Shown here: positions 1 to 64,000 of the stretch, piece by piece
How positions within the stretch are numbered: the stretch's first letter is position 1
Layout of the letters: each line of letters starts with the position of its first letter
DNA from: Chiloscyllium plagiosum
Taxonomy: Eukaryota
DNA: 64,000 nucleotides
NCBI RefSeq assembly: GCF_004010195.1
Contig: NC_057749.1
Location: 17,377,778 to 17,441,777 of the forward strand
Direction: 5' to 3'
Notes under the pieces: model-generated
Databases searched by the model: none
What the model saw: the letters and a program-made list of their open reading frames with translations, nothing else
Told to the model about the DNA's origin: nothing
Position numbers and translations under genes: made by a program

Positions 1-373
1 TGTTTTCATTGGAGAATAGAAGGTTTAGGGGTGACTTGATAGAGGTGTATAAGATGATTAGGGGTTTAGATAGGGTTGACCGTGAGAACCTTTTTCCACG
101 TATGGAGTCAGCTGTTACGAGGGGGCATAGCTTTACATTAAGGGGTGGTAGGTATAGGACAGATGTTAGGGGTAAGTTCTTTTCTCAGCGAGTCGTGAGT
201 TCATGGAATGCCCTGGCAGTAGCAGTGGTGGTCTCTCCCTCTTTATGGGCATTTAAGCGGGCATTGGATAGGCATATGGAGGATAGTGGGCTAGTGTAGG
301 TTAGGTGGGCTTGGATCGGCGCAAATCGAGGGCCAAAGGGCCTGTACTGCGCTGTATTCTTCTATGTTCTATG
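1..373 (+). mobile_element. CR1 LINE 3' end
   Basis: ORF 9..299 has the CR1 ORF2 C-terminus (RRFRGDLIEVYKMIRGLD...FFSQRVVSSWNAL), followed by a 3' UTR ending in TTCTATG-type repeats. Confidence 0.92.
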
Positions 374-1083
374 ATGAACTAATGCAAGATACTGGTTCAA
401 CCTCAGATGGAGTATTACGTACAGTTTTGAGTACCACAGCACAGAAAGGATATGATCGGGAGAAGGTGCAGAAGAGGTTTATGATTGTGATTTTAGGGAT
501 GAGACACTTCAGTTATGAGGAAAGATTGGAGATATTGGGGCTGTTTAAGGAGAAGACTAAGATTAACCCAATATAAAAGTTTTCAAAATCATAAAGATTC
601 TGAATACAGTGAGTAGAGGGAAACTGTTTCCATTTGTAAACTGAGAATTAGAAGGCTGTGTTTTAAAGTGTTTTTTGAGAAGAAAATGTGAAGAGATAAA
701 GAAACTTGCACCTAGCAAGCAGTCAGGGTAGGAATGCTCTTCCTGGAAGTGATGAAAGGAGATTCCATTGAGAATTTCAAGAGGGCATTGGCTGATTTCT
801 AAATAGAAAATGTATGCAGGACACTGGTAAAGGCAAGAGATTGGCACCGTTGAAATGCTCAGTGCAATTGCAAATAAGATGAGCTTCTTGGCCTCTTGCT
901 AAACTGCATCAATCCTGTGATTCTTTGCTCCTTTGTCAGAATTTTACTGTAGTGGCAATGGACCTCCACTTAAACTCTGAACTGAGGAGAAGAGAACAAA
1001 TAGTTTCCTTGCAACTAATCATACAGTTTATCCCTGTTGGAAAGTGAATGTCAGTGCTGGACTTAATTAGAATGCCTTCCACT

Positions 1084-1370
1084 GGGCGGCACGGTAGCTC
1101 AGTGTTAGCACTGCTGCCTCACAGCATCAGGGTCCCAGGTTCAATTCCCGCCTCGGGCGACTGTCTGTGTGAAGTTTGCACATTCTCTCCGTGTCTGTGT
1201 GGGTTTCCTCCGGGTGCTCCGGTTTCCTCCCACAGTCCAAAGATGTGCAGGTCAGGTGAATTGGTCATGCTAAATTGCCCATAGTGATAGGTGCATTAGT
1301 CAGGGGGAAATGGGTCAGTGTGGACTGGTTGGGCCGAAGGGCCTGTTTCCACACTGTAGGGAATCTAATC
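1084..1370 (+). mobile_element. tRNA-derived V-SINE (HE1-like) with CR1-type tail
   Basis: A-box-like TAGCTCAGTG, B-box GGTTCAATTCC, V-domain-like GTGGGTTTCCTCCGGGTGCTCCGGTTTCCTCCCACAGTCCAAAGATGTGC. Tail GGGCCGAAGGGCCTGTTTCC is shared with CR1 3' ends. Confidence 0.88.
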
Positions 1371-1705
1371 ACTGTTAAAACACTTTGCCAATTCTCTTAT
1401 TGAGAGTTCAGAAATGAAAAATGGCCACTTGGACAGGGAACTAGAGAAGTGCCAGTGGCAATTGTTGGCCAACAAGGCTTTTTGCACGCAGGAGCAGAAA
1501 GTGGGAAGAAAATGTGATATTAGGTTTTGATATAAATGTTCTGAAATAGCAAATGTATTTGCCTTTCGCAATCTGTTTGATTTCAGAGCAAGTATTTTAC
1601 TGCAGAGTGCAGAATGTCAACACTTTACTCTTCCCATACCACCATTTCTCCCATAATTCTGTTAATGAATCATTCACTAGCAGGTATAAATTTGCATTTA
1701 CCTCT

Positions 1706-2252
1706 TGTGGATGTCAGTTTGCTTGCTGAGCTGGATGTTTCGCATCATACTAGGTAACATCAGTGAGCCTCCGGTGAAGCACTGGTGTATGGCCCACTTT
1801 TTATTTGTGTTGAGGTTTCCTTGGGTTGGTGATGTCATTTTGTGTTCTTTTTCTCGGGGTGGTAAATGTGATCCAAGTCAATGTGTTTGTTGGTAGATTT
1901 CCAGTTGGAGTGCCATGCTTCTAGGAATTCTTGTCTCTGTTTGGCTTGTTCTAGGATGGATGTGTTGTCCCCAGTTGAAGTGGTTTCCTTTCTCATCTGT
2001 ATGTAAAGGTACTAGTGAGAGTGGGTCATGTCTTTTTGTGTCTTGTTGATGTTGATGTTGATGTTCAAGTATCCTGGTGGCTAGTTTTCTGCCTGTTTGT
2101 CCAATGTAGTGTTTGTTACAGTTCTTGCATGGTATTTTGTAAATGACATTAGTTTTGCTTGTTGTCTGTATAGGGTCTTGCAAGTTCATTCGCTGCTGTT
2201 TTAGTATGTTGGTGGGTTTGTGGGCTACCATGATGCCAAGAAGTCTGAGTGG
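1706..2252 (-). mobile_element. Penelope-like element 3' fragment (GIY-YIG endonuclease plus terminal repeat)
   Basis: ORF 1878..2231: NVIYKIPCKNCNKHYIGQTGRKLATRILEH. Damaged hammerhead at about 1731-1768. Confidence 0.88.
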
Positions 2253-3903
2253 TTCTCTGCATTATACTGGATTATCGATGCTTTGATTTTTCTGTTGCGT
2301 TCTGTATCTCATTCCTCTGTATTTGTTCACTTACTAACACTTACTAATGTACAGCAATGCAAATAACAACAAGAACTCTTGTAATAATGGAGTAATAAAG
2401 TGAGCAGTGATTCACCATACTCAATCCCAGTTTTAATTTTTAGTAGTTATTTAAGCAGCTGCCAGGTGACTATGTCCTGCAGTAGTTTGTGTGGTTCTTT
2501 TTTAGATGTGCAGAATAAATATTGATTGTCTTTGGGATATGTGGTTGCAATTTTAACCTGAAACCATTGAAGAGGAACTTTCATTGCTGGTGACAACTGA
2601 AAACCCAGAAAGTTGTTTTTATTTGTTTTCTTCAGGGCCAGGAGAATCAGTCATGCCACCTTGGCCCTAAATTGTGCTGTTTCCCCAAACCCATGAAGTC
2701 TGTCTGGCCCCTTCTATCTAATTACCTGACCGCCAATACCATTTTCTTTGGTTTGATAAAATACAAACTTTAGGAATATTGAACAAGTATGGCAGAATCT
2801 GTGAAAAAAGAAACAGTTAATGTTCCTGGTCTACGGACTTTCAGTATTCTTTTGGGTTCCTTGTGGCGGCCTCCTGTTGGATAAAATCCCACTCCTATTT
2901 GGCGCCCACCTTGCATTTTCCACTGGATTCAGGAAAAAGACTGAGAGGACTCATGCAGTTAAGTACTGGGGTTTAAAATCACTGCGGCGGGTCAAGAGAT
3001 ACTTTCCATCTGCTATGGCCTCTGTCCAAAAGGCTCTCATAGTGCAAATTGCATTTAATATTTTTCTTTTTACAGCTGATACACTCTTCAGGGTTAGAAT
3101 TGCAAAATTATTCCACTGCAGAAGGGGTTTATTCAGTCCATTGTGTCTGTACAGGCTCTCTGAATGAACATCATGCTTTAGGGTCATTCTCCTGTCTTTT
3201 GCCCTTAACCCTGCACAATATTTATATTTAAATAGTCACCTAATGCCCTCTTGAATGCCTCAATTGAAACACACTTTAAGGCAATAAATTTCGGACCCAA
3301 GCCACTTGCTGTCTGGAAAGGTTTTTATTTTTGTATCACATGTACTCCTTTTACAAATTGCTTCAGATCTGTGCCCTTTCATTCTTAATCCTTTTATGAA
3401 TGGCAACAGTTTTTCTTTGTTTGACCTGTCATGTTTGAAAACTTTAATCAGTTAATTTTGTCTTTCCCCTATTGAAGAAAAACAGTCCCAATTTTTCTAA
3501 TTCACCGTCACAGTTGAAGTTTCTCATCTCTACAGCCTTTCGAATCAACCTCTTCTGCACTCTCTCCTTCCTAAAGTGTGGCACCCAGAATTGTACACAG
3601 TTCATCTGAGATGCAAATAGTGTGTTATGAAGATTCACCACAATCACTCTGCTGTGGTCCTGTGACCCCATTAGTAGACAATTAAGACACTGTACTGTCT
3701 GTATCAAGGGTGCTCTGAGTATATGGTCTCTTAGACTGCTTCTTTTTTGTGACTTTGTCAAAACAGATGACATTTACACTGTGAAATTTGGCGATGATTA
3801 TCATTAGTGTTATTAAAAAAATACAGTGTTTAGTGATACTGACTACTTGCTGACTAAAATGGAATGTGCTTGCTTCATAACACTTACTGTGTTCTTTCAC
3901 TAG

Positions 3904-3943
3904 GAGGAATAAGAACTCCAAAACCAAACTTGTTCTACCAAAG
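3904..3943 (+). CDS. MYO9A: Myosin IXa coding exon, loop-2 insertion of the motor domain (RNKNSKTKLVLPK)
   Basis: tag|G...AAG|gtaaga, 40 nt, phase 2 to 0. The peptide resembles the vertebrate MYO9A loop-2 segment RNKNFKSKPALPK (recalled) and joins in frame to the exon at 9161. Confidence 0.85.
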
Positions 3944-4327
3944 GTAAGAATGTGAATTTTGTTTTTCTATCGCTCTCTGAGAGAGGTGAATTAGCCCTTT
4001 GTCTTCAGGGCAAAATTATATGGTGTGCTACCGAATACTCATTGTGTTTTGTGCAAATGTCTTTGGTTGTAATGTGGTGATTCAAGTGACCTTATATTTT
4101 AAATTGAGCAATATGATGCTTTACTGCAATTTTTCATGTTACTTTTTCCTTTCACTCTTCCTGTCTTTTATGGGTTACAGTGAAGGCACTATCACTCATA
4201 CTGCAACCAAATATTTATTTGTCAACCCATAAAACCACATTTCATTAAGCTAAACTAAAAGCCATTCAACACTCAAATGTGTTCTGTCTTTCAATGATAT
4301 CATAGTTGCTCAGTATCACAGGTATAA

Positions 4328-4860
4328 CAAAACTGGAGATGCTGTAAGTCTGAAACAAATGGTCACAGAAATTGCAAGAGAACCTTCCTTTGTCTAGTAG
4401 CATCTTTGGCGAGAAAACTGAATTCACATTTTTACTCCTGTGACCCTACTTCAGAACTATAAGCAGCTAAGAAAGATAGTTAATTTCACTATGTGGGAGA
4501 AGGAATGAGCAGATAAGTGGATAGGGAGTCCAGAGAGAGAGGCAAAAAGATTGTTGACAATAGGTCAGGGAAAAAGAGAAGCTCAGTAGGCTATAATGGA
4601 GGCTATGAATTGAAAATGGTAGTACTTGGCATAATGGAGGTAGATAAAAGATAAGGAAGCAGTTGGCCATACGCTACAATTGTTAAACTTGTTGTTGAGA
4701 CCTGAAGCCAAAAGGTGCCCATGTAGAAAATGAGGTGGCGTTCTTCTAGTTTGCATTGAACCTTGCTGGAACACTGCAACAGGCCTGAGACAGAAGTGTT
4801 GACATGGAACAAGATAGTGGCAGACAACTGGCAGCTCGGGGTCATTTTTACAGGCAGAAC
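4328..4860 (-). mobile_element. Old Penelope-like (Neptune-type) remnant
   Basis: KLEERHLIF..GT peptide resembles LEEECLIFCHGTLQPHGIN at 62606..62905. Terminal repeat resembles 15665-15800, with a decayed hammerhead at about 4420-4458. Confidence 0.6.
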
Positions 4861-5639
4861 CCTTGGGCTGGATGGCTCTTTCTGTGTCATTTATGCTTGT
4901 ACCAGCACAAAGAGAGCTGGAATCTAATCTAATCCCACTTAACCTACAGGACTGCAGACCAGAAATTTAAGACGTTATCCAGGTATGAGGAGAGTTGCTG
5001 TCTCTACCACTTTTTTTAGAGTGTGATCCTGAAATGTTTTGGTGAAAAGATTCTCCACGTCCTCTTGCCAGTTACTTTAAATCAAAGCCTTTGGGCTGTT
5101 GACCTCTCTGCTAATCTAGAAGTTTTCGGCCCTGGCAGCAATCTTGTAAAATGCTTCTGTTATTTTCCTAGTGCAATCATATTTTTCATGTAACATGATG
5201 ATCAGAAATATGCACAGTACTCTAGCTGTGGTTTAACTCATGTTTTGTACAATCCAAGCATAAGATCCCTGCTGTTTTATTATATATCTCAGCCTGTGAG
5301 ACGTATCCTCTGTTTGTTTCCTTAATCTGGAAGACCAGACCAGTAGGTATATAAGAACACCATCACCTGAAAGATCCTCTCCAAGTACATGCTATCTCTA
5401 GATGGGTAAAAATCCTGGAGCTTGCTTCCTAAAATGACTGTACCATTTGACCTTTAGTTTAAAACAAGAGGTCCTTTTTTTAAAATAATAAATTAGAACT
5501 GATTTCAATCTGGACCAAGTTAATAGAAATGGAGAAATTGCAGCATTAAGGAAGCAAACAATGAATTGGTGAAATGGATGAATGCACGGTTGGTTGGGCC
5601 TGATAAGGTGGTCCTTTCCTTTTTAGCTTAGTTACCAAC

Positions 5640-6900
5640 AATAGAAGTTTTCTGGCTTGCTGTTGAGTGGAAATTCCCAGACTTGCCAGCAGTTATTTGC
5701 AATGTATTTTAGTGACTTGGATGAGAGAAGCAATTGTATTTTTGCCAAGTTTGCAGATAACACAAAAATAGGTCAGGAGTCAAGTGGGAGGATGACAAAA
5801 AGAATCTGCAGGTTGTGTGCAGGGAAAAATTTGTAAGATAGAATATAATGTATAAAGTGTGAGATTATGCACTTTGATAGGAAGAATGAGAAATTGAATA
5901 TTATTTAAATGGAAAATGCTGCAGCACAGAGATTTGGGAGTCCTTGGCCACTTTCAAAGGGAATTAAGCTAACCAAAGTAGGCAAATATTGCTAAAACTA
6001 CACAAAACATCAAGAAAATTGTGAATAGTTTTAGGCCTTTTATATAAGACCGATGGATAGTTTCTACTATGTTAGAGGTCAGAAGGACTAGTTTGATTCC
6101 AGACATGGAAGGATTTTTTTTGAATAGGTAAGAATGTTAATGTGTTGAAAGTTCAGAGTGGTTTACAGGACTAATAACTGGAATGGGCAGTTTGCCTTAT
6201 GAGGAAAGGTTGGGCAGGTAAGGCCCTTATCTCTGGAGCTTTAAATGGTGAGAGGAGATTTAATTAAAACGTATAAGATCCTGAGAGGACTTGGCTGGAT
6301 GGATGTGGAAAGGATGGTTCCTGTTGCGGGAAAATCTAGCATTAGAGATCATAAGTTGAAAGTAAGGAGTCACTCATTTGAGACAGAGATAAGAAAATAT
6401 TCTATCTCTATGGTTCAGAGTCTTGGAATTCCATTCATCAAAAGGCAGTGAATGCAAGGTCTTTAAGTATTATCAAGGCAATTCTTAACTACCAAGAAAG
6501 TCATTAGGGTGCAGGAGTGTGGAGTTGAGGTTAAAAATCAGGTCAGCCGTGATCGTGTTGATTAGAACTCTTGTTTCAAATTTCTTGTTCGTGTGTTAGG
6601 TTGGGCATGTGTGGAAAAATGAGAGATGACCTTATTAAATTATACAAGATTTTGATGAGGCTTGACAGGGTAGATGTGAAGAAGTTGTTTCCCTTTCTAG
6701 TAGAATCTAGATCTGGGAGCATAATCTCAGTGAGGGATTGCTGAGAAGTTCTTTTCTGCGTGTAGTTCTTCTGTGGAACTCTTTACTGCAGTGTGCTGTA
6801 GAGTGGGTTGTTTTAATATATTCAAGTCTGAGGTAGATTTTTAATCAGTTTTTTAAAAAATCAAGGGTTAAGGGGATAAAGCAAGAAATTGGTGTTGAGG
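5640..6900 (+). mobile_element. Degraded CR1 LINE fragments (continuing at 7592-7685)
   Basis: KFADNTK-like remnant near 5750; ORF 6245..6451 RGDLIKTYKILRGL. Confidence 0.75.
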
Positions 6901-7591
6901 TTTATGTGTAGATTTGCTCGCTGAGCTATAAGTTTGATATCCAGACGTTCATTACCTGGCTAGGTAACATTATCAGTGGCGACCTCCAAGTGAAGCGAAG
7001 CTGTTGTCTCCTGCTTTCTATTTATATCTTTCTCCTGGTTGGGGTTCCTGGGTTTTGTGGTGATGTCGTTTCCTGTTCATTTTCTGAGGGGTTGATAGAT
7101 GGCATCTAGATCTGTGTGTTTGTTTATGGCGTTGTGGTTGGAGTGCCAGGCCTCTAGGAATTCTCTGGCATCTCTGCGCAGCCTGACCCAGGATAGATAT
7201 GTTGTCCGAGTCGAAATGGTGGTTTTTTAAATCCGTGTGTAGGGCTACGAGGGAGAGAGGGTCGTGTCTTTTTGTGGCTAGCTGATGGTGTATCCTGGTG
7301 GCTAACTTTCTTCCTGTTTGTCCTACGTAGTCTTTGTGGCAGTCCTTGCATGGAATTTTGTAGGTGACGTTGGTTTTGTCCATGGGTTGTACTGAGTCTT
7401 TTAAGTTTGTTAGTTTTTGTTTGAGAGTGTTGGTGAGTTTGTGTGCTACTAGGATTCCGAGGGGCCTTAGTAGTCTGGCTGTCATTTCTGAAACTTCTTT
7501 GATGTGTGGTAAGGTGGTTAGGGTTTCTGGCTGTGTTTGGTCTGCTTGTCGTGGTTCTTGAGGAATCTGCGCACTGTATTTTTTGAGTATC
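6901..7591 (-). mobile_element. 5'-truncated Penelope-like element inserted into a CR1 3' end
   Basis: ORF 7018..7593 has the GIY-YIG segment YKIPCKDCHKDYVGQTGRKL. 13-bp direct repeat ATTGGTGTTGAGG at 6888-6900 and 7592-7604. Decayed hammerhead at 6941-6979. Confidence 0.9.
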
Positions 7592-7942
7592 ATTGGTGTT
7601 GAGGATTAGCAGATCAGCCATGATCTCATTGGATGACAGACCAGATCCATTGGATCGAATCGCCTACTTCTGCTCGTAGCTCTTACAGTCAATCTGTGTC
7701 TATGTTACTCAAATAGACTTGAATGAAAACCTTACAATGGAAACTAGGCAAATCAGTAATTATATTAGATATAATGAGTGATATACAAATTATCACTTTC
7801 GGGTATGTCCGATGACTTCTGTAAGAACATTGGAGGGAATCAAAGCAGCTTTGATCCAGTAATATGAGCATGCAGGTAAATTGCAATTGTACTGTTTGAA
7901 ATTTTGAGCAACGACTAGAGAAACTAGAGCTCTTTACATAAC

Positions 7943-8152
7943 AGCTGAAAATGTGTTGCTGGAAAAGCGCAGCAGGTCAGGCAGCATCCAAGGAGCAGGA
8001 GAATCGACATTACGAGCATGAGCCCTTCTTCAGGAGCCCTTCATGCCCGAAACGTCGATTCTCCTGCTCCTTGGATGCTGCCTGACCTGCTGTGCTTTTC
8101 CAGCAACACATTTTCAGCTCTGATCTCCAGCATCTGCAGTCCTCACTTTCTC
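7943..8152. mobile_element. Fold-back insertion of two inverted PLE terminal repeats
   Basis: About 7943-8020 is the reverse complement of about 8042-8119. Flanked by CTCTTTACAT(A/G)ACAG at 7930-7944 and 8153-8167. Confidence 0.88.
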
Positions 8153-8289
8153 CTCTTTACATGACAGTACAGAATGTTGAGGGGAGATCTCTGAGGGTTC
8201 ACAATGAGATATTAGTTAAAAAGGAAACTTTTTTAAAAATAACATCAATTACTATCTCTATGATGTGAATTTAAGGTCATGAGGTGGTC

Positions 8290-8766
8290 TCCCTCCTATA
8301 GGAAGAATGTTATGAAATATGGAAGGGTTCAGAAAACATTTACAAGGATGTTGCCAGGTTTGGAGAGTTTGAGCTAAAGGAGCTGTTTTCCCTGGGGAAT
8401 CTGAGGCGAAGGAGTGACCTTATACAGGTTTATAAAATCATGAGGAGCATGGAGGGTAAACAGACAAGGAGTTCAGAACTGGAGGGCATAGGTTTAGAAT
8501 GAGATGTGCAAAATTTAAAAGAAACCTAGGGGGCTACTTTTTCATGCAGAGGGTGGTGTGTGTATGGAATGAGCTGCCAGAGGAAGTAGTGGAGGAGGGA
8601 CAATTACAACATTTGAAAGGCATCTGGATGGGTATATGAAAAGGAAGGGTTTAGAGGGGTATGGGCCAAATGCTGGCAAATGGGACTAGAATAACTTAGG
8701 ATATGGGGTTGGCACGGATGAGTTGGACTGAAGGGTCTGTGTCTGTGCTGTACATCTCTATGACTC
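8290..8766 (+). mobile_element. CR1 LINE 3' fragment
   Basis: Same subfamily as 51300-51787 and 23392-24125; ends CTGTACATCTCTATGACTCT. Confidence 0.88.
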
Positions 8767-9160
8767 TTCATTTAATGATTCAAATTGTTAGAACTTGCAA
8801 TGTTCTATCAGAGGCAATAGTGGAAGCAGAATCAATAATACCTCGTAAAAGGATAATAAATATGTGTGAAAAATAAGCATTTGACCTTTAATTCTGATGA
8901 AGAGTCAGTGCTGAAAAAAGGTTTAGCCCATCTGCTCTATTCGCAGAGCGTGGACTGCTCTAATTATTTCCAGCATTTCTAATGCTAGCAACTTTCCTTT
9001 TTCCATGTTAGTTGAATAGATATGTAGAATGTATAACTCCTTGTCTGACCTTTCTTATTGTAATTCTTCTCCTTATTTTAATACTTATACAAATGTAAAC
9101 ATTCTGAGCAAAGCTTTTAACTGATGGAATATTGTGACCTTGTTTATCTTGACCTTCTAG

Positions 9161-9283
9161 CACTTATTAGATGTGAAGTCGCTGAAGTACCTGATGGGCC
9201 TGACATTTCATGACCGTATTACCAAGTCTTTGCTTCATTTGCACAAAAAGAAAAAGCCACCCAGCATTAGTGCCCAATTTCAG
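9161..9283 (+). CDS. MYO9A: Myosin IXa coding exon ([41 protein letters not shown]), end of loop 2
   Basis: ctag|CAC...CAG|gtaaat, 123 nt, open frame. [24 protein letters not shown] is a class IX myosin signature. Confidence 0.96.
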
Positions 9284-10140
9284 GTAAATACGTGATACAA
9301 GTGACCAGTTCTCCCATTTTACTGACTTTCTACCTTGAACTGTATGTAGCATGTTGAATATTAATCCGTAGTTTCAATGCCAGTGTTGGTTGTATGGTAG
9401 CCAGTAGCCTGATGAGTTCTGAAAGATTTTGAATGTTTAAAATTGTTTTTTTTGTGGGGGGCTATCTGTTAGCTGTTAATTGGCTGAAAGTGTGGGTTGT
9501 TCATCTCTAAAGAATTTCATTTTCTTCGTTACCAAACTTGACCATCATAAAATTAAACATGCAACTTGAATATGAGAATGTAAAGATTCCAAGAATGAGA
9601 AAAGATCATAGATTAATTGAAACTTGTTCCTCAAGTACCTTAGATTGCTGTATATTGAAGAACTGCAATTATTTGGCAGCTTGCCATAAAAATATCTAAA
9701 TTTGACATGATTTAGATCCTTATTAAATTGCAAGTTTGAATCAGTTGTTCAAAGAAATGATTATCACAGTCTTGCCCTATAAACACTGCCTCACAAAGAC
9801 GACTCATTTCTTCTAATTTTCACTTGCATGGTCAGTTGTCTCCTAATGTGCTACATAAATTATTGTATGAGATGATCATTAAATAAATTCCTTCTTTCTC
9901 ATAGCATGGGTATTGTTCCACAGTCATTGCTATGTTGATTTTAATGTGTACAAATAACAGCCATGTTTATAACAAGTGAACATTGGAATTGAGGATAAAA
10001 GCAGCTTGAAATTATTGTAATTGTGAATTTTACACAACATGACAAAATAAAATACTGTGTGTTAATGAGTTTTGAGAAGACTTATAGCTCAGGTTGCGGT
10101 TCTGGATGTAGGTTTGCTCGCTGAGCTGGAAGGTTCATTT

Positions 10141-10181
10141 CCAGACGTTTCATCACCCTACTGGATAACATCTTCAGTTGG
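10141..10181 (-). ncRNA. Hammerhead ribozyme motif (core intact, weak stem I)
   Basis: Reverse complement reads ccaa-CUGAAGA-U-GUUAUCC[agua]GGGUGAU-GAAAC-GUC-ugg. Confidence 0.75.
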
Positions 10182-10657
10182 CCTCCGGGCGAAGCACTAT
10201 TGATAATTCCTGCTTTCTATTTACATGTTTGGATTTCTTTGGGTTGGTAATGTCACTTCCTGTGGCGATGTCACTTCCTGTGGCAGTGTCATTTCCTGTT
10301 CTTTTTCTCAGGGGTGGTAGTTGGGGCCTAACCCGATGTGTTTGTTGATAGAGTTCTTGCCATGCTTCTAGGAATTCTCGTACGTGTACACACAGATGAG
10401 GAAGGACACCATGTCGACTGGGACAACACATCCATCCTAGGATAAGCCAAACAGAGACACGCACGAGAATTCCTAGAAGCATGGCATTCCAACCGGAACT
10501 CTATCAACAAACACATCAAGTTAGACCCCATCTACCACTCTCTGAGAAATGACATCACCAGCCCATCTAACACTCACAGGAAATGACATCACCAGCCCAA
10601 AGAAACCCAAACATACAAATGGAAAGCAGGAATTATCAACAGTGCTTCGCCCGGAGG

Positions 10658-10698
10658 CCCACTGAAGATGTTACCTAATAGGATGACGAAACATCTGG
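10658..10698 (+). ncRNA. Hammerhead ribozyme motif (partly decayed)
   Basis: cca-CUGAAGA-U-GUUACCU[aau]AGGAUGAC-GAAAC-AUC-ugg. The stem III palindrome is broken (ACGU to ACAU). Confidence 0.7.
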
Positions 10699-10939
10699 AA
10701 ATGAACTTTCCAGCTCAGCGAGCAAACCTACATCCAGACTGTAGGTTAATCTCTGAGCAGCTTAGACTCTGAAAATGATATACCAAATGTGATAAGAGAG
10801 TAAATGGTACAATAAAGTTGAATATATAATCTGAATTTACCCCTGAGAGCAAGAAGAATCTTTCAGAAGTTTCTCTTAGGAAATAAAAATAAGTTGAAGG
10901 ATTTTTAAATAGATCGTGCAGCTCCAAGAAACACAGAAC

Positions 10940-11335
10940 ATGTATTTATGTATCTTTTTTTCATCTCCCGAGCACATTGTAAAGCACTACATTGCTAATA
11001 CAGTAATTTTGATGTGTACTCATGTTTGTGATCCCACAAGCAACAGTTCATTCTATGAGCCGTTAACCTGTTTTAATATTGGTGGAGTGATAACTGGTCA
11101 TCAAGACTGGGGAGAAAATACCTCCTGTTGCATGTTGAAATTATGCCATTAGATCTTCTACTCCTCCTGAGATGCAGACAGGAGCTTTGACACCTTGTCT
11201 GAAAGATGATACCTTTGATACTGCAACACTCTTGGGACTGCACAGGAATGTCTACTTAGATAGTCTTCTGATTCTAAATTTCGGCTTGAAATCACAATCT
11301 TTTGATTGAAAGGTGGGAGTCCAGCCACTTAGCTA
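10940..11335 (-). mobile_element. Old Deu-domain SINE (SacSINE1/AmnSINE-related)
   Basis: Collinear similarity by eye to the recalled Deu-domain consensus (ATCCCACAA...GGGGAGAA...TGCCAT..GATCTT...CCTGAGA.GCAGAC...GAAAGA...TGCA.CACTC...ACTGCAC). Confidence 0.65.
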
Positions 11336-11584
11336 AATATGGTATTTAAAATACACTAGATGGAGAATAAAAGAAAGCTAATTATTTGAAAATCAAATAG
11401 ACATTTTGAGGGAATATTGTTGAATCAATTTCTCACCTAAAATAATTCACTGAACAAGTGGGATTTTTATGACTTTTTCTGAGTTTTTAAGGTGTGTTGC
11501 ATTTTCTAATCTCGGGTGCTTTTGACCTTGGTCCATTCATTCCAGGCACTGCAGTAGTTTACCTTTGTTTTTTCCTTTATGCAG

Positions 11585-11665
11585 GCTTCTCTAAATAAAC
11601 TGATGGAGACTCTGGGACAGGCAGAGCCCTACTTTGTCAAATGTATTCGATCAAATGCAGAAAAG
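11585..11665 (+). CDS. MYO9A: Myosin IXa coding exon, motor domain ([27 protein letters not shown])
   Basis: gcag|GCT...AAG|gtagct, 81 nt. Carries the myosin LxxLMxTL...PxFVxCIxxN motif. Confidence 0.97.
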
Positions 11666-12184
11666 GTAGCTATGCTTGGAAATTTAATAAGTTGATAAAT
11701 TAAAATAATGTAAGGCCAATAGCATTTGCTTTACTTGCATGAATAGAACAAACAGCCACTGAAACTTTATATGATGACTTTTAAGGATAAAGTGTTTTCT
11801 GAGTGAAGCTGATTTCACATTTAAATAATAACATGCTGAGTATGACATCATTTGTTGAATGAGGAAGGATAAGTCTGAATATATTTTAAGATGTCATGAT
11901 TTCGTAATAATCTATTTAAAATTTTGTCGACATTAGGGAGAAATTTTTGAGGGATATATAGAGGTCCTGAAAGGTACATTGAGAATTGACTTCAGCACAG
12001 TGGTGACATAGAGAAGAAGAGAAACATACACAAGTGTTTTTGGCTCTTGAGTGGGAAATTGTTTGGATCTTTGTCATAAAGTTAGCAATGCATTAGTTGT
12101 GGGAAGACAGGAGGGCAATTATAACAAATTTACGTTTAGAAGTAAGAGCAGTCTTCACTCAAGTATTTATTCTGTGTCAAAGAC

Positions 12185-13086
12185 CATAAAAAAGGGCAGA
12201 TGTAGGCTTTTCAGCTCATTGAACCCATTCTGCTTTCAGTGAGATTATGTCTAATCTGAAAATCCTTATCTCTTTGCTGACTTTGCCCCATTAGCCCTTG
12301 ATTTCCTTACTGACTTATAAAAAAAACTATCCCAGCTTTGAATGTAATTCATGACCCACAGCCCTCTGTTGTAAAGAATTACACAGATTCACTACCCTCT
12401 GAGAAAAGAAATTCCTCCTCACCTCTGTCTTAAATGGGCAACTTTTTAATCTGAGATCATACCCTCTTGTCCTGGGCTCTCCCACAAAGGGAATCAATCT
12501 TTCTGCATGTGTTCTGTCAAGTCCCCTGTGAATCTTGTATATTTCAATAAGACTGCCTCTCATTCATCTAACTAATGAGTACAGGCCAAACTATTCAATG
12601 GTTCCTCATAAAGACAGTCTCTCTATTCTCATGGTGAATATAATGGACCTTGTCAAGACTGCCTCCAATGTCTGTATAGAATTCTTTAGATAAAGGAACC
12701 AAACTTTTTCACAGTAATCCAGATGTGGTCTAACTAGTGCCTGTTTGCTATAATAAGATTTTCCTGTTTTTACACTCTATTCCCTTTGAACTAAAGGCCA
12801 GCATTCCATGTGCCCTCCCTATTGCCTGCTGAATTTGCATGCTTGCTTTTTGTGATTTATGTATCATGACTCCCTAATCTCACTGTCGTGTAGTTTTCAG
12901 AAGCTTTCTCCACTTGTATAATATTCAGGTCATACATTCTTGTCAAAGTGCATCATCTAGTGTTTTCCCACATTACATTCCAACTGCCATTTTTTGCCCA
13001 CTCATTTAGCCTCTATGTCCCTCTTCAGACTCTGGGTCATCCTTACCACTTACCTTCCCATCTCTCTTTGCATCATCTGCAAACTT
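12185..13086 (-). mobile_element. CR1 LINE 3' portion running into the gap
   Basis: ORF 12327..12563 MRGSLIEIYKIHRGLD...NFFSQRVVNL; KFADD remnant next to the gap. Confidence 0.85.
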
Positions 13087-13586
13087 NNNNNNNNNNNNNN
13101 NNNNNNNNNNNNNNNNNNNNNNNNNNNNNNNNNNNNNNNNNNNNNNNNNNNNNNNNNNNNNNNNNNNNNNNNNNNNNNNNNNNNNNNNNNNNNNNNNNNN
13201 NNNNNNNNNNNNNNNNNNNNNNNNNNNNNNNNNNNNNNNNNNNNNNNNNNNNNNNNNNNNNNNNNNNNNNNNNNNNNNNNNNNNNNNNNNNNNNNNNNNN
13301 NNNNNNNNNNNNNNNNNNNNNNNNNNNNNNNNNNNNNNNNNNNNNNNNNNNNNNNNNNNNNNNNNNNNNNNNNNNNNNNNNNNNNNNNNNNNNNNNNNNN
13401 NNNNNNNNNNNNNNNNNNNNNNNNNNNNNNNNNNNNNNNNNNNNNNNNNNNNNNNNNNNNNNNNNNNNNNNNNNNNNNNNNNNNNNNNNNNNNNNNNNNN
13501 NNNNNNNNNNNNNNNNNNNNNNNNNNNNNNNNNNNNNNNNNNNNNNNNNNNNNNNNNNNNNNNNNNNNNNNNNNNNNNNNNNNNNN
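13087..13586. other. Assembly gap (500 N)
   Basis: Run of N. Confidence 1.
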
Positions 13587-14333
13587 TACAAATCTTCTCA
13601 CAAACATTGAAGAATTTAATTGAATTTAATTTTTGGCTGCATTGTGGGCTCTGATCAGTTCAGAGCACACTAGTTGGAAATTATAATGAACTCATTCCTG
13701 TCAGGTTAGTTCTGTGGATTAATTTTTAAGAATATATCCTAAGTTCTTCTAGTCTCTGCATTAACGTTTACTGTTTTAGTTTTATTGGTGTTGGCATTGT
13801 CCATTTCTGTTCCTCAATGATCACTGTTCACTCACAAACCCATGCACTGAGTTTCTCAGGCTGTTTGATTGTTGGTAATATCTTATCAAGGAGCCCTCAT
13901 TCAATGATTAGGTGCCTATATCGAGTAGAATTCCTGATTAGTAATCAAGAATTGAAGGCTTCACTGAATTTCCGTTCTTTCTCTCTTCCCTTGTCCTGTG
14001 GCACTAAGATCCATTGTTGTGTTCAACCGTTCCCTTTATTGAAGTTAACTGATTCGGCATAGCCCCAGGTTTCATAATTGGTCTATCTGGAGTTTATTTG
14101 TTTTGGCGTTTCATCAGATGATGTGCCTTCCCAGCATTCCATAACGAAGAACATAACTGGTTAATTTGGAATGTGATCCTTATCTGATCTCTGCTCTCAA
14201 TTGTGACTGGATAATGTCATCTTTTCTGCGGGATGTTTTATTTAAAACACATTATTGTTAAACTGATACATTTTGGTATCACAGTAAAGCTGCAGTGAAA
14301 TTAATTTTATAATTTTTCTGAATCATTTTTCAG

Positions 14334-14456
14334 GAATTTGTGGCTCATTTCCATGTACTTCTGCCACAAGGCACCATCTCTTCTCAGTGCAATATCAGGA
14401 GATTTATGAGAAATGCGAACCTCGATGTAGCCACTTATCAAGTAGGAAAAACAATG
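14334..14456 (+). CDS. MYO9A: Myosin IXa coding exon, converter (EFVAHFHVLLPQGTISSQCNIRRFMRNANLDVATYQVGKTM)
   Basis: ttcag|GAA...ATG|gtacgt, 123 nt. Carries the YQVGKT converter motif. Confidence 0.95.
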
Positions 14457-15249
14457 GTACGTTATAATTTTGTTATGCAATTGCCAGTCGATAAGCGTAT
14501 TTGAGTATGATGCACACAGATAACACAAGCTGCTTTAGAAATTCATAATTGAGAAACATAAGGTGAACATCTGTGTCCTACATTAATGGGGCTGATAGAA
14601 GGATCATATTGTTCAGATTATGAAGTCTTTTTATAATTTGTCTGTTATAATCTCTGCAGCAATGATGCAACTTTAAATTACTCATGCTGAGGACTCGAAG
14701 AATTTGTAGCCAGTCTTTTGTAACTGAGAAAAAACATAGTGTCTGCTCCTCCCGCTTGGTTTTCTGCAGGCCAGTATTCATGCTGTGCATAAATAAAACC
14801 AGCAGTTTCCTTCCACCAGTTTTCACTTTGGAGTCTTTGTTGTGGCTATAGTTAGGCGTTTGAATATTTGGGCCATTGCAATTGAACCTGATGATGTGTC
14901 CTCCTTAAATGTTGTCAGACATACGTTCTGCAGCAGGAGTCACTAGATGGTGAGCACGAACTTGGGTTGCAGTTTATTCCCCTCTTTTGAATAAAGCACT
15001 AATCTATATCTATAATTTTCTCATTGGCTCACCTCAGCCTACCTTTGCAGCCAATTCTAGCCCTAAACCCCTCCGCACTGCTGCATCTCTCCCAGCTCTA
15101 ATAGTTTTGATCTCTTAACTCCTGTCTTCTGGCATCAATTGAAAATTTTGTTTGAATGGAACCTGCAAACCACTTGTAACCTATGAAACAAAATTGAACA
15201 TGTTTTGTTACATTGAAAATTCAGTATGAAGGAATAGCTGTTGCAAGAT

Positions 15250-15620
15250 AGTATTATAGTGGTAAAGGTTGTTGGATTAACAATAAGTATGCTCAGGCTA
15301 ACACCTTGGGATCATAGGTTCAAATCTCACCACTGCAGCTAGGGGAATTTGCATTCAGTTAATAAATCTGTAATCTCAAATTGGTCTCCGTAATGAAGCA
15401 ATGACAACTATCATCAATTGTGGTAAAAACTGATCTAGTTCACCAATGATCTTTAGAAAAAGAAAACTGCCATCCTTGCCTGATCTGGCTTACAGTGTCT
15501 CCTGATCTGCTACAGTAGTTGACTTTTAACTGCCTTCTGAAATGGCCTAGCAAACAACTCAGTTCAAGGGCAGTTAGGGACAGGTAACAAACTGGTACTG
15601 CCAGCGATGTCTACATCTCA
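15250..15620 (+). mobile_element. tRNA-headed SINE sharing both its head/body and its tail with the CR1-group LINE at 41265-43255 and 46680-52905
   Basis: A-box-like TAGTGGTAA and B-box GGTTCAAATCT. Body ends GTTGAC..TTAACTGC..TCTGAAATGGCCTAGCAAAC..TCAGTT, then tail CAAGGGCAGT...GCCAGCGATG.C.ACATC. Confidence 0.7.
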
Positions 15621-15664
15621 GGAAAGATTTGTTTAAAACTTTCATTTGACCAGTATTCTTGAAT

Positions 15665-15880
15665 ATTAAAAAAAAGAACTGTGGATGCTGGAGATCAGAA
15701 GTAAAAGGCAAAATTGCTGGAGAAATTTAGAAGGCCGAGCACCATCAGTGGCGAGAAAACAGAGCTAACATTTCAAGTCCAGTGACCCTTATTCAGAACC
15801 AGTTCTGATGATATGTCACTAGACCCGAAACATTAACTCTGCTTTCTCTCCACAGATGCTGCCAGACCTGCAGAGTTTCT
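15665..15880. mobile_element. Older fold-back of PLE terminal repeats
   Basis: Imperfect inverted repeat centred at 15800, with a hammerhead motif on each strand. Confidence 0.75.
15763..15838. ncRNA. Divergent pair of decayed hammerhead motifs (minus 15763-15800, plus 15801-15838)
   Basis: Plus: aguu-CUGAUGA-uauGUC[acua]GACcc-GAAAC-AUU-aacu. Minus: gguu-CUGAAUA-aggGUC[acug]GACuu-GAAAU-GUU-agcu. Confidence 0.7.
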
Positions 15881-15961
15881 CTTTAGATATTGTACTTACT
15901 TGTCCATATTTCATCCCCTCTCTGTTGCAAATATCATTTACTTGTTGCATGGTTCCCATAG

Positions 15962-16111
15962 ATATTTATGAAAGAGGTTGAGCGTCAAAAGCTGCAGGAC
16001 ATGTTGCACAAGGAGGTCCTGAGACGAATTGTTTTGCTTCAGAGCTGGTTCCGTGCCGTCCTTGAACAGCGACAGTTTCTCGATAAGAAGCGGGCAGCAA
16101 TTAAAATACAG
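15962..16111 (+). CDS. MYO9A: Myosin IXa coding exon, end of converter and first IQ motif ([50 protein letters not shown])
   Basis: atag|ATA...CAG|gtttgt, 150 nt, inside ORF 15968..16156. LQxxxR IQ-like motif. Confidence 0.95.
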
Positions 16112-16731
16112 GTTTGTACAACAGTGGAAACTGCTGTGTTTCAACTTTGTCAGTAGATTCTCAGCAGAAATCTTAACACCAATCCCAGGAAGAAACATAT
16201 TTGAAGGTTGACAATAAGTATCCTGAACTGTATAATTTTAATGTATCCAAGTGATTGCCTGTGTACTATATGCTGCCCAGACCTCAGTTTGTGCAGTTCT
16301 GACCTGTTTGTACGATTATTTCTTTTTCACTGGTTTGGGCAATGTACATCTGGAGGTTTGAAAGAGCTTTTCTTAGGGTGACCTCATTAGTTGAATTGCT
16401 AGTTCACTGTAGGTTTACTGTGGGCTTCCACTATCTGGAACTGAAAGGAGAACGGTCAAAACAGATTTTACCGTAAGCCTGTCCACAGACTTGGCTTGAA
16501 CCAGAGTGCCAGAGGTTAGTCCAGTCATAAATTACTGTGGCCACATATTTCCAGTGAATGGTTATTTCATGGATCTTGTATTTTAAAAATTACCTTATAT
16601 GTTCTATCACTTAGCTTAAGAGGTTAATTTGGGTGCCCTGGTATAAGAAGCAGTTTGTTTTATTCATTTTCATGGGAGTAGTTCATATATATTTCAAATA
16701 TAATCTTTTTCTCTTCCACTCTTCTCTGCAG

Positions 16732-17036
16732 AACTGTTGGCGACACTACAAAATGAAAGAGCATCTAATTTGCACAGACCTCAGTGTTTTAAATGCAGCA
16801 GCGACCAGTATTCAGGCTGTGTGGAAAGGTTACCAACAGAGAAAAATGCTCTTGCAAATGCATGATGCAGCAATTGTCATCCAGAGGTGGTGGCGTGATT
16901 ACCACAGATATAGACTGGCAGCACTGTGCATTCAGAAACACTGGCGACGATACAAGGAGATGCAAGCATACAGAGCATTCAGGGACAGTATAATAAAGAT
17001 TCAAGCTGCAAACAGAGGTTTTGTAGTACGACGCAG
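16732..17036 (+). CDS. MYO9A: Myosin IXa coding exon, IQ calmodulin-binding repeats
   Basis: ctgcag|AAC...AG|gtaacc, 305 nt, phase 0 to 2. Motifs IQAVWKGY, IQRWWRDY, IQKHWRRY and IQAANRGF. Confidence 0.95.
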
Positions 17037-17434
17037 GTAACCGTTAAACAGAGCAAGTTTTGTCTCCTTGTTTGTGTACTCCAGATTTGGATTAGATGTA
17101 TGACCAGCCACCGGTACAGCCTTCAGTTATCTTGTATTTAACATTAAAGGGTTTCTGTTTTGGTTAAAGTGACTGGATAGTTATCATGCCTTACAAAACT
17201 TTATCCCTAACCCCAGTCTGAGGTTAGTTATGACATCTTTGCAAGCTCAGCTGTGGCAGCGTATTCAAAACACATTCCAGAGTTGAATTTGGAATATTCT
17301 AATCTGAATGGGCAATACATTGATCTACTGGGGAGCTTCATTGATTTTAAATTGAATCAGAGCAACTCACATAGATGACTTCTAGAATGTCAAATGCTCA
17401 GAATTTAATTCCCATCTTTCTTTTTTTATTTCAG

Positions 17435-19138
17435 GTTTCAGGCATTGAAAAGGCAGAAACTCAAAGAAGAGAAGAAACAACTGGATAGTGAAAAGATAGA
17501 GACCTTGAACAAACACATCCCAGATGAAAACCTTCCTGAAATCAATAAGCCTTTGCTGAGCAAGTTAGGAGATAAACTAGTTGAGACTTGCACTTCAAAA
17601 GAAAATGACAGTCAGCAAATCCATTCTGAATGTAGTAATAATTCAGTAGATTTGCAGGTTGGAACTTCTAACTTTTCTAATATTGCCAATGTGCCACAGG
17701 GTGTGATTGTCAGGGAGAGACCAAAGTCCTTTTCTGGAGATCCAGACAAGCAGAAAGTGGTGCGTGCCAAAAGACATAGTCGGAGAATGCGAGAGTTGGA
17801 ACAAGCCAAGTTTAGCCTTGAATTGCTGAAGGTGCGATCAGGCGGTGTGTCTCCCTCAGAGGAGGGACGCTGGTCCACTGAACTGGTATCTGATGGTGTG
17901 AATTCCCTATCTCCTCAGGGAACACCGGACAGCGAGAGCTCAAGAGGTAGTTTTGAAGTACCTAGCTGTGAAGATGAACTGAAGGGAAAACAGTCTTTAA
18001 CTGTTTCTGATGAGCCATTCTCTGATTCCAGCCTGCATACTACTCAGGATTATCTGTCAACAAGTCCCAAATCAAATAATCACAGTCTGTCCACTAATCC
18101 AACACTTCATGGAACAAATCTGCTTTCCAGTCTTTACACGAACACTAATTATTCTAGTCTTGACTCCAAAATTCCAGAAACAGACAATAAAGAGTTCCAT
18201 CTTCAAAGATCAAATTCTGAAGATCGATCTCCTAGTCCTAAATCAAGTGACAGTCAGTTTTCAAGTTCTAAATTGGACTGTCGTCCATCTACTCAATTAC
18301 AAAATCATGATAATATATCCAGTAGCTCGAAGCCAAATGAGACTATCTTTGCACATTCTGACCACTTTACGATTGAAGGCACTATTGCTGTACCCAAAAC
18401 AGATGAAGAAGGTGATCAGTCACTTGATGGTGAATTTTCAAAAGATGAACAGCCTTGTTTAGCAGACAATACAGGCATTAACCCCTTTCCTCAAATTGCA
18501 ATTCTTGAAAGACTTGAGCGATTAAATGTACAGCAGGCAGAGAGACAAAAGCAGAAACGGCAGCAGAATGAGAAGGAAATGATGGAACAGATAAGGCAGC
18601 AAACAGAAATCCTGGAGAAGCAACGCAAAGTTTTTGAAAAACAAGAGAAGGACATGTTTGAGAGGCAGCGAGGGGAAGCGCTGCAGAAAATAGAACAGTG
18701 CAGACAGAATGATATTGCTCCCATTCCTTTCAGACCTCCAAGTGAACAAACGGGTAGACCTCAGACCTGTCTTGCTTTGCGCTCAGACAAAAAATGGGAT
18801 TCAAATATCAATTCAGATTCTCAATCAATATCATCCAATGAGTCTAAAATGTTAAACACTGCAGAAGTTTTTGATAATTACAATACCACAAGCTGCCCTG
18901 GAATAAAAGATCGACCTATCAGTATGTTTTTTGATAAGAAGGATCTGCAACCAAGTGGCCTACAGGAAATCGATAAGCTAGATGGGTGGACACCAAAACT
19001 CAGTTTGGAGTCCCGTGAATCTGGTACAGAGCAACCCCGACCACCCAAACAGACAGGACCAGGGGCTGCAAACACAGGGGAAGATGACAGGACCAATGTC
19101 TTGTTTTTTATGCCCAAAGACAAGAACACACTAAGCAA
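17435..19138 (+). CDS. MYO9A: Myosin IXa long tail exon (1704 nt; coiled-coil and Ser-rich segments)
   Basis: ttcag|G TTT...AA|gtaggt, phase 2 to 2, inside ORF 17445..19142. Contains MYO9A-type blocks RRMRELEQAKFSLELLKVRS and QQNEKEMMEQIRQQTEILEK. Confidence 0.94.
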
Positions 19139-22100
19139 GTAGGTTATTTTCCTTGAAATTTTTTTTTCAGGTGTCCACTTTAACAGCTGTGTAAACTTAT
19201 TGGTGATTTAGTACACATTCAATGGAATGATAGGGTACTAGTTTTGTCACTATTGTTAGTTTGACTGTGGGGCAAAGCTATCCAAGAGGGTCATGAAAAA
19301 ACTTGCAAATGTTAATGAACAGGCCATCTATGCTTCTGTTGATCAAAAGCTGGTGTACAGAATGAAGTGAACACAGGTGTAACAAAATTCATTTACAAAC
19401 TAGTCAAGACAGTGTAGTGTACAAAGTAGAGATGTTCTTTAAAGGTAATGGCTCTCTAATGATCTGTTAAGACTATAACAACTTTACCTTTTCATTAATT
19501 GGCAGTCTGATATTCAAGTTGCTTTGTTCTCTTTTTAACAATATTGAAAAATGTACATGAAATGCCTAGCTAGATTCATAATGGAGGACAAAACCAAGGT
19601 TGTGTAAAGATTTTGATAACTTTCCTTTTTGAATGTGTCTTTATATTTTATTAGAAGGTGAAATATTTGTGAAAGGAAAAGTGTGAAAAAGGCCACCAGG
19701 CTCTTACTATCCAGTTGACTGTGCAGTCCTGTACACTGGTCCTTCTAGGGGAAGTAAATAACTTATTATAAATATAACTTGATGTAGATCAAGCAATTAA
19801 ATCTGTTAACTATCAACTTTAATTGAAATCAGTGTCTTGGAGACTCTTAGATGTGAGCCCACAAAATTGTTTCTAATCTTAATTAATTTTCAGTTTCACC
19901 TAGGAATGAGAATATTCAGGAAACAACGAGTACAGGTTATTGTCTCAGGGTGAAGCTTTGTGACATTGTTGAAAAGAGTTTTGTATTTGTTTATATTACA
20001 CCAGATCTGAGTGAGTTTAATGTAATGGAAACTTTTAAGTTTATCCGCTGTCTTCCGACGTTCTAGTTGCTTATACATTTTCTTTCCTTTTAGTGCCATG
20101 GTCTTCGAAACTGTATATGACCTCCATGAGCCTTAATTCATTCTCGATCTGATCTATCATTGATTTGGGAGTGTATATATATCAGTAGAAACAGTTTTAT
20201 TTGGTCGTGTATCTGAAGTGGAAACCGTCACCACTCTCTGCGACTTGTACAAAGTATTCCTCTAATAGGACAACTAAGAAAAAAAGATTAAATGAGAAAT
20301 ATAAAATTGGGCCGTAAAAGCTTCTATAGGTATGTAAAAAGAAAAGACTAGCAAAAACTAATCTGGATCCGTTCCAAGAAGAGAATATATAATAGAGAAT
20401 AAAGAAATGACAGAGAAACCAAATAAATAGTGTCTGTCTTCATGGAGGAAAATACGAAAACCTTTCAGAAATAGAACATAGAACAGTACAGCACAGTACA
20501 GGACTTACCCCTTCAATGTTGTGCCGACTTTTTATCCTACTCTAAGATCAGACTAACTTATCTACCATGTGCCTGTCCAAGAGTCGCTTAAATGTCCCTA
20601 ATGTATCTGCTGGCAGTGCATTCCACACACACACCGCTCTCTGTGTAAAGAACCTACCTCTGACATCTCCCCTAAATCTTCCTCCAATCACCTTAAAACC
20701 ACAGTGATAGACATTTCCACCCTCGAAAAAAAGTCTTTGGCTATCCACTCTATCTATGCCTCTCATCATCCTGTACAACTCTATCAAGTCATCTCTCATC
20801 CTCCTTTGCTCGAATGAGAAAAGCCCTAGCTCCCTCAAGCTTTCTTCATAAGACATGCCCTCCAGTCCAGGCAGCATCCTGGTAAATCTCCCCTGCACCC
20901 TCTCTAAAGCTTCTCTATTCTTCCTAATAATGAGGTGACCAGAACACAATATTCCAAGTGTGGTCTAACCAGGGCTCCATGGAGCTGCAGCCTAACCTTG
21001 CTATTTTTAAACTCAATCCCCCTGCTAATGAAAGCCAACACAACATGTGCTTTCTTAACAACCCTAACAATCTGGGTAGCAACATTGAGAGATCTATGGA
21101 CATGGACCCCAGGATCCCTCTGTTCCTCCACACTGCCAAGACTCTTTAACTCTGTATTCTGCATTCAAATTCAACCTTCCAAAGTTGCACTTTTCCAGGT
21201 TGAACTCCATTTGCCACTTATCAGTCCAATTCTGCAATCTGCCGATGTATTGTTGCAACCTACAACAGTCCTCCACGCTATCTACCACTCCACTGACCTT
21301 TGTGTCATCAGCAAACTTACTAACCCACCCATCCACTTCCTTATCCAAATCATTTATAAAAATCTCAGAGCAGAGGTGCCAGAACTGATCCCTGTGCAAC
21401 ACCACTGGTCACCAAGCTGAAGGCTGAATACTTTTCATCCACTACCGCCATCTCTGTTCTCTGGGCCAGCCAATTCTGTAGCCAGGCAGCCTCACTTTCT
21501 GTATGAGCCTACCATGGGGAACCTTATTAAATGCCTTGCTAAAATCCATGTACACCACATCCACTTCTCTACATTCAAAGTTTGTGAGAAGATTTGTAGC
21601 TCGGGTGCTCGTTGCTGTGGTTCTGTTCGCCGAGCTGGAAGTTTTTGTTGGAATATCCGTTTTTTGCTAAGGTACACTAAGGTACACAGGAAAGCCACAC
21701 ACACAGACCAAGTCCTGAACTATGAAAGCAACCACCCCAATACACACAAACGAAGTTGCATCAAGACACTGTTCAAAAGGGCCACAACACACTGCAGCAC
21801 ACCAGAAGTGCAAAAAGAGGAAGAGGAACACCTATACAAGGTATTCGCAAAAAACGGATATCCTCGCAATTTCATCAACAGATGCCTAAGGGAAAGACAA
21901 CAGAACGAGGACATGCCGCAACCCAAAGGACTAGCCACACTACCACACATCAAGAACATCTCTGAAATGACAACCAGACTACTGCGACCACTAGGACTCA
22001 TAACAGCACACAAACCAACAGCCACTCTCAGACAACAACTCACCAAAACGAAGGACCCGATACCCAGCATGAGCAAAACTAAGGTAGTGTACAAAATCCC

Positions 22101-22169
22101 ATGCAAGGACTGCACAAAACACTATATAGGACAAACAGGAACACAGCTAACGATCTGCATCCATGAACA

Positions 22170-22469
22170 NNNNNNNNNNNNNNNNNNNNNNNNNNNNNNN
22201 NNNNNNNNNNNNNNNNNNNNNNNNNNNNNNNNNNNNNNNNNNNNNNNNNNNNNNNNNNNNNNNNNNNNNNNNNNNNNNNNNNNNNNNNNNNNNNNNNNNN
22301 NNNNNNNNNNNNNNNNNNNNNNNNNNNNNNNNNNNNNNNNNNNNNNNNNNNNNNNNNNNNNNNNNNNNNNNNNNNNNNNNNNNNNNNNNNNNNNNNNNNN
22401 NNNNNNNNNNNNNNNNNNNNNNNNNNNNNNNNNNNNNNNNNNNNNNNNNNNNNNNNNNNNNNNNNNNNN
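22170..22469. other. Assembly gap (300 N) inside the Penelope element
   Basis: Run of N. Confidence 1.
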
Positions 22470-22691
22470 GGGACAACGCTACCATTATAGGGCAAGCGAA
22501 ACAAAGAACAGCCAGGGAATTCCTAGAAGCTTGGCACTCATCCACAAACTCCATCAACAAACACGTAGACCTGGACCCAATATACCGACCACTACAGCGG
22601 ACAGCTGAAACTGACACCCGGAAGCGGCAGGGACAGGCCACTATAAATGCCGGAGGAAACACCACAGGAGCGCTTCACAGGAGGCTCCCAA

Positions 22692-22731
22692 GCACTGAGG
22701 ATGTCACCTAGACAGGGGACGAAACGTTTGC
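22692..22731 (+). ncRNA. Minimal type-I hammerhead ribozyme motif (intact core) in a Penelope terminal repeat
   Basis: gca-CUGAGGA-U-GUCACCU[agac]AGGGGAC-GAAAC-GUU-ugc. Stem I gca/ugc, stem II 6 of 7 bp, palindromic AAACGUUU stem III, predicted cut after 22728. Confidence 0.85.
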
Positions 22732-25700
22732 AACAAAAACTTCCAGCTCGGCGAACAGAACCACAGCAACTTCTCTACATGTTTCGTTACATTCTCAAAG
22801 AATTCAATAAAGTTTGGGAGGCATGACCTGCCCCTCACAAAGCCATGATGGCCATCTCTAATCAAGCTATGGTTTTCCAAGTAATCATAAATCCTGTCTC
22901 TCAGAAACCTCTCCAATACTTCACCCACCACAGACGTGAGATTGACTGGTCTATAATTCCCAGGATTATCCCTACTCCCTTTCTTGAACAAGGGAATAAT
23001 GTTTGCCACCCTCCAATCATCTGGCACTACTCCAGTGGACAGTGAGGATGCAAAGATCATCTCCAAAGGTGCAGCAATCTCTTCCCTTGCTTCCTGTAGT
23101 AATCTATATCCTGTCTGGCCCAGGGGTTTTATCTATCCTCATGAATTTCAAAATTTTCAGCACAATTTCCTCCTCAACATCAAACTTATTCGAGCATATC
23201 AGTCTGTTTCACACTGTCCTCAGAAATGTCAAGGTCCCTCTCAGTAGTGCATACTGAAGCAAAGTATTCATTAAGGACCTCCCCTACACACACTGACTTC
23301 AGGCGCAAGTTCCCTCCACTATTCCTGATCAGTTCTACTCTCACTCTGGCCATCCTCTTGTTCCTCACCGAAGTGTAGAACGCCTTAGGGCTATAGTCAT
23401 AGAGATGTACAGCATGGAAACAGACCCTTCGGTCCAACCTGTCCATGTCGACTAGATATCACAACCCAATCTAGCCCCACCTGCCAGCACCCGGCCCATA
23501 TGCCTCCAAAACCTTCCTATTCATATACCCATCCAGGTGCCTTTTAAATGTTGCAGTTATACCAGCCGCCAACACTTCCTCTGGCAGTTCGTTCCATACA
23601 CATACCACCCTCTGTATGAAAAAGTTATCCCTCAGGTCTTTTTTACATCCTTCCCCTCTCACCCTAAACCTGTGCCCTCTAGTTCTGGACTCCCCCACCC
23701 CAGGCAAAAGACTTTGTCTATTTATCCTATTTATGCCCCTCATGATTTTATAAACAGCTATAAAGTCACCCCTCAGCCTCGGACATTCCAGGGAAAACAG
23801 TCCCAGCCTGTTCAGCCTCTCCCTATACCTCAAATCCTCCAACCCTGGCAACATCCTTGTAAATCTCTTCTAAATCCTTTCAAGTTTCATAACATCTTTC
23901 CGATAAGAAGGAGACCAGAATTGCATGCAATATTCCAACAGTGGCCTAACCAATGACCTGTACACTTGCAACATGACCTCTCAACTCCTGTACTCAGTAC
24001 TCTGACCAGTAAAGGAAAGCATACCAAACGCCGCCTTCACTATCCTATCTACCTGTGACACCACTTTCAAGAAGCTATGAACCTACACTCCAAGGTCTCT
24101 TTGTTCAGCAACACTCCCTAGGACCATGCCCCCTTCTAGCTCTCCTAAGTTCATTCTTCATTTCCTTCCTGGCTACCCTGTAACCCTCTAGACCCCTATC
24201 TGATCCTTGCCTCCTCAACCTTGAGTAAGCTTCCTCGTTCTTCTTGACTAGATGTTCCATATCCCTGGTCACTCAAGGCTCTTTCACCCTACCATCCCTT
24301 ATGTTTCCTTCCCTCAGTAGGACAAATCTGTCCAACACTATCAGCAATTGCTCCCTTAAAAAACCTCTACATTTCTGCCGTGCTTTCCCTGAGAACATCT
24401 GTTCTCAATTTAGGTGCCCCAATTCCTGCCTAATAGTATCATAATTCCTCCTTGCCCAATTAAATCTATAACAGGGTATTTGGAAAAATAATAGTAAGAT
24501 TAGGTAGCATTAGCTTGCATTTATGAAAGAGAAATCATGTTTGACCAACCTATTGGAGTCTTTTGAGACTATAACTATCAGAATAGATGACGGGGAACAG
24601 GTGGATGTGATATCATTACATTTTCAGAAAACTTCTGGTAAAGGTCTACGTAAGAGGTTAGTAAACAAAATTAGAGCATATGACTTAAGGGGAATTTATC
24701 GGCATAAATTGAGAACTGGTTAATGAACAGAAAACTGAGAAGGAATAAATGGGTCACGTTCAGATACTAGGATTGTATAGTACCGAAAGAATTAGTGCTT
24801 GGGCCCCAGCTATTCGCAATCGATAACAGTGATTTATTTGTGTGTAGGGACTAAATGTAATATTTTCAAGTTTGCAGTTAGCGAAAAATAACTGGGTGGA
24901 AGTAACTATTATTGATAATTGACAGATTTAATTCTTGATCCACATCAAGTAAAAATTATAGTAAATTACTTACTTGCCTTAGAAAGACTGGTGCACAGGA
25001 CTGCACAGTCAAATGGTTAGGAGTTATGAAGATGATACAAAAATGCTTCCAGGGAATTTGGAGAGGTTAAGTGTGTGAGCAAAAAATTGTCCATTCCAAA
25101 ATTTGAATTACAACATGCAAATGTTTGAGGTTATCCACGTTGGTAGAAAAATGGAAGTACTGAATATTTCTAAAATGGTAAGACCATAAGAAATAAGAAC
25201 AGCGGGGATGGGAATTGTTGAACTTCACAGGGATTTGGGTATCCTTGTTCTTGAATCATTGAAAGTTAGCAGTTAGGTATTAAGGCAAGAAGTATTTTGG
25301 CCTTTAGTTCAGATGGATTTGAGTATAGGAATAAAGATGACTTATAGAGGGCCTTGGTGAGACTGAATTTGGACTATTGTTTGCAGTTTTGCTCTCCTTA
25401 TGAATAAGTATACTTGCCATAGAGGCAATGCAATAAACTCCTGTCAATCTAATTCCTGGGGTGAGGGGATGTCCTTCAAGGAAATGTGAAATAGACTTAC
25501 ACCTATATTCTCTGGAGGTTAAAAGAATGAGGGCTGCTCTTATACAAACAAGATTCTTATGCAATTGATAGGATTGATACAAGGTTGATGGGGAATCTAA
25601 GACCAGAGGGCTCAGTCTCAAAATCAGGGTGCAATGAGGAAGAAGTTCTTCACTTAAGTAATAAATTGTTAGGGTTATGTACCTCAGATCGCCTTGGAAG

Positions 25701-27799
25701 TTCAGTCATTGAGTATGTTCCAGACTGAGATTGGTGGTGCAGGAAAATGGCCTTAAAAATAAAGATTATCTGTGATCTCATTGCTTGAGTAGGAATTGCT
25801 TGAAAAACTTAACAGATCTGGCAGCATCAATAGGGAGCAAAGTGCACTGATAATCAAACTCCACTATTCCAAATGTGACACATATAACTGTGTCACTACC
25901 AATGTTAAACCACCAAGGTAATCCTTATGCCTGACAGACTGTTATTCGAGACAAAAATAATTCACATCATTTCTTGTCATTAACCGGAAAATCATTGTTA
26001 TCAGCATTTAAAATTCAACCTAAAAAACGATTGATCTTCAATTCAGTAGTTGATTGGAATCACCTAGCTCTTTTCTTACATTATAGTTTTTTTTCCTGTA
26101 AGTTTTTAGTCTTATCACTCTCTGAGAATATTTGGCCATGACTACACTGCACTGCATAACTAGACCAATCCAAAGGTTGTTATTAGGCAGCTTTTCCTTA
26201 ACTCAAAGACTCCAAGTGCCACTCTGTTTCTCTCAAATTATTGACCTCACTGCTCTGGAACTTAATATTGTATTGTATAGCTAAAGTGTGCACTACACAA
26301 TCCTACTTCAAGTCGTAGAGAAAAAAAAAGCTCTCCTGGTACATTTCAGTTTACCGCAGTGTCCAACTTATGTGATCCCTTTCATGACCCATTTTTCAAT
26401 CCAAAATGTTAACTCGCGATTGTTTGTCCTCTGAGCCAGCCAGACCTGCTGGGTTTTTCCAGCATCTTTTCTTTGATATGGAGTGTTAAATATATTGCCT
26501 GTATATAACTGCATATTAGCCAATGTTCTTATAACACAAGATTATACAAGATCCAAACAGACATTATGTTCATGTTTTATGTGGCTTTTTAATACTGCTT
26601 TATTTGTAATCTGGTGCAATGTCACATCCAATGAGAGAAAGCAGTAGTTGTGTACACAGTCAAAGGCATGAATTGTAGTCATATAGAATTAGAAAGGAAG
26701 GCAGAGGTGCCTCAATGGAAGTATGGCAATTCAGCCCTCCAGAATTAGCTGGAAGGAGAGACAAGACTAGAAATGTGGCACTGCATTCTTTCAGATGTAG
26801 GGAATCTGATGGTGATGGTAGTGATGGGAGCTGAGTAAGTATGCAGCTTTAACAGAAATGAAAAAAAAGAGAATGAAGTGAAACTGGATACCATCAGAAT
26901 TAAGAGATGCAGAGTGAAATGCAATATCGAGTAGAGTTCTGCAAAAGTAGGAAAGAGCATGTTACAGAAAGGACCAGTGTTAAACTAGAATCATAGAATT
27001 AAAGCAGTGTTGATGGTGGCCAAATTCTCCTCTTAATACTAAATTCATGAATGAACATTGTATCTAGTTTGTCATGATATAATTTGTTAAGAGCTTTGAG
27101 GGTTTTGAGACCACATTAAATTTCATGGATTTTGTTCAATTCAGAATTAAATTGCTAATGTGTCTGAAATGGTACCAGAAGGGTTTCTTTAACCCCTTAG
27201 TGGTTTCTTGTTTGACAATTTTCAATGTTTGTGTGCAATTATCTAATAGCTGACTGCTGGAAAAAGGTGGCAGTTTAGCTACAACAGGTAGAATTCCTGA
27301 AAATCGGATTGTCCTAAGTAGTTAAATTATTCAGAACTGAACTAACCGAAACCTATCAATGTTCATCCCTGCCAGTGATTTTCTTCTAGTTTTGCAATTT
27401 CAGCTACTTGTGTTTAGAGGACTTTATGGTATAAACTATTCAGTGATTATTGTTGTCAGGATATTGGTTAATGAATTCTTTATACCACAAGAGAGGTTAG
27501 GAGTCTTATGTCTCAGCTTTTTACCAAAACAAAAAGTGTGTTTCTCAGTGGCGTTTGACTTAACAGTTGATGGGCATGGAAGGTACCTTGTAAAGGAATC
27601 CTCAACATGGAGTTGAGTATTGTCTTAGAGAGATTTTTGAGTTAGAGAAAACGTTTTTCTGTTGTTTCTTCAGTTGTCAGGGTGCTGGCACTCCCCTGAG
27701 GCTATATCCAATTAATTGTTTTTTTGTGTGTGACTGGGGAAAGTATGTTGGCATACTTTGAACTATGGTGCTTTTACAACTGAGTTTAATTACATGTTT

Positions 27800-28110
27800 A
27801 TGACTTATATAATACCTTTCAAGATATCAGGATGAATAAAATTATTTCACACCAGGTTGAATACTTCAAAAATGTGGTCACAGTTGCAATTTATGAAACT
27901 GCAACAGATAAGTCCCGCAACTAGTTCATGAAATACAAGATGAGATAATCTGTTGTTACTGCTGTTGATGAAGGACAAATGTTAGCAGAGACAATGAAAG
28001 AACTGCCTGCTTCTTTAACTATTGAGGGTGGGAAGTTTTGGAACCTCGTTTGAAGGGAGATGGGACTTTGGTTTAATTTCTGTTCTGAAAGACAGGGCTT
28101 TGCGACATTG
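27800..28110 (-). mobile_element. Very old Deu-domain SINE remnant
   Basis: AGATAATCTGTT...GTTGATGAAGGACAAATGTT...AGAACT.CCTGCT...GGTTTAA...CTGAAAGACAG resembles 10940-11335. Confidence 0.45.
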
Positions 28111-28427
28111 TCTCTATGGGTTATTTGCTTAGTTTGATGAGCTGCATGAACTAGATCATTGGATAGAGATGAAGAGCAGGAATCCTGTCCCTATTCCCAC
28201 CAGCTGGGGCAAAGGTGAAAATTGTCTGCCCAAATTTTCCCACAGACTACACCCAGCACACACTAGGAACTGAATCTTGGTCTGTATGGTTCAGTGTTAC
28301 AATGTTCTTTATATGTGTATCCACCAGGTTATTGAAAAGTCCTAAATTACACAGTTTGTTATTAAAGCATGAAAAATCTGCCATGATACAGCTAAATATC
28401 GCTTTTCATTACTACTGCATTTTACAG

Positions 28428-28530
28428 GTTTAACAAAGATTCTGTGAATCTGGAAAAATCTGAATTTTCTAAAGAAGGACAAGCTTTCAGAGAAAAGATG
28501 GTGACAACATCACGATTAAAATTAACTGAT
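28428..28530 (+). CDS. MYO9A: Myosin IXa tail exon (FNKDSVNLEKSEFSKEGQAFREKMVTTSRLKLTD)
   Basis: ttacag|G TTT...GAT|gtaagc, 103 nt. Supplies exactly the phase 2 to 0 bridge needed between exons 17435-19138 and 29318; protein similarity is weak. Confidence 0.8.
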
Positions 28531-29317
28531 GTAAGCAATTTAATCATATTTCCTTAGTAATTTGTGAAAGAGTCCAGCACAGGTAACAGGAGTCAAGTAG
28601 TTTCTGAAGAGTGAATGCTTGTGGTGAACGAGGTTTGTATAAAGTAAATCTTCTGCCCTCCAATCAAAACTTTCAGCCAGTATTTGTAATTTGTAATAAG
28701 TTGAGTTTATAATTTCGAGACGTTATAACAAGCATAAAATGCTTCAATCTTCTACTACTTCCATTAATGTTTATCTTTCCCATCTCCTAAATATGCTATT
28801 TACTTCAGGTTGTTATTCCACGTTATCAATTGCTCTCCAGTATCATCAGCTCAGGGACTTTGGTCGTCTGTAGTCTGTTTGATTGTGGGAACATTACATC
28901 TAAGCACAATCTTATTTGCATTTGGCATTCAAAGTTGCATTTTCTAACAGGAGCTAATTGATAGTAACCATGGGCAGGAACCTTCACTAATTGAGTAAAA
29001 GACTAGGTATCAAGCTTGAAAACTTCTAGCCAGTACTACTGAATGCTGCACAAGCACGATGTCAATATTCGCAAGGAACTTAGTACATTTTTAATTAAAT
29101 ATATAGAAAGTATTTTGAAATGGTTGCTGTCGTGTTCTTCACTCTGATATCCTGCTTTTCTTTTTTTAATCATGGCTTTTTCTTCCCCGGCTGTACCTTT
29201 GTAGATGAGGATGATTTGTTGTTGCAAAGTAGTCACCTTTAGCGCTCAGGCTAATCGATCTTGTCATTTGGGAATTTTTCTTGTGTTTTGATATTTTTAT
29301 GTTATTCGGTCAATCAG

Positions 29318-29530
29318 GTTGCAAGACCAGCGCACAAAAAGAAAGCCCGCATGGCGCGGACCCGCTCTGATTTCTTGACTAGAGGCTCTAACGCTGAAGG
29401 GGAGAGAGAGTCTGAGGAAGAGGAATATGTTGACCCCTCCGCTGAGCCCCTTCCCTCTCCCGACCAACCTAGGCCTGAGCTGAGGCCCAAGGACAGTGCC
29501 AGACAGGCCTGTTACAGTGACTCAGAAATG
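29318..29530 (+). CDS. MYO9A: Myosin IXa 71-aa cassette-type tail exon (VARPAHKKKARMARTRSDFLTRG...YSDSEM)
   Basis: atcag|GTT...ATG|gtaaat, 213 nt, symmetric phase 0-0. Matches the alternatively included tail insert I recall from mammalian MYO9A isoforms. Confidence 0.9.
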
Positions 29531-31349
29531 GTAAATACAATTTGGCCAATTGGGTGTGTCAAATCTGGAAGCATCTCTTACTTAACCCTTAATGTGGGGT
29601 AGAAAGTGATACTGACATCTGGAACTGCTTAATCTCCCCTATCTTTCAAATTTTAGAAGGTAACACTCAATGCATAAGCATGCACCTTTCTATAAATTAC
29701 TGCATTTCTTTTTGCAGTTAGTTTTGCTGCTGTAGACAATTCAGTAAAACTTATATGGGTCACTAATCCTCAGGCAAGGGGAGGGATTGAGAAGTCCTTT
29801 ATGGTAACCTCAATCGTTGTGGGAATTGGAGGCATGTTGGCATCACACTACATCACAAAGCAGCTACCCAGTCAGCTGAACGGAAGGATTTTTAAATAAT
29901 GAATTGCAGACTTCCCTGCCATTTTATTAGAAATTACTGAATGGCCAGGAGTGACCCGGTGTCCTTCCAAAATGCCTTCTGCTACACGGTCAACTTGTCA
30001 ATTTCTGTACCACTATAATTTGTGGTGTCAACTGCATGTTTTAAGTTCAGTTTATTCTGATGACTGAATTTGTTAATTCAGTCGTTCAAACATGCTTAAA
30101 AATATTTCTACATGTTCCTTGTATTACCTTCATCTCTAGAAGTTCACTTTTCTCAGGACCGCTCCATGCCTACCATTAGCACCCCAGTTGAAAAAATTGA
30201 GATCAATTGTAACATCCCTGAGTTAAATTTGGAAGGAAATTTGGGACAATGAAAGATTCCTCATTACCTCATCTTACAAGAGCATGTGCTGAAAGTTTAA
30301 ATAAATCTGACTGCAATGATCCAAATTGGTGAAATATGGATCAAAAGTAGCTGTCTGAACTTAACTAAAGAACAAAGTTAACCATAGGAGTACTGCAGCA
30401 ATGGCATTTCCCTGACAGTACAAGAGAGGAAAATAAAATTGAAAAGTAAATTATGAGCATATTGAGTAAAGTACTTTTGAATGTGTTTTGAGTGTTCCCT
30501 TTTAAAACAACCATATATTTGGGGCTTGGATCACCACTGTCCTACACTGGAAATCTCTTTCAAACTTTAGGAGATCTGATCACACTGTTTCTGACTGGTT
30601 TGGCCATTCTATTACTAAACCAATCTTTTTCATTAGCCCAGCGTTGCATTATTCAACTCCTTTTTGGAGTGGACTTGATTTACCAAATTATTGCATGCCC
30701 TAGCTTTGCTAACTGCACTGTTAGGTTTGTACTCACATCTCTTTTCACTCTTTCACTTTTAATACCTGAATCTCAATCCATTCTAACCTGTGGGTTTGTT
30801 AACAGCACAGCAGTATCATCTTTTTTTTCCATGATTGGTTTACTCTTAGTATGCATTTTACAAAAGAGAGTAACTGTGTTTTAGTTTTAACTTGACCAAG
30901 TTTGAAGTGTTAACTTCAGCTGCATGCGTCTCTGTTAATTGTGTGTAAAGTTACTCGGCTATAGACTTTTCACTATCATTGAATTTTAAGTTGCAACCTA
31001 AAACTTATAAAGTGACTTTTTGCAAAGTGTTGCAGTTGCGCTAAGGATTTTATTTTACAAACCGCCATTGTTTGTTCAGAAGCAATTCTCTCAATCTATG
31101 CCAGACCTCCAGTGTTGCAGATAATCATCCCAACTCGCGTTTGTCAACTTGAGGTTTGTTGTCTTAGTGTGTGGCATTGTTTGACACTGACCGAGGGTAG
31201 TTCTAAACTGCGTACAGTTATCACGTGGTAGTATAATCTATATATTAGTAGATGCTGCTCATGCTTCAGTTTCAGCTGCGGTAAAGCTAAAGTGAATTTC
31301 TATTTGAATCTGATTTCTTTCTTGATAGCGAAATGCTAATATCCTAACC

Positions 31350-31480
31350 ATGATTTGGAGATGCCGGTGTTGGACTGGGGTGTACAAAGTTAAAAATCAC
31401 ACAACACCAGGTTATAGTCCAACAGGTTTAATTGGAAGCACACTAGCTTTCGGAGCGTCGCTCCTTCATCAGGTGGTTGT
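31350..31480 (-). mobile_element. Short solo hammerhead-bearing repeat, probably a PLE terminal repeat
   Basis: Near-identical to 45903-46030 (CACAACACCAGGTTATAGTCCAACAGGTTT...); no coding sequence attached. Confidence 0.75.
31441..31475 (-). ncRNA. Minimal type-I hammerhead ribozyme motif (intact core)
   Basis: Reverse complement reads cac-CUGAUGA-A-GGAGC[gac]GCUCC-GAAAG-CUA-gug. Perfect stems I and II and an AGCU palindrome. Confidence 0.88.
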
Positions 31481-31729
31481 CCTGACAGCTGTGTGTGGAC
31501 TCATGTTAAGATGATTCTAATGAGACAGCGCCACCTACAGGGCTCTACATGCATCAGTTGTATCTTTCATCGCGTCACCTTGTGCAGTGTCATTGTTGCT
31601 GTTGTCCTTTGTTCAGTCAGTGAGATTTAACAACCTGTGTACATTTTATAGAAGTGCAATGAGAAAACATATGCTTCTCTGAAAAGAGATTTGTTATTTA
31701 AATTTTCAGTTTTGTTTAAAAATATGTGT

Positions 31730-32057
31730 TTAGATTAGATTCCCTACAGTATGGAAACAGGCCCTTCAGACCAACAAGTCCACATTGACCCTCCAAAGAG
31801 TAACCCACCCAGACCTATTACCCCACCCCCTATATTTACTCCGACTAATGCATCTAACAGTATGGGCAATTTAGCATAGCTAATTCACCTGACCTGTACA
31901 CCTTTGGATTGTGGGAGGAAACTGGAGCTCCTGGAGGAAACCCTCGCAGACACGGGAGAATGTGCAGACTCCACACAGACAATTGCCCGAGGCGGGAATT
32001 GAACCCGCGTCCCTGGCTCTGTGAGGCAGCAGTGCTAACCACTGAGCCACCGTGCCG
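31730..32057 (-). mobile_element. tRNA-derived V-SINE (HE1-like), followed by a divergent plus-strand SINE head at 32076-32155
   Basis: Reverse complement of the 1084-1370 family, including the AATCTAATCTAA tail. Confidence 0.88.
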
Positions 32058-32444
32058 TCATCAGGGGGTTTCGAGGGTGGCTCAGTGGTTAGCACAGCTG
32101 CCTTACAGTGCCAGGGACCTGGGTTCAATCCCACCCTCCAGCAACTGTCTGTGTTGAGATTTAACTTTGCTCCAGCTAACACTTGGTTCTGAACCTCACA
32201 ATTATCTGATCCTGGGACTGATTGATTGTAAAATTAATCTCACCAGACACCAAATGTACTGAGTAGTAATATGTGTCCAAATTCTTTGTCTTGGGGTTAG
32301 TGCATACACACATATGCAGACTCTTAATTTCCAGTTAGGATTTTGGGAGTGATCTGGGGCAGCAATCTTGGTTGGCCTTTGGAGCTTTAACATGATGTTA
32401 ACTCCACCATTGGCAATGCTGAGGTCAGCTAACTCAGTACAAAG

Positions 32445-33866
32445 CATAAAACAGTACAGCAACGTACAGGCCCTTTGGCCCTCAAATGTTGTACCAGCCT
32501 TTTATCCCTCTCTAAGATCAGACTAACCTACGTACCCTTCGTTGTACTAACTTCCATGTGCCTATCCAAGAGTTGCTTAAATGTATCTAATGTATCTGAC
32601 TGTACTACCACTACTGACAGTGCATTCCATGCACCTACCACTTTCTGAGTAAAGAACTTACCTCTGACATCTCCCCAAACCTTCTTCCAATTACCTTTAA
32701 ATTATGCCCCACTGTGATATACATTTCCACCATGGGGAAAAAGTCTCTGACTATACACTTTATCTATGCCTCTCAGCATCTTGTACACCTCTATCAAGTC
32801 ACCTCTCATCCTCCTTCACTGCATGAGAAAAGCCCTTGCTCCCTCAACCTTTCTACATAAGACATGCATGCCTTCCAGTCCAGGCAGCATACTGGTAGAT
32901 CTCCTGTGCACCCTCTCTAAAGCTTCCACATCTTTCCTATAATGAGGCAACCAGAATTGAACACAATATTCTAAGTGTGGTCTAACCAGGACTCGAAAGA
33001 ATTATAGCATAACCTCGCAGCTCTTAAACTCAATTCCCCTGCTAATGAAAGCCAATGTACCATACGCGGTCTTAACAAACCTATCAACCTGGGTGGCAAC
33101 TTTGAGGAATCTATGGACATGGACCCCAAGATCCTTCATTTCCTGCACACTGCCAAGAGTCCTGCCTTTAATCCTGTAATTTGCATTCAAGTCAACCTTT
33201 CCAAAGTGAATGACTTCACACTTTTACATATGAAATCCATCTGGCACTTATCAGCCGGGTTCTGCATCCTGTCAATGTCTCATTACAACCTACAACTGCC
33301 GTCTATACTATCCACAACTCCACCAACATTGTGTCATTGGCAAATTTACTAACCCACCCTTCCACTTGTTCATCCACTTGTTCGTCCATTTATAAAAATC
33401 ACAAAAAGCAGAGATACTCAAACCGATCCCTGCGTAACACCACTGGTCACCAAGCTCCAGGCTGAATGTTTTCCATTTACTATCGCCCTCTCTGTTCTAT
33501 GTACGCAGGCAGCCAAATTTCACTGTATTCCATGCCTCATTACTTTCTGTATGAGCCTACCATGGGAACGTTATCAAATGCTTTGCTAAAATCCATATAC
33601 ACTACATCCACTGTTCTGTCTTCATCATCGTGTTTTGTCATATCCTCATAGAATTCAATAAGGTTTGTGAGGCATGACCTGCCCCTCATAAAGCCATGAT
33701 GACTATCTCTAATCAAACTATGGTTTTCTAAGTAATTATAAATACAGGATCTCCTAATCCTCTCCAATACTTTGGCCACCACTGATGTAAGACTGACTGG
33801 TCTGTAATTCCCAGGAGTATCCCTATTCCCTTTCTTGAACAAGGGAATAACATTTGCCACCCTGCA
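32445..33866 (-). mobile_element. 5'-truncated CR1 LINE
   Basis: ORF 33540..33935 PGNYRPVSLTSV...RSCLTNLIEFYE...VYMDFSKAFD; same subfamily as 20472-23390. Confidence 0.92.
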
Positions 33867-34567
33867 ATGTTTGCATATGTTGTTCAGTGCAAAATCATTT
33901 TTCAAATGTAGGTTTTCTGCAGCAAAAGAGGCCATTTAAGATTAATCAACCATTAATGATGAACCTGAGAGCTAATGATGAGGAAGTTTTGTTTCTTGCA
34001 TTAGGTTGCTATTAGTAGAATTGATCTTTCTTAACCGGTTCATGTCACAAACCCACATGCAAGAAAATCAAAGTCCTTTCAGCAGCTAGATTTTTGCTAA
34101 CCATAGTAGTCCTGCATGCTTTTCTGATTACTTTTTCTCTGCTAACACCCAAAGTTAGCATAAATTCATTTGTGGACTGCAGACAGACATTTTCTTTTAA
34201 ATAGAGTTTCTGCACATCCATCCTTGGTATGTTGGTCATGTTCAACTTGGGCAAAAATAGACTGTGCTGCCTATCCTTGATTCTTTTTGCAGTTAATAGT
34301 AAGATTTATCATATTTATACCATAGAGAAGAAAAAAAATCTTGAGTCAAGGAAGGAAAAAATTGAACTACTTTTGTGTTTGAATCTTTCAGTCTCAGTAC
34401 TTCAGTATCTCTGGTAGAAGGGAATTCTCATTCTTTGTTAGAGAAGCATGTGGTTTTGCCGTGGCCTGTCTTTCATCTATGACTAAAGCTGCTAGTGAGT
34501 TATGAGAAGATTTTTAGCTCAGGTTGAGGTTCTGGATGTAGGTTTGCTGAACTGGAAGATTTATGTT

Positions 34568-34607
34568 CAAATGTTTCGTCACGATACTATGTAACATCTT
34601 CAGTGGG
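34568..34607 (-). ncRNA. Hammerhead ribozyme motif (decayed)
   Basis: Reverse complement reads ccca-CUGAAGA-U-GUUAC[auaguauc]GUGAC-GAAAC-AUU-ug. Confidence 0.68.
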
Positions 34608-35023
34608 CCTCTGGACGAAACATTGCTGATAATTCCTGCTTACTATTTATATGTTTGGGTTTCTTTGAGTTGGTAATGTCATTTCCTGTTCTTTTTCTTT
34701 GGGGAGGGGCAGAGAGAAGAGAGAGAAGGTAAATCTGGTCCAAGTCAATGTGTTTGTTGATAGAGTTCCAGTTGGAATGCCATGCTTCTAGGAATTCTCT
34801 TGTCCGAGGATGGATGTGTTGTCCCAGTCGAAGTGGTATCTGTATGTTAGGATATTAGTGAGAGAGGATCATGTTGTTTTGTGGCTAGTTGATGTTCAAG
34901 TATCCTGGTGGCTAGGTTTCTACCTGTTTGTTCAATGTAGTGTTTGTTACAAAGTTTGTGAGAAGATTTGTAGCTTGGGTGCTCGTTGTTGTGGTTCTGT
35001 TCGCCCAGCTGGGAATTTGTGTT

Positions 35024-35063
35024 GCAGACGTTTCGTCCCCTCTCTAGGTGACATCCTCAGTGC
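35024..35063 (-). ncRNA. Minimal type-I hammerhead ribozyme motif (intact core) in a Penelope terminal repeat
   Basis: Reverse complement reads gca-CUGAGGA-U-GUCACCU[agag]AGGGGAC-GAAAC-GUC-ugc, with a canonical GUC triplet. Confidence 0.88.
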
Positions 35064-36395
35064 TTGTGAGCCTCCTGTGAAGCGCTTCTGTGTTGTTTCC
35101 TCCGGTATTTATAGTGGTTTGTCTCTGCCACTTCCGGTTGTCAGTTCCAACTGTCCACTGCAGTGGCCAGTATGTTGGGTCCAGGTCGATGTGTTTGTTG
35201 ATAGAATATGTGGATGAGTGCCATGCCTCTAGGAATTCCCTGGCTGTTCTCTGTTTGGCTTGTCCTATAATAGTAGTGTTGTCCCAGTCAAACTCATGTT
35301 GCTTGTCATCTGCGTGTGTGGCTACTAAGGATAGCTGGTCGTGTTGTTTCGTGGCTAGTTGGTGTTCATGGGTATGGATCGTTAGCTGTCTTCCTGTTTG
35401 TCCTATGTAGTGTTTTGTGCAGTCCTTGCATAGGATTTTGTACACTACATTGGTTTTGCTCATGCTGGGTATCAGGTCCTTTGTGCTGATGAGTTGTTGT
35501 CTGAGAGTGGCTGTTGGTTTGTGTGCTGTTATAAGTCCTAGTGGTCGTAGTAGTCTGGCTGTCAGTTCAGAAATGTTATTGATGTATGGTAACGTGGCTA
35601 GTCCTTTGAGTTGTGGCATGTCCTCATTCCGTTGTCTTTCCCTTAGGCATCTATTGATGAAATTGCAGGGGTATCCGTTTTTGGCGAATACATTGTAGAG
35701 GTGTTGTTCTTCCTGTTTTTGCAGTTCTGGTGTGCTGCAGTGTGTTATGGCCCTTTTGAAAGGTGTCTTGATGCAACTTCTTTTATGTGTGTTGGGGTGG
35801 TTGCTTTCGTATTTCAGGACTTGGTCTGTGTGTGTGTGGTTTTCCTGTATACCTTTGTGGTGAATTCTCCGTTCGGTGTTCTCTGTACCATCACGTCTAG
35901 GAATGGGAGTTGGTTGTCCTTTTCTTCCTCTCTAGTGAATCGGATTCCTGTGAGGGTGGCGTTGATGATCCAGTGTGTGTTTTCTATTTCTGTGTTTTTA
36001 ATAATTACAAAGGTGTCACAGTTCTTGCACGGTACTTTATAAATTACATTAGTTTTGCCTGTTGTCTGTATAGGGTCTTTCAAGTTCACTAGTTGCTGTT
36101 TTAGTGTGTTGGTGGGATTGTGGGCTACCATGATGCCAAGGGGTCAGAGGAGTCTGGCAATCATTTCTGAGATGTCTTTGATGTAGGGAGAGTGGCTAGG
36201 GTTTCTGGACATGTTTTGTCTGCTTGTTTGGGCTTGTTGCTGAGAAGTCAGCGGACATGTTCATTGGGTACCCATTCTTTTTGAATCCACGGTATTGGTG
36301 ATTTTCCTTTGCTCTGCGTAGTTCCTCTGTGCTGCAGTGTGTGGTGGCTCATTGGAATAATGTTCTGTAACAGAACAAACTACCATTCCTAGATG

Positions 36396-39300
36396 ATGCA
36401 CAGGAGGCTGCTAAATAAGATAAGACTGGTGTTAGGGCAACATACTGGCATGGATAGAGGATTGGCTGACTGGCAGAAGGCACAGAGTATGAATAAAGAG
36501 CTCTTTTTCGGGTTGGCAGCCAGTGACTAGTGGAATTCTGCTGAGGTTAGTGATGAGACCACAATTATTCACGTTATACATTAATGACCTGAACAAAGAA
36601 ACTGAAGGCATTGTTACTAAGTTTGCAGATGATACAAAGGTAGGTGGAGAGTCGGGTCGTGTTGAGGAAACTAGAAGGGTGCAGAAAGACTTGGGCGTAC
36701 TAGGTGAGTGGACAAGGAAGTGGTAGATGGAATACAACATGGGAAAGTATAAGAGAATAGAGGCATAAACTATTTTCTAAATGGGGGAAAGCTTTTGAAA
36801 TCTGAATCACAAAGGGACTTGGGAGTCCTAGCTTCGGACTCTCAAGCTTAAGATTCAGGTTCATTTGGCAGTTCAGAAGAATGAGTGTTTCCTGCAGTTG
36901 AAAGTTCAGATCCCACTGCCCTGCATTTTTTCTGGAGTCTCTTTCCACTGAAATAATAGCCTGCCTTTTGATGTTTTTGACCAAAGTGCACAATCTCACA
37001 TTTTCGTACATAACACTGTGCCTGCTGTGTTTTTGCCCACTACTCAACCTAACACCTCTTGCAGATTCCTTATGGCCTTATGACTACTTACCCTCCCAGA
37101 TATTTTTGAATCATTAACAAATTTGGATCTATTGTAGTTATATTCCCCTGACCCTCTGCCAAGCCATTCATATAGATAGTAAATAATTGAGGCCCTGAGA
37201 CTGATGCTTGTGGCATTTCACTATTTCCATCTTTCCAACCTGATAAGGTGCATTAATCCTGACTCTGTCTTCTCTGTGTTAATCAATCTCCAATCCATGC
37301 CAATACATAATCCATAATACTGAGTTCCTATCTTGTGCATTTTTTTTTGGCATCTCATCAAATGCCTTCTGGAAATCTACTGGTTCCCCTTTGTCAACTG
37401 AGCATGTTGTTCCCTCAAAGAACTTTAGAAAATTAGTCAAACATGACTTCCCTTTCAGAAAACTGTTGATGTTGCTTGATTGCATTAAGCTTTTCTGAAT
37501 GTCCAGTTATTCCTTTCTTAATGAACCCTAGCATTAGAGATAGATGTTAGGCTAATTGGCCCATCATTACCTGCTTTCCATTTCCCACCTTCTTGAAAAA
37601 GTGAGTAACATTATTGGTTTTCCAATCCACAATCCAGTAAATTCTGGAACATTTTATGCAAAACCCTTGGATGGACATCATTAGGTCATTGAAACTTGTT
37701 TGCCTTTTAATCCCATTAGTTTATCAGAATACTTTGTCCCTTATGATAGTTGCTAGACCTTTCCTCCATTAGCACCTTGCTCATCTCTATCTTTGAGAAA
37801 GATCTTTCACTGTGAAGACTGATAAAAATATTGATTTAAATTACCTGCTATTTCCCTGTTCCACATTCCCAATCCCCAGTCATATCCTCCAAACGTCACA
37901 CACTCACTTTGCCTGCTCTTTTTCTTTTTATATGCTCAGAGAAGTTCCTAGTTTTTTCTCTTTATATTTCTTACCAACCTACTTTCATAATCAATTTGTC
38001 CCTCTTCATTTTAATCTTAGTCATTTGTTGGTTCCTGGAAAAAAAACAATCTTCTGGCGTGCCACTGGTTTTTTTGCTGCTTTCTACGTCTTAGATTTTG
38101 ACTGAATACTCTCTCGGACTGCTGCTGTTGACCGTGGGAGGTTCATACTTCTCAAAAGTCCTTTTTAACTGGAACAAATTTTTGTTGAGTGTTAATGAAA
38201 TTTCTGCTTAAATGTCATCTTCTGCTCAAGCACTGTCTTGCCCTTAGTCTGTTTTTCTTGCTGTCTTAAGCAAGTCTTTCATCATCCCTCTGCAATTGCC
38301 TTTATTGCAGTTGACGATGTTGGTTTGAGATGCAATTTGCTCGTCCTTGTTCCGAATTTGAAATTTGGCCACAATGTGATGGCTGTTGCATAGGGGATCA
38401 TTAACTATGCGGTTTCTTATTAATCCTACCTCATTACATTATTAGACATAAAACACCTTAGAACATAGAACAGTAGAGCACAGGAACGGGCCCTTTGGCT
38501 CACGGTGTTGTGCTGCACGTGACGCCAAATTAAATGAATCCCTTCTGCCTGCCCTTGATCCATATCCCTCCATTCCCTGCATATTCATGTGCTTATCTGA
38601 AAGCCCCTTAAATGCACGTATTGTTTCTATTTTCACCACCACCCCGGCAATGAGTTCCAGACACCTACCATTCTCTGTAAACAAAACAACTTGTCCTTTG
38701 AACTTCCCCCTCTTGCCTTAAATGTGTGTCCCCTGGTACTAGCCATTTCAACTCTGGGGAAAAAGATTCTGACCGTTAACCCTATGTATGCACCTCATAA
38801 TTTTACGGACTTCTATCAAGTCTTCCCTCACCCTCAGTCGCTCCAGAGAAAACAACCCTAGTTATTCTAGCCTCTCCTTATAGCTCACATCCTCAAATCC
38901 AGGCCACATCCTGGAAAATGTCTTCTGCTCCTCTCCAGAGCCTCACATCCTTCCTGTAATTTGGCAACCAGAATTGAACGCAGTACTCTAAGTGTGGCTG
39001 AACCAAAGTCTTATAAAGCTGCAAAATGACATCCTGACCGTTGTTCTCAATGCCCCAATCAATTAAGGCAAACATGCCATACACCACCTTTACCACCCTA
39101 TTCACTTGTGTATCTGCTTTCAGGGAGCTATGGACTTGAACCCCCAAGATCCCTCTGTACATCAATGTTGTTCAGGGTCCTGTAATTAACTGTATATTTT
39201 GTCTTAACATTTGATCTCCTAAAATGCAGTACCTCATACCTAACCGGATTAAACTCTATCTGCCATTTCTCCACCCATATCTGCAACTGATCTATATTCA

Positions 39301-40050
39301 GTTGAATCCTTTTGACAACCTTCTACACTATCCACAACTCCATCGATCTTTTTGTTGCCTGCAAATTTATCAACTCAACCATCTATGTCTTCATCCAAGC
39401 TATTTACATATATCACAAACAGCAGAGATCCCAGCATGGATTCCTACAGAACTCTACTAGTCATGAACTTCCAGACAGTAAAACATCCTTCCAGCATTGC
39501 CCACTGCCTTCTATGGGAAAGCCAATTTTGAGTCCAAGTGACCAAGTCACCGTGGATCCCATGCATCTTAATCTTCTGGATGAGCCTGTTATGAGGGACC
39601 TTGTCAACAGCCTTACTAAAATCCATGTAGAGAACATCTACTGCTATACCCTCATCAATCACCTTTGTTTCCTTCTTGAAAAATTCAATCAAATTATTAA
39701 GTCTTCATCTGCCCCGCACAAAGCAATGCTGACTGTTCCTAATTAGGCCATGCTTTTCCAAATGCACGTAAATCCTACTCCTAAATATTCTCTCTAATAA
39801 GCTTCCCAACCACCGATGTAAGACTCACCAGTCTACTTCCTTCCTTGAACAGAGGAACAACATTACCTCCTCACCAGTCTTCTGGGACCTCTCCGATGGC
39901 TGGCAAGAATACAAAGATTTTGGTCAAGGCCCCAGAAAACACCTCTTTTGCCTCTCTCAATAATCTGTGCTGGACACCATTGAGCCTTTAGGACTTATCT
40001 CCTCTAATGCTCTTCAAGAGACCCAACACGACTTTTATCTATATCTCAAA
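36396..40050. mobile_element. CR1 cluster (plus 36396-36870; old minus 36870-38440; minus 38450-40050)
   Basis: LFTLYINDL...KFADDTKV, KSCLTNFLKFFE, LYMDFSKAVDKVPH and QPHLEYCVQFW fragments. Confidence 0.85.
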
Positions 40051-40074
40051 ATAGCGTAGCATATTGCAGCTTGT

Positions 40075-40129
40075 GCAACATAATGTTCTAAGAAGCGCAA
40101 CATAATGTTCTAAGAAGCAAAACATAATG
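40075..40129 (+). repeat. 22-bp tandem duplication (about 2.5 copies)
   Basis: GCAACATAATGTTCTAAGAAGC twice, plus a partial third copy. Confidence 0.9.
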
Positions 40130-41264
40130 CCCTCTAAATTCTTCTGCCATGCGACTCTTGCATATTGGATTTGTCGGGTCAGTTTGCAAATTAAAATTGC
40201 CTATGATAATTGTAGTACCCTTTTTGTGCACCTTCATTATTTCCTGATTTATACTTTGTACTTCAGTGAGTTCTTCCCTAAAGTAGGAATTTTAAACTCT
40301 TTGTCCTGCATTTCTACTTTTTTATGTGCTGCTTCATTATCAATGTATTTCTCTGACTGTTTGAATCAAATTGTGATGTTGTTTTGAAAGAAGACTGTCC
40401 AAAGCTCAACATTTTATTTCAGATTTTCCTGCCAACAGTTTGCTGATTATTAACTGGTTTTGACATTTAGCCAAATTACACCAGGTGGTTGTCAATACTT
40501 GATTAGATTTCCTGACCAGAATCTTGTATTGACTGTTGTGTTTACACATGGCAGTGTTAACATTTCAACATTAAGTTCTGTACATAATTTCTTATCTGGC
40601 TTACTTATTTTGACCAAACCCTTTTGAGTACTAATTGCTCTTACCGACTACATTGTCAAAATGTTTAACAGATTTGATTATAATCAAAATATCCTCTAAA
40701 TGTAAAGGAAAAATCTGAATATGCTTGTGCTCATATAGTAGATTATTACACATCAAAATATTTAAAAACACTTAATATACAATGAATTACTTTTCAATAT
40801 AGTGACTGTAAAGCCGGCAACAACAGTAGCAGTAGTTTGCACGACTTATGGTTTTTCAATGTGAATGATCTCTGATTCATCGTGCATATTTAAGACATTG
40901 TTGTGTTTCAGCCTAAAATTGCTATTTTCTCAAAGCTGTAGACACCACGAAAGTCAAGAAAACATCTTGAGGACAATTGGAAACTTTGACTCATTTGTTG
41001 CACATTTCAAGCTGAGGACAAGCCCTTGATGCTTATTCAGGAAGTGTTATATCCTAGCATTTACTGGATGAATCATGAACTCTCAAAGAGCTAATGTTCC
41101 TATTTCAGTGTTATGTTCGAATACTTTGTGTGTTTGTTAATCCTTTTCATAGAATGAATGAGTGATGCAACTGAACAGTCATTAAATATACTTGTTAGAT
41201 TAATTCTTTGAATTATAATTCAATTACTTTTACTGTAATGTGTAGAATGCAATTGAATGGAGAA

Positions 41265-43255
41265 TTCTTTTATGCATCACTGTGTTGTGGCTGGCCAGCA
41301 TATTTACTATCCATCCCTAATTGCCTTTGAGAAAGTGATAATGAGCTGCCTTCTGAACTGCTGCGACCCATGTGCTTTAGGTAGACCCATAATGCCCCTG
41401 AGGAAGGAATTCCAGGATTTTGACCCAACAACAGTGAAGAATGGGATATATTTCCAAGTCAGGGTGGTGAATGGCTTGAGGGAAACTTGCAGGTGGTGAT
41501 GTTCTTGTGCATCTGCTGCCTTGTACTTCTAGTTGGAAGTGGTAATGAGCTTGAAAGGTGCTGCCTAAGCTCTTGTTACATTCAGTATCTGCAAATGGTA
41601 ATGAACATTGTGCAATCATTGGCGAACGTACCCACTTCTGACTTTATGGTAGAGGGAAGACTATGTATGAAGCAGCTGAAGATGCTTGGGCCTCGAGTCC
41701 TACCCTTAGGAACTCATACGGAGGTGTCTTGGGACTGAAATGACTAATCTCCAACAGCCACAGCCATCTTGCTATGTGTCAGCAGAGAGTTTGGCATTTC
41801 AGACAGAAGATTGCTGTGAATGCTTTTGCCTTTGCATTGATGTGCTGGGTTCTTGCATCATTGAATCCTATTTGGTATTTTCAACAGGTTGATGCCTCAT
41901 TTTTAGGTATGCTGTGTATTGCTCCTGGCATGCCCTCTTGCACATTCCTTTGGTCCCCTGGTTTGATGGTAATGGTTGAGTGGGGGATATGCTGGGCCAT
42001 GAGGTTGCAGATAGTGTTGGAGTACCACTCTGCTGCTGATGGCCCACAATGCCTTACAATGCCCAGTCTTGAGTGGCTAAATCTGTCTCTCCCAGTTATC
42101 GTGGTAATAGTGCCACACAACATGGTGGAGAGTATTCTCATTGTGAAGGTGGGACTTCATTGCCACAAGGATGTGCAGTGGTCACTCTTACTAATGTTGT
42201 CATGGTGAAGACGAGGTCAAGCATGCCTTTCTTTCTTGTTGGTTCTCTCATCACGTGCCAAGGATCCAGTCCAGCAGCTTTGTGCTTTAGGATCCAACCA
42301 GTTACATGAGTAATGCTGCCCCCCCCCCCCCCAGCCACTCTTGTTGGTGCACATTAAAATTCCCCGCCCAGAATATATTTTGCATCATTGTCAGACTTGC
42401 CACGCTCAGTGCTTCCTCCACGTGTTATTCAACATGGAAGAGCATTGATTCATCAGATGAGAAAGGACAGTACATGGTGATCAGGAAGTTTCCTTGCCCA
42501 TGTTTAACCTGATGCCATGCCATGAGATGTCATGGTGTCTTGAGTCATATTTGAGGAGTTCCATGGCAACTCCCTCCCGGTTATATCCCACTGCTGGGTC
42601 TGTCCTGCCTGTGGGATTGGCTATATTGAGGGATGATGATGGTGATGTTTGGAACATTGTCTGTAAGGTATGATGCCATGAATATGACATTATCAGGCTG
42701 TTGCTTTACTAGCCTGTGCGATACCTGTCCCAATTTTGACACTAGCCCCTATAAAATTTTTAAAGAGGACTTTGCAGGGGCAACAGGGCTGTTTTTCAAT
42801 TATCATTTCCAGTTTCTAGGTTGATGCCAGGTGGTCCATCCAGTTTCATTTCTTTGTTGAAATTTTGTAGCAATTGATACAACTGAGTGACTTGTTGGAC
42901 CATTTCAGACAGTTGAGAGTCAACTATCTTGCTGTGGCTTTGGAGTTGCATGTAGGGGTAGATCAGGTGAGGAAGGTAGATTTCCTCTTGCTCCTCGGAT
43001 TCTGTCTAATCTGCTGTGTTTTTTCCAACGACGTGCTTTATCAACTGAGTTTCCACCATGTGCAGTTCTTACTTTCTCCTAGATTTCCTTCCCTGAAGGG
43101 CATTAGTGAACCAGATGGATCTTCTAACAATCAACAATAGTTTCATCGTCATTAGAGGATTCTTCATTCCAGACTCTCTTTTATAATGGTGGGATTTGAA
43201 GACAGGTCCCCAGTGAGTTTCTGGTTTAATTGTCCAGTGATATTACCACCAGGCC
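41265..43255 (-). mobile_element. Internally deleted CR1-group LINE (non-classical CR1; L2/Crack/Daphne-like) with tRNA-like 5' head
   Basis: AP-endonuclease remnant REPTRKKGMLDLVFT (42138..42338), collinear with 46680-52905. Head at about 43187-43255. A small PLE repeat is inserted at 42987-43079 with TAGATTTCCT duplicated. Confidence 0.75.
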
Positions 43256-43469
43256 GCAGACTCTCCAAATTCGGCCCTCCCCCAATTCTGTCGGGATTAT
43301 GGGCAAAGCTAGATATGTCCTATAACCTTGTAACATCATTTCCTCCTGATTTTATTCACTGTTCATGCAGTTAGCTTACTAAATGGTTGTTGTATTCTCC
43401 ATAAATAGATTTTAAAGACTACTTTATCAGCTTAGCATGGGTTCACAATGCTTCAACTCTATCTTGCAG

Positions 43470-43576
43470 ATGCAGTCTACGCGGAATGACGATCAGAAGA
43501 AGCTGCACAAAGCACAGTCTCAAGATGAATTGGGCAGGTTGGACCCTGTTCAAGAAAGTTATGTCCCAGATGGCAG
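43470..43576 (+). CDS. MYO9A: Myosin IXa tail exon (MQSTRNDDQKKLHKAQSQDELGRLDPVQESYVPDG)
   Basis: ttgcag|ATG...AG|gtaatg, 107 nt, phase 0 to 2. KLHKxxSQ motif. A second in-frame AG lies 6 nt downstream. Confidence 0.85.
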
Positions 43577-44917
43577 GTAATGAGAGATGAGACTTTTTAT
43601 AATAAATCTGTGCACAGCCGGTATTAACACTCTGGGTGGGCTGAAGACCAGAACAATTAGCAAGAGTTCTTGCAGCTTATGACTATCTGGGTCACACGGG
43701 GTGCAAAGCATTTATCCTTGCATGTTTGGTGCTGATATAATTTTATTTGACTGATGACCTCCGAGAATAATTTCCTGTCTAGGTTCACTTCAGAAAGAGA
43801 ACACTTGGAGCTTTTGGAGTTACTGATGCTCAAAGTACCACACTGCCTTTAGTAGTTAAAGGGTGAAAATTTGAAACAAAAAATGTACTCTTAAAAAATA
43901 TTGTGTGGACTGATTTGTTCTTTCAATATCATTTTAACACGAACCAAATTTGGAAATCCTGCTGTTTTCAGTGCACACACTGAATGACCTCCTCGTGGAC
44001 ACCTCTTATCTACATTCCACAATATCTCACCAAACATTGACATCAGGTGCATGTTCTTTTTATAAAAGTGATGGATAGATCATGTGTATTTAATTTATGT
44101 TCAGACTACAGATACAGTCATTGGTTTGAGTTACAAACTAATGGCTGTGACAGCAATGTCATGTAAATATATGCTGGTGTTTAAATTTACAAAAGAGTTT
44201 TGAAGCTTTCTGCCAATTAATTTTAACTGCATAATGGTTAACGTCTTGTTACAAGGAAATCCTGAGCTTCTCATCAAACATAAGATTCCTTTATGTCTCT
44301 GATTTTCTTCTGATTCTCTGGAGAATGAATTCTACACCCCACTGTCTCTCCTTGTTTTCAGTCAACTGTCAGCCATGCATGATCTCCTTATTGACTTTAG
44401 GATATCAATTGCTCAGTTGTAGATATTTTTAATCAAATTGTCCAGATGTGTTACAATACATCTCCAGGGCAGATGAGACTTCCACCTGGACTTTCTGGTC
44501 CGGAGGTAGGGTCACTGCCACTATGCCACAATGCCCATTGCTCATTTGTAAATGAAGACAAGCTCCCCACGTTCATTTCATTTAATTGATATTGATGATC
44601 TTGACATGATAAGTTTGAAAAAAATCAGTTTATTGAAAATCCAGTGCAGCTATCGGAGAGAGATCCTTGAATCTCCTATCATTTGCATTAGTAAGTTTAA
44701 GGATACTTACAAAGCCAGGTTGATTGATACACATTGGTTTTTTTTTGTAGTTAACTACTCCCTGGAGTGTTTCCTAACTTTGAATTTCGTGCAACCTGCT
44801 TTTTCAATCAATAGGTTTGCATGGCAAATGAAACATCGTGGGTGTTATGTTCATTCTGATATCTGGGTATTAACCACTGAGGTAAAGTCCTGCCACCAAG
44901 CCTCCTTCCAGTGCTAG

Positions 44918-45009
44918 ATTAGAGTGGTGCTGGAAAAGTACAGCAGGTCAGGCGGCATCCGAGGAGCAGGAAAATCGACGTTTTGGGCAAAAGCCCTTCA
45001 TCAGGAATG
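44918..45009 (-). mobile_element. 92-bp solo PLE terminal repeat
   Basis: Perfect 14-bp direct repeat CCTTCCAGTGCTAG at 44904-44917 and 45010-45023; same family as 62523-62640. Confidence 0.9.
44971..45008 (-). ncRNA. Hammerhead ribozyme motif (G12 to A, likely inactive)
   Basis: Reverse complement reads auuc-CUGAUGA-A-GGGC[uuuu]GCCC-AAAAC-GUC-gauu. Confidence 0.7.
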
Positions 45010-45445
45010 CCTTCCAGTGCTAGTCTAAATAGTCATTTAGTCATCTGTGGCGGAAGGTGGGCCATGAATAAATCTTTGCAGAAGAGACTCTTGCCTTGAA
45101 TAATGTGATGCAGTATATTATGTAATAGTAGCAATATACAAGTTTTGTTATTAGTTATGTATATTATCCATTACTAATAAATGGTAAACAATAAACACAC
45201 AACTCCGTCAGGAGACTACCAGATCCCAGCTGATTCACTTCCCAGAGGTTGTGAAATCATCAGACTGTGTGGATCTCAGTTCAAATGTTAATTCTTTCAG
45301 ACCATTATCTGATACGACACTGGCGATGATGGAAATCCTGAACAAGGATAAATAATTCCTATTCACAATTCAAGTCCATAGTTGTATGATCCATATTGAC
45401 AGAGCTGACTGAGCATGTTGACTAACATTTGATTTTTGGCCATAG

Positions 45446-45654
45446 AGCTGTTTTGAAGGGTCGTATGAGGTTCTGGGGAAACAGAAAACAAGGAGAAAAG
45501 AAGCTCTCAAGAGAGAAGCTAGCTACTCAGTCAGAGCTGCAGGAGCCCAGCATGGGTCAGGATGTCCAGGGGCCACTATGGAGAAGAGAGCTCAAACCCA
45601 GTGAGGCTGTACTTAATCTAACCACCACTGAAGGAAGGGACAGTCCTTTTAAAG
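45446..45654 (+). CDS. MYO9A: Myosin IXa tail exon (AVLKGRMRFWGNRKQGEKKLSREKL...DSPFK)
   Basis: catag|A GCT...AAA G|gtaaat, 209 nt, phase 2 to 1. MRFW...KQGEKK motif. Confidence 0.88.
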
Positions 45655-45990
45655 GTAAATAGGGAAGAGTTTTCTTAAGTTCAAACTGTATTTTACAAGC
45701 TCATTAAATGCTTTATCTTATCTTTCAGAAACCTTTCGAAGTATTTCACGTATTATGTGGCTTGTGGCTGTTGTTTTAGATAATGACAAACTACTTTTGG
45801 ATTGTAAGATCTTGCAAGTAGGAATGAGATAAATATCATGCAGTCTGTGTTGTTGGAAACAATACTGGTCAGGATATGAAGTTAAACCACTGTTCTTAAT
45901 CAAGACTTGGAGGTGTCTGTGTTGGACTGACGTGGACAAAGTTAAAAATCTCACAACACCAGGTTATAGTCCAACAGGTTTGTTTGGAAG

Positions 45991-46025
45991 CGCTAGCTTT
46001 CGGAGCACTGCTCTTTCTTCAGGTG
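45991..46025 (-). ncRNA. Hammerhead ribozyme motif (core intact, stem mismatches)
   Basis: Reverse complement reads cac-CUGAAGA-A-AGAGC[agu]GCUCC-GAAAG-CUA-gcg. Same family as 31441-31475. Confidence 0.75.
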
Positions 46026-46271
46026 GTTGTGGAGGATAACATCATGATAACAGAATTTATAGCCAAAGGAGTCCAGTGTCATAGAGATATGATACACTGA
46101 ACAATTGTGGATTAAATGTTTCATCTTTTAGAATGGGATATGCTGGTTTTTGTTTTTTGATATGTAAATCCCAGAACTACTTTTAATTACATTCTCAAGA
46201 TAGATCAGCCTTTCTAACAATGTATAAAATCACACAACACCAGGTTATAGTCCAACAGGTTTATTTGGAAG

Positions 46272-46306
46272 GACAGGCTTTCAGAGCGCTGCTCCTTCAT
46301 CAGGTG
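46272..46306 (-). ncRNA. Hammerhead ribozyme motif (cleavage triplet mutated)
   Basis: Reverse complement reads cac-CUGAUGA-A-GGAGC[agc]GCUCU-GAAAG-CCU-guc. Confidence 0.7.
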
Positions 46307-46459
46307 GTTTTCTAACAATAGGTGTGAAGTCTGTCTGTGTCCCAGTGTTGAGTCAGACTGACAAGCCCTGTATATAGTTTGAGTTTTACATGGATTCATG
46401 TCATTTTTGAGCAAAATAAAATGTAATTCTGCAAAAACAAATTCACCCCATAAACTTTT

Positions 46460-46675
46460 ATGTGTGCATGTGTAGGAGTGGCAGAGTGAGTGTGCGTGTG
46501 TGAGTGTGAGTGCAAGTGAAAGAGTGTGTGTGTGTGCGCGTGATGAGGTATATATCTATGAGAGGGTGCGTGTGTGGGTGTCAGTGCAGGAGTGTGTGCA
46601 TGTGCATATGTGAGAGAGCTTGTGTATGAGAGGTATCTGCATGGGTATGTGAATATGTAGGAGTGTGTGTGTGAC
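46460..46675 (+). repeat. Degenerate (GT)n/(GA)n microsatellite
   Basis: GT-rich alternating tract; explains the His/Thr-rich spurious ORFs. Confidence 0.9.
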
Positions 46676-49600
46676 ACGGAGGTTGACTCTTAACTGCTCT
46701 CTAAAATGGCCTAGCAAACCATTCAGTTGTACCAATCGTGACAAAGTCTCAAAGAAATGAAACCAGATGGATTGCTTGGCATCAACTTAGGCACCAGAAA
46801 AGACAATGGCAGAAATAGCCCTGTTGACCCTGCAAAGTCCACCTTAATAACATCTGGGGGCTAGTGCCAAAATTGATAGTGCTATCTCATAGACAAGTCA
46901 AGCAACAGCCTGACATATTCATACTCACGGAATCATATCTTATAGACAATGTCCTAGACACCACCATCACCATCCTTGGATAAGTCCTGTCCCACTAGTA
47001 GGACAGACCCAACAGTGGTGGCAGAACAGTGTGATACGGGAGGAAGGAAGTTGCCTTGGGAATCCTCAGCATTGACTCCAGACCTCGTGAAGTCTAGTGG
47101 CTTCAGGTTAAAATTGGAAAAGGAGAAAACAGAAACCTCCTGCTGATTGTCACATACCCTCCTCCCTCAGCAGATGAATCGGTACTCCTCCATGTTGAAC
47201 AACTCCATGAGGAACCAATGAGGATGGCAAGCTTACAAAATGTACTCTGGATGGGGCATTTCTTTGTCCACCGCCATGAGTGGCTTGGAAACAGTATGAC
47301 TGAGCTGGACAGGTCCTAAAAGACATTGCTGCCAGACTTTATCTGCAGCAGGTGGTGAGAGAACCAAGAGGGAAAAGCATACTTGACCTCATCCTTACCA
47401 AACTGCCAGCTACAGATGCATCTGTCCATGAGAGTATCGGTAAGAGCAACCACTGCACAGTCTTTATGGAACGAAGTCTGCCTTCACATTGAGAATAACC
47501 TGCGTTATGTGTGGCACTATCACCGTGCTAATGGGACAGACTTTAAACCGATCTAGCGACTCAAGACTGGGCATCCATGAGGCTCTGTGGGCCATTAATA
47601 GTAGCAGAATTGTATCCCAAAGCAATCCATAATCTCATTGCCTGGTATATCCCCCTCTCCAGTGATACCATCAAGTTAGGCGATCAACCTTAGTTCAATG
47701 AACAGTGCAGGAGGGCATGCCAGCAGACCACCAGACATACCTGAAGATGAGATGTCAACCTGGTGACACCATTCGAGGATTACTTACATGCCAAACAGCA
47801 TAAACAGCAAGTGATAGGCAGAGCTACGTGATTTCACAACCAGTGGAGCAGGTCTAAGCTCTAGTCTGCTACATCCAGTTGCAAATGGTGGTTGGCAATT
47901 AAACAACTCACTGGAGGCTCCACAAGTATCCCCATCCTCATGATGGAAGAGCTGAGCACATCAATGCAAAAGATAAAGCTGAAACTTTTACTGCAATCTT
48001 CAGCCAGAGGTGCCAAGTGGATGATCCATTTTGGCTTCATCCAGTGGTCTCCAGCATCACAGATAGGACTTCAGCCAATTTGATTCACTTCACATGAAAC
48101 CAAGAAACAGTTAGAGACTCTGGATACTGCAAAGGTCATGGGTCCTGACAGCATTCTGGCAATAGTATTGAAGACTAGATCTTCCTCAGTCAACAGCCTC
48201 CCTCCAAACCTGGGGACATGGGACAATAGGGAAATAGCACAGATATTACATCAATATTTTCTCTAATTTCATGGTGAGATATAAAAAGAAAATTACCAAT
48301 TATAGGGCTCAAAGAGCCTGGGAACTAAAGACCAGTAAGCCAAACGTCTGTGGTGAGTGAGTTACTTAATATGATTGTGAAGGATAAGATGTACATGCAT
48401 TTGGAACGACAGTGTTTGATTAGGAGTAGTCAGCATGGCTTTGTAGATGGGAGATTATGCTTCACAAATTTGATGAAGTGACCAGGAAGTTTGACAAGGG
48501 CAGGGTGACAGACGTAGTCTGGATGGATGTAGTCTAAAGGCCTTACAGCCTTTGATAAGGTTCCACATGGTAGGCCACTCTGGAAGGTTGGATCTCATGG
48601 AATCCAGGGCAAGCTGGCAAATTAGATACACAATTGGCTTGATAGTAGGAAGCAGAGGGTAATAATTGAAGGAAGGTAATAGTTGAAGGATGCTTGTCTG
48701 ACTTGCTGGACTGTTGACTGTTGGAGTCCATTAGGAGTCGGTGCTGTGGCAATTATTGTTTGTTGTCCATATCAGTGAGTTGGATGAGAATGTACAAGTT
48801 ATGAGTAGTCAGTTTGCTGATGACACTAAAATAAATGGTATTGTGGACAGTGAGCAGGATTATCTGAAAATGCAGCAGGACCTTGATCAGCTGGGGAAGT
48901 GGGCAGAGAAATGGCAAATGGTGTTTAATAAAGATGAGAAAATCTCCCGGACCTGAACGTTGCCACCCAGGCTGATAGTGCTGTTAAGAAGGCATACGGT
49001 ATGTTAGGTTTCATTGGTAGAGGGATTGAGTTCCGGAACCGTAATATCATGCTGCAACTATACAAAACGCGGCCGCACTTGGAATATTGTGTACAGTTCT
49101 GGTTGCCCTATTACAGGAAGGACGTGGAAGTATTGGAAGAGGTGCAGAGGAGATTTACGAGGATGTTGCCTGGTCTGGAGGGAAGGTCTTATGAGGAAAG
49201 GCTGAGAGACTTGGGTCTGTTCTCATTGGAAAGAAGAAGGCTAAGAGGGGAGTTGATAGAGACATACAAGATGATCAGAGGATTAGATAGGGTAGACAGT
49301 GAAAGTTTTTTTCCCAGGATGATGATGTCAGCTTGTACGAGGGGACATAAACATATTACCCCTCAATTTGTAGTTAAGTCAGATGTCAAAGGCAGGTTCT
49401 TTACGCAGAGAGTGATAAGGGCATGGAATGCCTTGCCTGTCAATGTAGTTAAGAGCCACATTAGGGAGATTAAAACAATCCTTGGATAAGCACATGGATA
49501 AGGATAGGATAGTGTAGGGGGAAGAGCTGAGAATAGTTCACAGGTCGGCACAACATTGAGAGCCGAAGGGCCTGTTCTGCACCATATTGGTTTATGTTCT

Positions 49601-50407
49601 GTGACCTGATCAGGTGTACCCTAGAACTCTGTGGTAAGCTAGGGAAGTGATTGCTGCAACCCTTGCTGAGATATTTGTATTATTGATAGTCACAGGTGAG
49701 GTGCCGGAAGACTGGAGATTGGCTAATGTGGTCCGACTATTTAAGAAAGGTGGTAAGGACAAACCAGGGAACTATAGACCAATGAGCTTGATGATGGTGA
49801 TGGGCAATTTGTTGGTGGGAATCTTGAGGGACAGAATTTACATGTATTTGGAAAGGCAAGGATTGATTAGGGATAGTCAACATGTCTTCATGCGTGGGAA
49901 ATCATGTCTCACTAACTTGATTGAGTTTTTTGAAGAAGTAATGAAGAGGATTGATGAGGGCAGAGCGGTGAATGTAATCTATATGGACTTCAATAAGGCA
50001 TTCGACAAGGTTCCCCATGGGAGACTGATTAGCAAGGTTCGATCTCATGGAGTACAGGGAGAACTATCCATTTGTATACAGAACTGGCTCGAAGGTAGAA
50101 GACAGGGGGTGGTGGTGGAGGGTTGTTTTTCAGACTGGAGGCTTGTGACTAGTGGAGTGCCACAAGGATTGGTGCTGGGTTCACTACTTTTCATCATTTA
50201 TATAAATGATTTGGATGTGAACATATGAGCTATAGTTAATACGTTTACAAATGACACCAAAATTAGAGGTGTAGTGGACAGTGAAGAAGGTTACCTCAGA
50301 GTACAATGGCACCTGGATCAGATGGGCCAATGGGCTGAGGAATGGCAGATGGAATTTAATTTAGATAAATGCGAGGTGTTATACAGGACTTATACACTTA
50401 ATAGAAA

Positions 50408-51042
50408 GGTGAAAGTGAGGACTGCAGATGCTGGAGATCAAAGGTTTGGTGCTGGAAAAGCACAGCAGGTCAGGCAGCATCCGAGGAGCAGGAGAATCAA
50501 TGTTTCGGGCAAAGGCCCTTCATCAGGAATGAGGCTGGGAGCCTCCGGGGTGGAGAGATAAATGGGAGGGGCTAGGGGAAAGGTAGCTGAGAGTGCTCTG
50601 GGGAGGGGGAGTTGGGGTGTTTAGCCACTGAGCGGTGGGGTTAGTTGTTGTGGGTGTCCCGGAAATGTTCTCTAAAATGCTTTGCAAGTAGGCATCCTGT
50701 CACCCCAATGTTGAGGAGACCGCATCGGGAGCAACGGATACAGTAAATGACCCGTGGCCGAGTTCTTCGGCTCTCCGTCCCACTGTGCCAGGGGCATGCA
50801 GGTCCTGGGCTGCCTCCATCACCGCTCCCTGGCTGCCTTGGGGCGCTCCAGCCCTGCAGCGTTGGTGTGGGTTTCGCTGGTTTCCTCATTTCCCCTCCCC
50901 ACCCACCCACCCCCCCCCACCTTGTCCCAGTTCCGACTTGGCACCATCTTCACGGCGTGTCCTGCCTGTCCGTCTTCCTTCACCCTCCTGTCTGACCTGT
51001 CACTGTTGCCCCCAACTCCCATCTGACTATCGCACTCTCAGC
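50408..51042 (-). mobile_element. Rearranged Neptune-type PLE fragment inserted in CR1
   Basis: VIYCIRCSRCGLLNIGVTG GIY-YIG remnant. The part from about 50760 to 51040 is inverted relative to the rest. ACACTTAAT repeated at 50394 and 51043. Confidence 0.82.
50494..50530 (-). ncRNA. Hammerhead ribozyme motif (stem III decayed)
   Basis: Reverse complement reads auuc-CUGAUGA-A-GGGC[cuuu]GCCC-GAAAC-AUU-gauuc. Confidence 0.72.
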
Positions 51043-53671
51043 ACACTTAATGGTAAATTCCTAGGGAATGTTGCTGAACAAAGAGACCTTGGAGTGCAGG
51101 TTCATAGCTCCTTGAAAGTAAACTCACAGGTAGATAGGATAGTGAAGAAAGTGTCTGGTATGCTTTCCTTTATTGGTCAGAGTTTTGAATATAGGAGTTG
51201 GGAGGTCATTTTGCGGCTGTACGGGATATTGGTTAGGCCACTGTTGGAATGTTGCATGCAATTCTGATCTCCTTCCTGTCAGAAGGATGTTGTGAAACCT
51301 GAAAGGGTTCAGAAAAGATTTACAAGGATGTTGCCAGGGTTTGAGGATTTGAGCTATAGAGAGAGGTTGAATAGGCTGGGGTTGTTTTCCCTGGAGCATC
51401 AGAGGTTGAGGGGTGACCTTTATAGAAGTTTATAAAATCATGAGGGGCATGGATAGGATAAATAGACAAGGTTTTTTCCCTGGGGTGGGTGAGTCCAGAA
51501 CTAAAGGGCATATGTTTAGGGTGAGAGGGGAAAGATATAAAAGGGACCCAAGGGACAATTTTTTTCAAGCAGAGTGTCATCCGTGTATGGAATGAGCTGC
51601 CAGAGGAAGTGACGGTGGCTGGTACAATTGCAACATTTAAAAAGCAACTGGATGGGTATATGAATAGGAAGGGTTTGGAGGGATATGGGCTGGGTTCTGG
51701 CAAGTGGGACTAGATTGGGTTAGGCTATCTGGTCGGCATGGACAAGTTGGACCGAAGGTTCTGTTTCCGTGCTGTACATCTCTGTGACTTGTACTCTCAA
51801 ACTTGTTGCTTCCCTCGCCAAGCTATTCCAGTACAGCTACGACACTGGCATCTACACAACAATTAGAAAATTACCCAAATACATCCTGCACATAAAAAGC
51901 AGGACACATCCAACCTGACCAATTACCGTCCCATCGTTCTTCTCTCGAATATCAGTGAAGTAATGAAAGGTGTCATCAATAGTGCTTTCAAGCAGCACCT
52001 ACTCGGCAATAACCTGCATAGTGACACCCAGTTTGGTCTCCGCCAGGGCCACCCAGCTCTTGACCTCATTACAGCCTTGGTTCAAACATGGACAAAAGAG
52101 TTGAATTCCAGAGGGGAGGTGAGAATGACAGTCCTTGACATCAAGACTGCCTTTGACTGAGTGTGGTATCAAGAAGCCCTAGCAAAACTGGAATCAAAGG
52201 GTATATGGAGCAAATGCTCCTGTGGTTGGCATCATACTTGATGCAAAGGAACATGTTGTGCTGTTGGAGGTCAGTCATCTCGGCTCCAGAACATCTCTGC
52301 AGGAGTTCTCAATGTAGTGAGCTCGGCCCAATTGTCTTCAACTGCTTCATCAATGATCTTCCCTCCATTATCATGTCAAATGTGGGGATGTTCACCAATG
52401 ATTGCACAATGTTCACCATTCGTGACTCCTCAGATACTGATGCAGTCCATGTTCAAGTGCATCAAATCTGACAATATCTAGGCTTGGCCTGACAAGCAGT
52501 AAGTAACTTTTTCACCACACAAAAGCCAAGCTATGACAATCACCAATAAAAGACAGTTAACCACCATCCCACCGACATTCAGCCGGATATCCAAGATGCA
52601 TTGCAGAAATTCATCATAGATCCTGAGACAACACCTTCCAAACCCATGACCATTTCCATCTGGAAGGACAAGGGTAGCAGGTAAATGGGAATGCCATCAC
52701 CTGCAAGTTCCCCTCCACACCACTCACCATTCTGACTTGGAAACATATCTTCAGTGTCACTTGGTCAAAAATTCTGGAATTCCCTCCTTAATGGCATTGT
52801 GGGTCAACCCACAGCAGATGGACTGCCATGAGTCAAGAAGGCAGCTCACCACCACTTTCTCAAGGGCAGTAAATGCTGGCCAGCTATCGATACCCACATC
52901 CCACAAATAATGGGTGGTTAATTTGAAAATACATGAATGCTGGAAATAAGAGCCAAAAGTAAAAATTGCAACATCAGGGAGACCACACCTACAATGAATG
53001 TGAACAGCATATAAATCAGATTTCAAGCTTGACCAGATATGTACTGGATTAGTCAAATGCAATTTCACTCTCTGTCTGCTTTATGTCAGAGCACGCAGGT
53101 TCTGTCTTGAAATACGCCAGAGGATTGGTGAACCGAGAAATGAATGAATTAGGAAATTTCAGAATGCAGCCAGGAACTTAGATCAATGAGTTAAGGTTAT
53201 TAATAGAATGTCCACAAATACACTTTTCACCTGAGAATTTGTGTTCTTAGAGATTTTGCATTGAACTGAAGATTAGCACAAGGGTTGGGCAATTTGAATG
53301 ATTTTGTATTTTAAAGCTTATCGCTTTGTGAATATAACTGATCTGCTTGAGCAATATGTACAGTAAGCAGTGAATTTGAAATGGAGCTCAGGACATATGC
53401 ATGTATGTGTAATCTGATTTGATTAATATACCTGATTGACCTGAAATGCCAATCAACACAGGATTCCAAGTTAGAAAATGAACACATTATGCTCAGAATT
53501 TCAGGCACAGAGCTTTTTCCCAAAACCGAGAGTGACCTCAGGATTTTAGATTTCCATAAATGCTGCATTTCACTCTCTTGAAGAGTTGTTTGATGTGCAG
53601 ATGATCACTGATTCTGTATATCTGTGCAGTGATTTGTTTGATGGTGATCTTGATTTTCTCTTCTCCCTCAG

Positions 53672-53901
53672 GTCAGGAACTCATATCTCATAATCTGACC
53701 CCACCCAGGAGTCCTGATTTAGGGCTAGAGCGAGGGAAAGAGTTTAAGGAGAATAAAGAGCCATCACCAAAAGTAAAGCGAAGGAGGAGTGTGAAAATTA
53801 GCAACGTGGGCTTGGAGCCCATACAGTGCCAGCACGACGAGTTACAGATTATTACCAGTGCCAATGATTTCAAGTGTATGAATGAATTCCTGCAGAAGAA
53901 G
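53672..53901 (+). CDS. MYO9A: Myosin IXa tail exon (QELISHNLTPPRSP...KEFKENKEPSPKVKRRRSVKIS...MNEFLQKK)
   Basis: ctcag|GT CAG...AAG|gtaagt, 230 nt, phase 1 to 0. KEFKENKEPSPK is characteristic of MYO9A. Confidence 0.95.
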
Positions 53902-54140
53902 GTAAGTGTGAAACTCTACAATCAAATCTAAGGTTCTCATGGACAAAGCAGCAAAATTGATTCTCAAGGAAACTGGGTGGATGCAACAAGCTGAAAAATA
54001 ACATCAGAGATTCACATCTGCATAAAATTTATGGAATGAGACGTTTCCCTATCTACATTGGAGGGCCTCCATTAAATGGGTTTTGGCAAAGACAGCCTAT
54101 TTCTAACTGGACAGAGGCAGGCTTGGCAGAAATAGAAAAG

Positions 54141-54354
54141 AGGTAAAAACAATGACTGCAGATGCTGGAAACCAGATTCTGGATTAGTGGTGCTGGAAGA
54201 GCACAGCAGTTCAGGCAGCATCCAAGGAGCAGCGAAATCGATGTTTCGAGCAAAAGCCCTATTCCTGATGAAGGGCTTTTGCCCAAAACATCGATTTCGA
54301 AGATCCTTGGATGCTGCCTGAACTGCTGTGCTCTTCCAGCACCACTAATCCAGA
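54141..54354. mobile_element. Fold-back insertion of two inverted PLE terminal repeats
   Basis: 54177-54260 is the reverse complement of 54272-54354. 14-bp direct repeat CAGAAATAGAAAAG at 54127-54140 and 54351-54364. Confidence 0.9.
54261..54297 (+). ncRNA. Hammerhead ribozyme motif (decayed)
   Basis: auuc-CUGAUGA-A-GGGC[uuuu]GCCC-AAAAC-AUC-gauu. Confidence 0.68.
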
Positions 54355-54638
54355 AATAGAAAAGGTTTGCAGTGCACCTTTTATTGTTTATAAGGAAGCT
54401 TGTTGCTTGGGGAGAATGAAGAAATCTTTATTTAGTAATTAACCGGTATACTTATGTCAGAGTCATGAATGCCAGTGCTTGAGTGTGATTTTGAAAGGGT
54501 TCCATTAGTATCCCAAGTAACCTTGTTATGCTCAAAATTTGCAAATTTTATTTTAACTAAGACTCTTCCTCTGTAAGTTAACGATGTCTTACATTCATAC
54601 TTAAAGGAATATTTTATCTTTTTGCTTTACCTTTTCAG

Positions 54639-54755
54639 ATCACTGACCTGGACACTGATGACTGCAAGAAGGATACATTTGTGGATGTTGTTTTTAAGAA
54701 ATCCCTTAAAGAGTTCCGTTTAAATATATTCAACTCTTATTCGGCAGCTTTAGCG
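54639..54755 (+). CDS. MYO9A: Myosin IXa tail exon (ITDLDTDDCKKDTFVDVVFKKSLKEFRLNIFNSYSAALA)
   Basis: ttcag|ATC...GCG|gtgagt, 117 nt, open frame. Confidence 0.94.
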
Positions 54756-55136
54756 GTGAGTGTAGGTTCAGATCGATGAGGATTTTGACCATATATTGAT
54801 GGAATGGAAGGTGAAACGAAGCAATCATTGTAAGCTGTAAATTACGTAATGAGAACTTTTTACTGTTGCTTTTTGATGATCTAGACTGATTTGTTTTTCT
54901 TATCCTGTAGAATTGCCTTCATTCCATCTATAAATTTTTGTTTGAGGGAGTAGAAAATTATCAAAGCTGCTGCTGAATTATCATCTATTTTCTAGGAGGG
55001 AGCAATTTATTCTTAACTTACAATAAATCCAACATATTAAGTTGAAGTATCGCACCAAAGATTAAGTGGCAGGGAGGGATAGCATGACCCTAGCTATGAT
55101 ACTCTTTTGTTCAGTGTAATGGTATTTCTGTCACAG

Positions 55137-55325
55137 ATGGACAATGGGAAGAGCATTCGGTACAAAGATTTGTATGCGCTATTTGAGCAGATTCTGGAGA
55201 AGACGATGAGACAGGAGCAACGTGATTGGAATGAGTCTCCGGTCAAAGTGTGGGTCAACACCTTTAAGGTGTTCCTAGATGAATTTATGATGGAATACAA
55301 AATTCTGGAGAATAACACTGGAAAG
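55137..55325 (+). CDS. MYO9A: Myosin IXa tail exon (MDNGKSIRYKDLYALFEQILEKTMR...VWVNTFKVFLDEF...GK)
   Basis: cacag|ATG...AAG|gtgaga, 189 nt, inside ORF 55107..55361. Confidence 0.96.
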
Positions 55326-55569
55326 GTGAGATGTTTAAGATATTTAGCTCAATTTGTTTGAGATGTACATAGGTAAAAATCCAAGATTTGTAATGTAGGA
55401 CCACAGATATTGAAATAATAACCACAAAAGTGAGGTAAGTCAAGAAGTAATTAGATGGCACCAAGTATTAACTTTAAGAGACCATGAGGATGAGCAAGGG
55501 GGGAGGGAGAGACGCGAATATAGCAAGCTTTGACCATCTTGAAAAGCATGATTGTGAAGGACCTTTGTT

Positions 55570-57500
55570 TTATTCACTCATAACGATGTGGGCATTGGTG
55601 GCTGGCCAGCATTTTCTTACCCATCCCTAGTTTTTCCACAGAATTCCTGCAGTGCAGAGCAGGCCATTTGGCCCATAGAGTCCGCACTGACCCTCCAAAG
55701 AGCATCCCACCTGGACCACCCACAACTCCCTACCATGCACCTGTAACCCTGCATTTCCCATGGCTAATTCATCTAGCCCACATATCCCTGGACACTATGG
55801 ATCAATTAAGTGTGGCCAATCCACCTGCGCTGCACATCTTTGGACTGTGCGAGGAAACCGGAGCATCAGGAGGAAACCCAGGCAGACACTTGGCGAATGT
55901 GCAAACTCCACACAGACAGTCACCTGAGGTGAAATGGAACACAGGCCCATGGTGCTGTGAGGCAGCAGCGCTAACCACTGAGCCACCATACTGCCCCAAG
56001 AATGTGGTGATGAGCTGCCTTCTTAAACTGTTGCAGTCCAATGCTGTACATTGATTCACAATGCTGTCAGGAAGGGAATTGCAGGATTTTGACCCAGTGT
56101 CAGTGAAAGAGTGGCAACATGTTTCCAAATTTGAACGGTAAGTAGCTTGGAGGGGAACTTGCAGGGGATGGTGTTCCCATATATCTGCTGTCTTTGCCCT
56201 TCTAGATGGAAATGGTTATGGATTTGGAAGGTGTTGCCTAAGGATCTTTGGTGAATTTCTGCAGCACGTCTTGTAGTTACAGCTGCTGCTAAATGTTGAT
56301 GGTGGAGGGAGTGATTGTTTGTAGATGTGCTGCAACACACTCCTGGCTAGTGCCTTGTAGATGGTGGACAGGCTTTGGGGAGACAAGAGATGAGTTACTC
56401 GCTGCAGATTTCCTAGTTCTGATCAGCTATCTGTATTTGTGAAGAGTCCAGTTGATTTTCTGGTCAATGCTAACCCCAAGGATGCTGATAGTGGGGAATT
56501 CAGTGATGGTAACACCATTGAATGTCAAGGGGCAGTGATGAGATTGTCTCTTACTGGAGATGATCATTGCCTAGCATTTGTTTGGCGCAAATGTTACTTG
56601 CCACTTGTCAACTTAAGCTTGGATGTTGTCCAGATTTTGTTGTATTTGTTCATGGATTGTTTCAGTATCTGAGGAGTTGCAAATGTTGTTGAAAATGCGT
56701 GGGCCAAGGACACTACCCTGAGGAACTCTTGGAGCTGAGATAACTGACCTCCAACAGCTGCAATCATCTTCTTATATGTCAGGTATGACTCTAAGCACTG
56801 GCAAGTTTGCCCACTGATACCCATTGATTCCAATTTTGCCAGGCCTCCTTGATGCCTCACTCGGTTGAATGCAACCTTGATGTAGAGGGCATCACTCTCA
56901 CCTCACTTGTGGAATTTAACCCTTTTGTCCATGTTTGAACCAAGGCTGCAATGAGGTCAGGAGCTGAGTGGCCCTGATGGAACCCAAACTGAGTGGCCCT
57001 GATGGAGCATGTTATTGCTCAGCAAGTGTTGCTTGATAGCACTATTGATAACATCTTCCATCACTTTACTGTGGTTGAGAGTAGACTGGTTGGATTTGTC
57101 CTGCTTTTTGTGGGACAATTTTCTAGTTGTTGTGTAGATGCTGGTATTGTAGCTGTATTGGAACAGGAGAGCAACAAGTTCTGGAGTATGAATCTTGAGT
57201 ATTACTACTACCACAATGTTATCAGGCCCATATCCTTTGCAGTGTCCAGTGCATTCAACTGTTTCTTGATGTCACATGGAGTGAATTGGGTGAAGACTGT
57301 TATCTGTGATGCTGGGGCTACTGGAGGAGGCCAAGATGAATCATTCACTTGCCAATTCTGGCTGAAGATTGCTGTGAATGCTTCACCCTTATCTTTTCCA
57401 CTAACCTGGGCTCTTGTATCATTGAGGATGGTGTGATTTGTGGAACCTCGGTGAGCTGTTTAATTATCCAGCACCGTTCACAACTTGTGGCAAGAATGCA
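55570..57500 (-). mobile_element. CR1-group LINE 3' portion (same family as 46680-52905) with an HE1-like SINE inserted at about 55640-55995
   Basis: SKVMEDVINSAIKQHLLSNN peptide; SINE is the reverse complement of the 1084-1370 family. Confidence 0.8.
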
Positions 57501-58148
57501 GAGCTTAGACATGATCCATTGGTACATGGTAATCAGCAGCAGGCTTTCTTGGCCCTGTTAAACCTGAAGCCTTGAGACTTCAATGTTAATGACTCTGAGG
57601 ATAGGTGGGAATTCAAAAAGGCTCTGAAATCATAACTCGATTTCCCTTAACGGCCTAATTGGCATAGGCACCATTCTATACCATTTTAATCATGTGCTTG
57701 TGCTGAGTTAGACGAGATGAACTGTGACGATGTTAATGTGTGTTCTGGTGAAATCGTCCAGGAATTCTGCTGCTGCTTGCAATCTAGTGGCCCCTCCTAT
57801 TGATAGTTTTTGAGGACAGGTTTGAACTCATTTGTCATTCTCGTCATGATTCTTTAGTCTGCCAACACTGTCTGGACTCTTGCAAGTTGAATTCCTATTT
57901 GAAATGCTGTTGGCATCTGTGAAAACAAACCTCGAGTTTAGCTGTTCATGAGAGTAGTTTGTGGAAAAGTAAAAGTGATGGAAAGCCCAAGATTGATCAG
58001 ATTTGTTAATTATATCAGTGAAGTAAGTGTCTAGTTTTACATTCTAGCTTGTGTGATTCCCTGACTGCCTGTTGCCTAGAAACATGGGTGTGGGTGTATG
58101 CATGTGCGGGCACATTCACTCACGTAAGAATCCGACTTTGTTTCACAG

Positions 58149-58196
58149 GCGCAAAAAGTTGAAAGAAAGAAGAGACGGAAGAAAGAAACTGACATT
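58149..58196 (+). CDS. MYO9A: Myosin IXa short basic exon (AQKVERKKRRKKETDI)
   Basis: cacag|GCG...ATT|gtaagt, 48 nt. ERKKRRKKETD motif preceding the C1 domain. Confidence 0.93.
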
Positions 58197-59169
58197 GTAA
58201 GTAATTGAGTATTGTCAGACTCCCAGTCACGTTCTTTGTCTGTTTCACCAAACTCTGTGTTCCATTAATCTGTTAATGCACTCCAGTTGCACCTATTTCC
58301 AACCTGAGCTAACTGTTGTCCTCCGTATACTTATTCAGGCATCTGAAATTATTATTTGCAGGGATTTATTGTACTCTTTAGTAGAATTACCCTTCATACA
58401 GCACAACAGGAACTGCACTGTGTTTATGGAGCCTTTTTCTGTATTGTGCTACCTTATCAATTGACTTATTTCTTGAAAAGCAAAAGCAATAACTGCTCCA
58501 AGAAGCTATAATGATAGAAAGTGGGTGACAAAGTTCACTTTGTCTTTGTAGCATCAAAAACTTGAGTCTAGTTTGAACGATAATGTTATTTTTGAAATAT
58601 CACATATTTCCAAGTAAATTCAGGACCTCTCTTACTCTCTATACTTTCTTTAAGCCACCTGGTTCTTTAAACCAGCCCTGTTGAGAGGTATAAGCTATTT
58701 AAATACTTTTGAGTAATCAGATCTGCTAATAGTAAAGCTTCAGGTTTCTAATATTCCTGCTTTGCAGTGATTCCAGCTATACAAAACATTGTGTTTGATA
58801 TTTACACCATTCCTGTCTTAAGTATATTGTCTCATTTCTAGACTGACACCTAGTGTTGACACCCGGTTTGTGACTGAATATATGTCGTGTAAAAAATCCT
58901 CATGGACTTATCTCATAACACATTTACCTAGTAATCTTGGACCTTCTAAATCTGTGTATAATTGTTTATTTGCGTACAGTTCATAAAATGTGAAATACTG
59001 TTAAGACAGACTTGAGTGAATGCAAAATACCAGCAATAAATAGTGTTGCACAGAAATTACCCGACAGCGCAAACGAATTTAATTAAAATTTGTCTCCATT
59101 GTTGGTTTTCCATGTCCTATAGTGAGTAACATCCAGTCACACTCATGTCTTATGTTTGTCATGTACATA

Positions 59170-60380
59170 TGATCATATGTGAAGCTCTTTTGTTGGAGGT
59201 GGAAGGGAGAAAGAAACTTAGTGAAATTAAAATCATTACAGAAGCAGTACCAAGCAAAGCAATGAGTTGTGGACTAGCAAACCTGAATCCAGATGTCCAA
59301 TATAGGGTATAAGAAGAAGTCACTTGTGGGCAATTAAATGCATTTGTGGTAATTTTCCAAAATTTCCCAGATTCAGAAAAAGTTCCACCAGACTGTAGAG
59401 TAGCAAATATAACCACTGTTCAAAAAGGGAGGGAAGATAACGGGGAACCAGAAGCCAGCTAGTTTCACCTCTTTTGTGGGGAAGGTGTCAGAATCATTCA
59501 TTAGTTAGCTTACAGCTGGACATTTAAAGGTTCTAGACAATTAGGAAGATACAACATGGATTTGTAAAAAGGAAATCACGCTTAACCAATTTATTAGACC
59601 AATTTATTTAGTGGCCCATGTGCTGGGCATGCACTGAAGACATGTTGTTTTTGGATTCCAGAAGGCAGTTGTGGAAAATATGTGTTCATAGTGTAGTAGG
59701 TAATATATTAGCATTGGTAGAAGATTGGCTGAAAATAGCCCTTGTCTCATTGGCACGTTGTCATAATGGAGTCCCGCTGGGGCCTCAGCCTTTTACAGTT
59801 TGCATCAATGACTTAAAGGAATTTAACGTAGAAGTAAGGATTTTATGGTTCATTTTAAGGGTCAATTGTGAGAACCACATCTCAAGCACTGTTTTCATCT
59901 CCTTGTTAAAGGAAGGAGCAAATGTATTGGAAGTGGTTCAGAAAAGGTTCAGAGGATTGCTATCCGGAAGGAGCAGTTGTCTCCTGAGAATAGATTTGAC
60001 AGGCTAGGCTGGTTTCCACTAGAATTTAGAAGAATGAGATTGAACTTGATTGAAGTGTATAAGATCCTGAATAATCATGACAAGGTTGGCATAGAAAGGA
60101 TGCTTCCTTGTGGGTCATTCCAGATGGGGAGCACTGCGTTTAAATTAGGGGTCACCTTGTTAGAACCAAGATGAGAACTTCTTTTCTCATAAAAGATTCG
60201 GTGACTTGGAATTCTGTCTCAGACATTATAGAAGCCTTGACATTGAACATTTTTAAGGCACAGGCAGATTGTCTTGCCATCAAGAATCTTATCAAAGGTT
60301 ATCAAGGGTATATGGATATGTGGAAATCAAAACACGTGCAAGGATGTGCATATGATTGGCCGCCATATGCTCCTATTTCA
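59170..60380 (+). mobile_element. Degraded CR1 LINE
   Basis: GVPLGPQPFTVCINDL and RRMRLNLIEVYKIL remnants. Confidence 0.75.
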
Positions 60381-60631
60381 TATATTGAATTTGTGTATTT
60401 TTATTCTAATTTAATGGTGTGTTCAATTGATGTTGAACTATTAGAAGTATGTTTATTTTAATGCTTAAGAGTGTCTATTGTAGTGAAGCATCCCACCATT
60501 TGAGTGCAGTAGAAGTACTGGAATTAATTTTCTTTTGAGGTGATGGGAATGATACAATTTTTTGAACAGTATTTTATCGCTGTCCCTAAATATTAGAATG
60601 ATTTTTATGAGCCAGATATATCTGATTACAG

Positions 60632-60743
60632 GTGGAGGAGTACAATGGTCATATTTTCAAATCTACACAGTACAGTATTCCCACCTACTGTGAATGCTGT
60701 TCCTCCCTTATCTGGATGATGGACAGAGCCTGCGTCTGCAAGT
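60632..60743 (+). CDS. MYO9A: Myosin IXa C1 zinc-finger exon 1 (VEEYNGHIFKSTQYSIPTYCECCSSLIWMMDRACVCK)
   Basis: tacag|GTG...AAG T|gtaagt, 112 nt, phase 0 to 1. H-x12-C-x2-C pattern of C1 domains. Confidence 0.96.
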
Positions 60744-60949
60744 GTAAGTTCCTACAGATATTGCACCAAAATTGAAGAGCAGACAAAAACTTTTGCTTTC
60801 AAGAAATTTTTACTTTTTTAATAAATTCTGTTTCCTCATAGTATGGCTGTTACTTGTCATATTCCCTCGTCTGCCTTTTTCCTTGAAATATATCTAAATG
60901 TCTGTAAGGGGCCATTTGTTCTGTCTACTTCCATAATCTATTATCGAAA

Positions 60950-61930
60950 GACATAGGAGCAAAGATTAGGTCATTTGGACCTGTTCCACCATTCAGTTAG
61001 ATCGTGGTTGATCTGATAACTCCCCAACTCCACTTTCCTGCCTTTTTGCCAAAGCCTTGAATTCTTTACTGATAATAGTGTCTGTCTTAGCCCTGAATAT
61101 ACTTAACAATGCAGCATCTACAACCTCTGCAGTAAAAAAAACTCCACGGATACACTTTGAGAAAAAAAAAACATTCTTCCTCATCACTGTTTTAAGTGGG
61201 TGACCCCTTACTCTGAGGTTATGCTCTTTGGTCCTAAACTCTCCAACAAAGGGATAAGAAGTCTCCACATCTCCCTGTCAAGCCATCTGAGAATCTTGTA
61301 TATTTCAATAACATGCCTCTCATTATTTTAAATTCCATTAAGTACATGCGCAATATACTCCACCTCGCTTCATAAAATTCCTCCCTACATGGTATTAACC
61401 TAGTGAACCTCCTCTGGACTGCCTCCAATGTGAATGTCTGTTTGCTTAGATAAGAGGACCACAACAGTTCACAAAATTCCAGATGTGACCTGACTAGTGT
61501 CTTGTACGGTCTCAAACTTTGTCAGACTTCTTTTTACAATCCTTCCATTAGGACAACAGTCCATATGCCTTCCCAGTTATCCGCTGAATTTAGATGCTCG
61601 CTTTTTGTGATTCATGCACAAAGATTCCCAAATTCCTCTGCAGTCTTTCTCCACTTAAAGCTCTTCTATTTTTTTCCTGTCCAAGTGGAGAGCCTCACTT
61701 TCTCCCTCATTAAACTCCATCTGCCAGGTTTTGACCCAGCCACTTAATCTATCTATATCCCTCTATGAAATTTCTCTCTCATTCTTGCCACTTGCGTTCC
61801 CACTGATTTTTGTGACATCTGCATACGCAGTGATGGTGCATTCACTTATGTCATCCAAATTATTAATATACTTTGTAAATAATCGTGGCCACAGAACTAA
61901 ACCCTGTTGCACTATTCTTCTGTAGTTACT
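60950..61930 (-). mobile_element. Degraded CR1 LINE 3' portion
   Basis: YKTLVRSHLEFC...LEAVQRRFTRLIP (ORF 61234..61515). Confidence 0.82.
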
Positions 61931-62207
61931 GGTTTCATAATACCCTCACAGCTAGGTGAAGCAGCTTTACCTGTTGGCTTTTGCCTTGAGAACGTTTAAA
62001 TATTTATTGTATCCAGTTTTATTTGTATGAATCCATGTGGACTAATGGGGTAAATATCTTATCGATTGTGGTGATTACAATATTACAACACTTGTGCATT
62101 TAAATCAAGCTGGTCAACTGAATTGCATCTTTCAAAATTAACTTCAGATAAAAATGTCTTTGCATATGTTGTGTTGTATGTTAGGCTACTTTTCACCTCT
62201 CTTTCAG

Positions 62208-62269
62208 TATGTAGGTATGCTTGCCATAGAAAGTGCTGCTTGAAAACTACGATCAAATGCTCCAAAAAG
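62208..62269 (+). CDS. MYO9A: Myosin IXa C1 zinc-finger exon 2 (LCRYACHRKCCLKTTIKCSKK)
   Basis: ttcag|TA TGT...AAG|gtaagt, 62 nt, phase 1 to 0. Completes C-x2-C-x4-H-x2-C-x7-C. Confidence 0.96.
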
Positions 62270-62522
62270 GTAAGTTGTCTTGAATTAGCAGAGCTTCAAA
62301 TTCTTTTTGAGCAATGCTCTGAGAGTGGCAGCTTTGCAGTTTTAAGCCATTCTTGTTTTTCAGACTTTACAAGACAATGTTCACTGAAACATGAGTGAAT
62401 CAGATGAGTTTTTTTTGACAATTGACAATGGATTCAGGGTCATGATTATATTCTTAATTCTAGATTTTTATTAAATTCGAATACCACCATTTGTTGAAAT
62501 TAGTTGAGACAGTTTTGATTCA

Positions 62523-64000
62523 GGGAGAAAGTGCGCACTGCAGATGTTGAGAGTGTGGTGCTAGAAAAGCACAGTCGATCAGGCAGCATCCGAGGAGCAG
62601 GAGAATCAGCGTTTCAAGCATAAGCCCTTCATCAAGAATGGGGCTTGTGGGCCAAGGAGGCTGTGAGATAAATGGGGGGGGGGGGGGGGGTCCAAGTTGG
62701 AAGGTTGGATCTGGAATGAGGTGGAAGGAGGGGATATGAGGAAACTGGTGAAATCCACATTGATGCCATGTGGTTGGAGGGTCCCATGGCAGAAGATGAG
62801 GCATTCTTCCTCTAGGCATTGGGTGGTAAAGGTTTGGTGGTGGAGGCGGCCCAGGACCTGAATGTCCTTGGGGGAGTGGGAGAGGGAGTAAAAGTGTACA
62901 CCCACAGGCGGTGCGGTTGTTTGCTACATGTGTCCTGGAGGTGTTCTCTGAAGCGTTCCTCAAGTACCTGTCCTGCCTCAAAAATGTAGAGGAGACCACA
63001 TTGCGAGCAATGGATACAGTAAATGACGTGTGGAAGTGCAGGTAAATCTCTGACAGATGTGGAAGGCTCCTTTGGGACCTCGGATGGAGGTAAGGGGAAG
63101 GTGCTGGGTGGGGGGGTGTTGGTGAAGGGCGTGGACCTGACGAGAGTCACGAAGGGAATGGCCTTTACGGAACGTGGATAGGGGTGGGGAGGGAAATATA
63201 TTCCTGGCAATGGGGTCTGTCTGTAGGTGGCGGAAATGCCGGAGGATGATGCGATGCATCTGGAGGTTGGTGGAGTGGAAGGTGAGGACCAGGGGAGTGC
63301 TCTCCTTGTTGCAGCTGGAGGGTGGAGTTTAAGGGCGGAGGTGCAGGAAGTGGAGGAGATGTACTGGAGGGCATCGTCGGCCATGTGGGAGGGGAAATTG
63401 CGGTCTTTGAAGAAGGAGATTATCTGGTCTGTTCGTTGGTGGAATTGGTCCTCCTGGGAGCAGGTGCAGTGGAGGCAGTTGAATTGGGAATAAGGGGGTA
63501 GTGTTTTGACAGGAGGCATGGTGGGAGGAGGTGTAGTCCAGGTAGCTCTGGGAATCGATGGGTTTGTAGTAGATGTCCGTGTTGAGTTGGTCACCATTAA
63601 TGGAGATGGAGAGGTCCAGGAAGGGGAGGGAGGTTTCAGAGATGGTCTAGGTGAACTTATGATCGGGGTGGAATGTGCTGGTGAAGTTGATGAACTGTTC
63701 CAATGTCCTCGTGGTGCTGATACAGTCATCGATGTAGCAGAGGAAAAGTTGGAGAATGGCGCCGGTGTAGCTGCGGAAGATGGACTGTTCCATGTACCTG
63801 ACGAAGAGATAGGCATAGCTGGGGTACATGCTACCCCGGTGATCTGGATGAAGTGGGAGGATTCAAAGGAGAAATTACTGTGGGTGAGGACCAGTTCAGC
63901 CAAACTAACAAGAGTGTCAGTGGAAGGGTACTGGTGGGGATGATGGGGGAAGAAGGAATGGAGGGCTTGGAGGCCTTCATCATGACAGATAGATGTGAAT
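62523..64000 (-). mobile_element. Neptune-type Penelope-like element (frameshifted RT plus GIY-YIG), running off the window
   Basis: AELVLTHSNFSF...ITGVA, PSYAYLFV...FLCYIDDCI (RT catalytic motif), VIYCIHCSQCGLLYI.E..ERFREH and LIFCHGTLQPHGIN. Terminal repeat with decayed hammerhead at about 62603-62640. Confidence 0.9.

Follow-up and report, generated by a model that had tools for sequence, protein, structure and literature searches.

The introns of MYO9A in the shark Chiloscyllium plagiosum hold copies of what are very probably minimal type-I hammerhead modules of the kind carried by Penelope-like elements (PLEs), most of them decayed. This kind of module has been known since 2014, and the shark copies are new examples of it, notable mainly for their number. 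That they are true PLE-type hammerhead modules is very probable, and dimeric self-cleavage, argued by analogy with described systems, has an even chance of being their working function in vivo. The window analyzed is a 64,000-nucleotide stretch of contig NC_057749.1.

The host gene had been named as MYO9A in a sequence-only reading, and a 577-aa frame in the window confirms this: aligned over 99% of its length, it is 94% identical to Hemiscyllium ocellatum unconventional myosin-IXAa.

17409..19139, plus strand: host exon, unconventional myosin-IXAa (MYO9A), context only

The same reading had listed about 20 hammerhead motifs in four repeat families. When each coordinate was read and aligned to its family, four repeat families accounted for all 20 sites, with a hammerhead-like core throughout; homology thus stands for every site, but integrity does not, about half being mutated relics. 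Fully intact copies, defined by both core boxes, the extra base, helix II, a palindromic ANNU and a non-G H17, number four (10141(-), 22692(+), 35024(-) and 31441(-)). Both core boxes are kept, with the palindrome or pair 10.1-11.1 decayed, in five others (10658(+), 34568(-), 50494(-), 15801(+) and 45991(-)), while ten carry at least one core substitution or deletion (1731, 6941, 8001, 44971, 54261, 62603, 4420, 8891, 15763 and 46272). The remaining site, 8041, directly adjoins an inverted copy and for that reason is reduced to its 3′ half (GCCC-GAAACGUC). CpG decay explains many of the changes, such as ACGU to ACAU and CCCG to CCTG. There are no tandem same-family motifs on one strand in the 64-kb window, and the pair at 34603/35060 consists of two subfamilies about 66% alike. 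Eleven of the 13 unpaired copies counted in the window are antisense to MYO9A, the usual lie of intronic retroelements.

Families A and B lie beside Penelope-like frames. Unless marked otherwise, E values below come from an unfiltered search of the window with a covariance model trained on 19 motifs.

1734..1763, minus strand: family A hammerhead, decayed by a 3-base deletion in the CUGANGA box (E=7.9), GIY-YIG frame just upstream
1881..2261, minus strand: remains of a Penelope-like GIY-YIG endonuclease frame 5′ of the 1734 motif (PF01541 in Pfam at 25.4 bits against a cut-off of 22.6, E=1.8e-5)
6944..6976, minus strand: family A hammerhead with a perfect 7-bp helix II but a decayed core (G8 replaced by A, one GAAA A lost; E=1.8)
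6963..7551, minus strand: P0001-like frame at the 6944 motif (tblastn)
10144..10177, minus strand: family A hammerhead, fully intact (7-bp helix II, GAAACGUC; E=6.7e-4), head-to-head with 10662
10662..10695, plus strand: family A hammerhead, core boxes intact, palindrome now ACAU (E=6.8e-4)
21628..22167, plus strand: P0001-like frame remnant (77% identity, tblastn) 5′ of the 22695 motif, broken off at an assembly gap (N run 22170-22469)
22695..22728, plus strand: family A hammerhead, fully intact (GAAACGUU; E=1.9e-4), the sole intact copy in MYO9A sense
34570..34603, minus strand: family A hammerhead, core boxes intact, palindrome decayed (E=1.4e-4)
35027..35060, minus strand: family A hammerhead, fully intact (GAAACGUC; E=1.8e-4)
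35047..35931, minus strand: P0001, open 295-aa Penelope-like frame with GIY-YIG motif, running into the 35060 motif; homologues with PF00078
8006..8033, minus strand: decayed family B hammerhead forming the left arm of a head-to-head pair (E=0.081)
8045..8056, plus strand: family B half motif (helix II 3′ strand and GAAACGUC), right arm, followed by the family tail (family alignment)
44977..45004, minus strand: family B hammerhead, G12 to A (E=1.7e-4)
50499..50526, minus strand: family B hammerhead, core boxes intact, palindrome decayed (E=8.2e-6)
50632..50757, minus strand: P0002-like GIY-YIG segment near the 50499 motif (tblastn)
54240..54292: family B head-to-head pair, partial copy 54240-54260 on the minus strand and G12-to-A copy 54265-54292 on the plus strand
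62608..62635, minus strand: family B hammerhead, decayed (C3 to U and others; E=0.32)
62815..63999, minus strand: P0002, open 395-aa Penelope-like frame 5′ of the 62608 motif; P0001 aligns with its GIY-YIG stretch (E=0.003)

The hairpin at 54240..54292 also scores as mir-722-like, at 33.2 bits, far below the gathering score of 81.

Homologues of P0001 carry PF00078, and one scans as RVT_1 plus GIY-YIG. Those of P0002 carry PF00078, PF28514 and PF26215, the same precomputed Pfam set as the P0001 homologues, and a P0002-like frame lies upstream on the same strand at seven of 30 B loci and at both long B copies in the window. Judged by sequence, families A and B are the predicted 3′ untranslated tails of PLEs with a reverse transcriptase (RT)/GIY-YIG frame. 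The label "Penelope-type" given earlier to family A is borne out by the PF01541 frame 5′ of a motif and by frame homologues with RVT_1 and GIY-YIG; the GGGC family (B) is Penelope-linked too, which that reading did not include.

No coding partner recurs consistently with families C and D: PLE matches upstream on the same strand occur at two of 30 C loci and one of 30 D loci.

4423..4454, minus strand: family C hammerhead, heavily decayed; aligns with family C core and tail, missed by the covariance model
8894..8923, plus strand: family C-like hammerhead, decayed (E=0.53)
15767..15796, minus strand: decayed family C hammerhead with U in place of G8, forming the left arm of a head-to-head pair (E=0.083)
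15805..15834, plus strand: right arm of that pair, a family C hammerhead with intact core boxes but decayed helix II and palindrome (E=0.19)
31444..31472, minus strand: family D hammerhead, fully intact (GGAGC/GCUCC helix II, GAAAGCUA; E=4.8e-5)
31412..31432, minus strand: family D tail with AUUAAA hexamer (31427-31432) and used poly(A) sites (about 31412-31415; RNA run X19)
45994..46022, minus strand: family D hammerhead, core boxes intact, G10.1 to A (E=7.6e-4)
46275..46303, minus strand: family D hammerhead, U16.1 to C (E=1.4e-3)

Family C shares its tail sequence with family B. Family D is without coding for at least about 530 nt upstream, shows no GIY-YIG motif at any of 30 loci and is probably a non-autonomous rider on PLE machinery. 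Its 5′ truncation varies among loci, the 31444 element beginning about 8 nt 5′ of CUGAUGA. Among the first 100 D-tail matches, 30 stand in minus-then-plus pairs at most 1.3 kb apart, 20 of these 30 being spaced by 72-129 nt, and same-strand pairing occurs once.

Sense transcripts of families A and D read through the ribozyme motifs in X19, and read ends do not pile up at the predicted cut sites of either family in this run, which is poly(A)-primed single-cell RNA and would capture cut products poorly. Poly-T loose ends place 426 reads before 31412 and 339 before 31415, so that the used D poly(A) sites lie 29-31 nt past the predicted cleavage site. AUUAAA or AAUAAA follows the predicted cut site by 9-11 nt at 22 of 30 D loci; no poly(A) signal is visible in A, B or C tails.

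In its intact form, the motif consists of CUGANGA, one extra base, helix II, GAAA, a palindromic ACGU or AGCU and a non-G cleavage base. Helix II has 4-7 bp with G10.1-C11.1 as closing pair (among 19 rows, G-C in 15, G-U in three and A-U in one), helix I has just 2-4 bp, and the 4-base palindrome, which includes A15.1 and U16.1, replaces the helix III hairpin. Abundant variants differ at N7 and in loop II, both of them sites at which hammerheads accept change. In each family the module keeps a constant distance of about 90-120 nt to the element's 3′ end. An unpaired base between A9 and 10.1 occurs in all 39 distinct intact motifs (window plus 90 loci), and positions 15.2-16.2 are palindromic in 17 of 19 rows; together with G10.1-C11.1 and the short helix I, these features match the minimal hammerheads of PMC4209133, as the Penelope-type assignment had implied.

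Stem sequences change between families while pairing is kept, as had been claimed before. Across 19 motifs of five families, a sample of about five lineages in which helix II pairs 1-3 are partly paired by selection because the motif-picking descriptor demands three base pairs, 95.8% of helix II cells are paired versus 69.4% in shuffles, with none of 500 shuffles as high. Sliding the partners leaves at most 52.6% of cells paired, and both sides change in four of the five helix II pairs. The stem earlier given as GUC/GAC is real but longer, namely GGGUC/GACCC. Helix I likewise differs by family and retains complementarity beside the core: CAC/GUG in D (each of the three pairs kept in 25 of 30 loci), AGUU/AACU in C, and CCA/UGG versus GCA/UGC in two A subfamilies; in B, 29 of 30 loci have U-U at the third pair. 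When five copies were folded by minimum free energy, as monomer and homodimer, helix II was recovered in three (10177, 31472 and 50526), and helix I and the palindrome helix were absent from all five in either state.

The very high genomic load proposed from sequence is upheld by 223,142 intact-core pattern matches in the genome versus 3,067 for the reversed-pattern control. The generic ACGU type contributes 169,715 (control 2,607) and the generic AGCU type 53,427 (control 460); the exact forms of families D and B give 16,625 and 21,180 matches with no control match, and the family C pattern 5,552 with one. With four intact cores in 64 kb, the window has the average density of the genome, about one per 16 kb, and is typical of it in motif load. 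CpG-containing cores are intact in tens of thousands of copies, and some lineages have therefore been recently active.

A descriptor applied to both strands of the window (CUGANGA, 0-1 extra base, helix II of at least 3 bp, GAAA) matched 11 times, against a mean of 1.06 and a maximum of five in 200 dinucleotide shuffles; matches with a loop of at most 12 bases number eight versus 0.37 expected, and those with a palindrome four versus 0.08. The covariance model gave 41 matches at E<=10 and 11 at E<0.002. Five of these 11 are training rows and six lie outside training (50499, 31444, 44977, 54265, 45994 and 46275), although family relatives of the six were in training. Scores are weak for 8006 (0.081), 15767 (0.083), 15805 (0.19), 62608 (0.32) and 8894 (0.53) and at noise level for 6944 (1.8) and 1734 (7.9), and site 4420 was missed at E<=10. 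Run with Rfam models, the type-I search that the sequence-only reading had proposed came back empty: Rfam hammerhead families score no copy at gathering level or at E<=10 over the window, nor anything at E<=10 in two stretches (81 and 91 bases) holding intact copies, and a genome scan with RF00163 found no match among 73 candidates scored of 409,411.

Chance resemblance to a short, loosely defined motif would suit this Rfam silence, and also descriptor matches 14687, 57595 and 59634, which have long loops, no family and no proper helix and resemble chance background in roughly the expected number, as well as covariance-model match 27650, which lacks a family and a proper helix. For the 20 listed sites it is refuted, and its probability is very small: the excess of short-loop matches over shuffles, reversed controls of 0-1 versus 5,552-21,180 for family patterns and the wide generic margin, helix II covariation and the constant position beside PLE frames all stand against it. 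That the window copies are dead repeats without present activity, informative on genome history and not on the MYO9A locus, is on the other hand likely. Sixteen of the 20 copies are missing a core base, the palindrome or one half, in many cases through CpG decay, and the genome-average density and prevailing antisense lie agree with this, whereas sense transcripts of A and D in poly(A) RNA and the many intact CpG-containing cores elsewhere in the genome speak for activity. Dead copies are compatible with the PLE-type hammerhead explanation, not opposed to it. Under that explanation, target-primed reverse transcription would have spread the elements, truncating them 5′ to varying extents and often setting them down as head-to-head inverted pairs, and inserted copies would decay neutrally, leaving most window copies dead. 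In active source copies, as the literature suggests, two motifs would pair via the palindrome into helix III and be cut after H17, processing the element RNA.

A further possibility is that the module is kept as a structured 3′ signal, for recognition or priming by the PLE reverse transcriptase and, in D, as a transcription-end cassette with a poly(A) signal, its hammerhead likeness being ancestral baggage or serving protein binding. This is rather unlikely. It would accommodate the fixed distance to the 3′ end, the very short helix I, RNA reads that pass the motifs uncut, the D hexamer and the poly(A) site used about 30 nt past the cut, and the weak activity in vitro of metazoan minimal motifs, even as dimers (PMC4209133). 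However, the poly(A) signal is confined to D, and a hammerhead of more canonical PLE type from Serpula lacrymans cleaved as a single motif (PMC4209133). Five families keep the unpaired catalytic bases, G10.1-C11.1 and a non-G17 while N7, loop II and the helices drift; a plain protein-binding hairpin would not need such a pattern.

Minimal hammerheads of the same architecture were described in PLE terminal repeats in 2014, in the metazoan elements Xena, Poseidon, Neptune and Cercyon, where copies are mostly single and truncated, with opposite-strand pairs 100-700 bp apart, and in vitro activity is low, dimers included (Cervera and De la Pena, PMC4209133). More canonical hammerheads occur in PLEs of fungi, plants and protists, and among these the Serpula motif was the one assayed (PMC4209133). 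The shark motifs share with the metazoan ones the core boxes, the unpaired base at 9/10.1, G10.1-C11.1, a long helix II (family A), a short helix I, palindromic 15.2-16.2 in place of a helix III hairpin, several covarying consensus families per genome, a position beside an RT/GIY-YIG frame, and mostly single, truncated copies with some opposite-strand pairs. They differ in a helix I of 2-4 bp versus 4-5, a helix II of 4-5 bp in families B-D versus 7-8, and the used poly(A) signal past the D motif. Their number, 223,142 pattern matches, far exceeds the roughly 9,000 of Xenopus tropicalis and 4,000 of coelacanth (PMC4209133), a rough comparison since descriptors differ, and the main text of that paper names no cartilaginous fish.

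Other hammerhead carriers offer partial parallels. Animal non-LTR retrozymes consist of 150-450 bp units repeated in tandem, head to tail, which have canonical type-I motifs and give rise to circular RNAs (Cervera and De la Pena 2020, PMC7229834; 10.64898/2026.07.22.740005). Family D resembles them in being non-coding, hammerhead-bearing and extremely abundant, retrozymes being thought to ride PLE machinery (PMC7229834); unlike them, it is dispersed as single copies or head-to-head pairs. The preprint reports both retrozymes and PLEs in its one chondrichthyan species, and also an exclusion of retrozymes from introns, where the shark copies lie (Li, Clavereau and Pollet 2026, 10.64898/2026.07.22.740005). 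With Hammerhead_1 (RF00163) and other Rfam families, the shark motifs share the catalytic core and type-I topology (helix I open), but they have the extra base and no helix III hairpin, and none reaches E<=10. The Sm-alpha SINE-like repeat of Schistosoma also places a type-I hammerhead on a short, dispersed, non-autonomous and very abundant retroelement; its ribozyme is canonical and fast-cutting with loop-loop tertiary contacts, whereas the shark motifs are minimal and without a recognisable loop I (PMC6155905).

The hammerhead motifs in the MYO9A introns of the window fall into four repeat families, A to D, whose forms were taken from lists of genomic pattern matches.

Anatomy of the motif in families A to D (sequence; helix II; predicted cut triplet)
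Family A: CUGA(A/G/U)GA, U, 18-nt helix II region, GAAACGU(C/U); helix II up to 7 bp; GUC or GUU
Family B: CUGA(U/A)GA, A, GGGC, 4-nt loop, GCCC, GAAACGUC; helix II 4 bp; GUC
Family C: CUGANGA, A, GGGUC, 4-nt loop, GACC(C/U), GAAACGUU; helix II 5 bp; GUU
Family D: CUGA(U/C)GA, A, GGAGC, 3-nt loop, GCUCC, GAAAGCUA; helix II 5 bp; CUA

By pattern counts the intact form of each family is plentiful in the genome, and families B and C share a common tail (GAUGCUGCC.GACCUGCUG onward). There is no helix III hairpin: A15.1-U16.1 is present in 19/19 aligned motifs, and the palindromic 15.2-16.2 positions are complementary in 17/19 (CG in 12, GC in 5), the remaining two being CpG-decayed. An unpaired nucleotide stands between A9 and 10.1 in all 39 distinct intact motifs collected from the window and 90 sampled genomic loci. 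This extra base is U in family A and A in B to E, of which E is a fifth family. The closing pair of helix II (10.1-11.1) is GC in 15/19 aligned motifs, GU in 3/19 and AU in 1/19. Helix I takes a different form in each family: CAC/GUG in D (3 bp, each position paired in 25/30 loci, unpaired beyond), AGUU/AACU in C (4 bp), 2 bp followed by a U-U mismatch (29/30 loci) and 1 bp in B, and 3 bp in A, where CCA/UGG in one subfamily and GCA/UGC in the other constitute a two-sided C-G to G-C swap. The fifth family is absent from the window; it has AGCA/UGCU as helix II, with an A-U first pair, and GAAAGCUU. It was found in one sampled locus (L035:2773-2800, minus strand), with two further entries in the genome list of generic AGCU-pattern matches.

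The sequence-only reading had placed 20 hammerhead sites from four repeat families across the window. All 20 coordinates were inspected and aligned in motif sense with fellow members of each group, and every one (20/20) proved to be a homologous copy of one of the four families.

State of the 20 copies in the window
10144-10177, minus strand: complete in every feature
22695-22728, plus strand: complete in every feature
35027-35060, minus strand: complete in every feature
31444-31472, minus strand: complete in every feature
10662, plus strand: both catalytic boxes retained, palindrome or first helix II pair lost
34570, minus strand: as 10662
50499, minus strand: as 10662
15805, plus strand: as 10662
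45994, minus strand: as 10662
1734, 6944, 8006, 44977, 54265, 62608, 4423-4454, 8894, 15767 and 46275: at least one core position altered
8041: 3' half of the motif only

Four of the 20 sites are thus complete, five no longer have the palindrome or the first pair of helix II, and ten are altered in the core; both boxes, CUGANGA and GAAA in type-I order, are retained in 9/20. The half motif at 8041 is explained by an inverted copy that abuts there. Many of the changes are CpG decay, for instance ACGU to ACAU. Most individual copies in the window are dead relics, a reading that does not compete in kind with the hammerhead one. The assembly has two gaps in the window, at 13087-13586 and 22170-22469. 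Outside inverted pairs, 11 of the 13 hammerhead-bearing copies lie antisense to MYO9A and two (22695 and 8894) in sense; the window's family D copies, with their poly(A) signal, are antisense in 3/3 cases. A Protein Atlas search with an exon of the host gene, MYO9A, gave weak and wrong leads only.

Chance was gauged by running a descriptor (CUGANGA, 0-1 extra base, helix II of at least 3 bp, GAAA) over both strands of the window and over 200 dinucleotide-preserving shuffles. It returned 11 matches against a mean of 1.06 and a maximum of 5 in the shuffles, 8 against 0.37 when the loop was held to 12 bases or fewer, and 4 against 0.08 when the palindrome and a non-G H17 (the base before the predicted cut) were added. 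Since repeat copies are not independent, the fair count is that of families, four in the window and a fifth elsewhere in the genome. Three descriptor matches, at 14687, 57595 and 59634, were set aside as chance, having long loops and no relatives, and their number fits the expected background.

The same reading had held that stem sequences differ between families while pairing is kept, and this was borne out. With MAFFT, 19 motifs representing five families were aligned, and helix II and the palindrome were named as the structure. Standard pairs fill 95.8% of 118 cells against 69.4% in shuffles (0/500 as high), and sliding the 3' partner by 1-3 columns leaves pairing at 52.6% at most. The covariation score is 0.566 against 0.159 in shuffles (0/500 as high), with two-sided changes in 4/5 helix II pairs, a result that rests on about five lineages and hence on few independent events. 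The descriptor that picked the motifs already requires three pairs; it makes no demand on pairs 4 and 5 or on the palindrome.

A covariance model built from the 19 motifs and run on the window without filters gave 41 matches at E<=10, with 11 at E<0.002, of which 5 are training rows and 6 lie outside the training set, though their families' loci are inside it. Five listed sites score at E=0.08-0.53, those at 6944 (1.8) and 1734 (7.9) are at noise level, and site 4420 was missed over the window. An unlisted match at 27650 (E=0.25) was taken for chance, as it has no helix. The Rfam hammerhead families gave no match at gathering level or at E<=10 over the whole window, nor any at E<=10 on stretches of 81 and 91 bases, and no copy reached the 34-bit gathering threshold of Hammerhead_1 (RF00163). 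A genome scan with RF00163 returned nothing and was uninformative, with 73 of 409,411 candidates scored and controls without signal. Five copies were folded by minimum free energy, singly and as homodimers; helix II formed in 3/5, and helix I and the palindrome helix were always missing. Such folding is regarded as uninformative at so small a motif size. For annotation, one consequence is that Rfam-based pipelines will overlook every one of these motifs.

Families A and B adjoin coding sequence. Family A motifs are directly preceded by remnants of a single reading frame. The frame at 1881-2261 on the minus strand has a Pfam GIY-YIG match above cut-off, and was one of two among 15 scanned frames with any match; a second Pfam scan of nine frames at E<=1 found nothing relevant. 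Two longer frames, P0001 (295 aa, 35047-35931, minus strand, open) and P0002 (395 aa, 62815-63999, minus strand), are themselves without a Pfam match. Longer homologues of P0001 have PF00078; in one of them the scan gives RVT_1 plus GIY-YIG, the domain content of the Penelope-like architecture. P0002 aligns to P0001 at the GIY-YIG stretch (E=0.003), and its homologues have the same precomputed Pfam set as those of P0001. A GIY-YIG stretch also lies upstream of a second family B copy in the window, at 50632-50757, and a colinear, same-strand P0002-like match lies upstream in 7/30 family B loci. As these frames are adjoined on their 3' side by A and B motifs, the two families are read as 3' untranslated tails that belong to two Penelope-like lineages. 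For families C and D there is no consistent partner, with a colinear coding match in 2/30 and 1/30 loci, respectively (tblastn), and no GIY-YIG motif upstream of family D in any of 30 loci. Family D is non-coding for at least ~530 nt upstream in its longest copies, including a CA-rich stretch. In these copies (L002, L005, L022 and L023, oriented 900-1100) a CA-rich, low-complexity start is followed by ~450 nt of non-coding sequence and then by the ribozyme.

The copies also carry marks of how they were inserted. The 5' ends of D copies are scattered, a hallmark of 5' truncation, with a cluster ~8 nt before CUGAUGA that includes the three window copies. D copies occur singly or in divergent inverted pairs. 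It is common for inverted copies to meet head to head, with the joint at the motif or close to it, as three pairs in the window do (8006/8045, 15767/15805 and 54240/54265). Of the first 100 D-tail matches listed for the genome, 30 lie in minus-then-plus pairs within 1.3 kb, and 20 of these 30 are in tight pairs only 72-129 nt apart. No same-family tandem was found in the window, and no complete element with two terminal repeats was seen. The copies at 34603 and 35060, 457 nt apart, were rejected as a tandem or terminal-repeat pair, as they belong to two subfamilies only ~66% alike. The inverted pairs have their junctions at most a few bases from the ribozyme's 5' edge (8006-8056, 15767-15834 and 54240-54292, and also in the contig 1 lists). 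The pairs form long perfect hairpins, with weak Rfam scores for mir-722 (33.2 bits) and MIR6146 (25.8 bits), and will be miscalled in annotation as microRNA-like hairpins.

The window lies on contig 40 of a 3.56-Gb assembly, over which pattern matches were counted with the reversed pattern as control.

Genome-wide pattern matches (control with reversed pattern)
Family D, exact form: 16,625 (0)
Family B, exact form: 21,180 (0)
Family C pattern: 5,552 (1)
Family D tail, 30-mer: 32,790 (0)
CUGANGA, 9-30 bases, GAAACGUH: 169,715 (2,607)
CUGANGA, 9-30 bases, GAAAGCUH: 53,427 (460)

The very high genomic load proposed from the sequence was upheld by the two generic patterns, which sum to 223,142 matches against 3,067 in the control, or ~1 intact core per 16 kb; because these patterns do not demand pairing and overlapping starts may count twice, the sum is an estimate only. 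The proposed rate of one motif per 3 kb stands if relics are counted and fails for intact copies, which number 4 in 64 kb (~1 per 16 kb). The window is average in intact-copy density, and nothing singles out MYO9A. Published counts are ~4,000 motifs for the coelacanth and ~9,000 for Xenopus tropicalis (PMC4209133). For the axolotl the count is 126,247 (PMC7229834), in a genome that a preprint gives as 28.21 Gb (10.64898/2026.07.22.740005). The density is ~62 intact cores per Mb in the shark and ~4.5 per Mb in the axolotl, from 126,247 motifs in 28 Gb. By the looser pattern used here, the shark exceeds the axolotl in number of motifs with one-eighth as much DNA. As a source of over 200,000 intact-core copies, spread over at least five covarying families, the genome offers a natural mutational series for learning which traits of the minimal motif are retained.

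Transcription was followed over 22470-42469 in two raw-read single-cell poly(A) runs with the same species label (X19 and X20) and in two contig sets (X1 and X15), the latter uninformative on RNA ends. Run X20 had no reads on this stretch, and no run catalogued as RNA contained it. In X19, the first mate lies on the plus strand at a depth of 171 against 44 on the minus strand in the D region (31141-31807), and depth is 35-40 against ~7 over the family A element at 34476-35809; under the strandedness rule of the mapping tool, both are therefore transcribed mainly in element sense. Reads run across both the D and A ribozymes. Past the truncated D copy their loose ends, behind 31475 and 31480, go on into what lies upstream in longer D copies. 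In X19 no start or end points of molecules were called, predicted cut sites included, so cutting leaves no sign in this poly(A) library, which has a poor catch of cut products.

An unexpected feature of X19 was a set of 765 reads with poly-T loose ends on the minus-strand element, 426 before 31412 and 339 before 31415, which place poly(A) addition 29-31 nt past the predicted cut site. An AUUAAA hexamer and the addition sites lie within 31412-31432 (minus strand), with addition 12-15 nt after the hexamer and before a GU-rich run. Among 30 D loci, the hexamer 9-11 nt past the predicted cut is AUUAAA in 17 and, in a subfamily, AAUAAA in 5. None of these loci (0/30) has an A-run in the DNA at the poly(A) place; therefore, the tails were added to RNA. 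D is the most successful non-coding family of the genome. If its ribozyme cuts, the poly(A) tail would be stripped from the element RNA and a defined 3' end left, which would explain genomic copies without an A-tail. If so, the thousands of intronic D copies in sense would be potential sites of premature transcript ends for host genes. Family D thus offers a directly testable link from a ribozyme to a used poly(A) site, and both the motif load and this coupling are worthy of follow-up. That the shark has the densest hammerhead load of any genome counted, together with a D ribozyme coupled to a working poly(A) signal whose tail is stripped upon cutting, is a long shot when taken as one claim.

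The motif kind is already known: minimal hammerheads are carried by Penelope-like elements (PLEs), whose truncated copies are strewn across animal genomes (Cervera and De la Pena 2014). What is new here are the shark members and the scale of the load; cleavage is a prediction. All four hallmarks of the PLE motif that were not imposed by the search, namely covarying families, the base between 9 and 10.1, G10.1-C11.1 and the palindromic 15.2-16.2, are found in the shark motifs (PMC4209133). Helix I has 4-5 bp in the PLE motif, whereas the shark families have 2-4 bp next to the core; in Drosophila virilis it has 2 bp (PMC4209133). The PLE motif sits in the terminal repeat beside an RT plus GIY-YIG frame, and shark families A and B lie 3' of such a frame. 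By score, the shark copies are not members of Rfam Hammerhead_1 (RF00163). Non-LTR retrozymes are head-to-tail tandem arrays of short hammerhead units, an arrangement that the shark copies lack in the strict tandem sense. Apart from one preprint (10.64898/2026.07.22.740005), which sampled one chondrichthyan for tandem retrozymes, no account of hammerheads in cartilaginous fishes was found in the literature searched.

By analogy with the published system (PMC4209133), two motifs would pair through the palindrome, and cleavage after H17 would process the element RNA. Amphibian motifs are active as dimers (PMC7229834), and activity in vitro was low in the authors' own tests of PLE motifs (PMC4209133). 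The very short helix I, the lack of a same-family tandem in the window, the uncut read-through and the low published activity all tell against cutting as a strong role. In the main rival reading, the module is a structured 3' signal, used by the reverse transcriptase or, in family D, in transcript-end formation. Such a signal leaves unexplained why the unpaired catalytic bases are kept exactly while N7 (the free position in CUGANGA), loop II and the helices drift, and we consider it unlikely.

Other observations concern the surrounding repeats. Contig sets labelled as three other organisms contain 6-13% of sampled words of window positions 30000-36000; these are presumably shared repeats, a hint that the families predate C. 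plagiosum. At 31991-32117 on the minus strand, a tRNA-like 3' arm matches the T-arm of the tmRNA model (E=2.4e-4, under gathering) and belongs to a ~330-nt repeat also present in L007, L016, L023 and L029; the repeat is probably a SINE of tRNA origin with no relation to the hammerheads. Finally, a reverse transcriptase frame at 49638-50225 on the plus strand (Pfam RVT_1, E=4.2e-18) runs in the opposite direction to the adjoining family B copy and is another retroelement.
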